The notes beneath the pieces were generated by a model. It ran no database searches. It was not told the DNA's origin and saw nothing but the letters and a program-made list of their open reading frames with translations. From the IMG/VR virus record IMGVR_UViG_3300032295_002421, positions 14,630 through 78,629 of that record: 64,000 nucleotides of DNA. The stretch is one strand, 5' to 3'. Source of the stretch: a virus (Duplodnaviria; Caudoviricetes). Shown here piece by piece: positions 1 to 64,000 of this stretch. The position numbers were made by a program, and so were the translations under genes. Each line of letters begins with the position of its first letter. Position 1 is the stretch's first letter.

Positions 1-828
1 AAAAATTCTTTTTACATTATTACCATTCATAATAAACAAGATCTAATTCAAAAAGTTCTAGAAGGAGTAGTTAACTCCACAAAGGACTCAGAATACAAAG
101 TTAATATAATTTGTGTTTTAGATGGATGCACAGATAATTCTGAATCTATTATAGATGAATTTACTAAGACTATAGATCCTAGGTATGTAATCCATAAAAT
201 ATATCAAGATGATGTTCACGAATTATTGTCATTAAATGCCTCATTTAAGTACATAGAAACATTAGAACATTCGGAAGAAGATCTTATATTCTTACTCCAA
301 GATGATGTAATCTTACAAGAACCAGATCTAAATGAAATAATAGAATTACTATATAATCAAAATACAGAATTAGGATACGTTTCCTTTAGGTGTGGACTAC
401 TAACTAGTTTAGATCAACAAGGAGTTCTTTGTGAGCATTCATTTATAGAATCAACAGATGGACATTGGAAACAATTGAATCTAGATCATTTTATTGAAAT
501 GAATAATAAAGAGTTTGGCTTTATTGAGATTGTAATAAAAAGCCCAACATGCATAAAGAAAAAAGTTTTAGATAAGGTAGGATATTTTGATGAAAACCTA
601 GCTCCATTTGGCCATGACGATTTAGACTTATGTATAAGATTAAATAAACTAGGATATAAAAATGCCGTGTTTGGTGCAAGCTTCTCTAGTAAGTTAGATT
701 GGGGAGGTACTAGAGAGGAGAAAAACCAAGATAAAGAATATCATAAAAGTTATAATGAAATTATCTGGAGAAATAAAATATACTTAACAAATAAACACAG
801 AGATTATTATGAAGCTAAGCAAAAATAA
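1..828 (+). CDS. GT2-family glycosyltransferase (5' end at or just before window start)
   Basis: Frame is open from base 1 (KNSFYIITIHNKQDLI...VLDGCTDNS), in frame with ORF 226..828; QDDV DxD-like motif and GHDDLDLCIR acceptor motif. Confidence 0.8.
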   Translation, partial: KNSFYIITIHNKQDLIQKVLEGVVNSTKDSEYKVNIICVLDGCTDNSESIIDEFTKTIDPRYVIHKIYQDDVHELLSLNASFKYIETLEHSEEDLIFLLQDDVILQEPDLNEIIELLYNQNTELGYVSFRCGLLTSLDQQGVLCEHSFIESTDGHWKQLNLDHFIEMNNKEFGFIEIVIKSPTCIKKKVLDKVGYFDENLAPFGHDDLDLCIRLNKLGYKNAVFGASFSSKLDWGGTREEKNQDKEYHKSYNEIIWRNKIYLTNKHRDYYEAKQK

Positions 829-1567
829 ATTACATGAAGATTTTATAAAGTATTCTAAAGATTGGATAGATACAGTTGAAAATAATTCCTCAGTGTATGA
901 CTATTTTGAGAAGCAAGTAAATGATTATGACAGTTTATTTAACCACACAGAAATTGTTGCTAAGTATAAACTAGGATATGGAGAGAAAGCTTTTCGATAT
1001 TTGTGGGCATTAGTTTTTTCTCAAATGCCAAAAGAAGGAAAGTTTCTAGAGATCGGAGTATTTAAAGGATCTATATTAGCTTTATCTCAGCTCGTATCAA
1101 AAGAATTAGAACTGAACATATCAACATATGGATTAACACCCTTAAATAATACAGGAGATAAATACTCTGTGTATGATATAGATAACTATGAGTATGCCAT
1201 TTCATTTCTCTATCATAATTTAGGACTAACTATAGATAATACATTTATTATAGAAGGACTATCTACAGATGAAAATGCTAAGAATGGTGCTAAAGAGAAT
1301 GGACCGTATGATGTTGTTTATATAGATGGTGGTCATGACTATGAAACAGTTGTAAGTGACATTGATTTATCCACAGAGATACTAAAACCAGGTGGATTGT
1401 TAGTCATGGATGATGCATCTAGCTTATTAAACTTAGGTCCTAATCATAAAGGGTTTGCGGGCCACTTAGACGTAGGTCTTGCAATCAGAGATCATATCGA
1501 TACTAAAGATATCTACAAACATTTATTTGCTTGTGGACACAACAGAGTTTGGATTAAAAATAAATAG
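809..1567 (+). CDS. Class I SAM-dependent methyltransferase (Methyltransf_24-like)
   Basis: FLEIGVFKGS motif I; YIDGGHDYETVVSD...LKPGGLLVMDD. Confidence 0.85.
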   Translation: MKLSKNKLHEDFIKYSKDWIDTVENNSSVYDYFEKQVNDYDSLFNHTEIVAKYKLGYGEKAFRYLWALVFSQMPKEGKFLEIGVFKGSILALSQLVSKELELNISTYGLTPLNNTGDKYSVYDIDNYEYAISFLYHNLGLTIDNTFIIEGLSTDENAKNGAKENGPYDVVYIDGGHDYETVVSDIDLSTEILKPGGLLVMDDASSLLNLGPNHKGFAGHLDVGLAIRDHIDTKDIYKHLFACGHNRVWIKNK

Positions 1568-1568
1568 A

Positions 1569-2537
1569 ATGAATTATATAGTTGTAACGTCAATTAATGG
1601 AGTAACTGAAGCCATAAAAAAGTTTAGTAAGATAGATGATTGGAAAGTAGTTGTGGTTGGAGATTTAAAAAGCGTTACTTATCAACACGAGAATGTAAAA
1701 TTTTTAACAGTACAAGAACAACAAGACTTAGGCTTCAATATATTTAATACTACACCTTACAACCATTACTCAAGAAAAAACATTGGATATATATATTCAA
1801 TTGGTCAAGGAGCTGAATATGTATATGATACTGATGACGATACTATTCCATATAAAAACTGGGGTATAAAAGATTTTAAATGTGATAAAGCAATATTAGG
1901 AGATAAGTACATTAATCCATTTAGTTTTTTTACAGATCAAAATGTGTGGCCTAGAGGATATCATTTACCTTATATTAATAAAATACAACAATATACAAAA
2001 GAAGATGGAGATTATAATGTCGGAGTATGGCAAGGAATTATAGATGGTGATTCTGACTTTGATGCTATATATAGACTTATAATAAATAAACATATTAAGT
2101 TTAATGATCATGAAGATATTGTAATCTCTCCTAATTCATATTCTCCATTTAATACTCAAAGTACTTTATGGAATAAAAAACTTTATAGTTTAATGTATAT
2201 ACCTATAACTGTTGACTTTAGATTTACAGATATTTTAAGAGGCTACATTGCTCAAAGAATAATGTGGGATCATGGATATAGATTAGGGTTTCATTCTCCA
2301 AATACTTATCAAATTAGGAATGCTCATGACTACTATAAAGATTTTCTTGGAGAAATATCAATGTATCAAAACATTCCTAAAGTAGTTGAATTATTAGATC
2401 AAATAAAATTGCCTAATGATTCTATAGAAAAAGATTTGTTACTAATATATTCATCTTTAGAAAATAAAAATATTGTTAGTAAATTAGAAATAGAAAATTT
2501 AAATAATTGGATAAAAGATATAAATAGTTTAAAATGA
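1569..2537 (+). CDS. STELLO-like (DUF288) glycosyltransferase
   Basis: YIVVTSIN, VVVVGDLKS, PYNHYSRKNIGY, YDTDDD, WPRGY, DFDAIYRL, FRFTDILRGY motifs; start reset to ATG 1569. Confidence 0.7.
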   Translation: MNYIVVTSINGVTEAIKKFSKIDDWKVVVVGDLKSVTYQHENVKFLTVQEQQDLGFNIFNTTPYNHYSRKNIGYIYSIGQGAEYVYDTDDDTIPYKNWGIKDFKCDKAILGDKYINPFSFFTDQNVWPRGYHLPYINKIQQYTKEDGDYNVGVWQGIIDGDSDFDAIYRLIINKHIKFNDHEDIVISPNSYSPFNTQSTLWNKKLYSLMYIPITVDFRFTDILRGYIAQRIMWDHGYRLGFHSPNTYQIRNAHDYYKDFLGEISMYQNIPKVVELLDQIKLPNDSIEKDLLLIYSSLENKNIVSKLEIENLNNWIKDINSLK

Positions 2538-3490
2538 TAAAAGTAGTTTATGTAACAGGATGTTTAGGATTTATAGGATCTTATGTAACTAGGGCTTGTT
2601 TAGAAAAAGGTTGGTATGTAAGAGGCATAGATAAGTGTACTTATGCATCCAATGAAGATCTTTTATCTGAATTCACAAAAAAATATCCTGATAGATTTTC
2701 TTTTGAAAAAATAGATATTAATGACATGAAGTTTCTTTATGAGTGTGATTATATTATAAACACAGCAGCAGAAACCCATGTTGGAAATTCTATAGTAAGT
2801 AGTGATGAGTTCATACATTCTAATATAGATGGAGTTCATAATTTATTAGAGCTAATTAAAAACTATAGATTAGAATCTAATAGAAAACCTACTCTTCTGC
2901 ACTTTTCAACAGATGAAGTTTATGGAGATATAGATAAAGGTACACATACAGAAGCCGATTTATTAAAACCATCTAATCCATATTCAGCAACAAAAGCTGC
3001 AGCAGATATGTTAATACTTGCTTGGGCTAGAACATATAACCTACCCTATGTTATTGTTAGACCAACCAATAATTATGGAATTGGACAGTATGTAGAAAAG
3101 TTAATTCCTAAGTCTTGTAAAATGTTGCACTTAGGAAAAAAGATATCGTTACATAATAACGGAACTCCTATAAGAAATTGGCTTCATGCAGCAGATACTG
3201 CCAAAGCAGTAATAACAATTATAGAGTCTGGCGTTCAAAATGAAATTTATAATATAGCCGGGGGATTTGAACAATCAAATTATGACACTGTAAAGAAAGT
3301 TATAAAAGAATTTAATGGATCTGATTATATTGAAAAATATCTAGATCTATCTTATTCCAGAATAGGGCAGGACATTAGATACGCATTAGATGATTCTAAA
3401 TTAAAAAATTTAGGTTGGAAACCTACTATGAAGTTTGATGAAGAAATTTCAAAAATAATTGATTATTATAGAAATAGGTTTATATGGTAA
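2534..3490 (+). CDS. rmlB: dTDP-glucose 4,6-dehydratase
   Basis: TGCLGFIGS, AAETHV, STDEVYG, YSATK, NNYG, GQDIRYALD: classic RmlB motifs. Confidence 0.85.
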   Translation: MIKVVYVTGCLGFIGSYVTRACLEKGWYVRGIDKCTYASNEDLLSEFTKKYPDRFSFEKIDINDMKFLYECDYIINTAAETHVGNSIVSSDEFIHSNIDGVHNLLELIKNYRLESNRKPTLLHFSTDEVYGDIDKGTHTEADLLKPSNPYSATKAAADMLILAWARTYNLPYVIVRPTNNYGIGQYVEKLIPKSCKMLHLGKKISLHNNGTPIRNWLHAADTAKAVITIIESGVQNEIYNIAGGFEQSNYDTVKKVIKEFNGSDYIEKYLDLSYSRIGQDIRYALDDSKLKNLGWKPTMKFDEEISKIIDYYRNRFIW

Positions 3491-3520
3491 ATAATATTCA
3501 AATATAAATAAAATACACGT

Positions 3521-4180
3521 ATGATAACACTAGATGAATTAGCGAACAAGCATAACACAGATAAAGGAACAAAATATGGACATGTAACGGTTCATGGATA
3601 TGCTCCAATATATGAAAATTACCTATCTAAATGGAAAGATAAATCTATTAGACTTTTAGAAGTAGGAATCTGCATGGAGCATACAACAGGAGGACATTCA
3701 GTAAGAATGTGGCATGAGTATTTTAAAAATGCTTCTATCTATACTTTTGATATAGCGGATATGAAACATTTAGAAACAGAATTAGGAAATAGAGTTAAAT
3801 TTTATAAAGGAGATCAGAGTGTTAGATCAGATTTTGAAAACATGTATAAAGAATTTGGTTCTGAAAACTTTGATTTTATTTTAGAAGACGGTTCACATAT
3901 ACACCAACATCAGATAATATCATTTGGCCATTTATTTAAATACGTTAAACCTGGAGGTTATTACATATTAGAAGATGTAACTGAAGAAGGATATCCAGTT
4001 TGCTGTATAAGAAATGATGAAACATTTAAATTCATAAAAAAATTAAAAAATGAAAATATAGTTGAATCTGAATGGTTAACTAAAGAAGAATCAGAATATC
4101 TACAAAAAAATATTAAACAAATAGATATTCATGAAGATATACAAAACGCTTATAGAACTATAATCATACACAAAAAATAA
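3521..4180 (+). CDS. Sugar O-methyltransferase (MycE/TylE-like class I)
   Basis: HNTDK..HGY..IYE, LLEVGI, SVRMWHEYF, ILEDGSH, KPGGYYILED. Confidence 0.75.
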   Translation: MITLDELANKHNTDKGTKYGHVTVHGYAPIYENYLSKWKDKSIRLLEVGICMEHTTGGHSVRMWHEYFKNASIYTFDIADMKHLETELGNRVKFYKGDQSVRSDFENMYKEFGSENFDFILEDGSHIHQHQIISFGHLFKYVKPGGYYILEDVTEEGYPVCCIRNDETFKFIKKLKNENIVESEWLTKEESEYLQKNIKQIDIHEDIQNAYRTIIIHKK

Positions 4181-4183
4181 TTT

Positions 4184-4984
4184 ATGAATACTAGAGAATT
4201 TAAATGTTCAAAGATACTAACTGATCTTGTAGAGAACGACGGCCTAATAGGAATTAAGACAAGCTTTGAAGATGAAGGAGCTACATTTAATGAAACAATT
4301 AGATTAAAAGAAGTTTGCAATCAATCAAAAGTCAAACTCAATCTTAAAATAGGAGGGCCAGAAGCTATAAGAGATATGAAAGATTTATCAATTATAGGAG
4401 TGAAAGGCGTAGTTGCTCCTATGGTAGAATCAGGATTTGCATTAAAAAAGTTTGTAGACTCGATCAATAAAACCCTCCCCCAGGATATTATATCATCATT
4501 GCAACTCTTTATTAATGTAGAAACAAAACAAGCAGTGGAAAACATAGATTCTATTCTATCTATGAAAGAAGCAGATACATTGTATGCTATTACAGTAGGT
4601 AGAGTTGATTTAGTTTCTTCAATGGGAAAAGATAGATCTTATGTAAATAGTAATGAGGTTTTTGAAATGACAAAATCAGTATTTACTAAAGTAAAAGAAA
4701 AAGGATTAAAAGCTTGTCTAGGTGGAGCGGTATCTGTAGAGTCATTAGAGTTTCTTAAAAAACTAAATTCAGAAAGGTTATTAGATAAATTTGAAACTAG
4801 ATATGCAATATTTGATCCATCAATAACGCTTAAGAATTTATCTAGGGCGCTATCTAAAGCGCAGATGTTTGAATATGAATGGTTGATGGCAAAGCATGAA
4901 TATTATACTATGAATGCTAATTATGATCTCAATAGAATTAAAATGATTCAAGATAGAATTAATCAATCTATAGACTTTAAATAA
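4184..4984 (+). CDS. HpcH/HpaI aldolase / citrate-lyase-like protein
   Basis: KIGGPEAIRD, GVVAPMVES, INVET, ITVGRVDL. Confidence 0.75.
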   Translation: MNTREFKCSKILTDLVENDGLIGIKTSFEDEGATFNETIRLKEVCNQSKVKLNLKIGGPEAIRDMKDLSIIGVKGVVAPMVESGFALKKFVDSINKTLPQDIISSLQLFINVETKQAVENIDSILSMKEADTLYAITVGRVDLVSSMGKDRSYVNSNEVFEMTKSVFTKVKEKGLKACLGGAVSVESLEFLKKLNSERLLDKFETRYAIFDPSITLKNLSRALSKAQMFEYEWLMAKHEYYTMNANYDLNRIKMIQDRINQSIDFK

Positions 4985-5616
4985 TGAAAGTATTAGTTAC
5001 AGGATCATCTAAAGGAATAGGAAAAAGAATAGATACCTTATTTAGTATTAATGGCCATGATGTGTATGCTCCTAATAGAGATGAACTAGATCTATCTAAA
5101 GACTTTAATTTAAACAGAACTGACTTTGATGTTGTTATAAATAATGCAGGGATAAATCCTTTGAATACTATTAGAGACATGGACCAAGAATTGGTCATGA
5201 GAGTAAACTACTATTCTCCTTTAAAAATAATCCAGCAGTGTTTACCATATATGATAAATCAAAAGTGTGGTCATATTATAAACATAGGTTCTATATGGTC
5301 TAATATAGCAAAGGAAAAGAGAGCGGCATATTCTGCAAGTAAGTCTGCTTTAGAATCACTAGCAAGATCAATAACATCAGAATACGGAAAGTATGGTATA
5401 TTAGCAAATACAGTATCTCCTGGTTTTATTTTAACTGATCTTACAAAACAAAATAATACAGAAGATCAGATAAAAGACTTAGAGAAAAATATACCGCTTA
5501 ATAAATTAGGAACAGTTAATGATATAGCTAGTTTCGTTTATTTTTTAGCCACTCAAAATTCATACATAACAGGACAAAATATAATAATTGATGGAGGTTA
5601 TTCATGCGTAGCTTAA
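4984..5616 (+). CDS. Short-chain dehydrogenase/reductase (FabG-like)
   Basis: TGSSKGIG, NNAG, YSASK catalytic motif, VSPGFI, ITGQNIIIDGG. Confidence 0.9.
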   Translation: MKVLVTGSSKGIGKRIDTLFSINGHDVYAPNRDELDLSKDFNLNRTDFDVVINNAGINPLNTIRDMDQELVMRVNYYSPLKIIQQCLPYMINQKCGHIINIGSIWSNIAKEKRAAYSASKSALESLARSITSEYGKYGILANTVSPGFILTDLTKQNNTEDQIKDLEKNIPLNKLGTVNDIASFVYFLATQNSYITGQNIIIDGGYSCVA

Positions 5617-6632
5617 ATATAAAATCTAAGTTTGGACAGTACTCTGTTAAATTCTATAATCAAGTTTCTGATATACAAGAATTTATACAGGACGGTATTG
5701 TAATTGTGGATTCTAAAGTCTATGAATTATATAAAGATTATCTTCCTGTAGATTCTATTTTATTTGATTGCATTGAACAAAATAAAACTTTAGACGGATC
5801 TGTAACCATATTCAGAGAGTTAATAAAAAGAAAAATAAAATCTAATGGTAAAGTAATTGCTATAGGAGGAGGAATACTTCAAGATGTGGTTGGATTCGTA
5901 TGTTCAACATATTGTAGAGGAATACAATATGATCTAGTTCCGACTACTCTATTATCTCAATGTGATAGTTGTATAGGCGGCAAAACATCTATAAATTTTG
6001 AATCAGTAAAAAATATATTAGGTACATTCTATCCTCCTAATAATATATTAATATGCCCAGAATTTATTAAGACTCTTACAAATGAAGATCAATTGAGTGG
6101 AATGGGAGAGTTAATTAAATTTAACATCTTAAAAAACACAATAGGTAATATAAAAAATAATATTGATTTAATTAGTATGATATATGATGGACTTTCATAT
6201 AAAGCATCAATCATACAAATAGATGAGTTTGATAAGAAAGAAAGAAAATTTTTAAACTTTGGTCATACTTTTGGTCACGCTTTAGAATCTACTTCTGACT
6301 ATAATATTCCTCATGGAACTGCAGTTTTGTTTGGTATATTAATAGCAAATAAAGTATCTAATTTTTTAGGACTCTTAAGTTTAAATAAAGAATCAGAATT
6401 ATTTGATTTAATTTACCCATATATAAAACATCAAAAAATAGAAGAGGATTGGTTTAATTTTGACAATCTTATTTCTATTATAAAACATGACAAGAAAAAT
6501 ACAGGCACTATAAATATGGTTCTATTGACAGATAAAGATCCTAAAATAGTTCCTATAGAATCAGAAGAAAAATTACAGTTAGCACTAAAAAATATTTATG
6601 CGTCTATCAGATTATGTAATAAAATATCTTAA
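5604..6632 (+). CDS. 3-dehydroquinate synthase-like sugar-phosphate cyclase
   Basis: GGGILQD, RG..PTTLLSQCDSCIGGKT, KN..G.F.PP, LNFGHTFGHALE, HGTAV, DKK all intact. Confidence 0.85.
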   Translation: MRSLNIKSKFGQYSVKFYNQVSDIQEFIQDGIVIVDSKVYELYKDYLPVDSILFDCIEQNKTLDGSVTIFRELIKRKIKSNGKVIAIGGGILQDVVGFVCSTYCRGIQYDLVPTTLLSQCDSCIGGKTSINFESVKNILGTFYPPNNILICPEFIKTLTNEDQLSGMGELIKFNILKNTIGNIKNNIDLISMIYDGLSYKASIIQIDEFDKKERKFLNFGHTFGHALESTSDYNIPHGTAVLFGILIANKVSNFLGLLSLNKESELFDLIYPYIKHQKIEEDWFNFDNLISIIKHDKKNTGTINMVLLTDKDPKIVPIESEEKLQLALKNIYASIRLCNKIS

Positions 6633-8340
6633 AGATAATTACCAAGTAGATACAGTATTCACAGTCTCAGGTGGTGGTTGTATATTCTTAGTGGACTCCC
6701 TAACCAATATAGAGGGGGTTAATTATATAGCTACGCATCACGAACAAGCAGCAGCCATTGCAGCAGAAGGGTATTCTAGAATGCATAATAAATTAGGAGC
6801 GTGTGTAGTTACTAGTGGTCCTGGTGGAACTAATGCTATTACAGGTGTATTAGGAGCTTGGTTAGATTCTATTCCTATAATAGTGATTAGCGGTCAAGTA
6901 AATAAGGAAATGACTACTAATTACAACAATCTATATAACCTAAGACAATTAGGAGATCAAGAGTTTAATATAGTCGAGTCTGTAAAGAATATGACAAAGT
7001 ATGCAGCACAAGTCAATAATCCAGAAGATATAAAATACCATTTAGATACTGCATGTAAACTAGCAACCTCACAAAGACCAGGACCTGTATGGTTAGATAT
7101 ACCACTGAATGTCCAATCGACGAATATAAATCCAGATGAGTTAATAGGCAATGATTCAGTAGAAGATACAGAACAGGTTAAGTGTCCTGATAGTATATTA
7201 GATAAAGTTGCAGAAGAATTGAACAAGTCTAAAAAACCACTCTTAATAGTTGGTAATGGAGTTAGACTTTCAAGTGGTGTAGATCAACTTAAAAAGTTTA
7301 TTAGTAAAATAAAAATACCTGTCATATCTTCAGTAAATGGAAATGATCTGATTAATGACGATTATGAAGGATATGCTGGCAGATTTGGAACTCATGCACA
7401 AATATGTGCAAACAATCTTATATCTGAAGCAGACCTTATTTTATCTGTGGGTTCTAGATTATATGTAAGACAAACAGGTTACAATTTTAAAGGGTTTGCA
7501 GAGAATGCGTGTAAGATATATGTGGATGTAGATATTAATGAACTAAATAAACCAACGTTATATCCAGATATTGCTATACATTCAGATGCTAAGTTCTTTT
7601 TAGAACAAATGATAGATAAAGATATAAATACTATAGATAAAGAATGGTTAGATTATTGTTCTAATAAGTATAAAGAAACACCAACTGTTTTACAAAGACA
7701 TAGAAACAAGAAAGATTTTGTTAGTCACTATCATTTTGTAGAAACTTTAGGATCTCTATTAAAACCAACAGACCATGTAGTTACAAGTGACGGTACAGCA
7801 AATGTTGCGACCATGCAAGTATTAAAACTTAAAGGAGATCAGAGACTAATAACAAATACAGGAAATGCTCCTATGGGTTATGGTCTTCCTGCGGCAATTG
7901 GTGCGGCATCAACAAAAATACCTGTAGTTTGTATAGAAGGAGATGGAAGTTTACATTTAAATGTACACGAACTACAAACAGTTAAACATTATAATTTACC
8001 AATAAAGATAATTCTATTTAATAATGATGGATATACATCTATAAAGATATCACAAAAAGCTTTCTTTAATGGTAAGTTTGTAGCATCAGAAAAGAATAGC
8101 GGTGTTTCATTCCCTAATTTTAAAAAGCTTATTAATGCTTATGATCTTAAATATATGTCTATAGAAAATCATAGTTTGATGAAAGATATTTTAAAACAAT
8201 TTCTTTCTTTGGAAGGTCCTGCAGTATTAGAAGTGTTTACCGATCCTGAAGAATTCCACGAACCTAAAGTTGTTGCTAAGTTAGGATCCGATGGTAAATT
8301 TATTCCTGGTAATTTACAAGATATAAAATGGATACAATGA
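6598..8340 (+). CDS. ThDP-dependent acetolactate-synthase-like enzyme (YerE-like)
   Basis: HHEQAAAIAAEGY, TSGPGGTN, RPGPVWLDIP, MGYGLPAAIG, EGDGSL...NN ThDP motif. Confidence 0.9.
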   Translation: MRLSDYVIKYLKDNYQVDTVFTVSGGGCIFLVDSLTNIEGVNYIATHHEQAAAIAAEGYSRMHNKLGACVVTSGPGGTNAITGVLGAWLDSIPIIVISGQVNKEMTTNYNNLYNLRQLGDQEFNIVESVKNMTKYAAQVNNPEDIKYHLDTACKLATSQRPGPVWLDIPLNVQSTNINPDELIGNDSVEDTEQVKCPDSILDKVAEELNKSKKPLLIVGNGVRLSSGVDQLKKFISKIKIPVISSVNGNDLINDDYEGYAGRFGTHAQICANNLISEADLILSVGSRLYVRQTGYNFKGFAENACKIYVDVDINELNKPTLYPDIAIHSDAKFFLEQMIDKDINTIDKEWLDYCSNKYKETPTVLQRHRNKKDFVSHYHFVETLGSLLKPTDHVVTSDGTANVATMQVLKLKGDQRLITNTGNAPMGYGLPAAIGAASTKIPVVCIEGDGSLHLNVHELQTVKHYNLPIKIILFNNDGYTSIKISQKAFFNGKFVASEKNSGVSFPNFKKLINAYDLKYMSIENHSLMKDILKQFLSLEGPAVLEVFTDPEEFHEPKVVAKLGSDGKFIPGNLQDIKWIQ

Positions 8341-9116
8341 AAATATTAATAACAGGAGCTAATGGATATATAGGAAATTCTTTATATAGATCTTTAAAAG
8401 ATTTACATGAAGTTTCTACTATAACTAGAGAAAATTGTGATTTAACAGATCAAAATAGTGTTAATTTATATTTTAAAAATAAATGGTTTGATGTAGTTAT
8501 ACACTGTGCAGTATCTGGAGGTAACAGATTAAAACCAGAAAACTCTCAAGTTATAGACTCTAATCTAATGATGTACTATAATTTATTATACAATAAAAAA
8601 TGTTTTAATAAATTAATACATTTTGGATCAGGAGCTGAATTTCATAGATGGTGGACTCCATATGGTTTAAGTAAAAAATTAATAAGCTCATCAATATCTG
8701 GCCAAGATAATTTTTATAACTTAATAATATATGGATTATTTGATGAATTTGAATTAGATAGAAGATTTATTAAGTCTAATTTAAAAAGGTATATAAATAA
8801 AGAACCAATGCAAATAGATGATAATAACTATATGGATTTTTTTTATATGCAAGACTTAATACAAGTAGTAAATTATTGCATAGAAAATGAAAGTCCTCCA
8901 AAATATATAAATTGCGTTTATAAAGAAAATTTAACCTTAAAAAATATAGCCGATTTTATAAATACCTTAAATGATTATAAAGTAGACATAAAAATAAATG
9001 GATCGGAATTTCCAATTGAAGGGTATACTAGTTTTAATAAAGATTTAAAATTACCATTTGTAGGACTTCAACAAGGAATAATAAACACGTATAATAAATT
9101 AAAATGGAACCAATAA
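8337..9116 (+). CDS. NAD-dependent epimerase/dehydratase
   Basis: MKILITGANGYIG, HCA..GG, GSGAEF, YGLSK; ATGA overlap with upstream stop. Confidence 0.85.
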   Translation: MKILITGANGYIGNSLYRSLKDLHEVSTITRENCDLTDQNSVNLYFKNKWFDVVIHCAVSGGNRLKPENSQVIDSNLMMYYNLLYNKKCFNKLIHFGSGAEFHRWWTPYGLSKKLISSSISGQDNFYNLIIYGLFDEFELDRRFIKSNLKRYINKEPMQIDDNNYMDFFYMQDLIQVVNYCIENESPPKYINCVYKENLTLKNIADFINTLNDYKVDIKINGSEFPIEGYTSFNKDLKLPFVGLQQGIINTYNKLKWNQ

Positions 9117-10387
9117 GTTTTATAACAAACACAGGAGCTAACACTTTAGAATATACTAAATTACTATTAGAATCTTTAAAAATTAATTTAGTTGGTAAAG
9201 AACATGAGATTATAGTTTTTATAGATAAAGATAATGATGGAACATATCAATATCTTAAAAGTATTAAAAAAGATTTTTACGATTTAAAAATAGTAACACA
9301 TAAACTTAAAGGGCCAGTAGGATATCAAAGGAACTCCAATCTTCTTGTTGATATAGCTAAACATAATATAGTTAGTTATCTTCAAAGTGATATGGTTATA
9401 TCACCAAATTATGATATAGACATACTATCTGAAATAGAAGATGATTGTATAATAAGTTCAACTAGAGTAGAACCACCACTTCATGGTCCATCTAATGTTG
9501 TAATAATAAAAGATTTTGGCGTAGATCCTTTACAATTCAATATAGAAGATTGGAATTCATATTCTATTACTGTAAAGGAAAATAAAGTAGCTGAATACTT
9601 TTTTGCTCCATATACTTTTTATAAAAAAACATGGCAAAAGATCGGAGGCTATGATACTATATTTAGAAGATCTAGAGAGGATTCAGATTTTGTACAAAGA
9701 TGTGTTCAATCTGGAATAAAGTTAAAACAAACATTTAAACCAGTTGTTTATCATTTTACTTGTGTAAGTTCTAGAGGAAAAAATTGGTTTGATGAAAACA
9801 ATAAAGAAGCAAAAGAAAGAGTAGAATTACAAAAAATTGCAGACGGAATAGAGATAAGAAGATTCTTAAAAAAATGGGGAGGTTTTAATCATGGAGAAAG
9901 TAAGTTAAAAAAATTAGATATAGATCTTGTAGTAAAAGACAATAAACAATTAAACCCAATGTTCTTAGCTCAATTAGAAGTTTATTGTTCTAGAGTATGG
10001 TTGAAATCAAAAGAAGAGGTGGATGTTTTAATTCAAATCCTAAGTAACGAACAAGATCCAGCTAATACACTTTTAGGATATACTAATGAAGGTTGGGAAG
10101 AAGCTAAACACTTATTTAGAACTACAGACTTTAAGTCTATTTATAGAGTTGGACAACCTGTAGATTTTAATATAAAAATAGAAGTAAACTTTGAAAATAT
10201 AGATCCATCTAAAGATGAATTCATACAAAATATAACGCGTTTAAGTGACATTCTGGAAGGTTCTGAACCTGGAATATATGAACTAGGATCCGCCAAAATA
10301 GAGATCAGAAATATGGTAGATTTAACCCAGGAGCAAATTATAGTTAATAATCCAAAATTTGATTTTTCACTTTTAAATATAGAATAA
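9104..10387 (+). CDS. GT2-family glycosyltransferase
   Basis: HEIIVFIDKDNDGT, LQSDM, GGYD.IF...REDSDF, VYHF. Confidence 0.8.
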   Translation: MEPISFITNTGANTLEYTKLLLESLKINLVGKEHEIIVFIDKDNDGTYQYLKSIKKDFYDLKIVTHKLKGPVGYQRNSNLLVDIAKHNIVSYLQSDMVISPNYDIDILSEIEDDCIISSTRVEPPLHGPSNVVIIKDFGVDPLQFNIEDWNSYSITVKENKVAEYFFAPYTFYKKTWQKIGGYDTIFRRSREDSDFVQRCVQSGIKLKQTFKPVVYHFTCVSSRGKNWFDENNKEAKERVELQKIADGIEIRRFLKKWGGFNHGESKLKKLDIDLVVKDNKQLNPMFLAQLEVYCSRVWLKSKEEVDVLIQILSNEQDPANTLLGYTNEGWEEAKHLFRTTDFKSIYRVGQPVDFNIKIEVNFENIDPSKDEFIQNITRLSDILEGSEPGIYELGSAKIEIRNMVDLTQEQIIVNNPKFDFSLLNIE

Positions 10388-10989
10388 TGACAGCAAAATA
10401 TTCAGTAGATTGGTTTAGTAATAATATTCCTATATGGGATCAGATATTTACGGAATTTAAGATTAAAGGTTCTGATAATTTAAGATTTTTAGAAATAGGA
10501 TGTTTTGAAGGTAGATCAACAAATTATTTACTAGATAATATTTTAACAGGAAATAATTGTACTATAGACGTAATTGATACATTTGGAGGATCTATTAATG
10601 AAGCGGGTATGAATTTTGATGTATCTTTTAATTTTAGTACTTTATATGAAACATTTGTTAAAAATACAGAACCTCATAAAGAAAAAATCAATATTCATGT
10701 TGGATATTCTGGAGATGTTTTAAGAAAATCTTTCAAGAAAAATTATTTTGATTTTATATACATAGATGGATCTCATACAGCCCCGGATGTATTACAAGAT
10801 GCTGTGCTTTGTCATGATTTATTAAAGTCAAAAGGTATTTTAATATTCGATGATTTTGGATGGAAAGATCCTAGTAATCTTGATCCAACAAATAGTCCGG
10901 AATTAGCAATTGCTTGTTTTTTAAATTGTCATAATAATAACTATGGTATGATAACCCAAGGGTATCAAATAGCAGTTATGAAAAAATAA
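10387..10989 (+). CDS. Class I SAM-dependent methyltransferase (Methyltransf_24-like)
   Basis: FLEIGCFEGRS; FDFIYIDGSH; GILIFDDF. Confidence 0.85.
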   Translation: MTAKYSVDWFSNNIPIWDQIFTEFKIKGSDNLRFLEIGCFEGRSTNYLLDNILTGNNCTIDVIDTFGGSINEAGMNFDVSFNFSTLYETFVKNTEPHKEKINIHVGYSGDVLRKSFKKNYFDFIYIDGSHTAPDVLQDAVLCHDLLKSKGILIFDDFGWKDPSNLDPTNSPELAIACFLNCHNNNYGMITQGYQIAVMKK

Positions 10990-11000
10990 AAAATTGTAAG

Positions 11001-11008
11001 ATATTTAT
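11001..11008 (+). promoter_or_regulatory. Putative late promoter ATATTTAT
   Basis: Same 8-mer lies about 5-25 nt upstream of at least 10 starts of structural or head-cargo genes on both strands. Confidence 0.55.
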
Positions 11009-11018
11009 ATAAAAAACA

Positions 11019-11333
11019 ATGGCAAAAGCGGCTAATCCATTATTTAATATAACTGTAGCAGGAAAGAAATATAAACTCAGGTTTGATGTCAATGATAATC
11101 CAACTAAACTTGGAGTTAAAATGCAGTTTGTAATTGACCAAGAATTTGAAGATCCTAGAGACAAACAAATGTTGGCTAATGAAATTAGTGTAGCACTGCA
11201 AAAGAAACTTGGGGCTTCTGGGGTTATGGTTGATTATGATGATCGTAATCCATACAAAAACGTAATAGGCTTTATAGTGCCTTTAAATTCTGTGGCTATG
11301 TTATTAATTAAAGCCATGAAAGGAGGAGCATAA
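11019..11333 (+). CDS. Hypothetical phage protein
   Basis: 104-aa ORF with late-promoter motif upstream. Confidence 0.7.
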   Translation: MAKAANPLFNITVAGKKYKLRFDVNDNPTKLGVKMQFVIDQEFEDPRDKQMLANEISVALQKKLGASGVMVDYDDRNPYKNVIGFIVPLNSVAMLLIKAMKGGA

Positions 11334-11350
11334 AATAAAATAAATTAGTT

Positions 11351-11707
11351 ATGGTAAGAAGAAGAGTTGTCAGGGCTTTATTTGATAATCCTGAATACCT
11401 TACAGCAGAAGATGTTTCTCAGTCTGAAATACTTAAATCTTTATTGAAAATACATATACCTAATTCTATAGAGTATGCTATAGTTAATAAGAAGATTTAT
11501 GCTTGTTTGTTTGAGATAAATGAAACTAATGAATACGTAGAGATCCATAAAAACCATTGGGTTCAGGCTTTAGAAACCTGTTTACTATGGTATATTGAAG
11601 AAGAGAATTATGAAATGTGTACTCATATTAAAAATATAATTCAATCAATTCAAGATAAGAATAAGGCCAGAAAATTTACAACTAAAACTAAAGCCAGTGG
11701 AGAATGA
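11351..11707 (+). CDS. Hypothetical protein with C-terminal UVR-like motif
   Basis: IEEENYEMCTHIKNII resembles the UvrB/C coiled motif. Confidence 0.55.
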   Translation: MVRRRVVRALFDNPEYLTAEDVSQSEILKSLLKIHIPNSIEYAIVNKKIYACLFEINETNEYVEIHKNHWVQALETCLLWYIEEENYEMCTHIKNIIQSIQDKNKARKFTTKTKASGE

Positions 11708-12104
11708 TTTTAAACAAATTCAATTAGGAGTAAACTCTATAATTGGAACTAAGACTGTAATAAGAAGAAAGAAAAAGACTGAAGTAGATAAGAAAAGAGA
11801 ATTGTTTTTTAACATGATGAATAGTCTAGATGAATTAAACGTCAGACAAAATATTATGTATGCGGATCTTAACTTAGACTTTGCAGATTATGATGAGAAG
11901 TTCTTTACTGTTATAGATGCTCTTATCTATATGCACTTTGGTAAACAATGTACTGAGGTAATTAGTTTCTATTTGTATGAAAGAGTAAATAGTGATGGTA
12001 CATTAAATCCAATAATAGTTAATGACAAAGATGAATTAATACTTGAAAACCCATATGATCTTTGGCATTTAATGTGCAAACTAAATCCTAAATTAGATGC
12101 CTAA
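11697..12104 (+). CDS. Hypothetical phage protein
   Basis: 135-aa ORF overlapping both neighbours. Confidence 0.7.
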   Translation: MENDFKQIQLGVNSIIGTKTVIRRKKKTEVDKKRELFFNMMNSLDELNVRQNIMYADLNLDFADYDEKFFTVIDALIYMHFGKQCTEVISFYLYERVNSDGTLNPIIVNDKDELILENPYDLWHLMCKLNPKLDA

Positions 12105-12849
12105 AGGTTTCTTCACAAAAGAAAATATGGCTAAAGAAGCCAGACCAGATACCTGGTGGAATAAAGGACTTCAATTAACAGAAGAGCAACTTAGAGAAGC
12201 TATGGCAAATAGTCGTAGCAATAAAGAAGCTGCTAGATGGCTTGGTATTACAGATATAACATATAAGAAATACGCTAAGTCTTATATTGATCAAGAAACA
12301 GGAAAGACTTTATTCGAACTACATAAGAATATTCCTGGTAGAGGTGTACCTAAAAACCTTGCAGGTTCTAAATGGAAAGTTGACTTAGATGAAATGCTTA
12401 AAGAGAGTCAACCTATTAATTCAAAGAGAATAGCAAAGCTCAAAGAAGCTTTAATGAAAGATGGTAGACTTGGATATCAATGTTCATCGTGTAAATTCTC
12501 AGAGAAAAGATTAACGGACATGAAAGCTCCACTACTACTCAGTTTTAAAAATGGAAAGAAGAGTGATTGGAGACTTGAAAATTTACAATGGCTTTGTTAC
12601 AATTGTCATTTCCTTTATGTAGGAGATCCATTCTCAAATAAGATGCTACAAAAAGTAGAAGCAGTTTCTATTGATAGTCCTGAAATAAAAGAAGAAGTAC
12701 AAGAGTTATATCAACTTGATGACTTTTACTATGAACATTTAAAAAAGCTTGGACTAGAAGGAGACGGAGACGTATTATTCAAAGATCAAGATCTTATAGA
12801 CTACAAGGATCAGGATGACGGATCCGAATTTATAGACATCAGAAAGTAA
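12097..12849 (+). CDS. HTH + HNH-type endonuclease domain protein
   Basis: SNKEAARWLGITDITYKKY (HTH-like); CSSC...NG...DWRLENLQWLCYNCH (HNH with Zn ligands). Confidence 0.65.
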   Translation: MPKGFFTKENMAKEARPDTWWNKGLQLTEEQLREAMANSRSNKEAARWLGITDITYKKYAKSYIDQETGKTLFELHKNIPGRGVPKNLAGSKWKVDLDEMLKESQPINSKRIAKLKEALMKDGRLGYQCSSCKFSEKRLTDMKAPLLLSFKNGKKSDWRLENLQWLCYNCHFLYVGDPFSNKMLQKVEAVSIDSPEIKEEVQELYQLDDFYYEHLKKLGLEGDGDVLFKDQDLIDYKDQDDGSEFIDIRK

Positions 12850-12878
12850 CCATTTATATATATAGTTTCTTTATATAT

Positions 12879-13038
12879 ATAACCTATTAATTTCCAATAC
12901 TTTATAACTTATTGATTTTCAATCACTTGCATAACTGATTGATTTCCAATCGACAATTTTTAAAAAAAGACTAAAAAGATTTTTTTATGTCAAAAATATG
13001 TCGTAATTTTACTATGTATCAAATCAATAATGAATATG
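12879..13038 (+). repeat. Early-promoter cassette copy 1 (3 IHF-box units, A/T tract, promoter core, RBS/start)
   Basis: Units at 12879, 12904, 12931; core TGTCGTAATTTTACTATGTATCAAATCAATAATG at 12999. Confidence 0.9.
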
Positions 13039-13374
13039 GACATCAAGATCTTCGTTTTTAACTACATTACTAAAGAGACAATCATTGACAGTACGATAAC
13101 TGTTCAAGGCGATTTTGCAACAGCCGAGGCTAACCACCAGGTATTTAGAGAAGTTCATCCGGACTGTCAAGTCAATTTTGTTATTGATAGTAAGAACTTT
13201 ATTTTTGCTCCACCTTTAAATCAAGAAAAGGACGAGATCGCTTATGAAGAAGGTCGTATGACTTGGAACGAGTATGTGTCTAAATGGCACGGAGGTTCAG
13301 CATTAGAAAGCGATAGCGATATGCCTAGCTATGAAGATATGGCGCATGCTGCATTTTATTCTCAAAATTTATAA
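13030..13374 (+). CDS. Early hypothetical protein
   Basis: Starts inside cassette 1 (MNM...). Confidence 0.7.
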   Translation: MNMDIKIFVFNYITKETIIDSTITVQGDFATAEANHQVFREVHPDCQVNFVIDSKNFIFAPPLNQEKDEIAYEEGRMTWNEYVSKWHGGSALESDSDMPSYEDMAHAAFYSQNL

Positions 13375-13385
13375 AATAATAGAAT

Positions 13386-13529
13386 ATGAAAATATTAAGC
13401 GTAAATGATTATTTTGTAGAGGTATTGTGGATAGATGATAATGAGATCGAATACATTCCACGTGAAGAGTTTGACAAGAAGTATGGAGCTCCAAAAGATC
13501 CTTCAATTCCAATTTTATTCATTAAATAA
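13386..13529 (+). CDS. Small hypothetical protein (47 aa)
   Basis: MKILSVNDYF...PILFIK*, read by hand; fills gap between ORFs. Confidence 0.55.
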   Translation: MKILSVNDYFVEVLWIDDNEIEYIPREEFDKKYGAPKDPSIPILFIK

Positions 13530-13611
13530 ATAGTTATGACTCTAACAGTTCCAATCGTTACTTATCCACATTTTCCAAAAGAAATTCAAACAATCCACTT
13601 AAATTAAGGTT

Positions 13612-13974
13612 ATGACTCAAAAAGAAATTAAAGCATTAGCATCAGAAATTATTGGCGACGGACAACTTCCTAATAAGTTCTTCGTAACAGTAAGTCCTTA
13701 TATTACAACTATTGATGAGTTTGGAGATCATAATTCAGAACTTATTGAAGGTTACACTGATGAGGATACTACAACAGAAGTCTTTGACACTTATGAAGAA
13801 GCCGAAGAATATTTCAATACAATAGATCTTGATCATCGTTATGGTACAGGACATGCCATGATTGAAGATAGATTGACTGGACAAATTACAGAAATATTTT
13901 TAGAGTCAGTAGTTGAAGTTAATTATCATTTGCGTGGACATGATATGTCAAAAACATTTGGTTATAAAAAATAA
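13612..13974 (+). CDS. Acidic hypothetical protein
   Basis: ORF track; GGTTATG start context. Confidence 0.7.
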   Translation: MTQKEIKALASEIIGDGQLPNKFFVTVSPYITTIDEFGDHNSELIEGYTDEDTTTEVFDTYEEAEEYFNTIDLDHRYGTGHAMIEDRLTGQITEIFLESVVEVNYHLRGHDMSKTFGYKK

Positions 13975-13978
13975 TATT

Positions 13979-14200
13979 ATGAATAAATTAAGAATACGGA
14001 AAACAATTACGCCTAAGAATTCTTTAGAGTATAATGAATGGCTAAAAGAATTTAATTTTGGAAGTGCTTATGATCTTACTAAAGAGAAAGCTAGGAAGCA
14101 CTCTTTAAATGAACACTACGACTTTACTAAACTAATTCCTCAGACTGAAGAATTTAGTTTTAAAAATATCCTAGAATTGGTTAAATTTAAGTTCCTATGA
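13979..14200 (+). CDS. Hypothetical protein
   Basis: Start reset to MNKLRIRK at 13979. Confidence 0.6.
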   Translation: MNKLRIRKTITPKNSLEYNEWLKEFNFGSAYDLTKEKARKHSLNEHYDFTKLIPQTEEFSFKNILELVKFKFL

Positions 14201-14520
14201 TAATTGTGCACTCTTTTATAGTTCCATTCTTTTGGATAGACGAGAAAGGTCCTTATCTAATAGATGATAATGGAAGAAGAGATTTGCCTCAAGGTACCAC
14301 AAGAGATCAGATCCTGTGGTTCAAGAAGCCTCATAGAGGTGGAAAGAACCCTGCATTTGAAAGGGATATTGAATGGGATGTGGAAGGTACAAAAGGTAAG
14401 AAGTATCTAGTGACACTCAAAGGAAAAACCTGGGAGTGCAACTGTCACTCTTTTAAATTTTCTGGAAATAAAAGAACATGCAAACATATAGAGGACTTAA
14501 AGGGTTCATATTTATCATAG
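14197..14520 (+). CDS. SWIM zinc-finger protein
   Basis: WECNCHSF...TCKHI (CxC..CxH). Confidence 0.8.
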   Translation: MIIVHSFIVPFFWIDEKGPYLIDDNGRRDLPQGTTRDQILWFKKPHRGGKNPAFERDIEWDVEGTKGKKYLVTLKGKTWECNCHSFKFSGNKRTCKHIEDLKGSYLS

Positions 14521-14538
14521 GACCTAAAACCTATCTAT

Positions 14539-15132
14539 ATGAACAAGAAGGAAAGAGAGTTCGTCAAATACGTAAAGTCTGAATGTAAAAAGTATGGGGT
14601 CAAGTGTGACTTGAGGAAAACTAGATACGTTAGATTATCAGGAAATATAAAGTGCTCAGGATATTTTGATGAAGATACTCCGGCTCTTGTTTGTTCAATG
14701 AATAGAAAGGATTGGATAGAGATCCTTGCACATGAATTTTCTCACCTCACGCAATGGATAGAGCAGATAGATATTTGGAAGAAGTGTATGACAAGTATGC
14801 CTCTTGTAGATGCTTGGTTAGAAGGTGAAGAGGTTCCTAATATAAAGAAACATTTGGCAGTATCTAGAGAGTTAGAATTGGATAATGAAAAAAGGTCTGT
14901 AAGAATTATTAAAAAGTTTGGTCTAGATGTAGACATAGATAGCTATATAAAAAAGGCTAATGCATATATCTACTTCTATAATAGATTATTGGCTACAAGA
15001 AAGTGGGCCACTCCAAACAATAGCCCATACAGTAACCAAAAGATCATAGAGAAGATGCCAAGGTATTTTAAAGCTGATTATTCAATAACACCTAAAAGAA
15101 TAGAAAAAGTATTCATACAAGAAAACTTATAG
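14539..15132 (+). CDS. Putative zinc metallopeptidase (HExxH)
   Basis: ILAHEFSHLTQW followed by ELELDNE. Confidence 0.6.
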   Translation: MNKKEREFVKYVKSECKKYGVKCDLRKTRYVRLSGNIKCSGYFDEDTPALVCSMNRKDWIEILAHEFSHLTQWIEQIDIWKKCMTSMPLVDAWLEGEEVPNIKKHLAVSRELELDNEKRSVRIIKKFGLDVDIDSYIKKANAYIYFYNRLLATRKWATPNNSPYSNQKIIEKMPRYFKADYSITPKRIEKVFIQENL

Positions 15133-15134
15133 TT

Positions 15135-15515
15135 ATGGACTCAACAATAAAGCCTACGAGAAAACACGTAAATCAAATCCTTGATTGGTGTATAAAGACT
15201 TATGGTAAATCTAAATTCAATAGACCAATTCCAGAAATAGAGTTTAAGAAACCAGACTACTATACAGAAGGATGTATAGCATATTACGATGAGATTGATG
15301 CTGTTATATTTGTAGACAAAGTTGCTAATGATAGTTTAAATGAGTTAGCGAATAGCATCATCCACGAATATATACACTACAAACAAAACATGAAACACTA
15401 TCAGATACTTGCAATGTATCTACCAGATCATAAAAATCCTATGGAAATTGAGGCATCAAAAATTGCTAAAAGAGATACAAAAAAGTGCTTAAAAGAACTA
15501 TTTGGCACTAAGTAG
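15135..15515 (+). CDS. Putative zinc metallopeptidase (HExxH, SprT-like)
   Basis: IIHEYIHYKQ...PMEIEA. Confidence 0.6.
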   Translation: MDSTIKPTRKHVNQILDWCIKTYGKSKFNRPIPEIEFKKPDYYTEGCIAYYDEIDAVIFVDKVANDSLNELANSIIHEYIHYKQNMKHYQILAMYLPDHKNPMEIEASKIAKRDTKKCLKELFGTK

Positions 15516-15559
15516 TTTAACCTTACTATTAATATTTATTATTATATTAATTTAATATA

Positions 15560-15850
15560 ATGACTATACTTCAAGTAACAGAATCAGAACACATAAAAGA
15601 GTATTTTTTACAATATGGGATTTTGGGTATACTTGCTTTTTTACTTGGCTATTTTGCATGGATGCAATATCAAAGACTTGTTAAAAAAAATGATATGCTT
15701 GAAGAAAAAGTAGATAGACTTCAAGAAGAAATGATGGGATTAATTGCAGAAGAAAGAGATAGACTAGCAGAACTTATTAAAGATAATACTGAAGCGTTGC
15801 GTGAATTACAGAAAACGATATTTAAGTACATGGTTAAAAATAATGAGTGA
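15560..15850 (+). CDS. Holin-like membrane protein (1 TM + coiled coil)
   Basis: QYGILGILAFLLGYFAW hydrophobic helix; late motif at 15532. Confidence 0.45.
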   Translation: MTILQVTESEHIKEYFLQYGILGILAFLLGYFAWMQYQRLVKKNDMLEEKVDRLQEEMMGLIAEERDRLAELIKDNTEALRELQKTIFKYMVKNNE

Positions 15851-16164
15851 TGGATTACAAGAAATATTCTTTAGGCAAAATGGGAGATAAATTAGTTAAA
15901 GCAATGGAAGCTAAAGAGCATTTCGATAAGAAAGAAATTGAAAATAATTATATAAGAAAAATACAAACACTAAAAGAGATCCTCACTCACGAATATAAAT
16001 TTGCTACTGAAAATAAAGGTAAGCATTCAAATTACGCAATTAAATTAGAAGTAGTTGAGAAGCATATAGACTACGTAAAAAAGGTTCAAAATAAAAAGTC
16101 ATTTGATCAATCAGATAAACAGATCATAGACCAACTAATCCTAAAGTATACCTCCCATAACTGA
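15847..16164 (+). CDS. Hypothetical protein
   Basis: 105-aa ORF coupled to upstream gene. Confidence 0.6.
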   Translation: MMDYKKYSLGKMGDKLVKAMEAKEHFDKKEIENNYIRKIQTLKEILTHEYKFATENKGKHSNYAIKLEVVEKHIDYVKKVQNKKSFDQSDKQIIDQLILKYTSHN

Positions 16165-16314
16165 TTGATTTCCAATCACTTATAACTTATTGATAATCAA
16201 TCACTTATAACTTATTGATTTTCAATCGAGAATTTTTAAAAAAAGTCAAAATAAATTTTTTTATCTCGATGGAATGTCTTAATTTTACTATGTATCAAAC
16301 AAATAAAAGTTATG
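16157..16314 (+). repeat. Early-promoter cassette copy 2
   Basis: Units at 16157, 16182, 16207; core TGTCTTAATTTTACTATGTATC at 16275. Confidence 0.9.
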
Positions 16315-17190
16315 AATAAGCAAGTTATCCTCTCAGCTCTAGAAGCACAGCTCAAGACAAAACAGTCAGAAATTGAAGTCTATGAAAATGACATAGTCAA
16401 GCCAGCGTACGAAGCACAGAATGCCAGTATCTTAGCTTGGTTCCAAGAAAATGTATCTAATTTAATTCAAAAAATATCAGCTACTAGAGACAGGATTGAG
16501 ATCATGAAATTCGAAGAGCATGCACGCTGGAATTCATGTACTATTTCTCTAATGACTGACTATAGAAGTGAGTCTAGATCTAAGTACGCTGAGTTTAGTT
16601 GGTATAGTTCTAGAGCTACGGCAAAAGACGGATTTGTTCTAGCCGATGTACAAATATTTGGAGCCGTAGCTGCTAAGTTTCAAGAGATAGAAAACTTATT
16701 CATATATGAATGGGGACCAGCATTTACTGAGATATATAATGAGCTCAATAAAATGGAAAGAGAGTGCTCAGACTTGAGTACTACTATTAGTAATACAAAG
16801 AGCGAAATCGCTAGTGAAGCAAAGAATCAATATAAAAAAGCTGGCTTCTTTTGTAAATTAAATACTAAAAAATATATCCATACAAATTGGGATACAAATG
16901 ATGTTACTTTGCAAGATATAGATCATCAAATAAAATTACAAATAGGTAGAAGTAACTATGACTATGTATATGCAAGTGCTTTTAAAGTGAAAGAAATAAA
17001 CAAATACAAATGCACATTACAAATCTCTAACTCACATGGAGTATTAGATAAAGAATTTACTGTAACAATTAAAAGATTTAATCAGTTTATCGATGATGTG
17101 TTTAATTGGCAAAATGGTGGATCTGAAAGTGATAGTAAATACACTATAGATAGGTTCAATAGGAGATATGCTAAACAAGAAAATGCATAA
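16312..17190 (+). CDS. Early hypothetical protein
   Basis: 292-aa ORF directly after cassette 2. Confidence 0.75.
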   Translation: MNKQVILSALEAQLKTKQSEIEVYENDIVKPAYEAQNASILAWFQENVSNLIQKISATRDRIEIMKFEEHARWNSCTISLMTDYRSESRSKYAEFSWYSSRATAKDGFVLADVQIFGAVAAKFQEIENLFIYEWGPAFTEIYNELNKMERECSDLSTTISNTKSEIASEAKNQYKKAGFFCKLNTKKYIHTNWDTNDVTLQDIDHQIKLQIGRSNYDYVYASAFKVKEINKYKCTLQISNSHGVLDKEFTVTIKRFNQFIDDVFNWQNGGSESDSKYTIDRFNRRYAKQENA

Positions 17191-17192
17191 TA

Positions 17193-17282
17193 ATGAAGTA
17201 CATTAAGTATTTAAAAGATGAGTCATTATTGGCACTAATAGGATTAATTCTAATATTCATTTATATCATATCAAAAAATTAA
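17193..17282 (+). CDS. Small membrane peptide (29 aa)
   Basis: MKYIKYLKDESLLALIGLILIFIYIISKN*, read by hand. Confidence 0.4.
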   Translation: MKYIKYLKDESLLALIGLILIFIYIISKN

Positions 17283-17287
17283 AGGTT

Positions 17288-17743
17288 ATGGGATTAGACA
17301 TGTACATGTATAAAAAACTTTATATATCTCAAGGTGATTTTTTTAAAGAAGAATATAGAGATCAGGTCTCTATTACTAAAGGTGGTAAAGATCATCCTAC
17401 AATTAAAAATAGTCGCGTTAGATATGTAATTGAAGAGATAGGATATTGGCGTAAAGCAAATGCTATTCATAAATGGTTCGTAGATAATATTCAAAAAGGA
17501 CACGATGATTGTGGAGAATATTTTGTATTTCCAAATCAACTTCAACAACTTAAAGATCTTTGCCTTCAAGTAATTGAAGACGGTAATAAAGCTCCTGAAT
17601 TACTTCCTACTAATAGTGGTTGTTTCTTTGGTAGTACTGAATATGATGAATATTATTTTGATGATCTACATGAAACAGTAAAAATAATAGACGAAGCTTT
17701 ATTAGATCCTGAAGGAGCTTATTATTATTCATCAAGTTGGTAA
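17288..17743 (+). CDS. Conserved phage hypothetical protein
   Basis: MGLDMY...YWRKANAIHKWF...DDCGEY...GCFFGSTEYDEYY, a recognisable phage family. Confidence 0.75.
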   Translation: MGLDMYMYKKLYISQGDFFKEEYRDQVSITKGGKDHPTIKNSRVRYVIEEIGYWRKANAIHKWFVDNIQKGHDDCGEYFVFPNQLQQLKDLCLQVIEDGNKAPELLPTNSGCFFGSTEYDEYYFDDLHETVKIIDEALLDPEGAYYYSSSW

Positions 17744-17753
17744 AAATAAAAAC

Positions 17754-18023
17754 ATGAAGACATTTAAAGACTTAGAATTTATAGAAATAAAAGATCTATT
17801 CTATAATGGAGTGCAGTGTAGAATTCAATTTGGCAACGGATACGGAGCCAGCATAGTTAGACACAACTTTAGTTATGGAGGAAAAGAAGGTCTCTATGAG
17901 CTTGCTGTATTAGATGAGAATGGAAAGCTACATTATGACAATCCAGTAGCTAATGGAGATGTTAGAGGGCATTTGACACCTGATGAAGTTACAGAACTAT
18001 TAAAACAAATTCAAGAGTTATGA
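17754..18023 (+). CDS. Conserved phage hypothetical protein
   Basis: NGYGASIVRHNFSYGGKEGLYELAVL. Confidence 0.75.
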   Translation: MKTFKDLEFIEIKDLFYNGVQCRIQFGNGYGASIVRHNFSYGGKEGLYELAVLDENGKLHYDNPVANGDVRGHLTPDEVTELLKQIQEL

Positions 18024-18223
18024 AAAAGTATTGTAAAGTATGTGGAACTGAGATCCACCCAAAACGTGTAGCATTAGGATATTCTACTTCTTGTGTAAAG
18101 CATTCGACTGCCGAAAGATATACAGGTATTGTGGCAGCAGGATCTAAAAATGACTTTGAAGTTCATGTCATTAAAGATAGTAAGGTTGCCAAAGAACTTG
18201 TTAAGATGTCAAATATTTATTAG
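18020..18223 (+). CDS. Small Zn-finger-like protein
   Basis: CKVC...SCVKH. Confidence 0.55.
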   Translation: MKKYCKVCGTEIHPKRVALGYSTSCVKHSTAERYTGIVAAGSKNDFEVHVIKDSKVAKELVKMSNIY

Positions 18224-18233
18224 AAAGAATCAA

Positions 18234-18512
18234 ATGAATTACGTAGACCCAGTTAAGTATAGCAAAGCAATCTTATCATTGATGGAAGATGAATCAATGC
18301 CACAAGAGGAAACCATTCCGGTTAAAGGTAATATGACTATGAAAGAAAGAGTATCTAACCTTTCTCCTGATGATAAAAAGAAACTTGAGGAATACATTGA
18401 TGCTATTAAAGAGATCAAGAAAGAGATCCACGAATTAATTAATAAAGATGCCATTGCAGAAGAAGGCGGTAATATGTCTTCAGGATTGTATATGAGTACA
18501 GAAGAGGAATAA
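18234..18512 (+). CDS. Acidic hypothetical protein (late motif upstream)
   Basis: Start reset to MNYVDP at 18234; ATATTTAT at 18213. Confidence 0.6.
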   Translation: MNYVDPVKYSKAILSLMEDESMPQEETIPVKGNMTMKERVSNLSPDDKKKLEEYIDAIKEIKKEIHELINKDAIAEEGGNMSSGLYMSTEEE

Positions 18513-18523
18513 AATAAAATAAA

Positions 18524-18871
18524 ATGGTTTTGTTAAATTTAGTTTACGGAGTTCTTTATGGTATAATAGGACAAGTCTTATCTTTTATTCAACTACAAGG
18601 CGGTATCAAATGGGGTTGGACTGAGAAATACAGTTGGGCTCTTATGTTACTTGGACTTCCTATTAGTTGGGCATTCATGAAAAGTGTCCACAATTTTATC
18701 TTAGCATTTCATGGAGAAACTTGGCCTTCAAGACTATTAGGTTTTGGAATTGGAGTTATAGTATTCATTGCACTTACTTGGTTTTTATTTAAAGAAGGTG
18801 TAACACTAAAGACTTCAATTTGTTTATTTCTTGCATTAGTTATAATTTTGATACAAATGTTGTGGAAATGA
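18524..18871 (+). CDS. Small multi-pass membrane protein
   Basis: About 4 hydrophobic segments; SMR/DMT-like size. Confidence 0.6.
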   Translation: MVLLNLVYGVLYGIIGQVLSFIQLQGGIKWGWTEKYSWALMLLGLPISWAFMKSVHNFILAFHGETWPSRLLGFGIGVIVFIALTWFLFKEGVTLKTSICLFLALVIILIQMLWK

Positions 18872-19605
18872 AAACTGTTGTATTAGGAGATACTCATGGA
18901 AGATCTAATTGGAAGCTTGCTATTCATCAAGAAAAGCCCGGTAGAGTTATATTCATTGGTGATTACTTTGACTCATTTGAGTTTAGTGGAGTAGAGCAGA
19001 TTAATAACTTTAAAGAGATTATAAAGTATAAAGAAAATAATCTACAAGTTGAAGTGGTAATGTTAATTGGCAATCATGATCATCATTACTTTCCAGAAGT
19101 AGGATATACAGGTACTAGTGGTTATCAAAATAAAATTGCTCCATCAATTACACAAGTGATAGATGAGAATAGACATCATTTACAAATGGCTTATGGTTTT
19201 GGTGAGTATCTATTTACTCATGCTGGTGTAAGTCCTGTATTTATGGATGAAACATTTGGAGAAAATGATTGGAGTATAGAAAACATTGTAGTAGATCTAA
19301 ATGAAATGTTTAAATATAAACCTAAAGCATTTGACTTTAATGGTTTTGAATATACAGGTAATAATACAACACAGACACCAATCTGGATTAGACCGAGTGC
19401 TTTGATGTCTGCAAATAAGAAACATCCTAAAGGATTAAAGAAAGACTATATTCAAATTGTAGGACATACCCAAATGCGTAAATTAGATTTAGAAGATAGT
19501 AATAAATTTACAGGAGGTAGATATTATTTCATAGATACTATGGATACAACAGGACAATATCTTATAATTGAAGATGGTAAACTAAGTGTTAATTCTGTAA
19601 AATGA
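18868..19605 (+). CDS. Calcineurin-like metallophosphoesterase
   Basis: GDTHG, FIGDYFD, GNHD, FTHAG, VGHT; start reset to 18868. Confidence 0.9.
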   Translation: MKTVVLGDTHGRSNWKLAIHQEKPGRVIFIGDYFDSFEFSGVEQINNFKEIIKYKENNLQVEVVMLIGNHDHHYFPEVGYTGTSGYQNKIAPSITQVIDENRHHLQMAYGFGEYLFTHAGVSPVFMDETFGENDWSIENIVVDLNEMFKYKPKAFDFNGFEYTGNNTTQTPIWIRPSALMSANKKHPKGLKKDYIQIVGHTQMRKLDLEDSNKFTGGRYYFIDTMDTTGQYLIIEDGKLSVNSVK

Positions 19606-19614
19606 TTATTAATT

Positions 19615-19788
19615 ATGACAGTAAAAGAAAGAGCCAATTTTTTGGTAGAAAGATATGGAGATAACTGTATTCAAGTTGTTAATAGTTTATTAGAAGACAA
19701 TACAGAAACAAATTATTTGTCTTATTGGAAAGATGTACTTAAAACATGTCAAGAAATTCTAACAAATAAAAAACAAGTTAATGCCTAA
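19615..19788 (+). CDS. Small hypothetical protein (57 aa), distant paralogue of 27131..27367
   Basis: MTVKERA...YWKDV resembles MTAKEKA...YWEKV. Confidence 0.5.
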   Translation: MTVKERANFLVERYGDNCIQVVNSLLEDNTETNYLSYWKDVLKTCQEILTNKKQVNA

Positions 19789-19945
19789 TGTAGTTGATCT
19801 AGTAGATCGTATAGAAGAAATGTTTACTGATATGCCTGATAAAAGAAAGAAGAAGGAATATCAAGAATGGAAAGTAACTATCAATAAGTTAATAGAAGAA
19901 GTAAATAAAATGTCAAAGATAAAAATGTATTCAACCATTAAATAA
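19781..19945 (+). CDS. Small hypothetical protein (54 aa)
   Basis: MPNVVDLVDRIEE...STIK*, read by hand. Confidence 0.5.
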   Translation: MPNVVDLVDRIEEMFTDMPDKRKKKEYQEWKVTINKLIEEVNKMSKIKMYSTIK

Positions 19946-19951
19946 AAAGTT

Positions 19952-20335
19952 ATGGCGTACAGTCGTTTCGGATCCAGCCGTTGGTACACTTATTGGTATG
20001 AAGATTATAGTTCAGGAATAAAGTTTCCTACTAAAAAAGAAAAGAGGAAACAAATGTTTATGATCCATGACTTTCCTACGTATATAATTACATACGGGGA
20101 ACTACAAGATAAAGGGATAGGTAGAATATGGGATGACATAAGATTATTCTATTGGACTGATACAGAAGAGTTTAAAGCAAAGAAACCTTCTGAAACTGAA
20201 ATGCGTGAACTAATGGATTATATTTTTCAATGGGAAAAAGATGTGAATAAATATTTTAAATTATTTAATTTTATAAAATATGAATGGTATTATCCATTAA
20301 GAATTAAAATAAAAAATTATGGAAAAAAATTATAA
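19952..20335 (+). CDS. Hypothetical protein
   Basis: ORF track; AAAAGTTATG context. Confidence 0.65.
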   Translation: MAYSRFGSSRWYTYWYEDYSSGIKFPTKKEKRKQMFMIHDFPTYIITYGELQDKGIGRIWDDIRLFYWTDTEEFKAKKPSETEMRELMDYIFQWEKDVNKYFKLFNFIKYEWYYPLRIKIKNYGKKL

Positions 20336-20549
20336 GCAACACAATTCTGGACACTATCTAGAATTAGCAGATAGACTGTGTGTAATCATGGGTAATATAG
20401 ATGAATATTGTTATGATCACCCTGCTTCTAATGATGAGATTAAAAAACTTATAGATGAAGCAATGAAGAATCTTTGGGATGCATATCAAATAACAGGAGT
20501 AAACATATGTGAATATTCCGGACTAAGAGGATTAGAAGGATACGAGTAA
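20319..20549 (+). CDS. Hypothetical protein
   Basis: ORF track. Confidence 0.6.
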   Translation: MEKNYKQHNSGHYLELADRLCVIMGNIDEYCYDHPASNDEIKKLIDEAMKNLWDAYQITGVNICEYSGLRGLEGYE

Positions 20550-20590
20550 GCGCGGCCGCGGGTAGGGCACTTTTCGAGAGGGCCTAAAAA
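20549..20590. other. GC-rich intergenic island
   Basis: GCGCGGCCGCGGGTAGGGCACTTTTCGAGAGGGCC in an otherwise very AT-rich genome. Confidence 0.6.
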
Positions 20591-20708
20591 ATACCATAAA
20601 TACAAATATGCCAGAAACTACACTACAAGAAGTCCTAACCATAATATTAATATGGGAAATAACAAGACTCATACTAAGAAAGCTATGGTATAAAATAATA
20701 AACAGACT

Positions 20709-20894
20709 ATGAATTGGAATGACCCAAGAATCTCTAAGATCATAGAACTAGAACTAAGAGTAACTAGAGCTGTGATCAACGGACATCGACCGGCCGAAAA
20801 CGACGAATACGAAAATGATAGATTAGAAATTCAAAAACTAAGAAAAGAAATAGAGAATGAAAACAGAAGCAACAGAGATCATCAAAGCAGTTAG
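20709..20894 (+). CDS. Hypothetical protein
   Basis: ORF track. Confidence 0.5.
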   Translation: MNWNDPRISKIIELELRVTRAVINGHRPAENDEYENDRLEIQKLRKEIENENRSNRDHQSS

Positions 20895-21066
20895 GTTTAT
20901 AATTGAAAACAAATTCGGTGAACCAGGTTGTAAAGAACCGGAGCATATATTACTAGAAAGGTCTAAGATAGTTACTAGGTATATAATAGGCAGAGTATTA
21001 AAAACAGACTTAGATCCAAAGTATCTAGTAGAGTTACAAGAAGAGATTGACTCACTAAAAAGTTAG
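20857..21066 (+). CDS. Hypothetical protein
   Basis: ORF track. Confidence 0.55.
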   Translation: MKTEATEIIKAVRFIIENKFGEPGCKEPEHILLERSKIVTRYIIGRVLKTDLDPKYLVELQEEIDSLKS

Positions 21067-21120
21067 AATTTCTCTGGTCCGTGAAATGTCATATATTTGA
21101 TATATATAAAAATTGTAAAA

Positions 21121-21315
21121 ATGAGAAACACCAAGTTAATTACAATCCTATTGTTAATAGTAGGATCAATACTATTTACAGGTTGTATAACAAGTAAAAG
21201 AAATAGTAGTTGTTTAAATCCTAAAAGTAAAGGATACAAATATACACCTAGACTTCAAGGAAACCAAAAGTGGAACTACAAAAAATACATGGGCCCGAAA
21301 AGGAAAGTGAAATGA
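21121..21315 (+). CDS. Small putative lipoprotein
   Basis: MRNTK + hydrophobic LITILLLIVGSIL + FTG-C lipobox. Confidence 0.6.
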   Translation: MRNTKLITILLLIVGSILFTGCITSKRNSSCLNPKSKGYKYTPRLQGNQKWNYKKYMGPKRKVK

Positions 21316-21593
21316 CAAGACAAGAAATAAAAGCAAATAAAGAGAGAACTCTTCTTAAAGAACTTATCGATAAGATGTTTGAGATAGCAGGTCATGATCT
21401 TAAGTTTGAAGATGTAGAAGGTAGGACTGATAATTGGTTCCAACAGTATACAATGACTGAAGAACAGAATAAGGAATGGAGAGAATGGGGAACTAAGCAT
21501 ATTAAAAAGAAGAAACGTTACTATTCGAAAATAGCATCTCGCGAAATGGCGTTCCTTGATTTATATTGTGGACTTAAAATTGAAAACAAATAA
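21312..21593 (+). CDS. Hypothetical protein
   Basis: Start reset to MTRQEIK at 21312. Confidence 0.65.
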   Translation: MTRQEIKANKERTLLKELIDKMFEIAGHDLKFEDVEGRTDNWFQQYTMTEEQNKEWREWGTKHIKKKKRYYSKIASREMAFLDLYCGLKIENK

Positions 21594-21594
21594 C

Positions 21595-21831
21595 ATGGCA
21601 CAACAAGATATAATGCAAGACGGTACACCTTATCCATTTGCATCTGGACCAGTAGATGATGGATATAAATTACCTATTAATAATTCACAAAAAGACTGGT
21701 TTAAGGTAGAAAATGGAAGATTAAAACATGTGTTTGAGTTACATACTCGAGGTGGTTTTTTATGGAGGTTATGGTTTTTGATATCGGCTCCAATAATTTG
21801 GTTAGTTAAAGGTGAAATTAAAATTAAATAA
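21595..21831 (+). CDS. Hypothetical protein with C-terminal hydrophobic segment
   Basis: Start reset to MAQQDI at 21595. Confidence 0.55.
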   Translation: MAQQDIMQDGTPYPFASGPVDDGYKLPINNSQKDWFKVENGRLKHVFELHTRGGFLWRLWFLISAPIIWLVKGEIKIK

Positions 21832-21833
21832 CT

Positions 21834-22304
21834 ATGATAGCAGTATTACTAATTAAACATGAAGGAGAAGATAGACTCTTAAATAAATGTTTGGCTTCAT
21901 TAGAACAACAAACAAATAAAGAGTTTAAAGTCTATGAGACTAATCCTGAGTCTATTAATCAGACTATTCAATCTATACTAGGTGAAGGTTTGAAATACAT
22001 TTGCTATTTGGATAGCTATGACTATTATTTGCCTGAACATATTGATACAGTATATAAGGCAATAGCAAGGGCAAAGACTAGATACATCTATACTATTTCT
22101 AAAGTGGTTAGATATAAAGATTGTGGTGGTGCTTGTTGTATTGAGGATGAAGTTCCTAGAATTACAGAGAAGATGTTTGATGAAAGAGTAGTTGATATTA
22201 ATAGTGTGATTAGATCAGCTATTTGTTTGAACTACGATTTTGAAGAATCAAATACTGCAACACAAGTAAACATAATTACTGTGACGCATAGATTAAGTGA
22301 CTAG
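21834..22304 (+). CDS. Short GT2-like glycosyltransferase fragment
   Basis: LNKCLASLEQQT and YICYLDSYDYYLPEHI resemble the GT2 N-terminal fold; short, canonical DD altered. Confidence 0.5.
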   Translation: MIAVLLIKHEGEDRLLNKCLASLEQQTNKEFKVYETNPESINQTIQSILGEGLKYICYLDSYDYYLPEHIDTVYKAIARAKTRYIYTISKVVRYKDCGGACCIEDEVPRITEKMFDERVVDINSVIRSAICLNYDFEESNTATQVNIITVTHRLSD

Positions 22305-22555
22305 ACTTTCTTTATTATGGATTTAATGTCACAATAGCAAGAGTTAGCGCCATGTGCTATAGCCATTAAAATCCACATTAAAGTCATTTCATTTAAACCT
22401 AAAAATGTTTTTACTTCAATCTCTTGTGAAATAGAATCTGGTGAACAGTGGATTATAGATGGAGTTGGTTCGTAAAAATAAAAAGCAAGAAGAAGAAAAG
22501 ATACAGATACCCAATACCTTAAAAAATAGTATATAAATTTATTTAGCATATACAA
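22301..22555 (-). CDS. Small membrane protein
   Basis: Two hydrophobic segments; only minus-strand ORF filling this gap. Confidence 0.5.
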   Translation of the reverse strand: MYMLNKFIYYFLRYWVSVSFLLLAFYFYEPTPSIIHCSPDSISQEIEVKTFLGLNEMTLMWILMAIAHGANSCYCDIKSIIKKV

Positions 22556-22566
22556 ATAAATATAAA

Positions 22567-23121
22567 ATGAAAGTAAATAGGGAAGATCTTAAGTGGTACA
22601 TAGACAATGTTAAGTACAACTATCCTAACTCAACACCTGAAGAGTTTGTTGATCACCTTGCTAATTACATTGAGATGAATCCAGGTTGTATTGATGTGAA
22701 TGGTAAAGCAAGACGCGGTAGATATTATTATTCAACCGTAGGTTATGGAGTATTCAGTTTGTTTGGTGAGAAATACAGAATGGGTAGGATTGAAATATTT
22801 GATAAAAAAACTGAATCGGGATATCAAGTAGATGAAGGAATCTATAGCCTACCTCATGAAGTTGCAAAACAATTTGAAGACTTTATTGAATCAATTGAAA
22901 CAGATCTACCAATTGAAATAAAAATAGGTTCACATGAATGGTGTGAAGAGGAATGTGCTAAGTCACTTGGCTTTACTGATAGTGATCAGATGAGAGAACC
23001 TGAAGCAGTTAAAGCTTATCAAAGAAAAAAGAATGATGAATATGCTAAGTCACAAGGATATAAAGATTGGGATGATCTAGTAGCTAATTCTAAATGGTCA
23101 AAGAAAAAGAATGAAAAATAA
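22567..23121 (+). CDS. Hypothetical protein
   Basis: 184-aa ORF. Confidence 0.7.
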   Translation: MKVNREDLKWYIDNVKYNYPNSTPEEFVDHLANYIEMNPGCIDVNGKARRGRYYYSTVGYGVFSLFGEKYRMGRIEIFDKKTESGYQVDEGIYSLPHEVAKQFEDFIESIETDLPIEIKIGSHEWCEEECAKSLGFTDSDQMREPEAVKAYQRKKNDEYAKSQGYKDWDDLVANSKWSKKKNEK

Positions 23122-23209
23122 AATAATAAAGTTTTTTAAAGACATATTCTTAGGCTTTAAAATAGCAGAAGAACTTAAGAAGAAAAGTCAATGGGGTAAA
23201 TTCTAAGTT

Positions 23210-23521
23210 ATGAAATTAGAAACGCTTACTAAAATTATAGGCACATTAAAGAATCAAAGTGAAGTAACTAATCAACTGTACAGACTTAATGTAGATTTAG
23301 TTGAGTTTGCAGATCCTTATGAATCAGTAATTACTATACTAATTAAAGAGATTTATGGAGAAGAAGGTTATGATTGGTTTAGTTGGTTTTGTTATGACTG
23401 TGATTTTGGTAGCAAATATAGTAAGAAAGATCCTGGTGCATGGGATAAAGATAACAATCCTATTTGCTACGACATAGAATCACTTTGGAATTGTTTAGAA
23501 ACTGAATATAAAATAAAATAA
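23210..23521 (+). CDS. Hypothetical protein
   Basis: DWFSWFCYDCDFG motif. Confidence 0.65.
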   Translation: MKLETLTKIIGTLKNQSEVTNQLYRLNVDLVEFADPYESVITILIKEIYGEEGYDWFSWFCYDCDFGSKYSKKDPGAWDKDNNPICYDIESLWNCLETEYKIK

Positions 23522-23522
23522 T

Positions 23523-23717
23523 ATGGCAACACTTATTGCAACAATCGCTCTTGTATTTCTATTTGCAGGCATTCAACATGCGGCTAATTGGATGGTTAGA
23601 AAAGTTTATAAAGATGTCTATGGACAAAGAGATGCCTCGTCTGTGATGATCGTGGTCATTCTGGCGGTGGTCCTGAGCGTCTTTTGTGTCCAAATGATCA
23701 TACTTTTGAACCAATAA
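23523..23717 (+). CDS. Small 2-TM membrane protein
   Basis: Two hydrophobic helices. Confidence 0.55.
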   Translation: MATLIATIALVFLFAGIQHAANWMVRKVYKDVYGQRDASSVMIVVILAVVLSVFCVQMIILLNQ

Positions 23718-23721
23718 TGGC

Positions 23722-23881
23722 ATAAGTTATTGATTTTCAATCACTTACATAACTAATTGATTATCAACAAGTTATAACTTATTGATTTTCAATCGACAAT
23801 TTTTGAAAAAGATCAAAAAAAATTTTTTTATATCAAAAATATGTCTTAATTTTACTATGTATCAAATCAATAATGAATATG
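23722..23881 (+). repeat. Early-promoter cassette copy 3
   Basis: Units at 23722, 23749, 23774; core at 23842. Confidence 0.9.
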
Positions 23882-24112
23882 CTTAGTAACTACAGAATGA
23901 ACCTCCCGCAATTGACAGCCGCTCTCAGAAGCAGATGCTTGAACAGGACTGCGGATTATTTTGAATCTTTTAAGAATGACGATACTGTCACTCTAGATGG
24001 TCTGTACATAGACAAATCATTTGTTAGACGTCATATCGGACCTGGCGACTTAATGCTAAACCTTGAATGCGAAGTTACTTCTTACATTTTTGGTGTCCAT
24101 ATCGAAGCCTAA
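23873..24112 (+). CDS. Early hypothetical protein
   Basis: Starts inside cassette 3 (MNM...). Confidence 0.6.
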   Translation: MNMLSNYRMNLPQLTAALRSRCLNRTADYFESFKNDDTVTLDGLYIDKSFVRRHIGPGDLMLNLECEVTSYIFGVHIEA

Positions 24113-24137
24113 TCTTTAATCAATCAAAATAATCAAT

Positions 24138-24341
24138 ATGAGCTTTAAGAAATATAACGAGAATTTAAGAATGGTATCAGTTGACGGAGTAGACTACGCA
24201 AAGTCGTACAGTACATTAGTAGCTAGAGTAGAAGACAAAAAGTTGATCGAACTTGGTCGTTGGTCTAAGACTACCACAAAACATGTGAACTACGTGGCTA
24301 AGCAGCTCGGTCTTGAATTGATAAGATTTAGTAACAATTAA
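24138..24341 (+). CDS. Conserved small phage protein
   Basis: SYSTLVA...WSKTTTKHVNY. Confidence 0.7.
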   Translation: MSFKKYNENLRMVSVDGVDYAKSYSTLVARVEDKKLIELGRWSKTTTKHVNYVAKQLGLELIRFSNN

Positions 24342-24352
24342 AATTTTATAAT

Positions 24353-24556
24353 ATGTGTAAGAATGAATTAGAAAAAATGGTCCGCATGAGCCAAGAAGAA
24401 TACATGCAACAGAATCCTAATTACGAACCTATGTTCCCTAAAGGATGGGATGATGATAGTAGGTGGCCAGAGTTTAAGTATGACTATGACTCTTTCAGAT
24501 CCACTCAAATTGCTATCGACCACCATTTAGAGGTTATGGCAGGTTGTTGGGACTAA
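24353..24556 (+). CDS. Hypothetical protein
   Basis: ORF track. Confidence 0.55.
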   Translation: MCKNELEKMVRMSQEEYMQQNPNYEPMFPKGWDDDSRWPEFKYDYDSFRSTQIAIDHHLEVMAGCWD

Positions 24557-24582
24557 TATTAATCAAAAAAACAATAAAAGTT

Positions 24583-24867
24583 ATGCAAGACATTAATTAT
24601 CCAGTTGGGTTCACCATTTTCAAGTTAGACGAAGATAAAGAAGAGTATACCATTACAGGTAATATAGCCAAGGCATATAAATTTAGAGATTTTGAAAGTG
24701 CTTATGATTTGGAAGAATATATAAATAAGCACATAGATTGTTCAGGTATTGCTTTTGACTCCGAATACTGCCAGTTTTTTGCTTATGCTAAAACTGTAGA
24801 TCGAGCAAAGAAATTTGTCGAGGATATAACTACTTGGGTAGTTAAAGTAAAAGAATTAGTAGATTAA
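24583..24867 (+). CDS. Hypothetical protein
   Basis: Start reset to MQDINY at 24583. Confidence 0.6.
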   Translation: MQDINYPVGFTIFKLDEDKEEYTITGNIAKAYKFRDFESAYDLEEYINKHIDCSGIAFDSEYCQFFAYAKTVDRAKKFVEDITTWVVKVKELVD

Positions 24868-24888
24868 AAAATTAAAACAATAAAGGTT

Positions 24889-25083
24889 ATGAATTACAAA
24901 ATGAAATTGAGTGACTTAAAAGAAATGGACGGACTTTACTACATAGCAGATATTGTAGACGTAGATGGTAGTCCTTGGGTTAGTAAAGAGTTCGCACTAC
25001 AAACTTTAGATCTAGTGAACGCTGAAATGAATCAGCCGGTATTTGAAGACTTCGGAGATGATCTATTTGAAGATGAGTTCTAA
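24889..25083 (+). CDS. Small acidic hypothetical protein
   Basis: ORF track. Confidence 0.55.
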   Translation: MNYKMKLSDLKEMDGLYYIADIVDVDGSPWVSKEFALQTLDLVNAEMNQPVFEDFGDDLFEDEF

Positions 25084-25109
25084 AAAAACTTATCTACTCT
25101 AAAGATAGA

Positions 25110-25145
25110 TTTTTATACAACAAAAAAATGTCTTAATTTACATTT
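25110..25145 (+). promoter_or_regulatory. Early-type promoter core lacking the IHF-box array
   Basis: TGTCTTAATTTAC at 25129, one T shorter than the cassette core. Confidence 0.5.
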
Positions 25146-25170
25146 ATATTAAAAAACAAAAAAAGCAGTT

Positions 25171-25416
25171 ATGCAAAATTCAAATCGCCCGAGCTCTTAC
25201 ACTAAATTGAGCTACATTCAGAAAGTTAGTCGTGTAAACAGAAAGCTCCGTCTTGGAGACGTAACTAGAGTTGCTGAGACAACCGGTTTTTCTACCACTC
25301 ATGTGGCAGACGTACTAACAGGTAAGTACTTCAACGATCGTATCGTTAATGAAGCTTACGACATGACACGTGGACGTAAGTCTAATGTGTACAAGCTTTC
25401 TAGCTTGGAGGCTTAA
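25171..25416 (+). CDS. Small HTH DNA-binding protein
   Basis: GDVTRVAETTGFSTTHVADVLTG matches the HTH pattern; basic. Confidence 0.6.
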   Translation: MQNSNRPSSYTKLSYIQKVSRVNRKLRLGDVTRVAETTGFSTTHVADVLTGKYFNDRIVNEAYDMTRGRKSNVYKLSSLEA

Positions 25417-25442
25417 TAACCTCACTCATTATTGATTATTTC

Positions 25443-25472
25443 GGCCTGGATCTCTATCCGGGCCTCTTTTTT
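25443..25472 (+). terminator. Rho-independent terminator
   Basis: GGCCTGGAT-ctct-ATCCGGGCC 9-bp stem followed by T-run. Confidence 0.85.
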
Positions 25473-25630
25473 ATAACTGGTTGATTATCAATACTTTATA
25501 ACTGATTGATTTTCAACCACTTATAACTGATTGATTTTCAATCGAGAATTTTCAAAAAAAGACTAAAAAGATTTTTTTATTTGACTGGAATGTCTTAATT
25601 TTACTATGTAACAAATCAATAATGAATATG
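25473..25630 (+). repeat. Early-promoter cassette copy 4
   Basis: Units at 25473, 25498, 25523; core at 25591. Confidence 0.9.
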
Positions 25631-26038
25631 AACAAGATTATCAACACCCTCGGACTCGGAACCTGCAACTTTATCAGAGAACAAAAAGGATCTTACAGGA
25701 TCGTCTACAAATGCCAAGCCGGGTTCATGAGTATTGCGGAAGCAAAATATAACGATGACATGGCTAATAATTTCGGACCTGCTCAACTGTTGTCTAGTTG
25801 GAAAAAGGGTTCACTTCAAACTATCCAATTCATGGCAGAAGGCGGACAGCACTGGCTTACTGTATTCGCTAGAAAAGGTAAGAAGGTTGTCGTGATCGAT
25901 GAGGAGATACTTAAAGATCTTACTGTCGGTACTATCAATTCTTATTGGATTGACACGAATCTGTATTCTCAAAAACAGTATGCGTATGTCAATGCTAAGA
26001 ATTGGGCATGTAAAGCATTCGTAATGAATGCCGCCTAA
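25622..26038 (+). CDS. Early hypothetical protein
   Basis: Starts inside cassette 4 (MNM...). Confidence 0.7.
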   Translation: MNMNKIINTLGLGTCNFIREQKGSYRIVYKCQAGFMSIAEAKYNDDMANNFGPAQLLSSWKKGSLQTIQFMAEGGQHWLTVFARKGKKVVVIDEEILKDLTVGTINSYWIDTNLYSQKQYAYVNAKNWACKAFVMNAA

Positions 26039-26076
26039 TTTCCAACTAATTAATTAACCAACAAAATTATCAATAT

Positions 26077-26292
26077 ATGTTTAGAGAAGGAATTTACAGA
26101 CGTTCAGATCTTATTGTACTTGAAACAATCGAACAGGCTTGGGATGGTGACGAGCTAGTCATAAACTCAGGAGACGAGAAAGTATGGTTGACTCATCGTG
26201 AGAATCGTGCTTACAATGGAGACTATACACTTGAGACTTTATGTCCTATCAGTGGAAAGTGGGAGCAAGAATCATTTTCGTTCAAACAATAA
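26077..26292 (+). CDS. Hypothetical protein
   Basis: ORF track. Confidence 0.55.
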   Translation: MFREGIYRRSDLIVLETIEQAWDGDELVINSGDEKVWLTHRENRAYNGDYTLETLCPISGKWEQESFSFKQ

Positions 26293-26301
26293 AATTGTAA
26301 T

Positions 26302-26526
26302 ATGAAAGTCAAATACACGCCAGGAACACCTGAAGGATTGGTAGGTAAAACCCATACAGTAGAAATAATAGGCCTGAAGATCTCTAAGATCAGAGGAGTG
26401 CTTAATAAGCCACTGATCCAACAGGTGAGAATTAAATATAAAGATGGTAAGACTGAATGGATTGATGGAATGAAATTATATAGCGATACACAGCCAAGTA
26501 AATTTTTAGAACATTATCAATATTAA
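26302..26526 (+). CDS. Hypothetical protein
   Basis: ORF track. Confidence 0.55.
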   Translation: MKVKYTPGTPEGLVGKTHTVEIIGLKISKIRGVLNKPLIQQVRIKYKDGKTEWIDGMKLYSDTQPSKFLEHYQY

Positions 26527-26537
26527 AATATAAAGTT

Positions 26538-26744
26538 ATGGCAACATTAATTAAAAAAGCTGAAAAAGCCGTAAGAGAATTTAAGGTAGGAGATCTTATT
26601 TGTTGGAGTACTTATTTCCATGACGGAAGATCTTATGAGACAACGTACTACAGTGGTACAGTAACTAAAGTCAACCGAGTCAATCTGATTGCAGAAGACA
26701 AAGAAGGAAATACTTGGAAAGTAGAAAAGGAGGAAGTAATATGA
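26538..26744 (+). CDS. Small SH3/KOW-like hypothetical protein
   Basis: FKVGDLI...GTVTKVNRVN. Confidence 0.55.
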   Translation: MATLIKKAEKAVREFKVGDLICWSTYFHDGRSYETTYYSGTVTKVNRVNLIAEDKEGNTWKVEKEEVI

Positions 26745-27121
26745 AAATAGAAGTATCAACTGGAGAGATCCTAGACAAGTTCTCTATCTTAATCATTAAG
26801 AGATCTAATATTATGGATGATGCCAAGCTAGACAACATCCAGAAGGAGATAGATGAATTACTTCCTATGTTCATTAGTATTACTTGCAAAGATAAAAAAG
26901 TCTATGACAAATATATTGATCTTGCAATAGTTAACAAAGAACTTTGGAGTATAGAAGATGATATCCGAGAATGTGAGAGACAAAAAGACTTTGGAGATAA
27001 GTTTGTCCAATTGGCCAGATTTGTGTATATTAGGAATGACGAGAGAGCCAAGATCAAGAAGGAGATAAACCTATTGACTAATTCAGATATAGTGGAAGAG
27101 AAGTCTTATGAATCCTATTAA
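26741..27121 (+). CDS. DUF6165-like protein
   Basis: IEVSTGEILDKFSIL.IK...LWSIEDDIRECE...F..LAR.VY..ND.RA.IK..IN...S...EEKSY; start reset to 26741. Confidence 0.7.
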   Translation: MKIEVSTGEILDKFSILIIKRSNIMDDAKLDNIQKEIDELLPMFISITCKDKKVYDKYIDLAIVNKELWSIEDDIRECERQKDFGDKFVQLARFVYIRNDERAKIKKEINLLTNSDIVEEKSYESY

Positions 27122-27130
27122 ATAAAAGTT

Positions 27131-27367
27131 ATGACAGCAAAAGAAAAAGCAACCAAATTAATTTCAATGTCTGAGCTAATCATATTGGCAGAGACGGGGC
27201 ATAAGCTAAACGTAAAAGAACGTAAAGATATTGCTAAGCGTCATGCAATTAATTGTTGCGATGAAGTATTAGGAGAAACATCTAATAAGCATTTTATAAT
27301 AGGAAGAAATGGTGCAAGCGGTGTAGAATATTGGGAAAAAGTAAAACAAGAATTAGAAAATTTATAA
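27131..27367 (+). CDS. Conserved small phage protein
   Basis: MTAKEKA...CDEVL...YWEKVKQEL. Confidence 0.65.
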   Translation: MTAKEKATKLISMSELIILAETGHKLNVKERKDIAKRHAINCCDEVLGETSNKHFIIGRNGASGVEYWEKVKQELENL

Positions 27368-27368
27368 T

Positions 27369-27527
27369 ATGGAAAATTTAGACAAAGCAAAGACAGCATA
27401 CAATACTCTATTAAAGAGTGGAATGTTCTATGAGTTCTATCCTCAATTGACAGGTAACTGGGATGAGGATAAGGACTTTTGGTTCGAGGAATATATGGAA
27501 CAAATGGAAAGAATGAAAAACAGATAG
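27369..27527 (+). CDS. Small hypothetical protein (52 aa)
   Basis: LLKSGMFYEFYPQLTGNWDEDK, read by hand. Confidence 0.55.
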   Translation: MENLDKAKTAYNTLLKSGMFYEFYPQLTGNWDEDKDFWFEEYMEQMERMKNR

Positions 27528-27529
27528 GG

Positions 27530-27916
27530 ATGGATAAAGAACAACAAAAACAAATTCTAATAGATATTATGAATGAAGATCAGAAAGATGGATTGTATGA
27601 AATACGCCCAGGACTCTTAACGTATGATGAAGGAAAGTGGACTATGTATACTGTTTGTCATAATGGATTATGGTCTGAAGGTATTCCACTTCATCCGAAT
27701 GAACATAGAATTTGGATGCACAAATATCAAATGGGAGAAGTTCCTACTCAAGGTAAGAAGATAGACTATCAAGTTGAATATGGTACTGGAGTTGTTTATG
27801 CTATTACCGATCTTAAGAAGCCTAACACTTCAACTATAGGATCCAAGTTAGATCTGATCCTAGAAGAGATTGACAAGATCAAATGGATGCTAAGAGATTT
27901 AGATAGTAGAGTCTAA
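27530..27916 (+). CDS. Hypothetical protein
   Basis: Start reset to MDKEQQKQ at 27530. Confidence 0.6.
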   Translation: MDKEQQKQILIDIMNEDQKDGLYEIRPGLLTYDEGKWTMYTVCHNGLWSEGIPLHPNEHRIWMHKYQMGEVPTQGKKIDYQVEYGTGVVYAITDLKKPNTSTIGSKLDLILEEIDKIKWMLRDLDSRV

Positions 27917-27940
27917 AGATATTTATATAAAAAGATCAGG

Positions 27941-28972
27941 ATGAAATTAAGACAACTACTCGAAGACCTTACTCTAGAGTTAAATATGCCTAAGCCAGAA
28001 GATGCCTACAAGTTTGATAAGATAGCATCTAAGAATTTAGGATACGGAGATTATTACAAGTACGCCTATACGAATGTTAAGGGAGATCCTATGGAAGTAA
28101 CTGTACTATCTACCAAGAAACCAAAGGATCCTGGAATTACACTCTATGTGGCATTTGGTGCAGACGTTACTGCTCAAGGTACTAAGACTGATTTTATTCC
28201 TGATCCTGGTAATGAAGACCCGGATGAAGAAGATAAGTACGATCAAAAGACAGGAGCTGGAGATGTATTGAAAGTTCTGGCTACCGTGGTCCAAGCTGTA
28301 AAGAATACTGTTAACAAGGTTGGAGGTATGGATAAGATATACGCAATGGCATGGTCACCAACAGATCCTAAAAGAGCAAATGTATACGACCACTACGTAC
28401 AAACCCTGTTCCCAACCTTTAAGAAGGATCTACAAATGTCTAGGCATTCTTTTAAGTACTATATCAACCAAGACTTCAAAGGTAAGGAAGTAAATGAGAT
28501 TGGATTGGACAGTGAAAAGATGAAGCCATATAGATTTACTACAGTAGAAGATGGAGAAGATCGTAGAGTATATTCTTTTAAAACCGATAGCGGTCTTGAT
28601 TATATGGTTGAATTGGAAGAAGAAGTAGATGATGATCTTGGTATGGTATTGTATATAAACTTTGGAGTGTTTGATAAAGATGATGTTGGAGCAGGATCAA
28701 ACCAAAATGTGGTAACAAATAAGGGAGAACAATATAGAGTAATGAATACCATTGCTGCCATAGTAAAAGAAGACTTAGCCATTAATTCATATATCAAATA
28801 CATAACATTTAATCCTGCTAAAAGAAAACTTCCTAATCCTATAAGTGGAAAAGAAAGAGATATAGATTCTAACTCAAGAGCGAAGCTGTACATGAAATAT
28901 ATTATAGGCAGACTTCCTAATGCTAAAGAGATAGATGATCCTAAATACCCAATCCTCATAAAGATTAAATAG
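27941..28972 (+). CDS. Probable virion-internal protein with two copies of a repeated domain
   Basis: MKLRQLLE N-terminus; late motif at 27919; domains separated by VNE. Confidence 0.7.
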   Translation: MKLRQLLEDLTLELNMPKPEDAYKFDKIASKNLGYGDYYKYAYTNVKGDPMEVTVLSTKKPKDPGITLYVAFGADVTAQGTKTDFIPDPGNEDPDEEDKYDQKTGAGDVLKVLATVVQAVKNTVNKVGGMDKIYAMAWSPTDPKRANVYDHYVQTLFPTFKKDLQMSRHSFKYYINQDFKGKEVNEIGLDSEKMKPYRFTTVEDGEDRRVYSFKTDSGLDYMVELEEEVDDDLGMVLYINFGVFDKDDVGAGSNQNVVTNKGEQYRVMNTIAAIVKEDLAINSYIKYITFNPAKRKLPNPISGKERDIDSNSRAKLYMKYIIGRLPNAKEIDDPKYPILIKIK

Positions 28973-28973
28973 A

Positions 28974-29462
28974 ATGAAACTATCCAAGATACTAAAGGAA
29001 GTAATGTCAGAAATAGGAGATGCTTCTAAAGAACCATATGGACCTATTGATACAATAACAGATGATGAAGGAGATAGACAATATGGATTTAAAACAGAAT
29101 CAGGAACCATATACGAGGTAAAGGTAGAAACTTTCTATAGAGGAGAAGGAAAACCTGTAATAGCAGCAGTATCATTTGGAATAATAGGAGAGGATGGAGA
29201 TATATCTTATGATGCTCAAACAGGAGAGAATGATATATACAGAATAATGGCAACCATAGTAGCCGTAGTAAAGAAAGATCTTAAATCAAATCATGCAGAT
29301 ATAATAGAGTTCTCCCCGTCTAAAAGAGCAGGAGATAAAGACAAAGATCCAATGTCAAACGTAAGAACCCAACTTTACACAAGATACATTAAAGGACAAT
29401 TCCCTAATGCTGAAGTAACTAGAACTCTTCATGGAGATATAAGAGTTGACTTAAAAAAATAA
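28974..29462 (+). CDS. Probable virion-internal protein, third copy of same domain
   Basis: MKLSKILKEVMSE; aligns with both halves of 27941..28972. Confidence 0.7.
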   Translation: MKLSKILKEVMSEIGDASKEPYGPIDTITDDEGDRQYGFKTESGTIYEVKVETFYRGEGKPVIAAVSFGIIGEDGDISYDAQTGENDIYRIMATIVAVVKKDLKSNHADIIEFSPSKRAGDKDKDPMSNVRTQLYTRYIKGQFPNAEVTRTLHGDIRVDLKK

Positions 29463-29766
29463 ACCGACTGGCCCAAGAAATAAACATACATAATAATCCA
29501 GTAATAGATAAAGATATAATACCAGAGGATAAGAATACAGATAAGGATATAAAGAAAACAACTCCTACACCTATACCTGTATAAAGAAACAATATAAAGG
29601 ATATAGATAAAAGATCCCAATCCCTAATTACCTAGTGTAGTACTAGAAAGATCTAACGGATATAAAAAATTAATATTGTTAGAAAGTGTTAGTTTGTGTC
29701 AATTTGTGTATAAAAGAATAAGAGAAAGAATAACCTGGATCCGTAGCCATATCACGCCCGCGCCGC

Positions 29767-29937
29767 CTAAGTGATTGATACCCAATAAGTTAGAAAGGAT
29801 ATTTACGTATATAAGAGATTGATTACCAACGACTTATAACTGATTGATTGCTAATAAAAACTTTTCAAAATAGTTGCCTAAATATTTTTTTATGTCACTG
29901 GATTGTCTTACTTTTACTATGTATCAAATCAATAATG
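29767..29937 (+). repeat. Early-promoter cassette copy 5 (more diverged)
   Basis: Boxes at 29768, 29812, 29837; core TGTCTTACTTTTACTATGTATCAAATCAATAATG at 29904. Confidence 0.8.
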
Positions 29938-30213
29938 ACAATGACAGACAGAACACAGCTTATCCTCTCCTCAGTACGTAACTACGAATTCATTAAGAAG
30001 GCCATTGACACCATTAACGAGAACCTCTACAGTTCAGACCTATGGGTGAATGACAGGATCCAGATGGACGTAGAACAGGATGAGGACGGAAACATGAGTA
30101 GGTTCATCATCACTGGAACTGCCTTAGACTTCTTTCAGATCGGCCTTAGGTACGGTTCACTAGAGGAAATGAAAAGGAATAAAGAGATCAGTGACATCAT
30201 TAACAGATACTAG
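29935..30213 (+). CDS. Early hypothetical protein
   Basis: Start reset to cassette ATG at 29935 (MTMTDR). Confidence 0.65.
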   Translation: MTMTDRTQLILSSVRNYEFIKKAIDTINENLYSSDLWVNDRIQMDVEQDEDGNMSRFIITGTALDFFQIGLRYGSLEEMKRNKEISDIINRY

Positions 30214-30279
30214 GTCCACTCCAAAGAATTATTTTACCACATCAGATTAATTAATTAAATTACAATATAAATAAAGGTT

Positions 30280-31074
30280 ATGAATTTGAACACTATTACA
30301 TCTATCTCTCTCGACTCTGCAAGACAAATCGCTCCAGCTATCTTTGCTACTTCACCTGCACCGACTATCAAAAGTCCGAAGTACCAGTTCACTCCTACGT
30401 TTGAGGTTATCGAACACATGCAAGATATGGGTTACGCATTGACAGGAGTTAAGCAATCTAGTTCTAACGTAGAGCTCCGTAAGAATTGGGGCATACACAT
30501 CACCCGCTTCCAACACCCTGACCTTTACATTAAAGACCCACAGGGTATGATCGAGGCAAGGCCTGAGGTTGTGCTTATCAACTCACATGATGGCACAAGG
30601 CCAATTCAATTTGAGATGGGACTGTTCCGCCTAGTGTGTGAGAATGGTTTAGTAATCAAGGACAAGGACATGGGAAGCTTTAGAGAGCGCCATACCAAGA
30701 TGAACTTCCAAGAGGTTAAGAACCTTATTGATGAGAAAGTATCTGGACTCCAAGGCGTAGTTAATACCATAAGCAAATGGAATATGATCGAGATGACTGA
30801 TAAGCAAAGATACCAGTTTGCTGTAGAAGCATTGGCCTTAAGACTTTCAGATGATCGTCAGCCTGAACAGTATGAGGTATTAGATATTCTTAACGCTAAG
30901 CGTAGTGTAGATGAACAACCTACCTTGTGGCACACATATAATACCGTACAAGAGAATCTTATTAAGGGTGGGTTCCAATTAAACAACCGTCAAGCTAGGG
31001 CTATCAAGAATCCTATAGAGGACTTCAATATCAACCAAGGCCTATGGAGTTTAGCTAGCGCTTACTCAAACTAG
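30280..31074 (+). CDS. DUF932 (phage/plasmid TIGR03299-like) protein
   Basis: APAIFA..P....S.KY.F.PT, LINSHDG, GLFRLVCENG, LWHTYNTVQENLIKGG, NQGLW. Confidence 0.85.
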   Translation: MNLNTITSISLDSARQIAPAIFATSPAPTIKSPKYQFTPTFEVIEHMQDMGYALTGVKQSSSNVELRKNWGIHITRFQHPDLYIKDPQGMIEARPEVVLINSHDGTRPIQFEMGLFRLVCENGLVIKDKDMGSFRERHTKMNFQEVKNLIDEKVSGLQGVVNTISKWNMIEMTDKQRYQFAVEALALRLSDDRQPEQYEVLDILNAKRSVDEQPTLWHTYNTVQENLIKGGFQLNNRQARAIKNPIEDFNINQGLWSLASAYSN

Positions 31075-31080
31075 TTGGTT

Positions 31081-31230
31081 AGAGAGACGAGCTCGCGAGC
31101 GACATGCTTGCGGCTTGCTCTTGACCTTTAGCAGTCAACTAGCACCACAGCAATGACCTAATTATGGTAGATAGGAGGGCCCTAGCCGGGGGCCCCGCGT
31201 TGACTGGCCACGCACACCGGGAAAATTTTG
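31081..31230. other. GC-rich, potentially structured intergenic element
   Basis: CAGTCAAC (31132-39)/GTTGACTG (31200-07) stem enclosing CCTA/TAGG and GGGCCC/GGGCCC hairpins. Confidence 0.55.
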
Positions 31231-31261
31231 AAATTCTATAAGAATATAAATACGTAAATAA

Positions 31262-31672
31262 ATGAAAGAGACAGTAAAGAAAAAATTGGTAGATCACATG
31301 TTAGCAAATGGTAATGACTTTTCTTATACAGAAATGATCGAGTTTATTTTAAAAACTAACTATGGAAAAGCATATCAATATGATCATACCAGTTCAGACC
31401 GTGGTTACTATGCCACCAATTTCTCTAAGAAGTGGAATGGATATATGGTAAATGGTAAAGGTCCTTGCGGTGTGTACAAAAACGAAAATGGAAGGTACAG
31501 TGCTACCTATTATAAAAAAGTAGATAAAATGGAAGAAAAAAACATATATAAGAAACTGTTTGATACAGTAGAAAAAGCAGGAAAGTTAATCGCCAAATTC
31601 GGTGCTATATCTATTCCAGCTACAATGAAGAAAACCCCAAACGGAAAGTATATTGTAACATTCAAAATTTAA
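31262..31672 (+). CDS. Hypothetical protein
   Basis: ORF track. Confidence 0.65.
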   Translation: MKETVKKKLVDHMLANGNDFSYTEMIEFILKTNYGKAYQYDHTSSDRGYYATNFSKKWNGYMVNGKGPCGVYKNENGRYSATYYKKVDKMEEKNIYKKLFDTVEKAGKLIAKFGAISIPATMKKTPNGKYIVTFKI

Positions 31673-31682
31673 ATATAGAAAC

Positions 31683-31874
31683 ATGGATAAATTCAAACAA
31701 CATTTCGAGGTATGGGAAAAGATCCTTATGGCTCTTGCCCTAATTGCATCAGCATCAGTATTGACAGTTAATCTAAAGGAAGGAAATGATTATGGTTGGC
31801 AGGTTGTTGCTATCCTATGGATTGTAACCTGTTGGTTGAAAACAAACAAGATCAAAGAACTTGAAAATAAATAA
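31683..31874 (+). CDS. Small 2-TM membrane protein
   Basis: Two hydrophobic helices. Confidence 0.55.
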   Translation: MDKFKQHFEVWEKILMALALIASASVLTVNLKEGNDYGWQVVAILWIVTCWLKTNKIKELENK

Positions 31875-32087
31875 ATATGAATTTTAGTTTTAACAGCAAT
31901 TACAATACAATCTATTTCATTCCTACCATATCCATTTGTTATGAATATGTAGATAGTAAATTAGAATATATGTTCTTGGATATTTCGTTCTTGAAATGGT
32001 GTGTCACTTTTACTATCAAAAAAATGGAATTGAAATTCTAAACTCCGGGAAAAATTTAAATTTACAAAAAACAATAAATACAAAAAT

Positions 32088-32336
32088 ATGAAAAAGACAG
32101 AACAATTCGAAATTAGCCCATTGACACGTATTCCAGGTGGATCCTTTATTACCATTGAATTCTCAGATGGTTCATCATCCAGAGGCGTGAACGTTAAACA
32201 TGTAAGGAAATATATAGAGACTGTAATTACAGAATCTTTATTGAAAGGTCTGGATGTTACTAAGGCTTATTTTACTGGTGACCATGAATTGGTTTACGAG
32301 AATGGTAAGTTCTTTAATCTGGATAAGAAGGGATAA
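32088..32336 (+). CDS. Hypothetical protein
   Basis: ORF track. Confidence 0.6.
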   Translation: MKKTEQFEISPLTRIPGGSFITIEFSDGSSSRGVNVKHVRKYIETVITESLLKGLDVTKAYFTGDHELVYENGKFFNLDKKG

Positions 32337-32413
32337 TCCGGAAATGTCCAAAGTGATAAATTTGTAAATACTATATTTTAGGGCCCCTATGCGGAAACGA
32401 AAACATTTATAAT

Positions 32414-32695
32414 ATGGCACTATTAACTATTCTATTGTCTATACTAATCTGCTTTATTGTTGTTAGGTTTGCTAGGTTCACTTTAGCAATTGCATCGATC
32501 TTATTAGGTCTAGTATTCCTAGGTGTTCTAATAATTCCTTTCAACCCTGCAGTTGGTATAGCAATGGTAATAGTATTTGCCTGTTTAATATCTGTATTGA
32601 TTATGGCACTCATGTTTTCCGGACTTGTATCTCTATTAGTAGTCACTCCGTTGTTATTATTGTGGCAAGGCATAAAACTATTATTTAATAAGTAA
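32414..32695 (+). CDS. Very hydrophobic multi-TM protein
   Basis: 93 aa, almost entirely hydrophobic. Confidence 0.6.
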   Translation: MALLTILLSILICFIVVRFARFTLAIASILLGLVFLGVLIIPFNPAVGIAMVIVFACLISVLIMALMFSGLVSLLVVTPLLLLWQGIKLLFNK

Positions 32696-32726
32696 TTCAA
32701 TATTTATTAGTAGCAAAATTATTATA

Positions 32727-33947
32727 ATGAAAGATTTTAACATCGCAAAGTATTTAAAAGAAAACCATTTAGGTTCTCATGCTATTCTTGGTGCCTACGT
32801 AGATTTGCATAATTTAAAAGAAGAAGAGGAAACAAAGTTAGATACAGAAATTCCGTATGAAGGTCCAGAACATAAGCTGGATGGCTTTGGTGATGAATTT
32901 AAACAAGATAGTCCTGTAGAAGAAAAAGCAGGTAAAGATGATAGAGATAGTTTAATGGCAAAACTATTTGCTATTCAAAAAAGATTTGGATGGAAAAAAG
33001 TAAGTCGAGATCGAGAGCCATTTCAAAATATAAGAATAGCTGATGGTTTAAAATTAGTTCGTAATAACTATGTTGAAGATGGTAGTATTACTATTGATAT
33101 TGATAGTACAGTAAGTAAAGCTGCTTTTAGTGAGATCAGAAATTTACTACAAACAAAATTTCCTGATTGGAAAATAGATCCTAGCAGTGTTAGAAAAGAT
33201 GTTGATCCTGATACTGATTCTAAGAATGTATTATTCTTTAATATAGTAAAAAATAAATCTGTTAAAGAAAATAGTCCTGTAGAAGAACTTGAAAAGCCTG
33301 AGAAAATATATTCTAATGATTGGATGAATAACTCTATAGATGATAAAAGAGTTGGTAGTTGGACTTGTTACTATACGGATCAAATGGGCACTATTTATTG
33401 GGTACATGATGATATCCCAGGTGAGCATATTATGGTTTATGCAACACCACATTGGGATGGGGCAGAAGGAATAGCTATTGAAGTTCAAGTAGATTACGGT
33501 GAGCATACATTAGATCAAGAAGTTGTAGGTGATCCTTCATATCCTGATTTTGAAAGCTACGCCCAAGATATGATTCCTGTTCTTAATAAAGTAGAATCTA
33601 AATATAAATCTGGTAAATATCACGATTATATTGATTATGGCGATTCTATGGATACTGATGATTCTGTAAATCCATTTCCTTCAATAGTAGGAGATGATGA
33701 TGATGATTCTGTAGGTCCAATTGCTGTTAAAGAAAAGGAATATGCTGATGATGAATATGATGATGAAGATGATAGATTTGCTTCATTAGGTGGAGAGCAA
33801 ATTAAATACGCAATAAAAAATCTAATGAATAGTGGTTTTGATAGTAGAGATATTGCACAATTTGTAATAGATACTATTGATAGATTTGAATCTTTTAATG
33901 AAGAAGTAACTGTATCATCATCTGGTGTTCAAATGGAAAAAAAATAA
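32727..33947 (+). CDS. Acidic modular probable virion-internal protein
   Basis: MKDFNIAKYLKE start; internal LKE/VEE/VKE/FNE sites; late motif at 32700. Confidence 0.65.
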   Translation: MKDFNIAKYLKENHLGSHAILGAYVDLHNLKEEEETKLDTEIPYEGPEHKLDGFGDEFKQDSPVEEKAGKDDRDSLMAKLFAIQKRFGWKKVSRDREPFQNIRIADGLKLVRNNYVEDGSITIDIDSTVSKAAFSEIRNLLQTKFPDWKIDPSSVRKDVDPDTDSKNVLFFNIVKNKSVKENSPVEELEKPEKIYSNDWMNNSIDDKRVGSWTCYYTDQMGTIYWVHDDIPGEHIMVYATPHWDGAEGIAIEVQVDYGEHTLDQEVVGDPSYPDFESYAQDMIPVLNKVESKYKSGKYHDYIDYGDSMDTDDSVNPFPSIVGDDDDDSVGPIAVKEKEYADDEYDDEDDRFASLGGEQIKYAIKNLMNSGFDSRDIAQFVIDTIDRFESFNEEVTVSSSGVQMEKK

Positions 33948-33950
33948 ACT

Positions 33951-34190
33951 ATGGCATTTAACTTTAAGCAATTTACAGCAAATAATCCTCTTCTAAAAGA
34001 AATTGATGCAGAAGAATTTGATTATATGGATAATGATCAATTAGATGCAGCAGGTCTTACAGGAGATAAGATAGGCCCAGATGAAGCAGGAAGTTCTTTT
34101 CCTAGAGTTGAATTTGAAGAAGCCGTGATCAAAGCTTTAAAAGCAGGTATAGATAAAAATACTCTGCATAAGATAATTGATTGGAATTAA
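33951..34190 (+). CDS. Small probable virion-internal protein
   Basis: MAFNFKQF...LLKE start. Confidence 0.6.
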   Translation: MAFNFKQFTANNPLLKEIDAEEFDYMDNDQLDAAGLTGDKIGPDEAGSSFPRVEFEEAVIKALKAGIDKNTLHKIIDWN

Positions 34191-34211
34191 CCTTTGCAAG
34201 CCCATACATAT

Positions 34212-34240
34212 AGCCCTCGGCAAGTGCCAGGGCTTTTTTT
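34212..34240 (+). terminator. Rho-independent terminator at convergence of + and - operons
   Basis: AGCCCT-c-GGC-aagt-GCC-AGGGCT followed by T-run. Confidence 0.8.
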
Positions 34241-34694
34241 ATTCTACATCCTTTCTATAGAACCTACCTTGGATATTATCGTTATATGAATCTATATGAA
34301 GAACTTTGTAGTGCATTTGCCACCAAACTTCGTAATAAGTCAATTGTTTCTTAGAGTAACATAATTGTAAGATCTCTCTAGCAAACATGTCGTCTCCTAT
34401 TTCTTTTCTTTCTTGATTAAGAAGCTTATTACTTCCATGGTATGATAACCAATCGGACTCTTTAACTATCTTCCTCTTGCGTGGGACGCGCCCAGGTTTG
34501 TCCCATTCCGCGATCTCCTTTTTGGTTAATGCTTTATTGGTATTATTGAAAAGAACCTTTCTACCTATATAGAATTTGCCATTAACTAGATTGACAATCT
34601 TATATATAAAGCCAACAGTATTGGATGGAAAGTCTTCTATTGAATTAAACTCTCTAGTAACTCCTAGAGGATCAAAATATAACCATTTTCTCAT
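34239..34694 (-). CDS. GIY-YIG (Seg-like) domain protein
   Basis: GFIYKIVNLVNGKFYIGRK; YHGS; YNDNI. Confidence 0.75.
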   Translation of the reverse strand: MRKWLYFDPLGVTREFNSIEDFPSNTVGFIYKIVNLVNGKFYIGRKVLFNNTNKALTKKEIAEWDKPGRVPRKRKIVKESDWLSYHGSNKLLNQERKEIGDDMFAREILQLCYSKKQLTYYEVWWQMHYKVLHIDSYNDNIQGRFYRKDVE

Positions 34695-34704
34695 ACTTTA
34701 TTTT

Positions 34705-35094
34705 TTAGCTATCCCACCTTACAATAAAAGTCATATCTGTATTTGGTGGTATTGGATATGGTCTAGACAATTTTCCTACTACTAATAATTCATCTTGATC
34801 ATTATATAATCCTATTGTAGTTACATAAGGATGAAAATCTGAACCTGTTATTGCATCTATATATGAACCTGAAGTTCCTGCTTTTGTAGCACTAAGATTT
34901 TGTGTATAATTAAAATCATTTTCTTTTACTTTACACCTAACTTCATTCTGATATATAGTTATTTCTGATTGCAAAGACATTGTAAATGGGGAATACGAAA
35001 TGAGCTCAGTATCTGTAATAAGATAGTTATTTTCATCTTCTGTTATAAGAAATAATGAATCTTCTGCCGTTAAAAAAGTAACTACTGCTGACAT
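34705..35094 (-). CDS. Baseplate/tail structural protein, C-terminal half of a split gene
   Basis: YVTTIGLYNDQDELLVVGKLSRP aligns to the C-terminus of 38759..39790; own ATATTTAT at 35099-35106. Confidence 0.7.
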   Translation of the reverse strand: MSAVVTFLTAEDSLFLITEDENNYLITDTELISYSPFTMSLQSEITIYQNEVRCKVKENDFNYTQNLSATKAGTSGSYIDAITGSDFHPYVTTIGLYNDQDELLVVGKLSRPYPIPPNTDMTFIVRWDS

Positions 35095-35096
35095 AC

Positions 35097-35708
35097 CTAT
35101 AAATATTCAGATTTTATTTCTTCCCACAAAAATTTTGTTACCTCTTTATTATAGTTATCTTGATAAAAATATGGTCCATTTTTTGGAGTTAAATAAACCC
35201 TTTCTTTACTTTCCATAGTTATTGCTATATCACAAAACTGATTAGTTGATAAAGAATCTATTAAAAATTTCATCATTAATTTTGCTGATTTAATATTAGG
35301 TATTAAACAAGGAGTTAATGATAGCATATAGTAAACTCTGTAAAAATCATTATTAAAATCTTTTATCTCCATATTTGGTTTTATCCCTCCACAATTATAT
35401 AAACTACCTCCTAAAAAAATAAAATCACATTCATCTGGTATATTAATACTTTCTGGTAGCGGTCTTATTAATTCCATATCATCATCTATTGATATAAAAG
35501 GAAATTTATTTTTTTCTATTGCATCACATATTAATTTTATTTGTCCAAAAGAAATTCTATCTTGTCTTAGATCTAGTTTTATGTCATTAGATATTCTATA
35601 ATACTCTAAATTTAAATTATTAAATAAGGCTTCTATTTTATTTCTTCTATCCGTATATCCTTCATAATTTAAGTAATAAAATGGTATATCAATTAATTTT
35701 ACATCCAT
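35097..35708 (-). CDS. GT25-like glycosyltransferase
   Basis: PFYYLNY...DRR..IE..F; SIDDD DxD motif. Confidence 0.5.
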   Translation of the reverse strand: MDVKLIDIPFYYLNYEGYTDRRNKIEALFNNLNLEYYRISNDIKLDLRQDRISFGQIKLICDAIEKNKFPFISIDDDMELIRPLPESINIPDECDFIFLGGSLYNCGGIKPNMEIKDFNNDFYRVYYMLSLTPCLIPNIKSAKLMMKFLIDSLSTNQFCDIAITMESKERVYLTPKNGPYFYQDNYNKEVTKFLWEEIKSEYL

Positions 35709-36454
35709 AGTATAGTATTATTAGATATATTAAATATTTGGTTTTTATTTTCTAATAAAACTTTTTTATGATTTTCTATATCTAGTAAAGGATTTCTAGT
35801 TTCTCCTAACCCTCCCTTATCGCTTATATCAAACATAAAGTTTTCACATTTAACAGTATGAGGAGGATTAAAATGAAAATAAGCATTTATATAACTTTCA
35901 TCATTTACACCGGGTTCGTATGGTATTTTTTTATCTTCTATTTGCCAATCTCTTAACGTTTTACAAAAATTTATAACCACATCTTTTTTTCCGCCAAAAA
36001 AAGCTCCGTAATGGTATGTGTAAGGAAGTGGACTGTCTTCTGGTACATATGCCTTAGAGTCTTTAAATCTATCAAACCCCTTTCCTCCAGATAAAAAAGA
36101 TCTATTTCCATAATGCTCTCCGCCTACAAGATCTCCTAAAAACCAATTTTCCGTAAAATCTTTAGATACATTAGTATCTGCATCAAAATAATATAAATAA
36201 TCGCAATCTATTTCCTCTAATAAAATAATATTTTTAAATTTTGAATTTGTTCCATCAACCCAATTACTATGCATTTCTTGATAAAACTTTACATTTATTT
36301 CAGATGGTAGATATGGTTTAGGATCTGTATCAGAAAAAAAGTAAAATTCTATATTTAAATTACCTTTATAATGATGAATAAATTTTTTTATAAATCTAAT
36401 TCCAAGTAAAAAATAAGCATTAGTAGCTATTAAAACTATTCCTATTTTTTTCAT
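35699..36454 (-). CDS. GT6-family (ABO / alpha-1,3-Gal(NAc) transferase-like) glycosyltransferase
   Basis: IGIVLIAT..Y; YFFSD; YFDAD; YHYGAFFGG; NDESYINAYF. Confidence 0.8.
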   Translation of the reverse strand: MKKIGIVLIATNAYFLLGIRFIKKFIHHYKGNLNIEFYFFSDTDPKPYLPSEINVKFYQEMHSNWVDGTNSKFKNIILLEEIDCDYLYYFDADTNVSKDFTENWFLGDLVGGEHYGNRSFLSGGKGFDRFKDSKAYVPEDSPLPYTYHYGAFFGGKKDVVINFCKTLRDWQIEDKKIPYEPGVNDESYINAYFHFNPPHTVKCENFMFDISDKGGLGETRNPLLDIENHKKVLLENKNQIFNISNNTILWM

Positions 36455-37407
36455 ATTAAAGGAGATTTTTTTTCTACTTCTTGTATTTCTTGATAGTATT
36501 TATAACTTGCTGTTCCTTCTTTTATTCTAAGATTTAAATTATATGGTACAAAATCTCTATATTGAGCTTTGTAAAATTTACCTCCGCAGGAACAAGTAAC
36601 TCCAGCATTATGAAATATATTAGTTTCATTAAATCTTTCTTCTGTATCTGTACCCCAACAAAAATCTAATTCTTTTATTACTTTAGTTTCTTGACCATTT
36701 AACCAACCATTCCATAGTACTGCCCACATATCTGCACACCATATTTGGAGTTCATGATATGATTCGTTTTCTTGTTTTTTTAAATTATTTAATTGTGTAA
36801 TTTGAAAATATAATTCTTCACAATCTTTTTCTACTTTTTCCCAAAATGTATAATCAATATTTTTAAGAATATATTGAGCACCACCTGAATTAGAATTCAT
36901 TAATTTAGGAATAACTGGATCCATTCCGATTATTTCACACATTTTTAAATAAACATCTTCACCTTTACCTTTTATATAATTATAATTTATGTAACTATTA
37001 GTATCACTTAAATACCAAATATTATCATTTACAAATTTATTCCAATCAACTGGTTTTGTAAAAATAATATCGCAATCATGATAAAATATAGCTTCATTAA
37101 AAAGTTCTGGGTGTTCTTTAAAATGTTGTTTTAATATATTTGGTCTTATTGAAGAAATATATTTTATTGGATGTTTTCTAGTGTCTGGATAAAAGAAAAA
37201 TCTTACTGTATCGTAATAGGTTGTTAGTTTATCCCATATTTCAATTACTTCTGGATTACTAGTTTCATCATTAGGATTACAAGCAATAAGAATATCAATA
37301 TTATTTGGATTTATACCATTTTTAATAAAGTTATTTATCATAACTTCTACTTGCCAAGCATAATAAATAAGTCTTGGTTGAACACAAATGTAACGTAAAT
37401 TTTTCAT
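36451..37407 (-). CDS. HPAT/SERGT-like (GT95/GT96-like) protein O-glycosyltransferase
   Basis: YYAWQVEV...Y...IRP...HF...HDCDI...GGAQYI...WCADMWA pattern resembles peptide O-glycosyltransferase domains. Confidence 0.5.
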   Translation of the reverse strand: MKNLRYICVQPRLIYYAWQVEVMINNFIKNGINPNNIDILIACNPNDETSNPEVIEIWDKLTTYYDTVRFFFYPDTRKHPIKYISSIRPNILKQHFKEHPELFNEAIFYHDCDIIFTKPVDWNKFVNDNIWYLSDTNSYINYNYIKGKGEDVYLKMCEIIGMDPVIPKLMNSNSGGAQYILKNIDYTFWEKVEKDCEELYFQITQLNNLKKQENESYHELQIWCADMWAVLWNGWLNGQETKVIKELDFCWGTDTEERFNETNIFHNAGVTCSCGGKFYKAQYRDFVPYNLNLRIKEGTASYKYYQEIQEVEKKSPLI

Positions 37408-37436
37408 AACAATTTTATTTTTATTTTTTATTTATT

Positions 37437-38735
37437 TTAACATGGTACAGATGATACCGAAATTCCAGGACCAGGACCATAAGAGAAAGTATTATCTCTT
37501 ACACACGGCGTATTTACAGAACTAAATGTATTAACACTACCACCTGTTGAATTATTATTTTCACACAAATTACCAGTCCAAGACGTACCTGTACCTTGAG
37601 TTTCTATTGTATAAACTGAACATGTAGGTACTTCTGTAGTTGTTGTTGTTGTTGTGCTAGTAGTTGTCGTAGTAGTGGTTGTCGTAGTAGTAGTTGTTGT
37701 AGTAGTCGTAGTTTCAGATGCAGAAGCACTTACATAATAAGATTTACCTGAAGCTGCTGTAAATGTATAAGAATTTACTGTTGCAGGTATTGATCCAGGG
37801 GTTGATATATTATTATGTAAAACTGTAGAATCAGTTAGATTTTCTATATATAATCTATAAGAACCCAATGTACCACCTTGACTATTTTGTTGTGAATATA
37901 TAGAACTTCCTGCAGAAGCTATAAAACTATTATTTTCTGTGGAGAACGATGATACTACATTTGTACCATCATCATTTATTAATAAGTCAGAATCTACATA
38001 AGGACTAGCTAATTCTGTATTTGCCCAAAATATAGTAGCTGGTACTTCTGTTGTAGTAGTAGTCGTTGTACTAGTTGTTGTTGTAGTCGGCGCTGCTGTA
38101 GTTGTTGTAGTTGTGGTACTAGTTGTTGTTGTACTAGTTGTTGTTGTAGTCGGCGCCGCCGTAGTTGTTGTAGTCGTTGTACTAGTTGTAGTTGTGGTCG
38201 TAGTAGAATCTATTATAGCGTTTCTATAATCTAAATTAGTTATTACAACTATACCTTGATTATATAAAATATTTCCTACATGTATATTAAGATTATCTGT
38301 ATCTATAATATTTCCATTACCATCATCTATAATATTATAAGTTAATCCTGTTAAATTAAAACTCTTTCTACTTATATTTTCTCCAAATACAGTTCTTGGT
38401 ATAGATATAACAGTTATTTCATCGCTAGATGATATTGGAAAATATCTAAAATCATTATCAAAAGTACCTTCTGCTGCTGTTGATTGAAGATTATCATTCC
38501 ATGCACTAGCTGAATTATCTAAATTTCCTGTAATATAAGAATTATAATATAATTGTTGTGCTAGTTTGTATACAAGAAATTCAGTTTTGTTTACATTAAA
38601 AGATCCATTAATTCCTCTATTAACAGTTATTCCACTATTAATAACAGAAGAACTAAAGTAAGATGCAGAGTATTTTAACTTTATAGGATAAGTAGAAATA
38701 TCTGACCTATCAAGAGTATTTTTTGATGATCCCAT
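37437..38735 (-). CDS. Baseplate/tail protein N-terminal half fused to mucin-like Thr-rich repeats, a beta-rich module and a Cys-containing tip
   Basis: VISIPR..FGE and VGNILYNQGIVVIT align with 38759..39790; two poly-Thr tracts each ending EVP. Confidence 0.75.
   Translation of the reverse strand: MGSSKNTLDRSDISTYPIKLKYSASYFSSSVINSGITVNRGINGSFNVNKTEFLVYKLAQQLYYNSYITGNLDNSASAWNDNLQSTAAEGTFDNDFRYFPISSSDEITVISIPRTVFGENISRKSFNLTGLTYNIIDDGNGNIIDTDNLNIHVGNILYNQGIVVITNLDYRNAIIDSTTTTTTTSTTTTTTTAAPTTTTTSTTTTSTTTTTTTAAPTTTTTSTTTTTTTEVPATIFWANTELASPYVDSDLLINDDGTNVVSSFSTENNSFIASAGSSIYSQQNSQGGTLGSYRLYIENLTDSTVLHNNISTPGSIPATVNSYTFTAASGKSYYVSASASETTTTTTTTTTTTTTTTTTSTTTTTTTEVPTCSVYTIETQGTGTSWTGNLCENNNSTGGSVNTFSSVNTPCVRDNTFSYGPGPGISVSSVPC
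37635..37712 (-). repeat. Poly-Thr coding repeat (second tract)
   Basis: ACN codon run. Confidence 0.9.
38049..38204 (-). repeat. Thr/Ser/Ala-Ala-Pro mucin-like coding repeat (first tract)
   Basis: Two TTTTTAAPTTTTTS units within a poly-Thr run. Confidence 0.9.
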
Positions 38736-38758
38736 TTACAAACTGTTATAGTAGTTTC

Positions 38759-39790
38759 CTACCAATCTAATTTAACTCTAATAAGAGCTTCTTTAGTAAA
38801 ATCTTTAGTTAGTGGCTTAGACATTTTAGCCACAGCTAACAATTCATTATTATCATTATATAATCCTACTGATGTTGGAAATGTTTGAGGACTATTAATA
38901 AAATTAGAATATATTAAATCACCAGATCCTGTAAAAAATGATGGATTAGTAGTATAATTATAATCTGAATTTTTAACTCTAACAAATAGATAGTTTGAAG
39001 AAATTGTTTCCTGAGAATTTAATTGGAAAAAAGATCCACTATTAATTGTTCTAAAAATTAGATTATTATTAAAACTAGCTGCATTTGAAGTAACCGCTGT
39101 AGAAAAAGAAGTTCCAATACCACCGTCTCCTGATGCTAAAGAAAGCGCTCTTGGATTTAAAAGTATCAATCCGATATCAGGTAAAAATAATCCATAACTA
39201 CCAGAAACTGTATATCCCTTAGTAGCTCCTGTTAATGTAGGACTATTTCTTGCGGTACCATTAGATCCTGATACTATATTATAAACTCTTCCGCCGTCTA
39301 AATACGATATGATATTTATATCATTAGAATTGTCTGTTAATTTTATAGGTCCACTACCTGCGTTTGCAAGATATAAATTAAAAGTACCAGGAAATAAACT
39401 CTCTTTATATTTATTTCTATCAATTTGAATAGCAATTAAATCATCAGAGTCTACGTTTCCAGTTCCAAAATTAATTGAACTTTCAGCGTCTCCGTAAATT
39501 AAATTTCTAAATTGTCCAAAAGTAATTCTAGTAGGACTATTACCTGTAACTATTGGATTTAATGGAGCAGATCCTGATCCTGCATAATGTCCATAAGCAA
39601 CAGAAAATTGAATAGAAGCTGATGGGGAAACAATAGATCCATCATAAACATCTACATAATAACTTCCTGTAGAACTAGCTGATGCTGTAAAAAAATTAGT
39701 AAGAATAGTTACATTATTACTCCATGCCGGTGCTGTTACCGAGTCAGATGATATGACAAAATCTGATGCTTCTAATCTTGTAAATGACAT
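38759..39790 (-). CDS. Baseplate/tail structural protein
   Basis: SVGLYNDNNELLAVAK resembles the tail-collar (DUF3751-type) C-terminal motif; lies in structural operon. Confidence 0.6.
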   Translation of the reverse strand: MSFTRLEASDFVISSDSVTAPAWSNNVTILTNFFTASASSTGSYYVDVYDGSIVSPSASIQFSVAYGHYAGSGSAPLNPIVTGNSPTRITFGQFRNLIYGDAESSINFGTGNVDSDDLIAIQIDRNKYKESLFPGTFNLYLANAGSGPIKLTDNSNDINIISYLDGGRVYNIVSGSNGTARNSPTLTGATKGYTVSGSYGLFLPDIGLILLNPRALSLASGDGGIGTSFSTAVTSNAASFNNNLIFRTINSGSFFQLNSQETISSNYLFVRVKNSDYNYTTNPSFFTGSGDLIYSNFINSPQTFPTSVGLYNDNNELLAVAKMSKPLTKDFTKEALIRVKLDW

Positions 39791-39801
39791 ATTTTATTAT
39801 A

Positions 39802-40458
39802 TTATGAGTTTTTTGTAATTGTTACAGGTATACTAATTCTTGCTCCAGAATCACGACCAACTACAACTAAAGTAGTAAATAATGAAGTATTTGATCCAAA
39901 TAAAGTATTAACTGTAGTTGCAGTTAAGTTAATTGTAGTTCCTATAACAGTTTTACTTACATTAGTACCTATAGTAGTTGTAGAATTAAGAGATACTGCT
40001 TCTGGTGTATTTATACCTACTCCATTAAATGAACTCATTACTCTAACATCTCCAATTGTGGCTACATATCCTGATTGTTCAAAAGTTGAAGTAGCGCCGA
40101 GGTAGTTTAGAGTTTGAGGAGTAATTGCAAGAGATGCTCCTTGTTTTAATTTAATTGCATCATATCCTAAATCAAGTACAGGTACTTTAGCTGTTCCTCT
40201 AGGAAGAGTAATAAGTTTATACTTCATAATCTCAGTATCATTAGGATATGCTTGAATTATAGGCATAGCCTCAATAGCCTCACCATAGAATGCGGATCCT
40301 GATGGGTGGTTTGGATTATAAAGACTGTAATCTATTTCATCATCACCTAAAGAAAATTGGGTAATTAGAAAAGATCCATTATTTCTAGAAAGAAGTTCTC
40401 TTCCTTTTTTAGTAAGGATAGCATCTACTACCACCGATGTACTACTTAAATATGACAT
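39802..40458 (-). CDS. Baseplate/tail structural protein
   Basis: LTKKGRELL...ITQFSLGDDE resembles the DUF3751-type N-terminus; late motif at 40475. Confidence 0.6.
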   Translation of the reverse strand: MSYLSSTSVVVDAILTKKGRELLSRNNGSFLITQFSLGDDEIDYSLYNPNHPSGSAFYGEAIEAMPIIQAYPNDTEIMKYKLITLPRGTAKVPVLDLGYDAIKLKQGASLAITPQTLNYLGATSTFEQSGYVATIGDVRVMSSFNGVGINTPEAVSLNSTTTIGTNVSKTVIGTTINLTATTVNTLFGSNTSLFTTLVVVGRDSGARISIPVTITKNS

Positions 40459-40485
40459 ATAAATGGGCTTTTAAATAAATATGTG

Positions 40486-43400
40486 TTATTGGAAAATTAT
40501 TGTGTTTGTATCTGGGTCTATTAAATTCTGTTGTCTTAGAGATTTTATAACATTTCCAGAATTATCTCTTACATCTGGATCTATATATTGTGGGAAAAGT
40601 ATTCCGTCTTGAGTAATCGGTGTTTTTAAATTATAGTTTAAAATAACATTTGTTTCATCAGGAATTCTTTTTAGTACTATATATCTACAAATTTGACTAG
40701 GAAATTGTCCAAGTTTAGTATCAAGAGGATTAATATCTTTATCTACAGTAAAAGTCCAAAATGATCCTGTTGAATCTTCTAAAGGAGAAGCACTTAAAAC
40801 TCTATATTCTGATTTTGGAGTAAATCCACTTGATGTATTATATAATCTAATCAAATCCATGTTTTCCAAGAAAAATGTAAATACAGGAGTATCTATTCCT
40901 GGATAGCTACCACTAAAAATAAAGTTATCATAATATGCAGATTGAGTTAATGATAATTTTATAGTTCTATTATCAATTGCATACCAACAAGGATCTTGAT
41001 CTACAATTTCATCTATAAATTGTGTAGTTGTAATAGTACTTGGAGTTCCTGCAACCCATTTTTGCACATTTGTTATTTGTGGAGGATTATAATAACTAGC
41101 ACCACCAACTGTGATATAAAAAGGTAAAGTTTGCCCAATAGCTCTTTCTATTTGTCCATTTATAGTTGTATATCCAGATCCAGGATTAGTTGGAGTCATT
41201 TGCCAATATACAGTTAAATTTTCTGTAATAGGACTAGTTCCTCCTGCGCAAGAAGCGGTATATCCATATATGTTTTGACCAAACTGATTATTTATATTAT
41301 ATAGAGAAGACCAATTAGCTAGAGTGTATTCAGCAGATGGAGCAGAATAAACTCTACCACCAGGATTAGAAACAGTAGATGTAATTTCTATAGGATTATC
41401 TAAATAAAATCCGACATTGTTACTTTCAGAAACTCTAAATAAAATAGGACTATATCTATAACCTCCTTCATATATAGTAAAATTACTATTATTAGCTAAT
41501 CTTTGTATATAAGGATTAGTATTATCATAATTAAATAATGATACATCTAAAGTCTCTCCTGATTTAAATACATTTTGAGTAGTAAAAATATTTTTATTTA
41601 ATTTAGTTAAATCTAATACGTTTTCACTATTATCTATAAAGTATTTAATTTGTGCATTAGCTCTTTGAGGTAATTGAAAAGATGCAGAGTATATATCTAT
41701 TAAATAAGCATATTGATATTTTATTTTATCAATTGCTGCTGTTTTACCAAACGAAATATCTCCATCAGTGTACACATTATATTGTGAACTTTGTACATAT
41801 GATCCACTATATCTAGGAATGATAGATCTTTTTAAATTATAATTATAATCTTGAACATATGCATATGGGTTATTAAAATTAGTGTACGTTGCATAATTAT
41901 CAATTCTAGAATTATTCATAGATTGAGTAACTATTCCATAATTTACAGGGATTGATTGATCTGAGGTATAATCAAGATCAAATAAAACTGTAGATCTTAC
42001 TGATTGAGTAACATTTTGGTATAAAGCCCCTAATGAATATGTAGCAAAATAAGAAGCAGAAGATGCTAAACTAGATATTTCTACTTGTGGAAAAGCCTCT
42101 CCATTTGTAACAATAATATTAGATCCGCTAAATTCTCCTGTATATTTTTCTATTCCATTAGAACTAGAAATAAACACAGATCCAGATGAACATATTGTAT
42201 AGCCTGTCCAACCAGAATATCCTTCAATAGCGCCACCAGAAGATCCAGATATTTCTATCATATCAATAGACTGGGAATAGTCATTAAAACTAACACTTGG
42301 CTCGTGCCTAGCGTATTTATTTCTCTCTAGCATGTGTGATTTAACTATGATACCAGTAGAGAGATTTGCTCTAGCAGGAACATAATCTTTAATCATTTTA
42401 AATAAAGAGTTATTATAAAACTTAATAAGTCTTATATATTCCCAAATACTATTAGGTTGAGTATATGTTGAAAAATAAGCATTTTTAAAACTATCCAAAG
42501 GAAAGTATGAAGAAGAATATTGATATCCTGGCGAACCAATTAATTGATCTATATCAAAATATCCTTGCGATGATACAATATTATTATTAATAGTATCTGC
42601 TGGAGAAAATCCAACTTCAATATTAGTTGTATTTAATCTATTAGTATTTTTATAATATTGTAAACTTGCTTCAGGATGTAATAAAGAAGAAGACAAAGTT
42701 AAACTACTTGTTATTGTAGATATTTTATATGTAGATGAATCTAAATCATAAATTCCATTTACAAAATCTATAGGAGTTCCTCCAAATTCTCTAACTGTTA
42801 AAATATTATCTGGTATTCCAAATGTGCTAATTAATGCTTTAACTCCTCTTTCTGTTCCTTTACTTTTTAATAAATAAGGTAAATTGTGATATAATCTTTT
42901 ATAAAATTCTTGTTGAATTTCTTTTGCTGATAGTGTCGTCAAACTTGAAGTTACATAATTTGTTATGTACTCAGATCCAGTTGGAGGTAATAAAGATCCA
43001 TCTGCATTTATTCCGAAAAGAGTATAATAAAGATTATTAGATATATTTGAGTTAGTATATAATTGAATTCCAAAACCCCTTAACGCGTCTCCTACAAGAT
43101 CTAAAGATATTCCAGTATCAGGATTGTTTGTTGCATTATATCTATTAGATAAATCTTTATAATATATCCAAATATTATCAAAATGCTGGCCAATCATATC
43201 TAAAAAAGTTATGAATGGTTCATTATTTGAATCGTCTAATAAATACTGAGGTATTGAATTATGTAGTAAATCTTTATTAGTAGAATCATAATATGATGCT
43301 GAAAATAATAAAGATTGAGTGGTAGGTGTCGGTATAGTATTACTAGATCCTAAAAAATTAGATACTTGAGAAGAAGTTACTGAATATAATTGATACGGTT

Positions 43401-44523
43401 GGGTTGATGTTGATTTAGGCCAAGCCCAACTTGATGAATTAAAATATAAAAAATATTCATATGTATCAAAATTAGTTATTATATTATCTATAGCTTGTTG
43501 AGCTGAATCTTTAGTAGCATTGGCATATGTGGAATTTGTTGCTCCTCCTGCAATTAATGACTGACTATATTGTTGCTGCTTATAATTTTCTATTAATTGA
43601 ATTTTATAAATAAAATTACTTACTCTTTCATAAGCACTGGAAAAATGTACAAAGTTTTTAAAATTACTATAATCTATATTAATTGCTATAGATTTATCTT
43701 GATAATAACTTAGTAATTTTTGAAATGAAGAAGTAACCGGACTAGCTATTAAATTATCGTAGTTATAATAAGGAGTAGTTTGTCCGTTTTTATTATTTAT
43801 TTCTACGTTAAAATTAGGCCCTCTTAAATAATTTAATTCTGTAACTTGAGCAACTTGAGATTGTATAGAAACTTCAAAAGTTGCTGGTTCAGATATTTTA
43901 TCTACTATCCATAAATTATCTTTTAATGAATATTTACTATCTAAAGGCTCATATAATTTTATAAGTAAATACCCTCCTAAATCATCCTCTGTATAAGCTA
44001 CATTATTTGCAGCTACTAATTCATTATTTCCAAAATTTAAATAAAATACCGGATAATAATTTCTAGTGGCTATTATTGCTTGGTATGCATTAAATCCAGA
44101 TCTTATAATATCTGAACTTATTGTTTGTGAAGCTAATCTTAATTCAGTTCTATCTGACGAAATCTCCTTAATCCAATAAAAACTTCCTACTGATGAATTA
44201 AATAGCCTATTATAAAAACAATACTGTAAATTAAAAATACCTCTCTTAAAACCCCTTTCTTTAAGATCTAATTCAGGATTTAAAGTTAATGCAGAATATG
44301 TATTATTTTTTGGATTATTTAATATATATGGATAATAATCTGATGCATCATAGTCAATAAAAATGCTACTTCCATTTTCATCATATATAAACAATTCAAT
44401 ATAGTCTCCCTCATTTCCAAAAGAAGAATTTATATAATTAACATTAATTAATGGTCTATCTTTTGCTGAAAGATCTCCAGATGGATTACCAGTTCCGGTA
44501 TATGTAATATTAACTAATTCCAT
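40486..44523 (-). CDS. Large baseplate wedge/tail structural protein
   Basis: 1345 aa; YLLKSKGTERGV..LI..FG motif typical of wedge (gp7/P2 gpI-like) proteins. Confidence 0.6.
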   Translation of the reverse strand: MELVNITYTGTGNPSGDLSAKDRPLINVNYINSSFGNEGDYIELFIYDENGSSIFIDYDASDYYPYILNNPKNNTYSALTLNPELDLKERGFKRGIFNLQYCFYNRLFNSSVGSFYWIKEISSDRTELRLASQTISSDIIRSGFNAYQAIIATRNYYPVFYLNFGNNELVAANNVAYTEDDLGGYLLIKLYEPLDSKYSLKDNLWIVDKISEPATFEVSIQSQVAQVTELNYLRGPNFNVEINNKNGQTTPYYNYDNLIASPVTSSFQKLLSYYQDKSIAINIDYSNFKNFVHFSSAYERVSNFIYKIQLIENYKQQQYSQSLIAGGATNSTYANATKDSAQQAIDNIITNFDTYEYFLYFNSSSWAWPKSTSTQPYQLYSVTSSQVSNFLGSSNTIPTPTTQSLLFSASYYDSTNKDLLHNSIPQYLLDDSNNEPFITFLDMIGQHFDNIWIYYKDLSNRYNATNNPDTGISLDLVGDALRGFGIQLYTNSNISNNLYYTLFGINADGSLLPPTGSEYITNYVTSSLTTLSAKEIQQEFYKRLYHNLPYLLKSKGTERGVKALISTFGIPDNILTVREFGGTPIDFVNGIYDLDSSTYKISTITSSLTLSSSLLHPEASLQYYKNTNRLNTTNIEVGFSPADTINNNIVSSQGYFDIDQLIGSPGYQYSSSYFPLDSFKNAYFSTYTQPNSIWEYIRLIKFYNNSLFKMIKDYVPARANLSTGIIVKSHMLERNKYARHEPSVSFNDYSQSIDMIEISGSSGGAIEGYSGWTGYTICSSGSVFISSSNGIEKYTGEFSGSNIIVTNGEAFPQVEISSLASSASYFATYSLGALYQNVTQSVRSTVLFDLDYTSDQSIPVNYGIVTQSMNNSRIDNYATYTNFNNPYAYVQDYNYNLKRSIIPRYSGSYVQSSQYNVYTDGDISFGKTAAIDKIKYQYAYLIDIYSASFQLPQRANAQIKYFIDNSENVLDLTKLNKNIFTTQNVFKSGETLDVSLFNYDNTNPYIQRLANNSNFTIYEGGYRYSPILFRVSESNNVGFYLDNPIEITSTVSNPGGRVYSAPSAEYTLANWSSLYNINNQFGQNIYGYTASCAGGTSPITENLTVYWQMTPTNPGSGYTTINGQIERAIGQTLPFYITVGGASYYNPPQITNVQKWVAGTPSTITTTQFIDEIVDQDPCWYAIDNRTIKLSLTQSAYYDNFIFSGSYPGIDTPVFTFFLENMDLIRLYNTSSGFTPKSEYRVLSASPLEDSTGSFWTFTVDKDINPLDTKLGQFPSQICRYIVLKRIPDETNVILNYNLKTPITQDGILFPQYIDPDVRDNSGNVIKSLRQQNLIDPDTNTIIFQ

Positions 44524-44861
44524 TATAATAAATTATTGATATTATTCATAGATTGATTTATATCTAATATCTGTTGACGTAAAGAATTTATTTCTTCTAT
44601 TAAAGCTTGTTTTTCCGCATCTAAAACAGACCCACCTAAATACTCTTGACTTCTTTCAACTAAATAAGAATGAGAATTTATAGATCCAGAAACAGGTATT
44701 TCAAAAAATAATAAATCATAATATTCAAAAAATTCATCTACAGTTATTAAACTAGAAGTTACAATTGTTTCTTCTGTAATAAATTCTTCAAAATTTGTAT
44801 TTATAGCTTTTGTGTATGTAGCTAATCCATATATTTTTTTTGATAATTCTATATTTGCCAT
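44523..44861 (-). CDS. Structural-region hypothetical protein
   Basis: C-terminal coiled coil. Confidence 0.65.
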   Translation of the reverse strand: MANIELSKKIYGLATYTKAINTNFEEFITEETIVTSSLITVDEFFEYYDLLFFEIPVSGSINSHSYLVERSQEYLGGSVLDAEKQALIEEINSLRQQILDINQSMNNINNLL

Positions 44862-45967
44862 TATCTAGTAACTTTAAATATTAAATCATTATCTATTTCA
44901 TAAGATGTACCATCTGATAATACCGTTTTAATTAGTATTTTATAATATCTTTCTGGTTCAAGTCCATTCATATATAGGTTAAAATAACTATTTATTCCAT
45001 CACAACTAACTTTTGTGTACGTAGTGTCATAATCTATTAGTATATCATTTGTCTTTACATCTTGTAAAGCCCAATAAGATGTTTGAGGAAGCACTTTATT
45101 TGTTAAATATAAAGAAGATGTTGTAAATGTTCTTATTGGGTATTTATCTCTTGCATTTATATTGAACCTATATTTTCCTGTTCCGTATTTGTAAGTATCT
45201 AAATTATTAGATAAAGTAATTACACTATCTGTACTATTAATTACCGAAAGACTTCCTGTAGAATATGAACTATCATCCCACTTTATTTCTAATGTTGGAG
45301 GATAAATAGTATGCGTATCTACTGAAAAAAAACTTAGTCCTATATAACTACCTGAGTTTTGTTCTATAACATTTGGATGTTTTATTAAAAATCCATAATT
45401 AGGATATGAACCACTAAACCAAGTGTTAACTATAGAACTTACATCAACGTTTATATCTTTATTATCAGAATAGCCAAATGATTGAGTAGTTGATCCATTT
45501 GTCCACGAACCACCTCCAGGAGTTAAATAATATGATCCATTTCCCCATTGATTTGATGCAGTTGAAAATTGATTAGGATTATACCAACATGCTCCATTTC
45601 TAGTTTCTGGAATATCTCCAAATTTACCTGTTCCCATTTGCCACGACTGAGAAACTTGTCTTACTTCTAAACTATAAGTAGTATTTAAATTTTCAGCAGT
45701 TGCTAAATATAGTCTTAAATTAGTTTTCCAAGATCCTGTAGTAAAAGATTTTAAAACAGCAATATCTGAATCTGAAAAAGATATAATTGATCTTCTTAAA
45801 TTATCTTGAAGAAGAGGTTCTGATGGTACAGGATCAACAAAATAATTAGATGGATTATTAGAGTTTTTTACAGATACTTCTAAAATAGAATCTAATCCAG
45901 TATTGGCAGCAGGACTACTAGAATATAATGTAGTATCAGCAGTAGCAAATATTTTATATACAGCCAT
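44861..45967 (-). CDS. Virion protein with DNRLRE/CBM96-like domain
   Basis: ADTTLY...P..NTG....LEV, RSII.F, DVSSIVNTW...NYGFLIK, FFS......PTLEIKW. Confidence 0.6.
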   Translation of the reverse strand: MAVYKIFATADTTLYSSSPAANTGLDSILEVSVKNSNNPSNYFVDPVPSEPLLQDNLRRSIISFSDSDIAVLKSFTTGSWKTNLRLYLATAENLNTTYSLEVRQVSQSWQMGTGKFGDIPETRNGACWYNPNQFSTASNQWGNGSYYLTPGGGSWTNGSTTQSFGYSDNKDINVDVSSIVNTWFSGSYPNYGFLIKHPNVIEQNSGSYIGLSFFSVDTHTIYPPTLEIKWDDSSYSTGSLSVINSTDSVITLSNNLDTYKYGTGKYRFNINARDKYPIRTFTTSSLYLTNKVLPQTSYWALQDVKTNDILIDYDTTYTKVSCDGINSYFNLYMNGLEPERYYKILIKTVLSDGTSYEIDNDLIFKVTR

Positions 45968-45980
45968 TTTTTATTTTTTT

Positions 45981-47837
45981 TTACATTGTTACTACACGAC
46001 CTTGAATATCTGTATTAGGATATTTTACTTCAAATATAGAAGGATCTAAAGACGGATAAAGAACTCCGTTTAAAGTTCCTGCAGATATATCATATGAGTA
46101 TCTGGAATATCCGCTAGTTAAACCAGATTTATTAACTATATTAACTTTTTTAACTGTTTGAACTCCTTCAACAATTTCTAATATAGAATAAATGTCTCCT
46201 AATATTATAGGTTGATTTATTTGCCAATTGTTAATATTAAAAAAGTCTTGTAATACTGTTATACATCTAGCTAATACATCTTGACTAGTATAATTAGGTC
46301 TAATTATAATATCAAAATCACAACCAATATTAATTATATATGCAGGTTTTATATTAACTGCATCTGTCATCATTCTATAATCTGATAAATATGTTTGTAA
46401 ATTTTCAAGCATAGCAGGAGAAGGGTTTTCTAAGTTGTTATTAGAATTTAATCCTAAAACATAAAGACTAACTAAAACTTGATCTTTTTGACCTATATCT
46501 CCTCTCATGTAATTATTAAAAGTAGCATCGTCTTTAGTTACATATGCCTTAGAAATTTTACCATATCTAGGATCCATACTAAGAGTTCTTGCTAAATAAT
46601 CTTCTTGAGTTACAGCTCTATATTGTGTTGGAAATTCTGCTAATATATTTAATTTTAATTCATTAACAGTATCTCCATCGCCACCACCAGAAGCAGGATC
46701 TATATTATTAACTGCTAAGGTATTTTGATATGTAGTATTACCAGCGGAAGAAAAAGATGATATTTCAGTTAACTGATTAGATAGTACATTTGATCTTGCG
46801 CCTCCTCCAACTAAATATTGAAATGTTATAGTAGTATTTTTAGGAGCCAATCCATAAGTTTGTGTTGTAACAAAATTAGTAGGATCAAATGAGCTAGATA
46901 AAGTACTAAGTCCACCACCAGATAAACCAACACTTACATTATTAGGATTAGGTAAAACAGCAGTATCTGCTACTGAATTTATTCCTGGTCCAAATTCTAT
47001 TTCTAAAGTTCCTTCTGATGTAAATCTAGAAACAAATCTTCTAGAAACATACATTTTTTGAAGCATATAAGGAACTTGATTCTGGTATTGATATAATGAT
47101 GGATAATTTGCCGCTGTATTTTCTACTGGTTTTAATATATAATCTTGGGCTAAATAAGGTACTTCATACCATGTGTTTCCATCGCTATCTTTGGCATCTA
47201 AAATAGTTATTATTGAACTATCAGAAATTGATACAGTAGAAAATCTTTGAGGTGCTCCAAAAGCAAAATTTGCTGTTTTTAATTGGCCAGATAATGCTTG
47301 TCTAGTTTTTTTAAGAATATAAGAAGTAGGAATATTAGAACTATCTATTGTATATACATCTATAGTAGTTGGATCCATAGAAGATGACATAGAAAAATCT
47401 ATTTTATCAGGGATATAAAAAGAAACACTAGAATCTACATTAGATCTAATTTGCATTCCTTGTCTTACTGTAAATGCATAAGAAAAATCTGGAATGGTTT
47501 CTGTTCCTATATTAATTGATGGTATTTGTTGATATATTTCTACATTTGCTATTGCCGCAGAGCTTATTTTAGGTCTATACCCTAACATATAAGCTAAAGT
47601 ATATAAATTATTTTTTTGTTTTGCATATTGTAAAAAGCTCTCTTGTATTTGATTATCTAAATAAAAAGATAATACGTCTCCAACATAAGCCGCCATATCA
47701 ATAAACATAGATCCTGGACTGGCTTGTGTAAAATCGTTATATACTGTAGGGTAATACGCCCTAGCATACTCTATAAGATCTGTTTTAAATGTATTAAAAT
47801 CTTTATTTATATATGATATATCAGTTTGAGTAGCCAT
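45981..47837 (-). CDS. Baseplate wedge subunit (T4 gp6 / baseplate J-like)
   Basis: KDFNTFK.DL..Y; FIDMAAYVGDVLSFYLD.Q; A.MLGY.P; YLVGGG..SN; RAVT.EDY. Confidence 0.85.
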   Translation of the reverse strand: MATQTDISYINKDFNTFKTDLIEYARAYYPTVYNDFTQASPGSMFIDMAAYVGDVLSFYLDNQIQESFLQYAKQKNNLYTLAYMLGYRPKISSAAIANVEIYQQIPSINIGTETIPDFSYAFTVRQGMQIRSNVDSSVSFYIPDKIDFSMSSSMDPTTIDVYTIDSSNIPTSYILKKTRQALSGQLKTANFAFGAPQRFSTVSISDSSIITILDAKDSDGNTWYEVPYLAQDYILKPVENTAANYPSLYQYQNQVPYMLQKMYVSRRFVSRFTSEGTLEIEFGPGINSVADTAVLPNPNNVSVGLSGGGLSTLSSSFDPTNFVTTQTYGLAPKNTTITFQYLVGGGARSNVLSNQLTEISSFSSAGNTTYQNTLAVNNIDPASGGGDGDTVNELKLNILAEFPTQYRAVTQEDYLARTLSMDPRYGKISKAYVTKDDATFNNYMRGDIGQKDQVLVSLYVLGLNSNNNLENPSPAMLENLQTYLSDYRMMTDAVNIKPAYIINIGCDFDIIIRPNYTSQDVLARCITVLQDFFNINNWQINQPIILGDIYSILEIVEGVQTVKKVNIVNKSGLTSGYSRYSYDISAGTLNGVLYPSLDPSIFEVKYPNTDIQGRVVTM

Positions 47838-47839
47838 TT

Positions 47840-48253
47840 TTACATATTTTCAATAGTTAGAATAACAGAATCATTTTCATTTGATGTAAGCAGTCTATAA
47901 CTAAATTTTATATTTATAGTACTATAATTTGGATTAGGTATTATACTTAATTGAGTTATTTCAATTTGGGGAAACTTTAATTCCATTTGAGTTCTTATAG
48001 ACTGTTCAATCTCTTCAAGAGTAATTTGATCTATTTGTTCAAATAATCTAGCCCTAAGACCAGCACCAAAAGTAGGATTAAAAACCCTTTCCCCAGGATC
48101 TGTTAAAAGATAATTTATAATATTATATTTTAATTGATCTTTTGTGGTATATACAGATGAAAATACATTATCAGCAGCAAAAGGTATTTTTACACCAATT
48201 GCTGTTGATGGTTTTAAATCTAGTGGTGATATTTGTTTTACTCCGTAGGCCAT
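47840..48253 (-). CDS. Baseplate protein, T4 gp25-like
   Basis: NIINYLLTDPGERVFNPTFGAGL...LFEQ. Confidence 0.9.
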   Translation of the reverse strand: MAYGVKQISPLDLKPSTAIGVKIPFAADNVFSSVYTTKDQLKYNIINYLLTDPGERVFNPTFGAGLRARLFEQIDQITLEEIEQSIRTQMELKFPQIEITQLSIIPNPNYSTINIKFSYRLLTSNENDSVILTIENM

Positions 48254-48693
48254 TATATTTGTCCTTGTTCTTTAAGTTTTGCCATAAGTCCAGTAAAATC
48301 AGGAACCTCATTTATTTGAACTGCATCTATATTTGAACTGGGTCTAGCCGTTCCTAACATTCCTTCTACACTACCTACCTTAACCTCTCTAGGTTGAAAT
48401 GCCAATCCAGGATGAACATTATCTGAGGTCATATTAAAATCTTCATTTAACATATTTTGTGCAGTATCATTTAAGAATGCTGCCATAGGATTATTTCCTG
48501 TAAATTTAACAGGTTTAGGAATAGCCGTGTTTAAAGTTCCTGGTATTTTAGATTTTACCTGTTCCTGTAAACTCTTTTTAGGGTCTGCCATAGGGGTTTT
48601 TTTAACCTCACTTAATAGTTTAGGAAGTTCCTCTTTAAGAACTGTTCTGAGTTCTTCCCTTATTAGTTTTCTTAATTGGTCTATTTGTCCCAT
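48253..48693 (-). CDS. Hypothetical virion protein
   Basis: LRKLIREELRTVLKEE N-terminus. Confidence 0.65.
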   Translation of the reverse strand: MGQIDQLRKLIREELRTVLKEELPKLLSEVKKTPMADPKKSLQEQVKSKIPGTLNTAIPKPVKFTGNNPMAAFLNDTAQNMLNEDFNMTSDNVHPGLAFQPREVKVGSVEGMLGTARPSSNIDAVQINEVPDFTGLMAKLKEQGQI

Positions 48694-48740
48694 ATATTAT
48701 AAATATTATTTTTAATAATTTACTATTAATATTATTTTTT

Positions 48741-50528
48741 TTATCCTGAGGTACTAGTTTTTCCGTTATTTGGATTTATATTTCCTAATTCTGTTTTCAT
48801 ATTATTATTCTGGGCAGATAGAGCAGATCTCATTTTTTTTCTTAGTGATTTACCTCCTGGTAAATTATCTATAAATTGAGAAAGTCCTAATTCTTTATTT
48901 TGATTTAATACAAAATTTGCATCTGTTAAAGTTGATGTAAGATCTTGTAAATCTAAATCATCATCTCCTAAAAACTTATTAGATTCTAAAACAGTCAGTA
49001 AATCATCAGGAGATAAGGCAGGGATAGAAACATCTATTAATCCTTTTGAATATAATATAAATTTTACTTCGTTTATTATAATTAAATCTAAAGAAGCAAA
49101 TGTTGGAGTAGATTGGGCTACAATAAATCCATTTTGATCTCTAGCTATTCCAAATCTTCTTCTTATAGAAATTCCCTCATCCGTTAGTTCTTCAGGAATA
49201 ATTTCTATAGCATAAGGACCTATATTTCTTTGTAATCTATTAGTATTACTATTATATGAATTTATAAAATTTCTTAGAGGAACTGCTGAATTTTCTAAAG
49301 AATCTATAGTATCTTGTATTTCTTTTTTAAGAGGTTCTTCTACATTAGTGCAATTTTGTAAACTACTAACTATTAAAGTTAATTTATCTATTATTATTTG
49401 CATACCAGCAACAAGAGATGTCACAAATATAACCATTAAATTTAAAACAAAATTTATTTGTTGTAATCTTTTTACAAGTTTGTCTATTCCCTTAGCTCCT
49501 ACAACATCTTCATTTATATTAGCTAATAGAGTGTTAACACCAGCAGTAGTAAATACTGATGGTATAGGAAGTCCGAAAAAGAATTTTCTTATTACATAAA
49601 AAGCTTTTAATAATATTAAAAAAATTCTAATAAAAGATCTACATGTATTTATATAAGAAGCTAATTTTTGTGCTACTGAAGATATATTTCTAGCGCTTTT
49701 TAAAATATTATTTAAAGTTGGAATAGCTTTATCTATTGGAATTTCTCTATTTAATCTTTCAATTTGATCTTGAATCGCACCCCCAGCTATAAAATCTGCT
49801 GTTGCTAATACACTAGAAGCACTTGTTAATGTTTGAATAGTCATACAAACTATTCTAACTTTGTCTATAATATCAAATATTTTTTCTATTTCTTTAGGAA
49901 GTAAATTTTGTAGATTTTCTATATTTGTATATCTTTCAAATTGAGTTGATATATTTTGAATAAAATTAGAAGCTATAGAAACCTCAGGAAAAAGTTCCCT
50001 TATTTCAGGATCATTTAATCCAGAATTTGCTTCTAATATAATATTCATATATCTTCTTATATCAGTTATTAAACTGTATAAATCATCAATATTTGTAGAG
50101 GTCGCAAATTTAAAAACTCCTTCATTTAAACTATTAGGAGTTAATCTATAAGCATCAATTGTTTTTTGAATATCAAAAGCTATTTTTTGTATTTGCCATT
50201 TCTTTTTTGCTATTGGATTTTCAGGAATAGGATCATTTGGATTAAAAGGTTTTCCTCCTGGTATTTGGCTTATAGCATGATTTATAATATTACAAAAATC
50301 TACAGTCGTTAATCTTTCTAAAATATAAATAGTTCCTTTATCTAAAGCTCTAGTAATTAAATTACCTTCATCTGGTTTTAATGAATACTTTCCATAAATT
50401 ATGGCATCTGTTGTACTTTGTGCATTTATTATAAAAGTAGCTATAGTTGCAATAGCTTTTTCTATACCTTTAGCAGAAGTGGTATTTATATTTAATTTAT
50501 CGTTTACTAAATTTCTTGTAAGACTCAT
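48741..50528 (-). CDS. Helical baseplate-associated protein with hydrophobic segments
   Basis: 595 aa; FIRIFLILLKAFYVIRKFFFG and FVLNLMVIFVTSLVAG; follows spike gene. Confidence 0.55.
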   Translation of the reverse strand: MSLTRNLVNDKLNINTTSAKGIEKAIATIATFIINAQSTTDAIIYGKYSLKPDEGNLITRALDKGTIYILERLTTVDFCNIINHAISQIPGGKPFNPNDPIPENPIAKKKWQIQKIAFDIQKTIDAYRLTPNSLNEGVFKFATSTNIDDLYSLITDIRRYMNIILEANSGLNDPEIRELFPEVSIASNFIQNISTQFERYTNIENLQNLLPKEIEKIFDIIDKVRIVCMTIQTLTSASSVLATADFIAGGAIQDQIERLNREIPIDKAIPTLNNILKSARNISSVAQKLASYINTCRSFIRIFLILLKAFYVIRKFFFGLPIPSVFTTAGVNTLLANINEDVVGAKGIDKLVKRLQQINFVLNLMVIFVTSLVAGMQIIIDKLTLIVSSLQNCTNVEEPLKKEIQDTIDSLENSAVPLRNFINSYNSNTNRLQRNIGPYAIEIIPEELTDEGISIRRRFGIARDQNGFIVAQSTPTFASLDLIIINEVKFILYSKGLIDVSIPALSPDDLLTVLESNKFLGDDDLDLQDLTSTLTDANFVLNQNKELGLSQFIDNLPGGKSLRKKMRSALSAQNNNMKTELGNINPNNGKTSTSG

Positions 50529-50965
50529 TTTGTATAAGTATTTTTAGACAAAAATGAATCATTTTCTATAACATTTAACATTATTTTGCACGCCTTATTT
50601 AATTTTTTTCCAGCCGATGAAATTGCTTGCATACTAGTGCCTAATTCAGATTCAGAACACTGCGCTAATAAAACAGATACGGTACTAATTTCTTGTACAA
50701 AAAGTTTAAGTCTATCATTAAAAAATTTTCCTAATATAAGAGGTTCTTTGGCGTTTTCTCCTAAAGTGATTTTTTTACAATATAATAATATTTCTTGATT
50801 AGCATCTAAATTTATAGTTTTTACTGAAGATAAACCTACGGCCTGTTTTCCAAAAAGAAAAATAGCATCATTTTTAGAATGAATTGTTACTCTATCTGCT
50901 GATAAAATTATTTGATCGCCTTTATATGGAAATTGTGGATTATATGGAGGAACAGGTAGTGCCAT
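50525..50965 (-). CDS. Baseplate spike (gp5 C-terminal-like) protein
   Basis: QIILSADRVTIHSK beta-repeats; LG..A.EP.ILG. Confidence 0.55.
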   Translation of the reverse strand: MALPVPPYNPQFPYKGDQIILSADRVTIHSKNDAIFLFGKQAVGLSSVKTINLDANQEILLYCKKITLGENAKEPLILGKFFNDRLKLFVQEISTVSVLLAQCSESELGTSMQAISSAGKKLNKACKIMLNVIENDSFLSKNTYTK

Positions 50966-50966
50966 T

Positions 50967-51884
50967 CTAAATATTTAAATTATTTTCTCTTGCTCTTGAA
51001 TCTTGTTCTTGCGCTGATAATATTTCTGTAGATATAGGTTTTGTAAAAGATTTTATAATAGGTCTAGATCTAAGAACAGTTGTTTTTTGTTTAAAAGATC
51101 CTCTAGGAAAATTATTTATATCATCTAAAAATATTTCTTGAGTAGAAGTCATATATATAGAAGCGCCGTCCCTATTTATATCTTCCAAAGTATTATCAAT
51201 TACTGATCCTATATTATTTTCAGATACTTTATTTGTAATTATAGTTATAGGATCTCCATTAGTTCCTGATACAGACCATGGATTTATAGTTTCTTGCGCT
51301 ATAACTGTACTTCCTAATCTTATTGACTGTCCAAATCTACCTTGAAAAATAATGTCTCCTTCAAATGGTTGCAGATTTTTAATTTTATCATTTTCATAAA
51401 AAGTATTTCCCATTGATAAACTGGGATTTTCTAATTCTGTACTTTGATATTCAGCTTGCGAAGAGTAAGATTCTAAAAAACTATAATATTCTTGTAGATT
51501 AGGAAACGCTCCATGATTAGGATGATTCCAAATATTATAAGCAGGAAAATAATAAAATTGTTGATTAGTAATTCTATCATTTAATTTTTCTGAAGGTCCT
51601 GCTATTATTAAAACTATTTCATTAATAACTGGATATTGTTTTATAAAATTAAATATAGGATAGGCTGGTTCTGTTGTTTCTGATGCAAAAGATATATTAA
51701 ATGAAGAATATAATAATTCATATCTAATTTTTCCTACATCTGCTGGATTAGTATAATCATAGTCTATTTCATTTGTAGCCGTTTTATATGGGCCCATTAC
51801 TATAGACTTTACTCTTCCTATTTGAAAATAATAACCTCCGTTATTAACTTCCGCAGTTGGATTATTTGAAAATATATTAGCCAT
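50967..51884 (-). CDS. Baseplate hub/spike N-terminal (gp5/Vgr OB-fold-like) protein
   Basis: GRVKSI...VGKIRY...KQYPVINEIVLI; FEGD..FQGRFGQSIRLGS. Confidence 0.6.
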   Translation of the reverse strand: MANIFSNNPTAEVNNGGYYFQIGRVKSIVMGPYKTATNEIDYDYTNPADVGKIRYELLYSSFNISFASETTEPAYPIFNFIKQYPVINEIVLIIAGPSEKLNDRITNQQFYYFPAYNIWNHPNHGAFPNLQEYYSFLESYSSQAEYQSTELENPSLSMGNTFYENDKIKNLQPFEGDIIFQGRFGQSIRLGSTVIAQETINPWSVSGTNGDPITIITNKVSENNIGSVIDNTLEDINRDGASIYMTSTQEIFLDDINNFPRGSFKQKTTVLRSRPIIKSFTKPISTEILSAQEQDSRARENNLNI

Positions 51885-52246
51885 TATACGCTAGGTAGTT
51901 GTTTAGGATCTTTAATTTTAATTGTTGAAACCTCAGAAAATAATTGTTCAATATCCTTTTCAGTAAGAATACCAGAATCTTCAGTATCTCCAGCTTTTTT
52001 ACTTTCAGCAGCTTTTTGGAAAAGATTAAGTAATTTTAAAAGAACCTCATCGTTTTTTAAACTAGAATCTATAAATCCTTTAAGTAGAGGCACAACTACA
52101 ATGGCATCACCAGGGGTTTCAATCATGTCGGCAAGCCTCATAATCTCCTGTTTAATTGTAGAATCTTGATTTTTTTGCTTATCGTATACCTCTTCTACAA
52201 GATTGGCAATAGTTTTACCTTTAAATATTTCCTTATCAAGTTCCAT
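51884..52246 (-). CDS. Conserved helical hypothetical protein
   Basis: Late motif at 52258-52265. Confidence 0.65.
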   Translation of the reverse strand: MELDKEIFKGKTIANLVEEVYDKQKNQDSTIKQEIMRLADMIETPGDAIVVVPLLKGFIDSSLKNDEVLLKLLNLFQKAAESKKAGDTEDSGILTEKDIEQLFSEVSTIKIKDPKQLPSV

Positions 52247-52264
52247 GACTTTTTAGAATAAATA

Positions 52265-53017
52265 TTAATAGTCATTGTTTTCAAGATATTCATTAAGGAT
52301 AGTTCTGTAGATGTTTTTAAGCTTTTTAATTACCTTTGTAATGGTATTAGATTGAGTGTCAGCCATCTCTTTTACATATATAAAGACAGCCTTTTTATTA
52401 AAAATGTCTATATTTTCCCTTTTTTTAAATATTTCTAAAATAGCATCAGCAACCTTTATTTCCTCAGTTTTATCAAATAATTCTAATAAATTGTCATCTA
52501 CATATTTTATGAAAAGCTCTACCACGTCTAGCTTATCTAGCTCTGGTTCTGGTTCCTTTACAAGGATGCTATTTAATAATGCATCATCATCATTTTGTTC
52601 TCCAATCTCTGCCTTTGCTACAAGTTTCTTATAATTTTTTTGGTTATATATAATTAAATATCTTTTAGCAATTGTTCCAAAATAAGAATACGCTTTGCCT
52701 TTAGATTGGTCATAAAGGTCTAATTTTTGAAGAAGAAAAGATATTACTTCATATTTAAGATCCTCTATATTATCAACCTCAGTATAATAAAACTTAAATG
52801 TATGAATAATATTTTCTACTAATTTATAAAATCCGTAGTGAATATCTTCATTATATATTCTATTTCTTTCCGCTTGATTTTTGGCCGCCCTGTACCTTAG
52901 AATTGCTTCTTCAGTTTCTATTGTAAAATAGTTATTTTTTGTCTTAGGCTTCCTTTTTCTAGGTTCACCTTTTTTAGTTAAAAGAACCTCTTCCTCATTT
53001 GCTAGTATATCAGTCAT
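52265..53017 (-). CDS. Phage RNA polymerase sigma factor (late, gp55-like)
   Basis: EDLKYEVISFLLQKLDLYDQSKGKAYSYFGTIAKRYLI matches sigma70 region 2. Confidence 0.7.
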   Translation of the reverse strand: MTDILANEEEVLLTKKGEPRKRKPKTKNNYFTIETEEAILRYRAAKNQAERNRIYNEDIHYGFYKLVENIIHTFKFYYTEVDNIEDLKYEVISFLLQKLDLYDQSKGKAYSYFGTIAKRYLIIYNQKNYKKLVAKAEIGEQNDDDALLNSILVKEPEPELDKLDVVELFIKYVDDNLLELFDKTEEIKVADAILEIFKKRENIDIFNKKAVFIYVKEMADTQSNTITKVIKKLKNIYRTILNEYLENNDY

Positions 53018-53018
53018 A

Positions 53019-53291
53019 TTATTCTTCTATAAATTCGTTAATCCTACTTTGCATTTGTTTTACATTTTCCATAAGGCTTAAAAATTCAGGATCAGACTGC
53101 ACCCATAATTTAGAATCAATTTGATTTGCGCATGTATTTATTTCCTTCATACAATCTTTAATATTATCAATAAATAATTGTTGAGTAATAACCATTGATT
53201 CTAGTCTTCTATTCTTTTGGAATAAATTCCAAATTATATATCCTACTATAGATATGGCCCAAACTATAAGGGCTATAATTCCTGTTGTCAT
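53019..53291 (-). CDS. N-terminally anchored membrane protein
   Basis: GIIALIVWAISIVGYIIWNLF TM plus coiled coil. Confidence 0.6.
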   Translation of the reverse strand: MTTGIIALIVWAISIVGYIIWNLFQKNRRLESMVITQQLFIDNIKDCMKEINTCANQIDSKLWVQSDPEFLSLMENVKQMQSRINEFIEE

Positions 53292-53303
53292 AATATATTA
53301 ATT

Positions 53304-53933
53304 TTAGTTTGATTCAATTTTACTAGACATCAAATCTGCCTGATGCAATATGTAAGCAATATTAGATCTTAATTCTGTATCTTTATTATAAGTAATATAA
53401 TATTGTTTATTTGCTTCTTCATACAAACCATCATGAAGTCTGATAGCTAGAAACTCATTTTCTGAAACCTGAATACCATATTTCTGAAGTACGAATAAAC
53501 TTCTTTCCGCAATTCTCATATGAGTTATAGCAGGATTGTAGTTAAACATAAGACCTTGATTCTCTCTATGCCATTGTGACTGGTTAGGAATATAAACTGG
53601 TTCATCATTAGTACCTAGTTTGCCAAGATCATGATTAAGTGCTGAAAAAGCTAATTCTTCAGTTGTATAATTTTTGTTCTGGCCAAATTTATCCCAAACC
53701 TTTTCAAATACTAAAGCCGCTTCCGTAACCCTAATAACATGATCTAAATAACCACCAGCAAAAGCATTATGATGACTTATTTTTGTAGAAGCAGGAGAAG
53801 TAGCAAGAGTTTCTTCAATATCTTTGTACATTTCCAAAAGTTTGTCTTTCCTATTACCAGAAATATACTTATTAATTAAAGAATAAAACTTGGCTAGATT
53901 TTCAGCCATTTGTTCAGGACTTAAATTTTTCAT
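53304..53933 (-). CDS. HD-domain phosphohydrolase
   Basis: HHNAFAGGYLDH, NHDLGK, LHDG, HQAD. Confidence 0.85.
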   Translation of the reverse strand: MKNLSPEQMAENLAKFYSLINKYISGNRKDKLLEMYKDIEETLATSPASTKISHHNAFAGGYLDHVIRVTEAALVFEKVWDKFGQNKNYTTEELAFSALNHDLGKLGTNDEPVYIPNQSQWHRENQGLMFNYNPAITHMRIAERSLFVLQKYGIQVSENEFLAIRLHDGLYEEANKQYYITYNKDTELRSNIAYILHQADLMSSKIESN

Positions 53934-53947
53934 AACTTATTTTTTAT

Positions 53948-54124
53948 TTAAAATTCATTTTCACTATTTATCAATACTTCAATTTCATCTATTTTAGATT
54001 TTATTTTATCTAATTGAGCATGAAGCTCTTCTTGAGATCTTGCAGTTGATACTAAAGCTCTTTGAGAATTTATTAAATTATTTAATTCAAATATTTTCCT
54101 TAATATTAATTGTTTATATTTCAT
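53948..54124 (-). CDS. Small coiled-coil protein (58 aa)
   Basis: MKYKQLILRKIFEL...SENEF*, read by hand. Confidence 0.55.
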   Translation of the reverse strand: MKYKQLILRKIFELNNLINSQRALVSTARSQEELHAQLDKIKSKIDEIEVLINSENEF

Positions 54125-54133
54125 ACTATGAAT

Positions 54134-54454
54134 TTACAACTTTAATGTGTAATCTATTAATTGATCTATAGAGTATAATGGTTTTCCTTTAATTTTATTA
54201 TTTAATGATATAGTATTTCCTACATCATCATAATTGTCTGTTAAATAAATAATTTCTTCTATAAAATTATCATTTATCATTTTTAATACTATAGGATAGT
54301 TAGAACATCCTATTAAATTTTCAATAGAATCACATATTTCGGTATCCGATTTACAAACTTCATAATTATAATGTACGTAATTTTTACCTAATTCTTGCTT
54401 TAGTTTTTCACACTTACTACAACCTTCTAGTAATAATAATTTAATCTTGATCAT
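54134..54454 (-). CDS. Glutaredoxin/thioredoxin-like protein
   Basis: LEGCSKCEKLK CxxC; YPIV cis-Pro motif. Confidence 0.7.
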   Translation of the reverse strand: MIKIKLLLLEGCSKCEKLKQELGKNYVHYNYEVCKSDTEICDSIENLIGCSNYPIVLKMINDNFIEEIIYLTDNYDDVGNTISLNNKIKGKPLYSIDQLIDYTLKL

Positions 54455-54608
54455 AAAATTCTTTATCTATTTTTTGCATTATTTGATACCACATATATTT
54501 TTCTTCATTTTTCATAGTATCAAATGTCATTGATAAGTAAATATATAATGCATTCAATTGCTCTTCTGTTATTTTATCTCCATCTATTTGAAAATCTTCT
54601 ACTTGCAT
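54441..54608 (-). CDS. Small hypothetical protein (55 aa)
   Basis: MQVEDFQIDG...FYDQD*, read by hand. Confidence 0.5.
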   Translation of the reverse strand: MQVEDFQIDGDKITEEQLNALYIYLSMTFDTMKNEEKYMWYQIMQKIDKEFYDQD

Positions 54609-54674
54609 AATAGCTAGTTTAAAGGTATTTAGCCTTTTTTTAGAGTATAATTGACTTTGTTTTTTATTTGTAGT

Positions 54675-54870
54675 TTATACCTAAAATCCTTTAGCGGACT
54701 AAACCGTCGGATATGGCCGATATTATTTTAGGCTTTCACTACTAACTATTTTTATATACCTGAAGCATATATTGGTCTTTACTCCTGGTAGTCGTATTAC
54801 TTACCCATTCTAAAACACACTCATGGAATTTAACCAAGCTATGGTATAGAGCCTGAGTATACGACATTAG
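54675..54870 (-). ncRNA. Candidate structured RNA or 5' leader with possible pseudoknot
   Basis: Nested stems read by eye; two pairings work only as G-U on the minus strand. Confidence 0.4.
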
Positions 54871-54923
54871 TTTTACTAATATACAACAAATATTTGAAAC
54901 AGAAAAATTTTTTTTAATAAATA

Positions 54924-54955
54924 TTTTTTTATGTCATTTTTTTGTCTTATATTTG
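54924..54955 (+). promoter_or_regulatory. Bacteroidetes-type sigma-A promoter for primase operon
   Basis: TATATTTG (TAnnTTTG) at 54948-54955; same T-tract/ATGTC/7-nt/TGTC layout as the early cassette core. Confidence 0.65.
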
Positions 54956-54959
54956 ATAA

Positions 54960-55889
54960 ATGGATAAAGAATTACTTGTATTAGGATTATTGGAAACAGT
55001 GCTTGGTAAAGGAAAGGGATCTAAAACCACTATGGATTATGCATTCTATTGCCCAGTTTGTAAGCATCATAATCCTAAGTTAATAGTCAATATTAAGTCT
55101 GGACAATATAATTGTTGGACTTGCCATCCTGCTACTAAAGGTAAAACACCAGTATCACTCTTAAAAAAAGTAGACGCTCCTACTGAAAAGATTATCGAAA
55201 TGAAAAATTATTTTCAAGGAGATAATACAAAGATTGATACTACTAAACCAAATAAAGTAACCCTACCAGAAGAATTTATTTCATTATCTAATCCAGATAA
55301 ATCTCTTGAGTGTAGACATGCTCTAGCTTATTTAAAAAAAAGAAATATATCTATTCAAGACATACAAAAGTATAATATTGGATATTGTAAAACAGGAAGA
55401 TACAGAAATAGAATTATAGTACCTTCTTATGATAAAGATGGAAATGTAAATTATTTTATTGCTAGATCATTTGAACCTGATCCCTCTCGTAAGTATGATG
55501 CTCCTAGTTGTAATAAAACAGAACTTATAGGCCTAGAATATTTTGTTAATTGGTCTATTCCTGTTATTTTATGTGAGGGTATTTTTGATGCAATTGCAAT
55601 TAAACGTAATGCTATTCCTTTATTTGGAAAAACTATTCCGCAGTCACTCATGATGAAATTAGTAGAATCTGAAGTAAAAACAGTATATTTGGCATTAGAT
55701 AAAGATGCTCTTAAAGAAGCACTAGATTATTCACAAAATCTTCTTAATTTAGGGAAAGAAGTTTATTTAATAGAATTAGAGGGTAAAGATCCTTCTGACC
55801 TTGGTTTTAATAATATGACCAAGTTATTACATACTGCGAAGCCATTGTCTTTTGGAGACCTGCTTCTCAAAAAAATACAACTAATATGA
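54960..55889 (+). CDS. DNA primase (Zn finger + TOPRIM)
   Basis: CPVC...YNCWTCH; YRNRIIVP; CEGIFDA; LALDKDA. Confidence 0.9.
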   Translation: MDKELLVLGLLETVLGKGKGSKTTMDYAFYCPVCKHHNPKLIVNIKSGQYNCWTCHPATKGKTPVSLLKKVDAPTEKIIEMKNYFQGDNTKIDTTKPNKVTLPEEFISLSNPDKSLECRHALAYLKKRNISIQDIQKYNIGYCKTGRYRNRIIVPSYDKDGNVNYFIARSFEPDPSRKYDAPSCNKTELIGLEYFVNWSIPVILCEGIFDAIAIKRNAIPLFGKTIPQSLMMKLVESEVKTVYLALDKDALKEALDYSQNLLNLGKEVYLIELEGKDPSDLGFNNMTKLLHTAKPLSFGDLLLKKIQLI

Positions 55890-56680
55890 TCGAACAAAAC
55901 AAGAATGTCTATCGAGACAAATTCTTAAAAAGAATCGTTGAAACTGATCCTGAACTTAGACAAATTACTTTACATGATGCTAGATACTATCAAAGATCGC
56001 CTGGAGTCTTTTATCCTTCTGTTACCACAATTCTTGGCTACTTTCCGAAAGGTGCTTTTTTCGAAACTTGGATTAAAGACATGGGTCATAATGCTGATAT
56101 TGTTATGCGTCGCGCTGGCGATGAGGGAACTCAAGTCCACAATGCCGTAGAAAAATTCTTAAAAGGAGAAGAGATTAGATGGATAGAACCAGATGGTAAG
56201 GTTAATTATCATACCCATGTATGGAAGATGATTTTAGGCTTTACAGACTTTTGGACAACCTATAAACCAACTCTTTTACTATCAGAAGAATTTATGTTTA
56301 GTGACACTTACAAGTATTCTGGAACTCTAGATTTATTGGTGGACATAAATGGAGAAAAATGGCTCTTAGATATTAAAACTTCAAACTCAATTCATGAAAG
56401 CTACTACTTACAAATGTCAGCCTACACTAAAGCTTATGAAGAAAGATACCTCCAAAAAGTGGATCGTAACGGTATCATATGGCTCAAATCTTCTAAAAGA
56501 GGGTCAGATAAGGCAGGCAAAAAAATGCAAGGTGCAGGTTGGGAAATAATTGAAGGAAAAAAGACAGTTGATGAATATTTTAGTATGTTCTTACATACAT
56601 ACGAGACTTATAAGATTATGCATCCAGAGTCTGAGATCGAATTACTTACCCTACCCAATACTGTTAAACTCTCAGATTAA
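55886..56680 (+). CDS. PD-(D/E)XK exonuclease
   Basis: YPSVTTIL; GTQVH; YSGTLDL...LDIKTS...YYLQMSAY. Confidence 0.85.
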   Translation: MIEQNKNVYRDKFLKRIVETDPELRQITLHDARYYQRSPGVFYPSVTTILGYFPKGAFFETWIKDMGHNADIVMRRAGDEGTQVHNAVEKFLKGEEIRWIEPDGKVNYHTHVWKMILGFTDFWTTYKPTLLLSEEFMFSDTYKYSGTLDLLVDINGEKWLLDIKTSNSIHESYYLQMSAYTKAYEERYLQKVDRNGIIWLKSSKRGSDKAGKKMQGAGWEIIEGKKTVDEYFSMFLHTYETYKIMHPESEIELLTLPNTVKLSD

Positions 56681-56694
56681 TATTTATTGGTAGT

Positions 56695-57480
56695 ATGATT
56701 AAGCTACTAGATTTATTATTGGAAGTAAAAGAAGGCAAAAAAGCTATTATAATGGCAGGTGGAGCTGGTGCCGGCAAATCCACTTTTGTTAAACAGATTA
56801 GACCTGACTTAAAAAAACAAGACTGGATTGAGCTGAATGCAGACAAGTATGTAGAAGACAAAGATAGTCCTATGTACAATAATCTATCAGCTGCGTCTAT
56901 TCAGATTGATAAAAAAGATCTTCCTCAAACAATTCAATCTGACAAAAACTTTTTATATGATACAACCGGTACTAATGTAGACAGGATATACAATATTAAA
57001 GATTCTGGATATAATATTATGATGGTAATGGTATATACTAATCCTATAGTTAGTTTCCTGCGTAACTTTTCTAGAGAAAGAAAGGTTCCTACTGTTGGAG
57101 TACTTTCTAGCTGGAATAATGTATATAAGAATATCGATACATATAAAAAAATGTTTGGAGATAATTTTTACTTAGTAGAAACAGGAGTATCTGATGAGGA
57201 AAAGAAAATGGTAGCTGAATTTGAAAAAGCCTACAAATCTAATAAACTAAAAGAATTTTTTGAGCAACTTTTATCTTCTGGTCAATTTAAATCTACATTT
57301 AAAAAAGATCCAACTAAACAAAAATCTCCTGAAGAAATAGCAAAATCTAAAGCACTTGTTGACAAACAGATAGATATATTATCAAATCAGTTTGATACTA
57401 TAGAAAAACAAGTAGAAGAATTAAAAACTCAAGATATGTCAAGTGTTGTGTCTAAAGCAAAATCATTTATTAAGTCATGA
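56695..57480 (+). CDS. P-loop kinase (zeta-toxin/AAA_33-like) with capsid-cargo-type N-terminus
   Basis: GGAGAGKS Walker A; LNADKY; YDTTG; MIKLLDLLLE start. Confidence 0.75.
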   Translation: MIKLLDLLLEVKEGKKAIIMAGGAGAGKSTFVKQIRPDLKKQDWIELNADKYVEDKDSPMYNNLSAASIQIDKKDLPQTIQSDKNFLYDTTGTNVDRIYNIKDSGYNIMMVMVYTNPIVSFLRNFSRERKVPTVGVLSSWNNVYKNIDTYKKMFGDNFYLVETGVSDEEKKMVAEFEKAYKSNKLKEFFEQLLSSGQFKSTFKKDPTKQKSPEEIAKSKALVDKQIDILSNQFDTIEKQVEELKTQDMSSVVSKAKSFIKS

Positions 57481-58067
57481 TTAATTTCGAACAACTAGGA
57501 AGACAAATAGCAGAGGATATTTTAAAAGAAGCATCACCAGATGTAGGACCTTGTTTTTACCCTGGTAAATTTAAACCTCCTCATAAAGGACATTTTGAAG
57601 CTGCAAAGTATTTAGCATCTCAAAATTATATTAATAAGGTATATGTTGTTATATCTAATGTTACCAAATATGGTATAACTCCACAAGATTCTCTTTATAT
57701 TTGGCAAGAATATCTTAAAGCAGAACCTAATCCTAAAATAGAAGTCTATATATCTAAAGAGTCTACACCTATAAAAGACATTTTTTCTTTTATGGCAGAA
57801 AACCCAGATATTGATCCAGTGTATGTTGCATCGGGTGAAGAAGAACAAACAGAATTAGGATATTTTGATTCTATACAAAAAAGATTCCCTAATAAAATAA
57901 GACCTCAAATTATACCTGCACAATTTGGTAGAATATCTGCAACTCAAATGAGAGCTACAATTAAAGATGGTAACTTTGAAGAGTTCGTTAAGTTTATTCC
58001 AGACTCAGCATATAATAAGGGAGTGGCAAAAGACGTGTTTGGAAGACTATTGAAAATAATGAAATGA
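57477..58067 (+). CDS. HxGH nucleotidyltransferase (cytidylyltransferase/NadD-like)
   Basis: PGKFKPPHKGH; ISATQMR. Confidence 0.8.
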   Translation: MINFEQLGRQIAEDILKEASPDVGPCFYPGKFKPPHKGHFEAAKYLASQNYINKVYVVISNVTKYGITPQDSLYIWQEYLKAEPNPKIEVYISKESTPIKDIFSFMAENPDIDPVYVASGEEEQTELGYFDSIQKRFPNKIRPQIIPAQFGRISATQMRATIKDGNFEEFVKFIPDSAYNKGVAKDVFGRLLKIMK

Positions 58068-58957
58068 TACCAGAACAAAGACAAGAAATAATAGAGGATT
58101 TTATACAGTTTGTAAAAAACAAACTTGATATAGATCAACTTCCTACAATTAGGTTTTTAAATGACCGTGAATGGGCTACTGAAAAAAAAAGTTTTGGACA
58201 ATATGATCCTAATCAAAGGCACTTAGATGTTTATATAGGTAATAGAAATCTAGCCGATATACTTAGAACTTTATGCCACGAATTAGTTCATCATAGACAA
58301 AATGAACTTGGTAAATTATATAATAATGCTGGAGAAACTGGTTCTAATATAGAAAATCAAGCTAATGCTTTAGCAGGAATAATGATGAGAGATTACGGTA
58401 AGAGTAATGATCTTATTTATGAATCTCTTCTTCCTACTCTTAAACAAATCTACGAAGTAGAACAAAAAGGTAGTATTCAAATCTATTGTGATATGGATGG
58501 AGTATTATGTGATTTTGATGAAAGATTTGAACATTTTTATGGAATTCCACCTATAGAATACCGCACTACAAAAGGTGCCAAAGCATTTGAAGAGGCTGTA
58601 AATAAAGCCGGTGTTGACTTTTGGGCTAAAATGAATTGGATGCCTGGAGGCCAAGAATTATGGTCTATTATAGGTAAATATAATCCTTATATTTTAACTA
58701 GTCCAAGCAAATTTGAGTTTGCTAAAGAAGGAAAAAAGATGTGGATACAAAATAATTTAAATCCTCAACCTAGTAAAATATTATTTGCTCAAACAGGAAA
58801 TAAGCATTCAGAAATGAAGACTGATCCTAAAAGATCTATCCTAATAGATGACTATTGGCCAAATCTAGCTCCATGGAAAGCAGAAGGCGGTATTGCAATA
58901 ATGCATAAAGATATTAATAAAACAAAAGATATATTAAGTAAATTTAGAATAAAATAG
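58064..58957 (+). CDS. Fusion of HExxH metallopeptidase-like domain and HAD 5'(3')-deoxyribonucleotidase
   Basis: LCHELVHHRQ...ENQANA; IYCDMDGVLCDF, ILTSP, LIDDY. Confidence 0.8.
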   Translation: MIPEQRQEIIEDFIQFVKNKLDIDQLPTIRFLNDREWATEKKSFGQYDPNQRHLDVYIGNRNLADILRTLCHELVHHRQNELGKLYNNAGETGSNIENQANALAGIMMRDYGKSNDLIYESLLPTLKQIYEVEQKGSIQIYCDMDGVLCDFDERFEHFYGIPPIEYRTTKGAKAFEEAVNKAGVDFWAKMNWMPGGQELWSIIGKYNPYILTSPSKFEFAKEGKKMWIQNNLNPQPSKILFAQTGNKHSEMKTDPKRSILIDDYWPNLAPWKAEGGIAIMHKDINKTKDILSKFRIK

Positions 58958-58959
58958 TT

Positions 58960-59538
58960 ATGTTACCAAAAGATTCTACTCTAAAGAAAGAGTTTAAAAA
59001 AAGCGACGTTCAAAGAATGAGAAATATTATTACTGGTAAAACTGGTGATAGAACTCAAATACTTGGAGGTTGGGAAAGTAAAATAGAAGAGCATAAAGAA
59101 GGAGATATTTGGGAAGAAAATGGAAAGAAGTGGACTATTAAAAACGGCATTAAACAGTCTATTACAAAGCTAGATAAGTTTAAGCATCTTGTATCTATGC
59201 CTCTTACTTGTCCTAGTTGTAAGAAGCCTATGAAGGCAGATGAACTAAATAAAAAAATGTATTCAGTACATAAAACGTGTTTGAACTGTGTTATTGATAT
59301 GGAAGCTAAACTTAAGCTTGAAGGCAAATATAAAGAATATGAAAAGAATATTCTTAATATGAATAAGAATGCAAGCCTTGAAGAGTTTGAACAGGCTTTA
59401 GATTCATGGCTTGAGGAAAAAGATACATTTGTAACTGAACAAGGAGACATTGAAAGTTGGCAAGGAGGAGATAAGACTGTTATATATAAACAGCTAAAAG
59501 AAAAGATACAGGAGTTTAGGAAAACAGATATTTATTAG
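58960..59538 (+). CDS. Conserved Zn-binding hypothetical protein
   Basis: CPSC...HKTCLNC. Confidence 0.7.
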   Translation: MLPKDSTLKKEFKKSDVQRMRNIITGKTGDRTQILGGWESKIEEHKEGDIWEENGKKWTIKNGIKQSITKLDKFKHLVSMPLTCPSCKKPMKADELNKKMYSVHKTCLNCVIDMEAKLKLEGKYKEYEKNILNMNKNASLEEFEQALDSWLEEKDTFVTEQGDIESWQGGDKTVIYKQLKEKIQEFRKTDIY

Positions 59539-59552
59539 TAAATCTATATAGT

Positions 59553-61115
59553 ATGCCAGCAGCATCTAAACAACAACAGAAATTAATGGGCATAGTTCAC
59601 GCCCTTCAAAAAGGAGATATGAAACCATCACAAGCATCAGGAAAAGCAAAAGAAATGGCTAAATCAATGAAAAAAGGCGATGTAAAAGACTTTGCATCAA
59701 CTAAACATAAAGGACTTCCTAAAAAAGTAAAAAAAGAAGATTACGATCCTACAAAAATGTACGTAGTTCTTAGACCAGTAGATAACCTTGACGCGGCTGG
59801 ATTAATTAAAGAATTAAATCCATTACAAGGACTTGCTCCTTTAAATGTTAACATGGAAGATGTTATAGGTGTTACTGCAGATTCTACCCAAGCACAAGAA
59901 ATAGCAGCAGAAGCATATGATAAGTATTGTAAAGAAGTTCAATCTCTTGAAGAAAAGAAAGGTAAAGTTGGTGATAAATTAAAAAAGACTATTGATCATC
60001 TAGAAAAAAAGCGTAAAGAGCATGTTGAAATGGCTAAAGAAGATCCTAAAAATGCTTCTCAACATAAAGAACAAATTGCTAAAATAGCTACTCAAATTGA
60101 CGATCTTATGAGTAAGATGGAAAGAGTTGAGAAAAGTAAGAAAAACACCGAGAAAGCAGAAGATAAGAAAAAAGAAAAAAAGAGTTTAGAAGAAAGTGTG
60201 TTAGGTACTATAGCACTAGGAGCGACTCTAGGAATGGGAGTAAATTGGTTAAAGAATAAAAAAAAACAAATAGCTATTGCTAACCAAAAAGACCAAGAAG
60301 AAAAAGAGCAGGCTAAAAAAGATCAAGAAAGATTACAAGCAGTAGAAAAAGCAAAAAATATTTTAGATAATAATAAAGAATCACTAGATAAAATAAAAAA
60401 TAATAATAAAATTAAAGGTTGGTTAGATACTATAAATAAAAAATACAATAATGATTATAGTGCGTGGGAAGCAGAGGGCGGAAGTGGTTATTATAGTGGA
60501 GCAGGACTACCTCCTACATGGGGAGAGGGTTCTGGTGATTTAATAAAAAATATAGAAAAGGAAATAATATCAATTGTAGGAGAAGAAAAAGCAAAAGAGT
60601 TATTAGGTGCCTTACAAACATCCGGTAAAGGTTTAGAAAAGGGATTAAATAATGAAAGCAAAAAAAAAGATAAATTAAAAGAAGAATTTAATCCTACTGA
60701 TAAAGTAGTTTTAGATATACCTCTTTTTATTAGACTTTTAGAATATGCCAGAGAAGATGCAAAATCAGATATGGATCTTCATAATGTAGCACAAAAAGCT
60801 ATTGAATTATCCCAATCAGGAATGTCTCTTTCTATGAAAGATTATGAATCTTTAGTAGGAGGGCAACAAGAATTAGAAGAGCTAGGGCCAGCTAATAATG
60901 CAGCAAATCCTATAGATACTACACCAGAATTCCAAAGAGACTTAAGACAAAAATCAATTGATTTACCAAAAATACCTGGTATAGATAAAGCTGAAGTACA
61001 AAATTTAAGTGCTATATTAAATGCTATTACTAATAAATTAGGTAAAGGATCTCTTGCAGTTCATATAAAAGCAGCTTTAGATTTATTTAATAATAGGACC
61101 AAGAATTTAAAATAA
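59553..61115 (+). CDS. Modular probable head-internal polyprotein with N-terminal DUF3008-like domain
   Basis: MPAASKQQQKLMG...DFASTKHKGLP; modules separated by LEE/LKE; late motif at 59528. Confidence 0.65.
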   Translation: MPAASKQQQKLMGIVHALQKGDMKPSQASGKAKEMAKSMKKGDVKDFASTKHKGLPKKVKKEDYDPTKMYVVLRPVDNLDAAGLIKELNPLQGLAPLNVNMEDVIGVTADSTQAQEIAAEAYDKYCKEVQSLEEKKGKVGDKLKKTIDHLEKKRKEHVEMAKEDPKNASQHKEQIAKIATQIDDLMSKMERVEKSKKNTEKAEDKKKEKKSLEESVLGTIALGATLGMGVNWLKNKKKQIAIANQKDQEEKEQAKKDQERLQAVEKAKNILDNNKESLDKIKNNNKIKGWLDTINKKYNNDYSAWEAEGGSGYYSGAGLPPTWGEGSGDLIKNIEKEIISIVGEEKAKELLGALQTSGKGLEKGLNNESKKKDKLKEEFNPTDKVVLDIPLFIRLLEYAREDAKSDMDLHNVAQKAIELSQSGMSLSMKDYESLVGGQQELEELGPANNAANPIDTTPEFQRDLRQKSIDLPKIPGIDKAEVQNLSAILNAITNKLGKGSLAVHIKAALDLFNNRTKNLK

Positions 61116-62131
61116 TGCATAATCTTTCTAGAAATCATATTAAATATGTTTTAGGAATAGATATATCTTTAAATGAAAGTATTTCTTTTACAGAAGAACA
61201 ATCTATTCTTATTATAGAAAGACAATTATTGTACGAAAATTTTTTAGATTCTATAAAAAAATATGCAGGAGAAATAAAGGATACTTTTTTAAAAGGATTT
61301 ACTGATTTTAAAGATTTTGCTTCTACTTTATACAGAATTATAAATGATAAATTATCAATTAATTTTGCAGATTCTTTACTAAGAACTTTTATTAATAGTG
61401 ATATTAAAAAAAGTATAGATGATATTTTACAAAAAATAGGACAACAAGATCTACTTAATAATTTAATATCTAAAGTAAAAAAAATCTCTAATCCTATTTC
61501 AAAATTAATAGCTGCAATAGGGTTTACAACTGTTTCTAAGTTTTTTTATGATAAATTTAAAGATTTAGATTTAACTAAAGAAAATATTAAACAACAAGTT
61601 ATTTCATATTTAAAAAATTTTTTATCTGATGCGGCAATAGAAACATTAGAAGGTTTTTTTACTGGTGGATTTTCTACATTAAAACAATGGTTAGAAAAAA
61701 TAGGAATAGGCGCTACTACAATATATAATACATTAAAAAGTACTATAGAAAAATATAAAGACGCTTTTATGAAACAAGATGCAGGACAAAAAATGGCAGC
61801 AAAATTAGTTAGAGAAGAATTAAATGAAGGAGAATTCTGTCCTCAATGTTTGGCTCAATATATAAGAGAGCACATAAATTCTTTACAAGAAGCAGAATAT
61901 CAAGGACGTAAAGTGCCTCTTGGAAAACCTATGAGAGGTGATGTTAAGAAGTTTAAAGTATATGTAAAGAATAATAAAGGAAATATTGTTAAGGTTAACT
62001 TCGGTGATCCTAATATGAAGATTAAAAAATCAAATCCTAAAAGAAGAAAAAGTTTTAGAGCAAGACATCACTGTGATACTAATCCTGGACCAAGATGGAA
62101 AGCTAGATATTGGTCATGTAGGAAGTGGTAA
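61115..62131 (+). CDS. Modular probable head-internal protein with basic C-terminal domain
   Basis: LQE|AEYQGRKV...KKFKVYV...RKSFRARHHC...YWSCRKW. Confidence 0.65.
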   Translation: MHNLSRNHIKYVLGIDISLNESISFTEEQSILIIERQLLYENFLDSIKKYAGEIKDTFLKGFTDFKDFASTLYRIINDKLSINFADSLLRTFINSDIKKSIDDILQKIGQQDLLNNLISKVKKISNPISKLIAAIGFTTVSKFFYDKFKDLDLTKENIKQQVISYLKNFLSDAAIETLEGFFTGGFSTLKQWLEKIGIGATTIYNTLKSTIEKYKDAFMKQDAGQKMAAKLVREELNEGEFCPQCLAQYIREHINSLQEAEYQGRKVPLGKPMRGDVKKFKVYVKNNKGNIVKVNFGDPNMKIKKSNPKRRKSFRARHHCDTNPGPRWKARYWSCRKW

Positions 62132-62163
62132 TCAGTTAAATTAATTTATATACTTAATAAATA

Positions 62164-62826
62164 ATGGCTTATTTAGTAGCTAGTATACCACCAATAGAAG
62201 TTTTTATACGTAAAGATTTTTTATACGATTTTACTAAAGATAGTAAAAATAAGTTGTTAGGCGAAAATGAATACGAGTCAGCTCACTGGATAACAACTAA
62301 ATCAATCCCGAACCAAGCTTTATATTTTGAATCTTTCTTGCATGATTATGGTGCTTTATATGATAAGCTACCTATACATGCTTTTGTTTGGAAGACAGAT
62401 ATAGATAAAAATAATATATATCCATTAGATTGGTTACAATTATGGGACTGTTTTTCATATAATATATCTGTTATAAAAAAACAAAGATTAAGAAATGCTC
62501 GTTGTGAAGTAATAATGAAAGATAAGTCAAAGGCTCCTGGGCAGTATTTATTTACTATAGATTCGTGTTCTTCTGATCCAAATGAATTAGATGTATCTTG
62601 GTCAGAAACACCAAATGAACACAAATCATTTAATATAATTAAATTAGATAATGGTCAGTTTGCGGCCCAACCTAATAATAGAATATTATGGAAGCACCAG
62701 TCACAAACCCCTTCCACAGATTTAAAAACTCCATATTTTAAATTTTCAACTAAAACCTGGATCTGTGAAAATTCAGATAGGTGGTCAGCAGCTGGATCCA
62801 GTACTTTTACATATATAGATGAATGA
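62164..62826 (+). CDS. Conserved large-phage hypothetical protein
   Basis: LPIHAFVW, LQLWDCFSY, NGQFAAQPNNRI. Confidence 0.75.
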   Translation: MAYLVASIPPIEVFIRKDFLYDFTKDSKNKLLGENEYESAHWITTKSIPNQALYFESFLHDYGALYDKLPIHAFVWKTDIDKNNIYPLDWLQLWDCFSYNISVIKKQRLRNARCEVIMKDKSKAPGQYLFTIDSCSSDPNELDVSWSETPNEHKSFNIIKLDNGQFAAQPNNRILWKHQSQTPSTDLKTPYFKFSTKTWICENSDRWSAAGSSTFTYIDE

Positions 62827-62868
62827 TGAACTTCCAAGTTTAATTAATAGACAGATATTTATATTCAT

Positions 62869-63186
62869 ATGACAAAGCTTTTAGATATTTTAAAGGAAAT
62901 AAAAGAATCTTTTATAGAGTTTGCAGAAACTAGAATGAAAGGTGCTGAGAAGATTGCAAACAATGCAAAAGAAAAAGGTGGTTTGTCTATGCTTACTTAT
63001 AGTCATTTTATAGTTAAGCTTCCATATTATAAGAAAGCTAAACAAGGTGAATTTAATATAGAAGAAGCTAAAAAAGAATATGATAAGACATATAAAAGTA
63101 TATCTCTTAATATGACTCAGACAGAGTTTCAAAGAGAGGTTGGTAGATTAGAAGTATTAGGTGAACTAATAATTAGAAATAAATGA
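62869..63186 (+). CDS. Probable head-internal protein
   Basis: MTKLLDILKE start; late motif at 62855. Confidence 0.65.
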   Translation: MTKLLDILKEIKESFIEFAETRMKGAEKIANNAKEKGGLSMLTYSHFIVKLPYYKKAKQGEFNIEEAKKEYDKTYKSISLNMTQTEFQREVGRLEVLGELIIRNK

Positions 63187-63725
63187 TTAAGCTCAAAGAC
63201 ATATTAAGCGAAGTAATCTCAGAAATGGGATTTAATGATTGGGGAGTTCAAAATATAATCAAAGCATACAAAGATAATCCTAATAAAGCAAGAGAAATAT
63301 CAATAGCTTTTGCCGATCAAACAGACACATCTCTTGATGCTATTTTAGATATCATTCAAGATATGGACAAAATAGATTTTGATGAAAAACTTATTGCTTT
63401 AGGTTTACATAATTTAGAAGAAGCTTGTTGGGATGGATATCAAAAACAAGGAATGAAAAAGAAAGGGAACAGAATGGTTCCTAATTGCGTTAGAGTGAGT
63501 GAAGCAAAAAAGAAAAGTAAAGTTAATCCTGCGTATCTTACTAAAGATGCAGCAGCAATGAAGAAAGAAATTGATAGGGTAAAAAAGTTAAAGTCTGATG
63601 ATCCTTCGGCATACGGTAAATGGGATGCTGATTATTCAGATAAGGCTAAAACTAAGAAGTATAAGACTAAGAAAAGTGCTGCAACTTCTGCTTATGAAAA
63701 AAGATTTGGTAAAAAAGAAAAATAA
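63183..63725 (+). CDS. Modular probable head-internal protein
   Basis: MIKLKDILSE; LEE|ACWDGY..GMKKKG..VPNCV|SEA module; basic tail. Confidence 0.65.
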   Translation: MIKLKDILSEVISEMGFNDWGVQNIIKAYKDNPNKAREISIAFADQTDTSLDAILDIIQDMDKIDFDEKLIALGLHNLEEACWDGYQKQGMKKKGNRMVPNCVRVSEAKKKSKVNPAYLTKDAAAMKKEIDRVKKLKSDDPSAYGKWDADYSDKAKTKKYKTKKSAATSAYEKRFGKKEK

Positions 63726-64000
63726 TGAAGCTACAAGAACTATTACAACAATTAGTTGAAGAGAGGCTTAAGTTTCATCATTCTAATGCACCAGATGCAA
63801 AAGGTAAGTTTAAAGAATTACCTGCAGAAAAGTTAGCTAATTGGTTAATTAGAACAAGAAAAGGTAATATGAGTAAGATAACTGGCTCATTAAACCAACA
63901 AGCTAATTTTAATCGTAAAGATGATCCTGCTTACGCAAGAAAAATGGATAGGACTAGAGAGATAGTTAAAAAGAGACTAGATAAAAAGAAAAAGAAATGA
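63725..64000 (+). CDS. Basic probable head-internal protein
   Basis: MKLQELLQQLVEE start; Lys/Arg-rich; TGA at 63998-64000. Confidence 0.6.
   Translation: MKLQELLQQLVEERLKFHHSNAPDAKGKFKELPAEKLANWLIRTRKGNMSKITGSLNQQANFNRKDDPAYARKMDRTREIVKKRLDKKKKK

What the first reader, a model, noticed from the sequence alone, without database searches (positions are those of the whole stretch)
4184..9116. Aldolase-SDR-sugar-phosphate cyclase-ThDP enzyme-epimerase block: candidate pathway to a branched or carbocyclic sugar
Seen: five contiguous genes with intact catalytic motifs and no other shikimate (aroD/E/K) or branched-chain amino acid (ilvC/D) genes in the window. Known: YerE-type ThDP enzymes add a two-carbon unit to NDP-4-keto-6-deoxy sugars (yersiniose), RmlB supplies such keto-sugars, and DHQS-superfamily members cyclise sugar phosphates to cyclitols (EEVS, DOIS). 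Inference: the block builds a higher-carbon C-branched and possibly carbocyclic monosaccharide (caryophyllose/caryose-like chemistry). I know of no such pathway described for a phage.
Basis: partly seen in the sequence, partly recalled or inferred. Interest (0 to 1): 0.7.

Follow-up and report, generated by a model that had tools for sequence, protein, structure and literature searches.

The report
Phage pathway for long-branched sugar
A large Flavobacterium-type phage carries an intact, conserved gene set that most likely builds a rare sugar with a long carbon side chain (caryophyllose type), a bacterial pathway type already outlined in the literature but not reported from a cultured phage, and its "dehydroquinate synthase" probably trims a phosphate to a methyl end and does not build a carbon ring.

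Summary
The five genes are real, intact, overlapping and under purifying selection. They are not shikimate or branched-chain amino-acid genes. They form a modular cassette found in at least 577 bacterial loci and at least 136 uncultured viral contigs.

- **Core:** an HpcH-type pyruvate aldolase and a YerE/JanthE-like ThDP carboligase, usually with a YerF-like reductase. In cells they sit beside the CDP-4-keto-3,6-dideoxyglucose genes rfbF/G/H.
- **Published match:** this is the "unifying scheme" for acyl-branched sugars such as erwiniose and caryophyllose (Steitz et al. 2022).
- **SDR + AroB-like pair (TIGR04425 clade):** an optional module. It never co-occurs with a HAD phosphatase that takes the same slot beside near-identical aldolase and ThDP genes. 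Mycobacterium loci with the caryophyllose-type gene order also carry it.

Best reading: the aldolase makes a DAHP-like 7-phosphate, the AroB-like enzyme eliminates the phosphate, and the SDR reduces the resulting ketone. That gives a methyl-ended keto acid, which the ThDP enzyme grafts onto the RmlB product. A carbocyclic product is not excluded but is disfavoured.

Phage-specific features are an RmlB-type acceptor with no 3-deoxygenation genes in the window, soluble glycosyltransferases, and three methyltransferases.

This scan has met the same cassette about 33 times on other DNA. The phage setting is the new part.

The parts
1..828 (+). GT2-family glycosyltransferase (5' end runs off the window). 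Variable flank of the glycan operon.
   Evidence: Pfam Glycos_transf_2. No homologue in related viral loci. No hydrophobic segment.
809..1567 (+). SAM methyltransferase (Methyltransf_24), variable flank.
   Evidence: Pfam PF13578, E 9e-12.
1479..2537 (+). STELLO-like glycosyltransferase, variable flank.
   Evidence: Pfam PF03385, E 2e-12, on the C-terminal 100 residues.
2534..3490 (+). RmlB-type NDP-glucose 4,6-dehydratase. Inferred supplier of the NDP-4-keto-6-deoxyhexose acceptor.
   Evidence: TIGR01181 at 296 bits (cut-off 365), against CDP-glucose dehydratase at 69 bits. GxxGxxG, TDE and YSATK present. 71-91% identical and adjacent in viral relatives.
3521..4180 (+). SAM methyltransferase (Methyltransf_24; PHROG 21658). 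Probable sugar O-methylation.
   Evidence: Present in 24 of 80 viral loci.
4184..4984 (+). HpcH/HpaI-type class II pyruvate aldolase of a distinct subfamily. Inferred to make the 2-keto-3-deoxy acid donor, probably from pyruvate and erythrose 4-phosphate.
   Evidence: PF03328 at 49.5 bits. AlphaFold model pLDDT 96; best folds are HpaI, HpcH and YfaU. The two acidic residues E113 and D142 align with those of YfaU. Adjacent to the ThDP gene in 67 of 80 cellular loci.
4984..5616 (+). Short classical SDR, obligate partner of the AroB-like gene. Inferred ketoreductase acting on its product.
   Evidence: adh_short_C2, E 1e-39. Motifs. Found immediately upstream of the AroB-like gene in all 43 cellular loci that carry the pair, and present together with it in 56 viral loci.
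5604..6632 (+). AroB paralogue of the TIGR04425 clade. Inferred phosphate-eliminating lyase acting on a DAHP-like intermediate; whether it also cyclises is unresolved.
   Evidence: TIGR04425 at 341.5 bits against aroB at 251. It falls in a clade with cassette copies, separated from 7 housekeeping aroB at 99% SH-aLRT. All DHQS catalytic positions are kept. Mutually exclusive with HAD.
6598..8340 (+). YerE/JanthE-like ThDP carboligase. Inferred to join the decarboxylated keto acid to C4 of the keto-sugar.
   Evidence: PDB 8RPH (JanthE) at 349 bits, against 252 bits or less for acetolactate synthases. All NCBIfam acetolactate-synthase models score below cut-off. GDGS/NNDGY and HEQ present.
8328..9116 (+). 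RmlD-like extended SDR. Inferred YerF-type reductase of the branch carbonyl (or a 4-ketoreductase).
   Evidence: PF01370 and PF04321. Weak PDB matches to dTDP-4-dehydrorhamnose reductases. YGLSK present. Next to the ThDP gene in 41 of 80 cellular and 56 of 80 viral loci.
9104..10387 (+). GT2-family glycosyltransferase, soluble, conserved with the cassette in the phage group. Candidate transferase for the branched sugar.
   Evidence: PF00535. 53-94% identical in close viral relatives. Maximum hydropathy 0.77, so no membrane segment.
10387..10989 (+). Third Methyltransf_24 methyltransferase; last gene of the operon.
   Evidence: PF13578, E 3e-17.
37437..38735 (-). Threonine-rich structural-module protein. 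Only a candidate acceptor of the sugar (inference, not shown).
Evidence: 78% Thr over 40 residues. Lies among baseplate genes.

Best explanation
The block is the phage version of the caryophyllose-type "acyl-branched sugar" pathway. All steps below are inferred.

1. The HpcH-type aldolase condenses pyruvate with a phosphorylated aldose, most likely erythrose 4-phosphate. This gives a DAHP-like 3-deoxy-heptulosonate 7-phosphate.
2. The AroB paralogue uses dehydroquinate-synthase chemistry (transient NAD+ oxidation, then beta-elimination of phosphate) to remove the 7-phosphate.
3. Its obligate SDR partner reduces the resulting 6-ketone, leaving a methyl-ended 3,7-dideoxy-heptulosonate.
4. The YerE/JanthE-like ThDP enzyme decarboxylates this keto acid and adds the C6 acyl unit to C4 of the NDP-4-keto-6-deoxyhexose made by the adjacent RmlB-type dehydratase.
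5. The RmlD-like reductase reduces the branch carbonyl.
6. The flanking methyltransferases and soluble glycosyltransferases decorate and transfer the sugar.

The predicted product is an NDP-6-deoxy-4-C-(tetrahydroxyhexyl)hexose. That is caryophyllose with the 3-OH retained, because no rfbH was found in the window.

Shown here: gene identities, clade membership, synteny, modularity and selection.
Inferred: substrates, order of steps, non-cyclisation, and the acceptor of the glycosyl transfer (host envelope glycan, or the phage's own threonine-rich fibre).
For: Family and clade identity:
- ThDP enzyme: JanthE is the best solved relative, at 349 bits against 252 or less for acetolactate synthases.
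- HpcH-like protein: fold and acidic ligands of class II pyruvate aldolases.
- AroB-like protein: sits in the cassette clade apart from housekeeping aroB at 99% support. Four of five cassette genomes also keep a true aroB. Cellular cassette copies pass the TIGR04425 cut-off.

Context in 80 cellular loci:
- ThDP gene next to the aldolase in 67.
- The reductase in 41.
- rfbF, CDP-glucose dehydratase and rfbH (722 bits) in about 40.
- GtrB-like GT2 and GtrA also present.
- These are the published ingredients of the scheme (PMC9306805).

Role of the SDR/AroB-like pair:
- All DAHP-binding and catalytic positions of DHQS are kept, which points to a DAHP-like substrate.
- The pair (43 loci) and a HAD-IIA phosphatase (12 loci) never co-occur (Fisher p = 3e-5) and interleave on the aldolase tree.
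- HAD-type locus L071 and pair-type locus L068 share 96% (aldolase), 92% (ThDP), 88% (reductase) and 90% (GT) identity. The two donors must therefore be close analogues, consistent with OH-ended versus deoxy-ended chains.
- Three Mycobacterium-genus loci have GT, ThDP, aldolase, SDR and AroB-like genes in that order, next to rfbF/rfbH. The first three match the published order MMAR_2333-2331.
- Caryophyllose carries an acyclic 1,3,4,5-tetrahydroxyhexyl chain with a methyl end (PMC5706390).

Phage side:
- Intact motifs and overlapping genes.
- dN/dS of 0.06-0.36.
- Of the best 80 viral loci, 56 carry both the SDR/AroB-like pair and the reductase, and 2 carry HAD without AroB-like.
Against: - No enzyme of this cassette subfamily (aldolase, SDR, AroB-like) has been assayed. 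TIGR04425 is itself only a hypothetical equivalog.
- All characterised DHQS-superfamily sugar-phosphate enzymes cyclise. In DHQS the steps after phosphate loss are thought to be largely spontaneous (my recollection of the Knowles/Bartlett work). The fully conserved active site therefore argues as much for cyclisation as against it.
- The window protein scores below the TIGR04425 cut-off (341.5 against 400) and RmlB scores below its own (296 against 365).
- The tool hides species names, so the Mycobacterium loci could not be tied to M. marinum.
- No paper I could search mentions a DHQS-like gene in the caryophyllose cluster.
- "Plain" cassettes with neither HAD nor the pair exist, so the aldolase may not always use a phosphorylated aldehyde.
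- The nucleotide carrier, the stereochemistry and the glycosylation target are unknown. No nucleotidyltransferase was found in four related viral records.
Confidence: 0.6

Rival explanations
1. Carbocyclic product. The AroB-like enzyme cyclises the DAHP-like aldol product to a dehydroquinate-like cyclitol, the SDR reduces the ring ketone, and the carbocycle ends up in or on the sugar (caryose- or bradyrhizose-like chemistry).
For: All catalytic and substrate-binding positions of DHQS are conserved. Every characterised member of the DHQS sugar-phosphate family cyclises (established knowledge, from memory). NCBI's name for TIGR04425 says "cyclizing".
Against: - Dehydroquinate is not a 2-keto acid, so it could not serve as ThDP donor. 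The cassettes already encode an NDP-keto-sugar acceptor.
- The pair is swapped with a plain HAD phosphatase beside 92-96% identical ThDP and aldolase genes.
- The pair occurs in Mycobacterium loci of the caryophyllose type, and that sugar is acyclic.
- There is no kinase or nucleotidyltransferase to activate a cyclitol.
Confidence: 0.15
2. Same end product, different order. The AroB-like enzyme and SDR act before the aldolase. They turn a sugar phosphate such as erythrose 4-phosphate into a 4-deoxy-tetrose, the aldehyde "28" assumed by Steitz et al., which the aldolase then joins to pyruvate. In the other cassettes HAD would likewise free the aldehyde.
For: It fits the published scheme, in which the aldolase takes pyruvate plus a deoxy-aldehyde. 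It also explains the HAD/pair exclusivity.
Against: The carboxylate-binding Lys/Arg and the full DAHP pocket are conserved, which is unexpected for a four-carbon substrate without a carboxylate. That variant would place it after chain assembly.
Confidence: 0.15
3. Auxiliary metabolic genes for amino acids. The ThDP enzyme is an acetolactate synthase and the AroB-like enzyme a dehydroquinate synthase that boost host valine/leucine and aromatic amino-acid synthesis. This is how the prasinovirus homologues are described.
For: Name-level annotation, e.g. JGI "3-dehydroquinate synthase". The prasinovirus literature reads such genes this way (PMC5371798).
Against: - Both proteins score below the curated cut-offs of aroB and of every acetolactate-synthase model.
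- The AroB-like protein lies in a clade separate from housekeeping aroB.
- The ThDP enzyme is nearest to a YerE-like carboligase.
- There is no small AHAS subunit and no ilvC/D or aroD/E/K among the annotated neighbours.
- The genes are fixed in an operon with a sugar dehydratase, glycosyltransferases and methyltransferases.
Confidence: 0.03

Closest known systems
Caryophyllose genes of the Mycobacterium marinum LOS locus (MMAR_2331 aldolase/citrate-lyase family, MMAR_2332 ThDP carboligase, MMAR_2333 glycosyltransferase) and the "unifying scheme" for acyl-branched sugars (Steitz et al. 2022, PMC9306805)
   Same: - Aldolase-made hydroxy-2-keto acid donor, YerE-like ThDP coupling to an NDP-4-keto-deoxyhexose, reductase, methyltransferase and glycosyltransferase.
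- Mycobacterium-genus loci found here have the order GT, ThDP, aldolase, SDR, AroB-like. Their proteins are 32-45% identical to representatives of the cellular cassettes, which are in turn about 35-45% identical to the phage proteins.
   Different: - The phage uses an RmlB-type dehydratase, and no rfbF, rfbH or E3-type reductase is visible in the window. The 3-OH is therefore probably retained.
- It has soluble glycosyltransferases and no GtrA/GtrB-type lipid-carrier step.
- The published scheme assigns no role to the SDR/AroB-like pair and assumes a ready-made deoxy-aldehyde.
Yersiniose A pathway: YerE (ThDP) and YerF (reductase) of Yersinia pseudotuberculosis
   Same: ThDP-dependent acyl-anion addition to C4 of an NDP-4-keto sugar, followed by NAD(P)H reduction of the branch carbonyl.
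   Different: YerE uses pyruvate (a C2 branch) and needs no aldolase, SDR or AroB-like enzyme. Its acceptor is CDP-3,6-dideoxy-4-keto-glucose.
JanthE of Janthinobacterium sp. HH01 (PDB 8RPH/8RPI/8RPJ)
   Same: Closest solved relative of the ThDP enzyme (E 4e-103 over residues 12-576). It is a YerE-like aldehyde-ketone carboligase that accepts long and 4-hydroxylated 2-keto acids (PMC12188165).
   Different: JanthE has a CDG ThDP motif, whereas the phage enzyme has the canonical GDG. JanthE's physiological substrates are unknown.
3-Dehydroquinate synthase AroB (TIGR01357) and the DHQS-like sugar-phosphate cyclases (EEVS, DDGS, DOIS)
   Same: Same fold and the same catalytic, Zn, phosphate and carboxylate positions as AroB. 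The chemistry of phosphate elimination is presumably shared.
   Different: - It is a separate clade, below the aroB cut-off, and coexists with a true aroB.
- It is always paired with an SDR inside a sugar cassette.
- It is much closer to AroB than to DOIS, EEVS or DDGS (92, 85 and 71 bits against 141).
Prasinovirus "3-dehydroquinate synthase" and "acetolactate synthase" gene cluster (OtV, OlV, MpV-1)
   Same: A virus-borne pair of the same two families. Giant-virus MAG contigs in IMG/VR carry aldolase + SDR + AroB-like + ThDP cassettes.
   Different: The literature reads these as amino-acid biosynthesis genes (PMC5371798). I did not compare cultured prasinovirus sequences directly. They are eukaryotic viruses, not phages.

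Membership tests
YerE-like ThDP carboligases (decarboxylase superfamily, sugar-branching) | ThDP-binding GDG...NN motif and catalytic Glu in the N-terminal PYR domain | tested here: met
   GDGS at 448, NNDGY at 475, HEQ at 48. Three TPP_enzyme domains.
YerE-like ThDP carboligases (decarboxylase superfamily, sugar-branching) | Closer to characterised YerE-like enzymes than to acetolactate synthases | tested here: met
   JanthE 8RPH at 349 bits. The next hit is 5AHK at 252 bits, then plant and bacterial AHAS at 223 or less. All NCBIfam AHAS models score far below cut-off.
YerE-like ThDP carboligases (decarboxylase superfamily, sugar-branching) | Encoded with genes for an NDP-4-keto-deoxyhexose and a branch reductase | tested here: met
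   RmlB-type dehydratase and RmlD-like reductase in the operon. rfbF/G/H beside cellular homologues.
YerE-like ThDP carboligases (decarboxylase superfamily, sugar-branching) | Catalyses keto-acid to ketone carboligation on an NDP-keto-sugar | not testable with these tools
   Needs an enzyme assay.
TIGR04425 (AroB-related putative sugar phosphate phospholyase) | Score at or above the curated cut-off of 400 bits | tested here: not met
   The window protein scores 341.5 bits. Cellular cassette copies L034 and L015 score 408.6 and 429.1.
TIGR04425 (AroB-related putative sugar phosphate phospholyase) | Falls in the cassette clade, separate from housekeeping aroB | tested here: met
   46 cassette and phage rows against 7 aroB rows, split supported at 99% SH-aLRT (quick IQ-TREE).
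TIGR04425 (AroB-related putative sugar phosphate phospholyase) | Conserved neighbourhood: SDR immediately upstream, HpcH-type aldolase and ThDP enzyme adjacent | tested here: met
   Window gene order. 43 of 80 cellular loci and 56 of 80 viral loci.
3-Dehydroquinate synthase AroB (TIGR01357) | Score at or above the cut-off (305 bits) and a role in the shikimate pathway | tested here: not met
   251 bits. Separate clade. Cassette genomes keep a distinct true aroB at 334-398 bits. No aroD/E/K among the annotated neighbours.
3-Dehydroquinate synthase AroB (TIGR01357) | Catalytic, Zn-, phosphate- and carboxylate-binding residues | tested here: met
   45 columns are identical across aroB, cassette and phage groups. 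They include D121, K127, N137, E169, K172, K200, R214, N218, H221, H225, H237 and K297/K298. Mapping these to published DHQS residue roles is from memory.
HpcH/HpaI class II pyruvate aldolases (PF03328) | Pfam gathering score, TIM-barrel fold and the two acidic metal ligands | tested here: met
   49.5 bits against a cut-off of 25. Model pLDDT 96.4; top folds are HpaI, HpcH and YfaU, with TM about 0.55-0.61 and probability 1.00. E113 and D142 are invariant in 50 homologues and align with the Glu and Asp of YfaU.
HpcH/HpaI class II pyruvate aldolases (PF03328) | Pyruvate-dependent aldol addition; identity of the aldehyde partner | not testable with these tools
   Erythrose 4-phosphate is inferred from the DAHP-type pocket of the partner enzyme and from the HAD alternative.
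dTDP-glucose 4,6-dehydratase RmlB (TIGR01181) | Curated cut-off (365 bits) and the catalytic TDE / YxxxK motifs | tested here: inconclusive
   296 bits, which is below cut-off but by far the best model. TDE at 126 and YSATK at 150 are present. Nucleotide specificity is unknown.

The most novel reading that the evidence does not exclude
The TIGR04425 AroB paralogue is a dehydroquinate-synthase derivative that stops after phosphate elimination. With its SDR it would be a two-enzyme "dephosphorylative deoxygenation" that turns a terminal CH2-O-phosphate into a methyl carbinol, an activity not described for this superfamily. The phage would use the resulting caryophyllose-like sugar to coat its own threonine-rich baseplate fibre. 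That would also re-explain the "amino-acid genes" of prasinoviruses as virion or host glycan genes.
Probability: 0.3. Interest if true: 0.7.

Novelty: new variant of a known kind. Interest (0 to 1): 0.45.

Why it matters
- **Re-annotation.** The finding moves a pair of viral genes usually annotated as dehydroquinate synthase and acetolactate synthase into a rare-sugar pathway.
- **Spread in viruses.** The pathway is widespread in uncultured phages and giant viruses, with at least 136 IMG/VR contigs.
- **A testable role for TIGR04425.** The family is large and has no assigned function. The comparative evidence (exclusivity with a phosphatase) gives it a concrete, testable role.
- **Biology and biocatalysis.** A long-branched, methylated sugar on a virion fibre or on the infected cell surface would bear on receptor masking, superinfection exclusion and phage-host recognition in Flavobacteria. 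The enzymes are also of interest for making tertiary-alcohol C-C bonds.
- **What is not new.** The pathway type itself is already published, and this scan has met the cassette repeatedly in bacteria.

Tried and rejected
Neighbourhoods were therefore rebuilt from fetched loci with my own ORF calling and clustering.
- **DNA search against GenBank phages:** no match for the block.
- **Single-protein scan of genome contigs** with the AroB-like protein found only one cassette locus (Granulicella). The other three hits were housekeeping aroB.
- **Literature:**
  - Nothing for "TIGR04425".
  - Nothing for dehydroquinate + acetolactate + HpcH + polysaccharide.
  - Nothing for caryophyllose + dehydroquinate.
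  - The original JanthE paper is not in the library.
  - The supplement of Steitz et al. is not held.
- **Species identity.** The link to M. marinum rests on gene order only.
- **Tree.** The careful tree search did not finish in the time allowed, so a quick IQ-TREE with SH-aLRT was used.
- **Nucleotidyltransferase (PF00483).** None was found in four related viral records, which are only about 30% complete.
- **Amino-acid-gene reading:** considered and rejected, see rivals.
- **DNA hypermodification.** I considered that the sugar might serve DNA hypermodification. Nothing in the operon points to it (no base-modifying enzyme was seen among the annotated ORFs), but it was not tested.
- **aro/ilv genes.** I did not scan the window exhaustively for them.

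Full report
**1. Observation**

Each overlaps the next by 1-35 nt. Pfam and NCBIfam give these assignments:
- an HpcH/HpaI aldolase (49.5 bits, cut-off 25);
- a short classical SDR;
- a dehydroquinate-synthase homologue, whose best model is TIGR04425 "AroB-related putative sugar phosphate phospholyase" (341.5 bits) rather than aroB (251 bits);
- a three-domain ThDP enzyme that stays far below the cut-off of every acetolactate-synthase model;
- an RmlD-like extended SDR.

The cofactor and catalytic motifs are all present.

The block lies inside a twelve-gene, one-strand operon at 1-10989 that also holds:
- an RmlB-type 4,6-dehydratase (2534-3490);
- three Methyltransf_24 methyltransferases;
- three glycosyltransferases.

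None of the twelve proteins has a membrane-like segment.

**2. The host element is a phage**
- The window holds a T4-type baseplate wedge gene, a primase and many small ORFs.
- The wedge protein is 46% identical to that of the 160-kb Flavobacterium phage vB_FspM_immuto.
- The window's own contig is 160,111 bp.
- Seven IMG/VR contigs found first keep RmlB, aldolase, SDR, AroB-like, ThDP and reductase in the same order at 47-100% identity, and six of them also keep GT2.
- dN/dS against two of these relatives is 0.06-0.36 for every gene (dS is near saturation, so the values are rough).

**3. What the cassette is**

An alignment of the aldolase subfamily recovered at least 577 bacterial loci across many phyla. 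In the best 80:
- the ThDP gene lies beside the aldolase in 67;
- the RmlD-like reductase is present in 41;
- the SDR and AroB-like genes are always an adjacent pair, present in 43.

The commonest further neighbours are:
- glucose-1-phosphate cytidylyltransferase (TIGR02623, above cut-off);
- CDP-glucose 4,6-dehydratase;
- RfbH, the 3-dehydrase (722 bits against a cut-off of 423);
- an E3-like flavin reductase;
- a GtrB-like GT2 and GtrA.

That is the route to CDP-4-keto-3,6-dideoxyglucose plus a lipid-carrier glycosylation step.

The closest solved relative of the ThDP enzyme is JanthE (PDB 8RPH, E 4e-103), a characterised YerE-like carboligase. It ranks ahead of all acetolactate synthases (PMC12188165).

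This is the gene content of the published "unifying scheme" for acyl-branched sugars (PMC9306805). In that scheme:
- a pyruvate aldolase makes a hydroxylated 2-keto acid;
- a YerE-like enzyme adds it to the 4-keto sugar;
- a reductase finishes the branch.

Examples include erwiniose, caryophyllose (M. marinum MMAR_2331 aldolase/citrate-lyase family, MMAR_2332 ThDP, MMAR_2333 GT) and a methylated analogue in Rhodopseudomonas palustris.

The aldolase assignment was checked by structure. The AlphaFold model has pLDDT 96.4. Its best PDB folds are the class II pyruvate aldolases HpaI, HpcH and YfaU. Two invariant acidic residues align with those of YfaU.

**4. The AroB-like enzyme is a paralogue, not the shikimate enzyme**
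- Cellular cassette copies pass the TIGR04425 cut-off (408.6 and 429.1 bits).
- In a tree of 53 sequences, the 46 cassette and phage copies separate from seven housekeeping aroB at 99% SH-aLRT. The phage copies form a subclade inside the cassette side (quick search only).
- Four of five cassette genomes also hold a true aroB at 334-398 bits.
- Every catalytic, zinc-, phosphate- and carboxylate-binding position shared by aroB is retained. Only six conservative positions differ consistently between the groups.
- I take this to mean that the substrate is a DAHP-like 3-deoxy-2-ulosonate with a terminal phosphate, not sedoheptulose 7-phosphate or glucose 6-phosphate. Consistent with that, DOIS, EEVS and DDGS are much weaker matches than AroB.

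**5. What the SDR/AroB-like pair does**

This is the part the literature I could search does not cover. Three observations bear on it.

- *Exclusivity with a phosphatase.*
  - A HAD-IIA phosphatase sits beside the aldolase in 12 of the 80 loci and never together with the pair (0 overlap; Fisher p = 3e-5).
  - HAD-type and pair-type loci interleave all over the aldolase tree, so the swap happened many times.
  - The same holds in viruses: two HAD loci, neither with AroB-like.
- *Near-identical partner enzymes.*
  - In Bacteroidales, HAD-type locus L071 and pair-type locus L068 share 96% (aldolase), 92% (ThDP), 88% (reductase) and 90% (GT) identity.
  - That is as close as two pair-type loci are to each other.
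  - Whatever the two modules deliver must therefore be close analogues handled by the same downstream enzymes.
- *Mycobacterium loci.*
  - Four of 300 sampled genomes of the genus that holds Mycobacterium paraffinicum carry the aldolase family.
  - The three loci I fetched read RfbH, RfbF, GT, ThDP, aldolase, SDR, AroB-like.
  - The GT, ThDP, aldolase order matches that published for MMAR_2333-2331.
  - Caryophyllose is 3,6-dideoxy-4-C-(1,3,4,5-tetrahydroxyhexyl)-hexose, an acyclic C6 chain with a 2'-methylene and a methyl end (PMC5706390).
  - That chain is what decarboxylative transfer of a 3,7-dideoxy-heptulosonate would give.

**6. Proposed mechanism**

Together these fit one mechanism. 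It is inferred, not shown.
1. Pyruvate + erythrose 4-phosphate give a DAHP-like acid.
2. In pair-type cassettes, DHQS-style oxidation and beta-elimination remove the phosphate, and the SDR reduces the resulting 6-ketone to leave a methyl carbinol.
3. In HAD-type cassettes, plain hydrolysis leaves a terminal hydroxyl instead.
4. ThDP coupling to the NDP-keto-sugar follows, then reduction of the branch carbonyl.

**7. Why a carbocycle is less likely, and what keeps it alive**

Against a carbocycle:
- Dehydroquinate is not a 2-keto acid, so it cannot be the ThDP donor.
- The cassettes already encode a keto-sugar acceptor.
- The HAD swap and the caryophyllose structure point to an open chain.

For a carbocycle:
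- All characterised DHQS-family sugar-phosphate enzymes cyclise.
- The late steps of DHQS are held to be nearly spontaneous (my recollection of the mechanistic literature).
- The active site here is unchanged.

I put the carbocycle at about 0.15. A variant in which the pair acts before the aldolase, making a 4-deoxy-tetrose from erythrose 4-phosphate, gets about the same. The amino-acid-gene reading gets about 0.03.

**8. What is particular to the phage**
- The window has an RmlB-type dehydratase (TIGR01181 at 296 bits against 69 for the CDP-glucose dehydratase model).
- It has no homologue of rfbF, rfbH, the flavin reductase, HAD, GtrA or GtrB. The predicted sugar therefore keeps its 3-OH and is transferred directly by soluble glycosyltransferases.
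- Many sister viral contigs do carry an RfbH-like gene upstream (52 of 80).
- No nucleotidyltransferase was found in four related, incomplete viral records. The host presumably supplies the NDP-glucose.
- The target of glycosylation is unknown. A structural-module protein at 37437-38735 has a run of 78% threonine.

**9. Novelty**

The pathway type is published, and this scan has already reported the same cassette in some 33 findings on other genomes, with the same reading of the AroB-like enzyme. I reached the deoxygenation idea before seeing those notes (note). I used them only as a lead to test Mycobacterium and giant-virus contigs.

In cultured phages the cassette is absent:
- no hit at all for the aldolase;
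- only hits of 37% identity or less, apparently host-derived, for the other two;
- no PHROG family for the aldolase or the AroB-like protein.

In IMG/VR it is frequent. There are at least 136 contigs. Of the best 80, 73 have the ThDP gene and 56 have the pair. Several are giant-virus MAGs.

Prasinovirus reviews list a viral "3-dehydroquinate synthase" and "acetolactate synthase" as amino-acid genes (PMC5371798). The giant-virus contigs seen here suggest those belong to this sugar cassette, but I did not compare cultured prasinovirus sequences.

**10. Verdict**

This is a real, selected, phage-borne variant of a known kind of pathway. The enzymology of the SDR/AroB-like pair remains the open and testable point.

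Noticed in passing
L298, L299, L304, L307, L309, L312 (IMG/VR GVMAG contigs): Giant-virus MAG contigs carry aldolase + SDR + AroB-like + ThDP cassettes at 25-46% identity to the phage proteins. This suggests that the prasinovirus "DHQS" and "acetolactate synthase" genes, read as amino-acid genes in the literature, belong to the same sugar pathway.
   Followed up: partly
L239-L241, L243-L249 and about 40 other viral loci, compared with window 1-3490: Most sister phage contigs have an RfbH-like 3-dehydrase (33-41% identical to cellular RfbH) upstream of the RmlB-like gene. The window and its closest relatives (L234-L238) have methyltransferases there and no RfbH. The phage group therefore seems to make both 3-deoxy and 3-hydroxy versions.
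   Followed up: partly
L242, L259, L266, L267, L269, L282, L283, L285 (viral loci without the SDR/AroB-like pair): In these pair-less phage cassettes the aldolase is still 67-75% identical to the window's, but the ThDP enzyme drops to 46-49%, against 59-94% in pair-containing relatives. The ThDP gene seems to have been exchanged together with the pair.
   Followed up: no
L234-L237, compared with window 8328-9116: The reductase is 100% identical in protein sequence to the window's, while its flanking genes in the same contigs are only 87-97% identical. This hints at recent recombination within the operon.
   Followed up: no
L018 (11.6-kb contig binned as a Terrimicrobiaceae MAG): The whole contig looks like the phage cassette (RmlB 77%, aldolase 71%, ThDP 64% identical to the window). 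It is probably a phage contig mis-binned into a bacterial MAG, or a prophage.
   Followed up: no
L020, L022, L026, L065, L091 (and a partial second copy in L057): Some bacterial cassettes carry two tandem, diverged copies of the aldolase (about 47-52% identical to each other where measured, L020 and L022), with either the pair or HAD.
   Followed up: no
window 11019-12849: Four small or medium ORFs without any Pfam match (104, 118, 135 and 250 aa) follow the operon. They are co-conserved with it in the close viral relatives at 50-95% identity. Their function is unknown.
   Followed up: no
It is a possible acceptor for the operon's sugar.
   Followed up: partly
L232:8014-9761: In one Mycobacterium-genus genome the ThDP gene matches in two adjoining tblastn pieces (8014-9477 and 9483-9761). 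This may be a frameshift or just an alignment break.
   Followed up: no
L021, L025, L028, L038, L040, L066, L084, L088: A third cassette flavour adds a TylC3-like sugar C-methyltransferase to the aldolase and ThDP genes, and in most of these loci a radical-SAM enzyme as well, with no SDR/AroB-like pair. This implies further branched-sugar diversity.
   Followed up: no

Follow-up and report, generated by a model that had tools for sequence, protein, structure and literature searches.

Repeated putative promoter cassettes with upstream arrays of a 25-bp dyad in a myovirus whose most likely hosts are Bacteroidota

Five copies of a control module of approximately 150 bp, all on the + strand, are present in the 64,000-nucleotide stretch of phage DNA analyzed here (the window). 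Each of these cassettes carries three 25-bp palindromes (boxes), mostly abutting, at a set distance 5' of a putative host-type promoter. The phage is a myovirus, and the cassettes all lie in its ORFan-rich region, between 12.9 and 30 kb, where about 60 small ORFs are found, most of them lacking a Pfam match. The explanation that we consider best, and about equally likely to hold or to fail as a whole, is that the cassette is a transcription-unit boundary made of a dyad array and a host promoter, which is read by a protein and also serves as a recombination joint.

The initial annotation had described five cassettes; all five were recovered in place, on the + strand, and its figures proved right throughout. 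Cassette 1 (12880..13032, + strand) has boxes at 12880-12904, 12905-12929 and 12932-12956, followed by an A/T spacer, a T7 run in the -33 region (12980-12986), the -7 box TAATTTTA (13004-13011), a leader and an ATG at 13030. The boxes of cassette 2 (16158..16314, +) are located at 16158-16182, 16183-16207 and 16208-16232, the first of which contains the upstream ORF's stop codon (16162-16164), with the T7 run at 16256-16262, the -7 box at 16280-16287 and the ATG at 16312. For cassette 3 (23723..23875, +), the corresponding positions are 23723-23747, 23750-23774 and 23775-23799 for the boxes, 23823-23829 for the T7 run, 23847-23854 for the -7 box and 23873 for the ATG. Cassette 4 (25474..25624, +) has boxes at 25474-25498, 25499-25523 and 25524-25548, a T7 run at 25572-25578, a -7 box at 25596-25603 and an ATG at 25622. 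Cassette 5 (29768..29937, +) is the most diverged of the five, with boxes at 29768-29792, 29812-29836 and 29837-29861, a T7 run at 29885-29891, the -7 box TACTTTTA at 29909-29916 and an ATG at 29935. The box-to-box spacing is 25 bp in seven cases, 27 bp in two and 44 bp in one. The arrays begin at the upstream stop codon or at most 30 bp from it. No boxes were found elsewhere in the window, and all 15 are tied to promoters. Two putative promoters consist of the core without boxes: a partial copy at 25102..25153 (+), upstream of the gene for a small protein, P0001, and a copy at 54918..54955 (+) with the canonical -7 box TATATTTG at 54948, which stands 5' of a primase-like gene at 54960.

Judged by its motifs, the core fits a primary-sigma promoter of Bacteroidota, with a T-run at -33, N20 and TAATTTTA at -7. 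The consensus for sigma-ABfr is TTTG at -33 and TAnnTTTG at -7 (PMC7366714). In all five copies, the -7 box (TAATTTTA or TACTTTTA) agrees with TAnnTTTG at seven of eight positions, with A replacing G, and the -33 element is TTTT within the T7 run, exactly N20 from the -7 box, where TTTG is expected; the final A and the TTTT were both counted against the promoter assignment. Related cassettes of other lineages display TTTG-N20-TAnnTTTA. A relaxed promoter pattern occurs more often in the window than expected (36 matches versus 20.4 +/- 4.6). A/T tracts run for about 40 bp between the boxes and the core, a conserved CTATGTA follows the -7 box, and the leader up to the start codon is conserved, A-rich and without a Shine-Dalgarno sequence. 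The closest cultured relatives are Flavobacterium phages, and the host is most likely a member of Bacteroidota.

The box unit is a 25-bp dyad, TAAC-N2-ATTGA-N3-TCAAT-N2-GTTA, with 11 of the 14 arm positions of the consensus unit complementary. It had been interpreted as an array of sites for a host protein of the IHF/HU family, which would bend the DNA and activate the early promoter, or be titrated by the arrays. The underlying matches were reproduced: YAANNNNTTGATW, the reverse IHF consensus, is present on the + strand in 14 of the 15 left halves (the exception, TTAAT, is at 12880), and three perfect matches to WATCAANNNNTTR are found on the - strand inside the cassettes (16195, 23762 and 25486). 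The whole window contains 25 matches to the IHF pattern versus 12.9 +/- 4.4 expected, and the entire excess lies inside the cassettes. Also in favor of such a protein, TCAA and TTA, both invariant in the box, fall on specified positions of the consensus, abutting sites with a 25-bp period would suit a wrapping protein, and Bacteroides possesses a family member, the host factor BHFa (PMC6606824). However, TCAA...TTA falls within the dyad, so that the match to the IHF consensus is a by-product of it. The C of TAAC, the G of GTTA and the T of TCAAT are conserved yet lie outside the IHF consensus, and the box is symmetric, whereas an IHF site is asymmetric and read by a heterodimer. The cassette copies are 63-88% identical over 112-164 nt and thus represent one repeat family, so that the 14 matches count as one event rather than as 14 independent ones. 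Moreover, the IHF consensus derives from E. coli, with no known validity in Bacteroidota, no gene of the HU/IHF family was found in two related phage genomes, and host copies of the box behave as hairpins. The identity of the boxes as IHF sites is therefore not supported, and we regard an IHF/HU-dependent array as improbable. What stands of the earlier proposal is that the promoter cassette is repeated and has sites at a constant distance upstream, which are probably bound by a protein, and that the host RNA polymerase probably reads the cassettes.

The proximal box starts exactly 67 bp before TGTC(T/G)TA(A/C)TTTTACTATGTA in all five copies, as originally reported, with TTTTACTATGTA at 13007, 16283, 23850, 25599 and 29912. 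Measured from the start of ATTGA to the -7 box, the distance is 66 bp in each of them. In related genomes, where a search for motif and spacing had been proposed, the distance is 65-66 bp in approximately 40 unique cassettes of related contigs, despite numerous substitutions and indel-prone homopolymer runs. In other lineages, it is 56-57 bp or 77 bp. It is again 66 bp in both cassettes of a distant relative, G1, whose spacer is unalignable. A Rayleigh test across 11 lineages gave a p-value of about 0.01-0.03 for a period of 10-10.5 bp. Spacings of 68, 73 and 83 bp also exist in other lineages, which counts against our best explanation, and within one family the constant spacing could reflect gene conversion between copies rather than selection.

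An alternative is that the boxes act at the RNA level, as three A/U-rich tandem hairpins that form a terminator or insulator and end the upstream unit shortly ahead of the next promoter. The box copies in bacterial genomes are intergenic and form covarying hairpins, many of them with a T-run, and 17 of 121 are located 5-14 nt past a tRNA or tmRNA gene. The proximal box of G1, CCCATTGA-TTC-TCAATGGG, makes a good hairpin followed by T8. A terminator role is thus possible from the hairpin form of the host and G1 boxes, and the arrays' position at or near upstream stop codons is consistent with it. Such hairpins would resemble the stem-loops of the promoter-early stem-loop (PeSL) cassettes, which terminate effectively (PMC2839356), and would need no dedicated DNA-binding protein. 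The phage boxes, however, show no covariation at the N2 positions or in the flanks and keep their conserved positions, a pattern that points to a site bound by protein as double-stranded DNA. The boxes in the window have fixed mismatches (e.g. C.C), no U-tract follows boxes 1 and 2, and the folding predictions are weak and disagree between copies, their z values ranging from -0.2 to -6.4. Near the cassettes, the terminator scan identified only a canonical G+C-rich intrinsic terminator at 25443..25472 (+), a 9-bp stem followed by a T-run directly 5' of the boxes of cassette 4, and no box qualified; this cassette is thus already preceded by a terminator. Other operon ends are without boxes, such as the convergent junction at 34.2 kb, which ends in a G+C-rich terminator, and the distance between box and promoter is conserved. 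Taken together, an RNA-level role seems possible but not probable.

The box is not confined to this phage. Arrays are present in many unrelated IMG/VR phage contigs; crAssphage and Lak phages contain single copies, and so, sporadically, do Bacteroidota genomes. Only 8 genomes in a random sample of 201 Bacteroidota contained the box, so that a universal host factor is not implied, and no box was present in the rRNA promoters of three host genomes checked. Five chosen genomes had 2-34 copies each, and one Microscillaceae MAG had many. A possible, though not probable, reading is that the dyad would be the site of a Bacteroidota DNA-binding factor, possibly HU/IHF, which hosts would carry mostly within hairpin terminators that follow tRNA genes. 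Bacteroidota phages of many unrelated kinds, crAss-like and Lak phages among them, would have recruited it, and in this lineage it would be built into phased triple arrays that drive immediate-early transcription and mark module joints. An HU/IHF-family protein may be the binder of the box.

Comparison of relatives revealed that the cassettes also delimit exchanged segments. The relatives L002 and L007 have the upstream flank in common and differ in the downstream genes, L002 and cassette 3 of the window share the downstream gene and differ in the upstream flanks, and the gene at 13030 follows a different cassette in the relative G2. Replacements between relatives are bounded by cassettes, and the mosaic junctions coincide with them. 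These junctions, the intergenic location of the host copies and their variable number (some genomes have none, others more than 30, with many in the Microscillaceae MAG) would also be expected of a selfish or recombinogenic, REP-like palindrome of Bacteroidota and their phages, with module exchange as its sole role in the phage. Against such a role, the boxes keep a constant distance from the promoter, and probably a constant phase, across unalignable spacers, and the strict link between boxes and promoters in the window points to a role in transcription; we consider an exclusively selfish or recombinogenic repeat improbable.

A candidate for a phage-encoded box binder is P0001 (25171..25416, +), a conserved 81-aa helix-turn-helix protein resembling Cro and the LacI headpiece. 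Expressed from the box-less promoter, it would bind the boxes as a dimer and, once the first minutes of infection have passed, turn all five cassettes off or on. Its helix-turn-helix signature resembles the LacI headpiece, the best matches among solved structures are to the Cro-like YdaS (E 0.007 and 0.017), and the structure model is all-helical (pLDDT 82), with weak fold matches mainly to helix-turn-helix domains. The protein is strongly conserved (235 homologues, with 71-98% identity among the 120 listed), occurs in the family of the window, in G2, in G1 and in two further array-bearing lineages, and its gene lies directly 5' of cassette 4. On the other hand, a P0001-like gene was identified at E < 0.001 in only two of five complete array-bearing phage genomes and was missing from three, and no relatives were found in GenBank phages at the same threshold. 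P0001 has no Pfam match, boxes occur also in crAssphage, Lak phages and bacteria, and a simple repressor seldom uses sites at -60 to -135. We consider this switch rather unlikely.

In the explanation that we favor, each cassette would be a self-contained transcription-unit boundary, ordered as three boxes, A/T tracts of about 40 bp, a host primary-sigma promoter, CTATGTA, an A-rich leader and the start codon. Unmodified host RNA polymerase would initiate at the core, which would make the units early. The boxes would be double-stranded sites of a dimeric sequence-specific protein, with centers approximately 72, 97 and 122-124 bp before the start, and the bound protein, either a host factor or the conserved Cro-like 81-aa protein of the phage, would tune the promoter, most likely by boosting it and alternatively by shutting it off. 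Being repeated, the cassette would also act as a joint at which recombination reshuffles gene modules, in the manner of the PeSL cassettes of T4-like phages.

The layout resembles these mobile cassettes more closely than an IHF array. The assertion that nothing similar had been described in lytic phages overlooked the PeSL cassettes of T4-like phages (Arbiol 2010, PMC2839356; Comeau 2014, PMC4122927), in which a stem-loop is followed by an A/T-rich region, a promoter and a ribosome site (PMC2839356). Both systems have a repeated module of about 100-150 bp in ORFan-rich regions, an order from palindrome or stem-loop through A/T-rich DNA and a strong host-sigma promoter (putative here) to the translation start, homology that reaches the start codon, and cassettes that mark mosaic junctions between relatives. 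They differ in that PeSL has a single short G+C stem-loop, whereas here three 25-bp dyads are present, without hairpin covariation in the phage copies and with a palindrome common to unrelated phages and host genomes. Furthermore, the putative promoter belongs to the -33/-7 type of Bacteroidota, the leader contains no Shine-Dalgarno sequence, and the phage falls outside the T4-like group.

Partial parallels are seen in three other systems. The E. coli rrnB P1 promoter, a class I activator array, has three Fis sites at -71, -102 and -143 and an UP element; the cassettes likewise have three far-upstream dyads at about -70, -100 and -125, an A/T-rich element before the core and a promoter predicted to be strong. 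The binder there is Fis, which to our knowledge is absent from Bacteroidota, and the box has no counterpart in the host rRNA promoters checked. The early promoter of phage Mu is activated by IHF, and the BIME/RIP repeats of E. coli contain IHF sites; they share with the cassettes the match to WATCAANNNNTTR, with the Mu site lying upstream of an early promoter and the BIME/RIP sites being associated with palindromic repeats. Those are single, asymmetric proteobacterial sites, whereas the sites described here are symmetric, triplicate and putatively of Bacteroidota type. Finally, p4 and p6 of phage phi29 are an example of small phage proteins that switch early promoters, with p6 binding largely independently of sequence. 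Arrays of sites with a period of about 24 bp beside early promoters, putative ones in the phage studied here, are common to both, whereas there is no homology and a switching role of the 81-aa protein is hypothetical.

Almost nothing is known about how gene expression starts in phages of Bacteroidota, a bacterial group that is dominant in gut, freshwater and marine communities. With a recurrent and readily spotted upstream element and the extended promoter motif TAnnTTTACTATGTAA, early units could be annotated in the genomes of many uncultured phages, and the box would provide a bait for finding a new transcription factor. The palindrome common to phages and host tRNA terminators offers a testable connection between the two, and the concept of mobile promoter cassettes that shuffle genes would extend beyond the T4-like phages.

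The window consists of phage DNA of approximately 30% G+C. Its first 12.8 kb (1–12849, + strand) carry a sugar or cyclitol modification cluster that includes three class-24 methyltransferases, two glycosyltransferases, a GDP-mannose-dehydratase-like epimerase and further SDR/epimerases, an HpcH-type aldolase, a 3-dehydroquinate-synthase-like cyclase and a thiamine-diphosphate enzyme related to acetolactate synthase. The cluster is followed by approximately 60 small, mostly unassignable genes (12.9–34 kb, + strand), by tail and baseplate genes (34–54 kb, − strand) and by replication genes (55–64 kb). Within a 432-aa gene of the tail region (37437–38735), a long imperfect repeat with a period of 3–9 bp (GTTGTTGTAGT...; 37609–38213, − strand) would encode a Thr/Ser-rich low-complexity stretch. 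The nearest cultured relatives are Flavobacterium phages of the genus Immutovirus, with 46% identity in the baseplate wedge protein.

The five promoter cassettes described in the initial annotation are present on the + strand at 12880, 16158, 23723, 25474 and 29768. In a multiple alignment, they showed a mean column identity of approximately 75% across some 180 columns, and the homology extends from the first box as far as the start codons of the downstream genes, which are small and unrelated to one another in the five cassettes. A repeat finder recovered the same cassette families and, in addition, two partial copies containing only the core (25102–25153 and 54918–54955). The gene for a DUF932 protein (30280–31074, + strand) is part of the unit that cassette 5 is predicted to drive.

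The boxes had been described as an array of IHF sites, and the underlying counts were reproduced. Fourteen of the 15 left halves match YAANNNNTTGATW, three further full matches to this pattern are located on the opposite strand within the cassettes, and in each of the five cassettes the proximal box, the one nearest to the core, starts 67 bp before TGTC..TTTTACTATGTA. The consensus pattern was matched 25 times in the window, as compared to an expectation of 12.9 ± 4.4, and the excess is confined entirely to the cassettes. The 14 matches are copies of one repeat, and their agreement with the consensus thus counts once, not fourteen times. The box unit is a 25-bp dyad, TAAC-N2-ATTGA-N3-TCAAT-N2-GTTA, and neighbouring boxes abut with a TATA common to both, resulting in the 25-bp period. 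The dyad matches the IHF consensus because, in each arm, TCAA and TTA coincide with the positions that WATCAANNNNTTR specifies.

The core in all five cassettes consists of T7, N17, TAATTTTA and CTATGTA, with TACTTTTA in place of TAATTTTA in the fifth copy, which gives the pattern TTTT-N20-TAnnTTTA; the cassettes of other lineages display TTTG-N20-TAnnTTTACTATGTAA. The Bacteroidota primary-sigma promoter has TTTG at −33 and TAnnTTTG at −7 (PMC7366714). Judged by its sequence, the cassette core is broadly consistent with this promoter, except that the −7 box ends in A instead of G and that the window has TTTT in place of TTTG at −33; at 54948, the −7 sequence is the canonical TATATTTG. A relaxed promoter pattern was enriched in the window (36 matches versus 20.4 ± 4.6 expected). 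Based on the fit to the sigma consensus and on this enrichment, we read the core as a predicted strong promoter of the host type, of which the activity and the timing are inferred. The cassette leaders contain no Shine-Dalgarno sequence, and none is expected in Bacteroidota leaders. If transcription starts a few bases past the −7 box, the boxes would centre near −72, −97 and −122 to −124.

Nucleotide searches with the cassettes and the surrounding 20 kb identified no relative among GenBank phages. In scans of IMG/VR, the core and the boxes were found together in many contigs, including a 136-kb contig (G2) that is syntenic with the window at approximately 72–75% nucleotide identity and carries five cassettes. 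In approximately 40 unique cassettes of the family, the distance between the proximal box and the core was constant within one base, although the cassettes differ by many substitutions and contain A7 and T7 runs. The complete 181-kb genome of a more distant relative (G1) contains two-box cassettes with a spacer that cannot be aligned to that of the window; as counted by hand, ATTGA and the −7 box again lie 66 bp apart in both. The corresponding distances in other lineages are 56–57, 68, 73, 75, 77 and 83 bp. A Rayleigh test on eleven lineage values gave p ~0.01–0.03 for a period of 10–10.5 bp, which is suggestive of a helical-face constraint in a small sample of lineages chosen by hand. In some related contigs (L019, L032 and L094), a different palindrome, TCTTTGAAGAATCTTCAA, takes the place of the three boxes approximately 110–150 bp before the core promoter, whereas this promoter and its leader are unchanged. 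The upstream element thus appears to be exchangeable.

It is possible that the phage boxes act in RNA as terminators; the proximal box of G1 is a good hairpin followed by T8. Against this, the boxes of the window family retain their conserved letters without covarying at the free positions, and the same was observed in 35 unique boxes with exact arms from diverse phages. The window boxes carry fixed mismatches, and the predicted RNA folds vary among the cassette copies (z from −0.2 to −6.4). Moreover, a canonical G+C-rich terminator is located directly before cassette 4, and the convergent junction at 34.2 kb is likewise served by a G+C-rich terminator and not by boxes. No boxes were found away from promoters within the window. 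These sequence features and the constant spacing between box and core make a site in double-stranded DNA, bound by a dimeric protein, more likely than an RNA hairpin.

The box is not restricted to this family. Two-box arrays were observed in more than 100 IMG/VR stretches, on contigs differing widely in size and gene content. In one of these (L194, contig 3300013126_002073), two boxes are directly followed by two DnaA-box-like TGTGGATAA sequences and then by a TAnnTTTA promoter. A low-stringency search of GenBank phages recovered only single boxes, in the Prevotella Lak megaphages, crAssphage and others; phage Mel-JY01 has one or two weak boxes, and none was found in the cultured relative Flavobacterium phage immuto. 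The single crAssphage box (BK010471.1, ~95975–96009; L378, 1057–1091) is intergenic between a RepL-like gene and gp87 and adjoins two direct repeats of GCGAAATCTATTCCATGTATGGTATAAAT; this may be an origin or early control region.

Exact single boxes gave at least 120 matches in bacterial genomes, and approximately 90% of the matches listed are from Bacteroidota and allied phyla. A composition-matched control palindrome gave 16 matches across all taxa, and we therefore rejected the explanation that the host boxes are chance terminator palindromes. Their distribution is sporadic, with tens of copies in some genomes. Of 201 Bacteroidota genomes drawn at random, just 8 contained the box with at most one mismatch, which rejects a universal site of the phylum. 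Bacterial genomes contain essentially no double-box arrays (four unrelated matches). The host copies are intergenic, many are accompanied by a T-run, and 17 of 121 follow a tRNA or tmRNA gene at a distance of 5–14 nt. Strong covariation was observed at the N2 and flanking positions of the host copies (z ~6–8 versus column shuffles). In the hosts, the boxes thus behave as hairpins, often as terminators. A role as upstream element was rejected both for host rRNA promoters, since the box is absent upstream of 16S in three genomes, and for other host promoters, since no preferred distance from the box to TAnnTTTG was observed. Contig ends of Chryseobacterium sp. R2A-55 (L380–L382) carry a five-copy repeat in which a box precedes a TATATTTG (TAnnTTTG) motif by 55 bp. 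At five host loci in Microscillaceae and Cytophagales MAGs (L259, L298, L341, L359 and L365), a shared motif similar to TTCACCACTTTTCAAGAAAA occurs approximately 20 nt past the box, as though the two belonged to one larger repeat. An Rfam search of the window region and the host boxes gave no match, and the exact box strings were not found in the literature collection searched.

Which protein might bind the boxes was considered for both phage and host. The phage candidate is P0001, an 81-aa protein encoded directly before cassette 4 (25171–25416, + strand) by a gene with its own predicted, box-less promoter. It has a helix-turn-helix signature like that of the LacI headpiece, and its best matches among solved structures are to the Cro-like YdaS (E 0.007 and 0.017). 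The structural model is confident and all-helical; its fold matches are weak, mostly to HTH domains, and none is significant. No Pfam family was found for P0001, and PHROG returned only a faint HTH match. We identified 235 metagenomic homologues (71–98% identity among the 120 listed) and none among GenBank phages. The protein is conserved far above its neighbouring genes and occurs in several array-bearing lineages, yet in only two of five complete array-bearing phage genomes. Early promoters are needed before any phage protein exists, and hosts carry the box as well; the probability of a host factor is therefore no lower than that of P0001. An IHF/HU-family host factor exists in Bacteroides (PMC6606824), so this class, proposed in the initial annotation, is a possible one. 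A protein-binding upstream array is plausible from the sequence, as first suggested, but its assignment to IHF is unsupported, given that the consensus match follows from the dyad and that neither G1 nor G2 yielded an HU/IHF-family gene.

The closest described system is the PeSL (promoter-early stem-loop) cassette of T4-like phages (PMC2839356, PMC4122927). Each such cassette leads from a stem-loop through an A/T-rich region to a strong early promoter of the host-sigma type and a ribosome site; its copies recur in hyperplastic regions and mediate the shuffling of modules. A shuffling signature is common to both. Two loci, L002 and L007, have the same flank upstream of the cassette and different genes downstream; L002 and cassette 3 of the window have the same downstream gene and different upstream flanks; and the gene at 13030 is located behind a different cassette in G2. 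Unlike the PeSL with its one short stem-loop, the window cassettes contain a triple abutting 25-bp dyad, a palindrome common to unrelated phages and host genomes, and a promoter of the Bacteroidota type, and the phage copies show no hairpin covariation. We class the feature, with its Bacteroidota-specific palindrome, as a variant among the composite promoter cassettes, which are a known kind.

Follow-up and report, generated by a model that had tools for sequence, protein, structure and literature searches.

The window, the whole 64,000-nucleotide stretch of phage DNA analyzed in this study, belongs to a Flavobacterium-type phage, and the split gene lies in its baseplate region. All features of the locus are on the minus strand. 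The ORF of par1, an intact 343-aa paralog of the split gene (P0001; 38759..39790), is followed by the N-half ORF (P0002; 37437..38735), three cargo genes, and the C-half ORF (P0003; 34705-35094); the initial annotation had placed the three ORFs of this gene pair at the same positions. By homology, the N-half begins with a conserved anchor domain, the N-half core (aa 1-167, ending in ...QGIVVITN; 38235..38735). Alignments of relatives place the linker LDYRNAIID (38208..38234) next; here the relatives stop, enter an extension, or, if unsplit, continue into the C-domain. In the window, translation and tandem repeats delimit a C-terminal extension (37437..38207, stop codon included), composed of Thr tract 1 (about 38040-38207), module 1 (about 37716-38039), Thr tract 2 (about 37632-37715), and a Cys-containing end module (37440-37631). 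The Thr tracts reported earlier were recovered as tandem arrays at 38049-38205 and 37635-37713. The cargo consists of a 318-aa gene, hereafter GT318 (36451..37407; phrog_4417), a predicted 251-aa GT6-family glycosyltransferase (35699..36454; PF03414), and a 203-aa gene (35097..35708; phrog_24091, unknown function). The right junction, AATATTTATAGGT plus ATG (35092..35107), is conserved across relatives and lies directly at the C-half start. The C-half comprises a 30-aa N-terminal leader with the motif FLTAEDSLFLITEDENNYLIT (35005..35094) and a core (aa 31-129 plus stop; 34705..35004) that corresponds to the C-terminal domain as a free-standing gene. A gene for a SegE-like GIY-YIG endonuclease (34239..34694; PF19835, 91.4 bits) is the conserved right-hand neighbor.

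Alignment to homologs confirmed that one ancestral gene is now in two pieces, since unsplit versions occur in Flavobacterium phage immuto and in about 25 IMG/VR relatives. Phage immuto is the nearest cultured relative. Its gp105/gp106 pair (NC_055915) is orthologous to the pair in the window and lies in the same order behind a 218-aa gene, but its second paralog, gp105 (P0004), is a single 357-aa ORF. In BLASTP, residues 62-234 of gp105 matched the N-half (aa 54-167; E 6e-6 and 7e-4) and residues 241-356 matched the C-half (aa 31-128; E 3e-25), so that the matches abut at 234/241. The two paralogs are also related to each other. The C-half was 40% identical to par1 over 72 aa (E 5e-12), and the N-half matched par1 weakly in pairwise comparison, in the first block only (34%, 47 aa, E 0.009). 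When the two family profiles were compared by hhalign, par1 (A4) and unsplit par2 (A1) aligned at full length, with 99.45% probability (E 4.7e-22, 253 columns). It paired IAIQIDRNKYKE with VISIPRTVFGE and YGLFLPDIGLILLN with VGNILYNQGIVVITN, precisely those that the initial annotation had matched. Both families, represented in immuto by gp106 and gp105, share full-length homology in the N-domain and the C-domain. The par1 protein is 47% identical to gp106, and the gene is present and intact in all related loci. The N-half core is 46-78% identical to N-halves or unsplit genes (40 loci), and the C-half core is 47-83% identical across 49 loci. These comparisons show that in the ancestral single ORF an N-domain (~170 aa) and a C-domain (~95 aa) were joined by a linker of ~10 residues. 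One ancestral ORF is now two ORFs, with unsplit orthologs in relatives, as in other genes in pieces.

An AlphaFold2 model of the unsplit protein of locus L014 was confident (pLDDT 87.7, pTM 0.77), with long strands at residues 13-27 and 178-196. The C-half alone scored lower (pLDDT 66.8, pTM 0.37), and its shallower alignment (28 rows vs 63) may explain the drop. The ranges of the structural alignment (1..269 vs 19..186) suggest that the N-terminal strand packs with the C-domain in the model. Foldseek searches against the PDB gave nothing at E<=0.001, and the PDB sequence profile search was empty; the best VIA-align hit was a baseplate chain of phi812 (Z 4.5, 73 residues aligned). BFVD returned uncharacterized phage proteins only, and the ESM atlas returned only "hypothetical" entries. 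Neither par1 nor the two halves matched a Pfam or PHROGs family, and they were "hypothetical" in every library searched. The fold is without a solved relative among the structures searched. Genes for gp25-like and gp6-like wedge proteins lie upstream of the locus, and this gene order places the split gene putatively at the baseplate periphery.

The conserved order in 49 IMG/VR loci is a gene for a big protein, the 218-aa protein gene, par1, the split or unsplit gene, and the GIY-YIG gene. In about 45 loci the GIY-YIG gene comes immediately after the C-half or the unsplit gene. About 25 of the 49 are unsplit and about 24 are split, with the break always in the same ~10-residue linker. This linker joins two structural units, and the view of the initial annotation that a module had entered a tolerant loop is not borne out. 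Both halves are found in the same genome wherever the contig extends far enough, and the minimal split forms have gained hardly any sequence where the gene is broken. An unrooted tree of flanking genes gave five changes of split state, all forced by the starred branches; an unrooted tree of the gene itself also gave five, at least three of them forced. A single clade of split forms was rejected by the AU test (p 1e-7). These phylogenies show that the split state has changed independently at least three to five times in the family. Two unsplit forms, L032 and L034, are nested in an otherwise split group in the tree of the gene itself, and some unsplit forms such as these could be re-fusions. 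Among the best 150 of 2163 family representatives, 59 carry both domains, 82 only the N-domain, and nine only the C-domain. Those with both domains have a short uniform gap of 12-20 residues, and the N-only extensions, 9-1404 aa long, all begin after ITNxDY. Because split and unsplit relatives are only about 70-77% identical at the DNA level, exact insertion boundaries and target duplications are not legible.

Across the split loci, the gap between the halves ranges from 92 bp to about 12 kb, the latter in one more distant relative. The window's own clade has eight members, every one of them with the break at the same point; their cargo ranges from none (L005) to about 5.5 kb. The gap content consists of three to nine co-oriented protein genes; loci that are split and empty, as well as split loci with one to more than nine genes, occur. 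The cargo includes GT2, GT6, GT60-type, and DXD transferases, FkbM, methyltransferases, a radical-SAM enzyme, PF11397, and HtrL, in addition to Thr/Ser-rich fiber modules and extra Thr/Ser-rich ORFs. This shows that cargo sits between the halves and turns over, and that most of it consists of glycosyltransferases and glycan-tailoring enzymes. No transposase was found in the cargo, and in the window the gap flanks show only AT-rich repeats at chance level, which gives no sign of a transposon or IS-type insertion. In L005, the 92-bp gap is what a deletion left behind: the start of GT318 and the 3' end of the radical-SAM gene meet at an ATGAAA microhomology; therefore, the split outlasted the loss of the cargo. 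Since L005 is split without cargo, the 3.2-kb insert of the window, which the initial annotation had taken to divide the gene, is not the cause of the split. The same annotation had named as its own counter-case that all relatives have two separate genes regardless of the insert; this holds for the window's clade, but unsplit relatives exist outside it.

Of the three glycosyltransferase genes originally proposed in the gap, only the 251-aa gene can be assigned as such. Its product belongs to GT6 (PF03414, 39.8 bits against a gathering cut-off of 25) and also matched phrog_3317, a glycosyltransferase family, and NCBIfam Gltr_6 (70 bits, below its cut-off of 250). GT318, the commonest cargo in the window's clade with orthologs in L002-L011, matched phrog_4417 (E 1e-61), a family of unknown function, and had no Pfam, NCBIfam, or PDB match. 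PF23452 HPAT occurs in 10-40% of the members of its neighbor clusters in the ESM atlas, which provides only a lead to a transferase function. The 203-aa protein, with an ortholog only in L011, had no Pfam or PDB match and no match to a curated glycosyltransferase family.

Modular tail-fiber and receptor-binding genes have a conserved N-terminal anchor and exchangeable distal parts. The N-half resembles them in that a conserved N-domain of ~170 aa is followed by hypervariable extensions (9-1404 aa in 82 representative clusters), but here the original C-domain, although displaced, persists downstream of the cargo as a conserved gene of its own. In split loci the N-half either terminates at a stop codon of its own or continues into a variable extension, and the extensions of relatives share a beads-on-a-string layout in which Thr-rich stalks alternate with small modules. 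Module 1 of the window is 69% identical to a module in L004, and a Pfam Mucin match on the extension was weak and below the cut-off. The co-located transferases may O-glycosylate the Thr tracts or other virion proteins. However, transferases occur without an extension in L002, L003, and L007, and an extension occurs without a transferase in L030, L043, and L045. Because each occurs without the other, the substrate link between them is loose. The notion of a display-plus-decoration module is not supported in the form proposed: extensions and transferases are both common cargo, but each is also found alone. In mycobacteriophages with virion glycosylation, glycosyltransferase genes reportedly adjoin structural genes with C-terminal extensions (Freeman et al. 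2023, PMC10527164, cited in PMC12619734). The arrangement here is similar, but it involves another phage group and other enzymes (GT6, GT2, GT60-type, and HPAT-like leads), and the putative acceptor would be a set of Thr-rich stalks on a baseplate-region protein.

The initial annotation had ascribed to the C-half a late motif of its own and a new N-terminus; a conserved upstream element and a new N-terminus were both found. The C-half starts at an ATG of its own, with a conserved 13-nt element, AATATTTATA(A/G)GTATG, upstream, and the same 16 nt (AATATTTATAAGTATG) precede or contain its start in L002-L011, whatever the last cargo gene. Because AATATTTATA is not enriched in the window (two matches vs three expected), its role is argued from conservation across relatives only. 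Both window occurrences of the 10-mer of the right junction are just upstream of the ATG of a structural gene, a number not above chance. The new N-terminus is the 30-aa leader; most relatives start at the position of aa 31. A similar leader is present in P0039 and P0137, and a similar tail is found on some short N-halves. In P0137, the C-half has its own leader module, set off by a Pro/Thr linker. The AlphaFold2 model gave the leader of the window three short strands at a pLDDT of about 60. The C-half ORF with its ATG is intact in about 24 split loci and contains 15 invariant residues. The median dN/dS in the split clade was 0.074 for the C-half, 0.217 for the N-half, and 0.146 for par1. By these ratios, purifying selection acts strongly on the free C-half.

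The second baseplate-region paralog is thus probably a gene in pieces, with halves that reassemble and a break that serves as a cargo site. The N-half would anchor in the baseplate and display its extension, and the free C-half would bind it non-covalently and complete the two-part fold, as NrdA-a and NrdA-b do in phage Aeh1. Reassembly in trans, as proposed in the initial annotation, would be plausible; it is consistent with the C-half dN/dS of 0.07 and with the AlphaFold2 scores of the unsplit protein and the C-half alone. Cargo usually follows the gene, as it does in immuto; the break may have arisen when such cargo moved in at a position about 300 bp further upstream, at what may be the only site of the ORF that tolerates a break.

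The split may also be real while the halves no longer cooperate, an unlikely reading that nevertheless deserves weight. The N-half with its extension would then be a new fiber or adhesin without need of the C-domain, and the C-half would act on its own as a small virion or assembly protein with a different binding partner, such as par1 or the 218-aa protein. The N-only representatives with their highly diverse extensions are in keeping with this, as are the separation of the C-half by about 12 kb in one relative, the leader modules of some C-halves such as that of P0137, and the C-domain being the part best shared with par1. On the other hand, the unsplit model is confident about a fixed arrangement of both parts and the isolated C-half was modeled poorly; the halves are co-present wherever the contig is long enough, and the minimal split forms leave the sequence at the break almost unchanged.

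Fusion, rather than fission, appears quite improbable. Two ancestral genes would have flanked a cargo site and become single ORFs by repeated in-frame deletion. State-change counts on unrooted trees do not distinguish gain from loss, and unsplit L032 and L034 lie inside an otherwise split group. However, in every locus par1 is a single chain with both domains, and the most distant relatives found, immuto, Microcystis phage Mel-JY01, and Rhodothermus phage RM378, are single-chain. In addition, the sole cargo deletion observed, in L005, left the gene split, and the representatives with both domains have a uniform gap. The view that a foreign C-terminus took the place of the original one and left the C-half to decay could appeal to the new extension of the N-half and to the cargo separating the pieces, but it is already contradicted and can hardly be credited, given a dN/dS below those of the N-half and par1, an intact ORF with invariant residues, and a conserved upstream element. 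The pieces might also be rejoined, through splicing of RNA or protein or through translational bypass. There are precedents in the introns of T4-like phages and the bypass in T4 gene 60, and the initial annotation had raised splicing. Such rejoining is most improbable: a search of 33500-40000 gave no Rfam family at E<=1, neither P0002 nor P0003 has a Hint or intein domain in Pfam at E<=0.1, no repeats flank the gap in the window, the gap holds several co-oriented protein genes over up to 12 kb, and the N-half carries 265 aa of its own after the break.

Working fragmented genes are known in phages for a few enzymes, with a homing endonuclease in the break; the topoisomerase genes 39/60 of T4, with mobA, are one such gene in pieces. 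Another is nrdA of Aeromonas phage Aeh1, which is split by mobE and whose pieces assemble via tails at the new termini (Crona et al. 2011, PMC3045599). As in nrdA, foreign DNA separates two co-oriented genes that derive from one ancestral ORF, neither piece has been lost, no RNA or protein splicing is involved, and short novel peptides occur at the termini created by the break, in the window and in some relatives. Unlike nrdA, the target here is a structural gene instead of an enzyme gene, the split recurs several times at the same linker, and the assembly of the pieces is putative. Variable glycosylation and fiber cargo of 0.1-12 kb, not an endonuclease gene, fills the interval between the pieces. 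In the present case the broken gene is a virion structural gene, and its break accommodates glycosylation and fiber modules as cargo. The polymorphism of unsplit, split-empty, and split-loaded forms over dozens of phages is a natural series on the fission tolerance of structural proteins; it is also useful for studying how phages exchange host-interaction modules and bears on whether aquatic phages coat their appendages with sugars. The family comprises over 2000 representative clusters, without annotation or a solved fold.

A broader reading, speculative and improbable as a whole, would take the interdomain linker as a recurrently used and selectively maintained docking site for host-interaction cargo. 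The protein would be built for breakage there and re-formed from two polypeptides, and a large aquatic myovirus family would thereby swap glycosylation and fiber modules inside a late operon while keeping the baseplate component. The short LLxEDxxxLxxE-type peptides at the new termini would act as assembly tags, and the SegE-like endonuclease would drive co-conversion of the cassette between co-infecting phages. As in the T4-like genes in pieces, a GIY-YIG endonuclease gene is a fixed neighbor of the locus, but this gene (PF19835) lies downstream of the C-half instead of between the pieces, and is also found beside unsplit genes. In immuto, variable fiber and spike genes lie after gp105 and before the GIY-YIG gene, not inside gp105. 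Recent homing of the GIY-YIG gene was considered and rejected, as no sharp identity boundary was seen among the relatives compared; identity is about 80-90% in the C-half and climbs gradually until it reaches 90-98% in the endonuclease gene.

The genes considered here lie on the minus strand in a block (34239-44523) that, placed by gene order alone, is the distal end of the baseplate module of a contractile tail, because gp6-like (45981-47837; phrog_219) and gp25-like (47840-48253; phrog_261/43) wedge genes lie upstream. By ORF order, the block opens with genes for a 1345-aa and a 218-aa protein. These are followed by the intact paralogue par1 (P0001, 343 aa; 38759-39790); P0002, the N-half of the second paralogue, par2, with a Thr-rich extension (432 aa; 37437-38735); cargo genes of 318 aa (36451-37407), of the glycosyltransferase family GT6 (35699-36454) and of 203 aa with no family assigned (35097-35708); P0003, the C-half of par2 (129 aa; 34705-35094); and a gene for a 151-aa SegE-like GIY-YIG endonuclease (34239-34694; PF19835, 91 bits). 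A very acidic 406-aa protein without a PHROG match is encoded on the plus strand (32727-33947), in convergent orientation to the end of the structural block.

The initial annotation had read P0002 and P0003 as parts of one baseplate-type gene, and this observation was confirmed. In pairwise comparison, P0003 matched the C-terminus of P0001 (40% identity over 72 aa, E 5e-12), and P0002 matched P0001 weakly (E 0.009). When the family profiles of par1 and unsplit par2 were compared, the alignment extended over the full length (99.45% probability, E 4.7e-22) and paired exactly the sequence blocks named in the initial annotation. The nearest cultured phage, Flavobacterium phage vB_FspM_immuto, shares the gene order of the window: gp107 (homologue of the 218-aa protein), gp106 (par1, 47% identical) and gp105, a single ORF of 357 aa. 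Residues 62-234 of gp105 correspond to aa 54-167 of P0002 (E 6e-6 and 7e-4), and residues 241-356 to aa 31-128 of P0003 (40% identity, E 3e-25). The two matches abut on gp105; therefore, P0002 and P0003 jointly are the counterpart of a single gene. Four fibre and spike genes separate gp105 from the GIY-YIG gene in immuto.

Far from being a single case, the split is polymorphic across a large phage family. A scan of IMG/VR with P0003 yielded 49 loci, all with the order big protein, 218-aa protein, par1, par2, GIY-YIG. An unsplit par2 of 269-339 aa is present in L014, L017-L029, L031-34, L044 and L046-50; the split loci are the window, L002-L011, L030, L038-41, L043 and L045. Among the split loci compared, the break always falls within the same short linker: N-halves stop or run on after ...QGxxxITN-xDYxxALI, and C-halves start with the pattern M(P)xYxxYxLxL..ETTIYQNEVRC. 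Unsplit par2 is uninterrupted across this linker, for example ITNPSYQGTFSGYTLRL in L014. A search with the unsplit L014 protein against 1.84 billion representative proteins returned 2163 matches; among the best 150 of these, 59 contain both domains, 12-20 residues apart, 82 contain the N-domain only, with 9-1404 aa of unrelated sequence directly after ITNxDY, and 9 the C-domain only. The GIY-YIG gene is the constant right-hand neighbour of the C-half or unsplit gene in the window and about 45 related loci. Its endonuclease might help the variable cassette to undergo co-conversion; a sharp identity boundary at this gene was looked for among the related loci and none was seen.

It had also been proposed that a 3.2-kb glycosylation insert split the gene. 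This is not supported, since each of the eight members of the window's clade has the break at one identical point and L005 is split without any cargo. The right junction AATATTTATAAGTATG (AATATTTATAGGTATG in the window) is common to the eight members, whichever gene precedes it. In L005, the 92-bp gap is a fusion, at an ATGAAA microhomology, of two cargo-gene remnants: the beginning of the 318-aa gene (upstream region plus first codons) and the final ~60 nt of the radical-SAM gene that L007 carries. L005 therefore arose by deletion from an ancestor with cargo, and it is still split after cargo loss. Comparison of L005:7908-8001 with L007:5995-7979 places this deletion between ATGAAA microhomologies, where it leaves an empty split site with a 21-codon chimeric ORF (start of the 318-aa gene, end of the radical-SAM gene). 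In the window, the gap lacks flanking terminal repeats, no intron family was detected in that region, and Pfam found no intein domain in either half.

The split state has changed repeatedly. On an unrooted tree built from the flanking 218-aa protein and par1 it needs five changes, all forced by well-supported branches; on par2's own unrooted tree it also needs five, of which at least three are forced. In the latter, split L045 groups with unsplit L044 (100/96), and split L041 with unsplit L032/L034 (100/99). A single clade of split forms was rejected by the AU test (delta lnL 323, p 1e-7). Because the trees are unrooted, fission and re-fusion are not formally separable. Fission is favoured, because single-chain forms are found in the paralogue and in the relatives furthest away (immuto, Mel-JY01 and RM378), the form with both domains dominates among distant representatives, and the sole observed deletion, in L005, did not rejoin the halves.

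The break in par2 houses a hypervariable bay of glycosylation and fibre cargo. No gene lies between the halves in L005, one in L002, and two in L003 and L007; the N-half is lengthened to 854 aa and accompanied by four genes in L004, and to 681 aa with three genes in L006 and L008. L011 has the window's layout plus a 331-aa Thr/Ser-rich ORF; L030, L038 and L039 combine an N-half of 651-832 aa with a Thr/Ser-rich ORF of 339-355 aa; L041 has a 464-aa ORF, and L043 and L045 the extension alone. On the L012 contig, the N-half is ~12 kb from the C-half, with at least seven enzyme genes in between. Two adjoining PF11397 (GlcNAc-transferase, GT60-type) genes head this cargo (L012:64-2128; IMG/VR 3300032285_003896). 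Pfam assigned cargo genes of the relatives to GT2, FkbM methyltransferase, DXD sugar-binding transferase, radical SAM/SPASM, two PF11397 GlcNAc-transferases, HtrL/YibB and a second methyltransferase; in the window, one of three cargo genes is GT6. In the gap, Thr-rich extensions are frequent, as are transferases, and each is also found without the other. The 318-aa gene (phrog_4417) is the commonest cargo gene and is without a curated family. Hydroxyproline O-arabinosyltransferase (HPAT) is carried by 10-40% of the members of its ESM-atlas neighbour clusters, a lead pointing to a possible peptide O-glycosyltransferase.

Many N-half extensions and extra Thr/Ser-rich cargo ORFs carry a Cys within their last one to three residues, as in the window (...VSSVPC, 37440-37445), L030, L038, L039, L045, the L011 cargo ORFs, and the related proteins P0017, P0018, P0024, P0049 and P0074. 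Within the C-domain, one Cys is invariant (NEVRC). A disulfide or other covalent link is one possibility.

Thus, par2 is a real, conserved gene in pieces within a phage structural module. Judged from their sequences, both halves are functional genes; median dN/dS within the split clade was 0.074 for the C-half, 0.217 for the N-half and 0.146 for par1. Their putative assembly in trans, suggested in the initial annotation, is reasonable. AF2 gave a confident model of the unsplit L014 protein (63 sequences; pLDDT 87.7, pTM 0.77), in which a long strand at the N-terminus (13-27) is followed by a beta-rich middle part, the linker (166-177) and another long strand (178-196), from which the chain enters the C-terminal sheet. 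The model had no match among solved structures, and its BFVD matches were uncharacterised phage proteins only. Structural alignments fell into two range classes (19..186 and 1..269, ~70 residues aligned), which suggests that the N-terminal strand may belong to one unit with the C-domain. The window's C-half alone was modelled poorly (pLDDT 66.8, pTM 0.37); this would fit a domain needing a partner and is weak evidence, because its alignment was shallower than that for L014.

Among known cases, the genes-in-pieces class of T4-like phages comes closest; its defining feature, an endonuclease in the gap, is not shared by the par2 gap. In phage Aeh1, split NrdA is assembled through tails (PMC3045599), which the leaders and tails at the new termini of par2 recall. 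The window's C-half carries a 30-aa leader, FLTAEDSLFLITEDENNYLIT (35005-35094), that is missing from most relatives; a similar leader is found on two other free C-halves, followed in P0137 by a Pro/Thr linker, and a similar tail on five short N-halves. By analogy with the Aeh1 NrdA tails, this LLxEDxxxxLxxE-type peptide could be an assembly tag. It recurs at termini made by the split, as a leader on some C-halves and a tail on some short N-halves, and besides the window it is present in P0039, P0137, P0040, P0054, P0066, P0097 and P0138.
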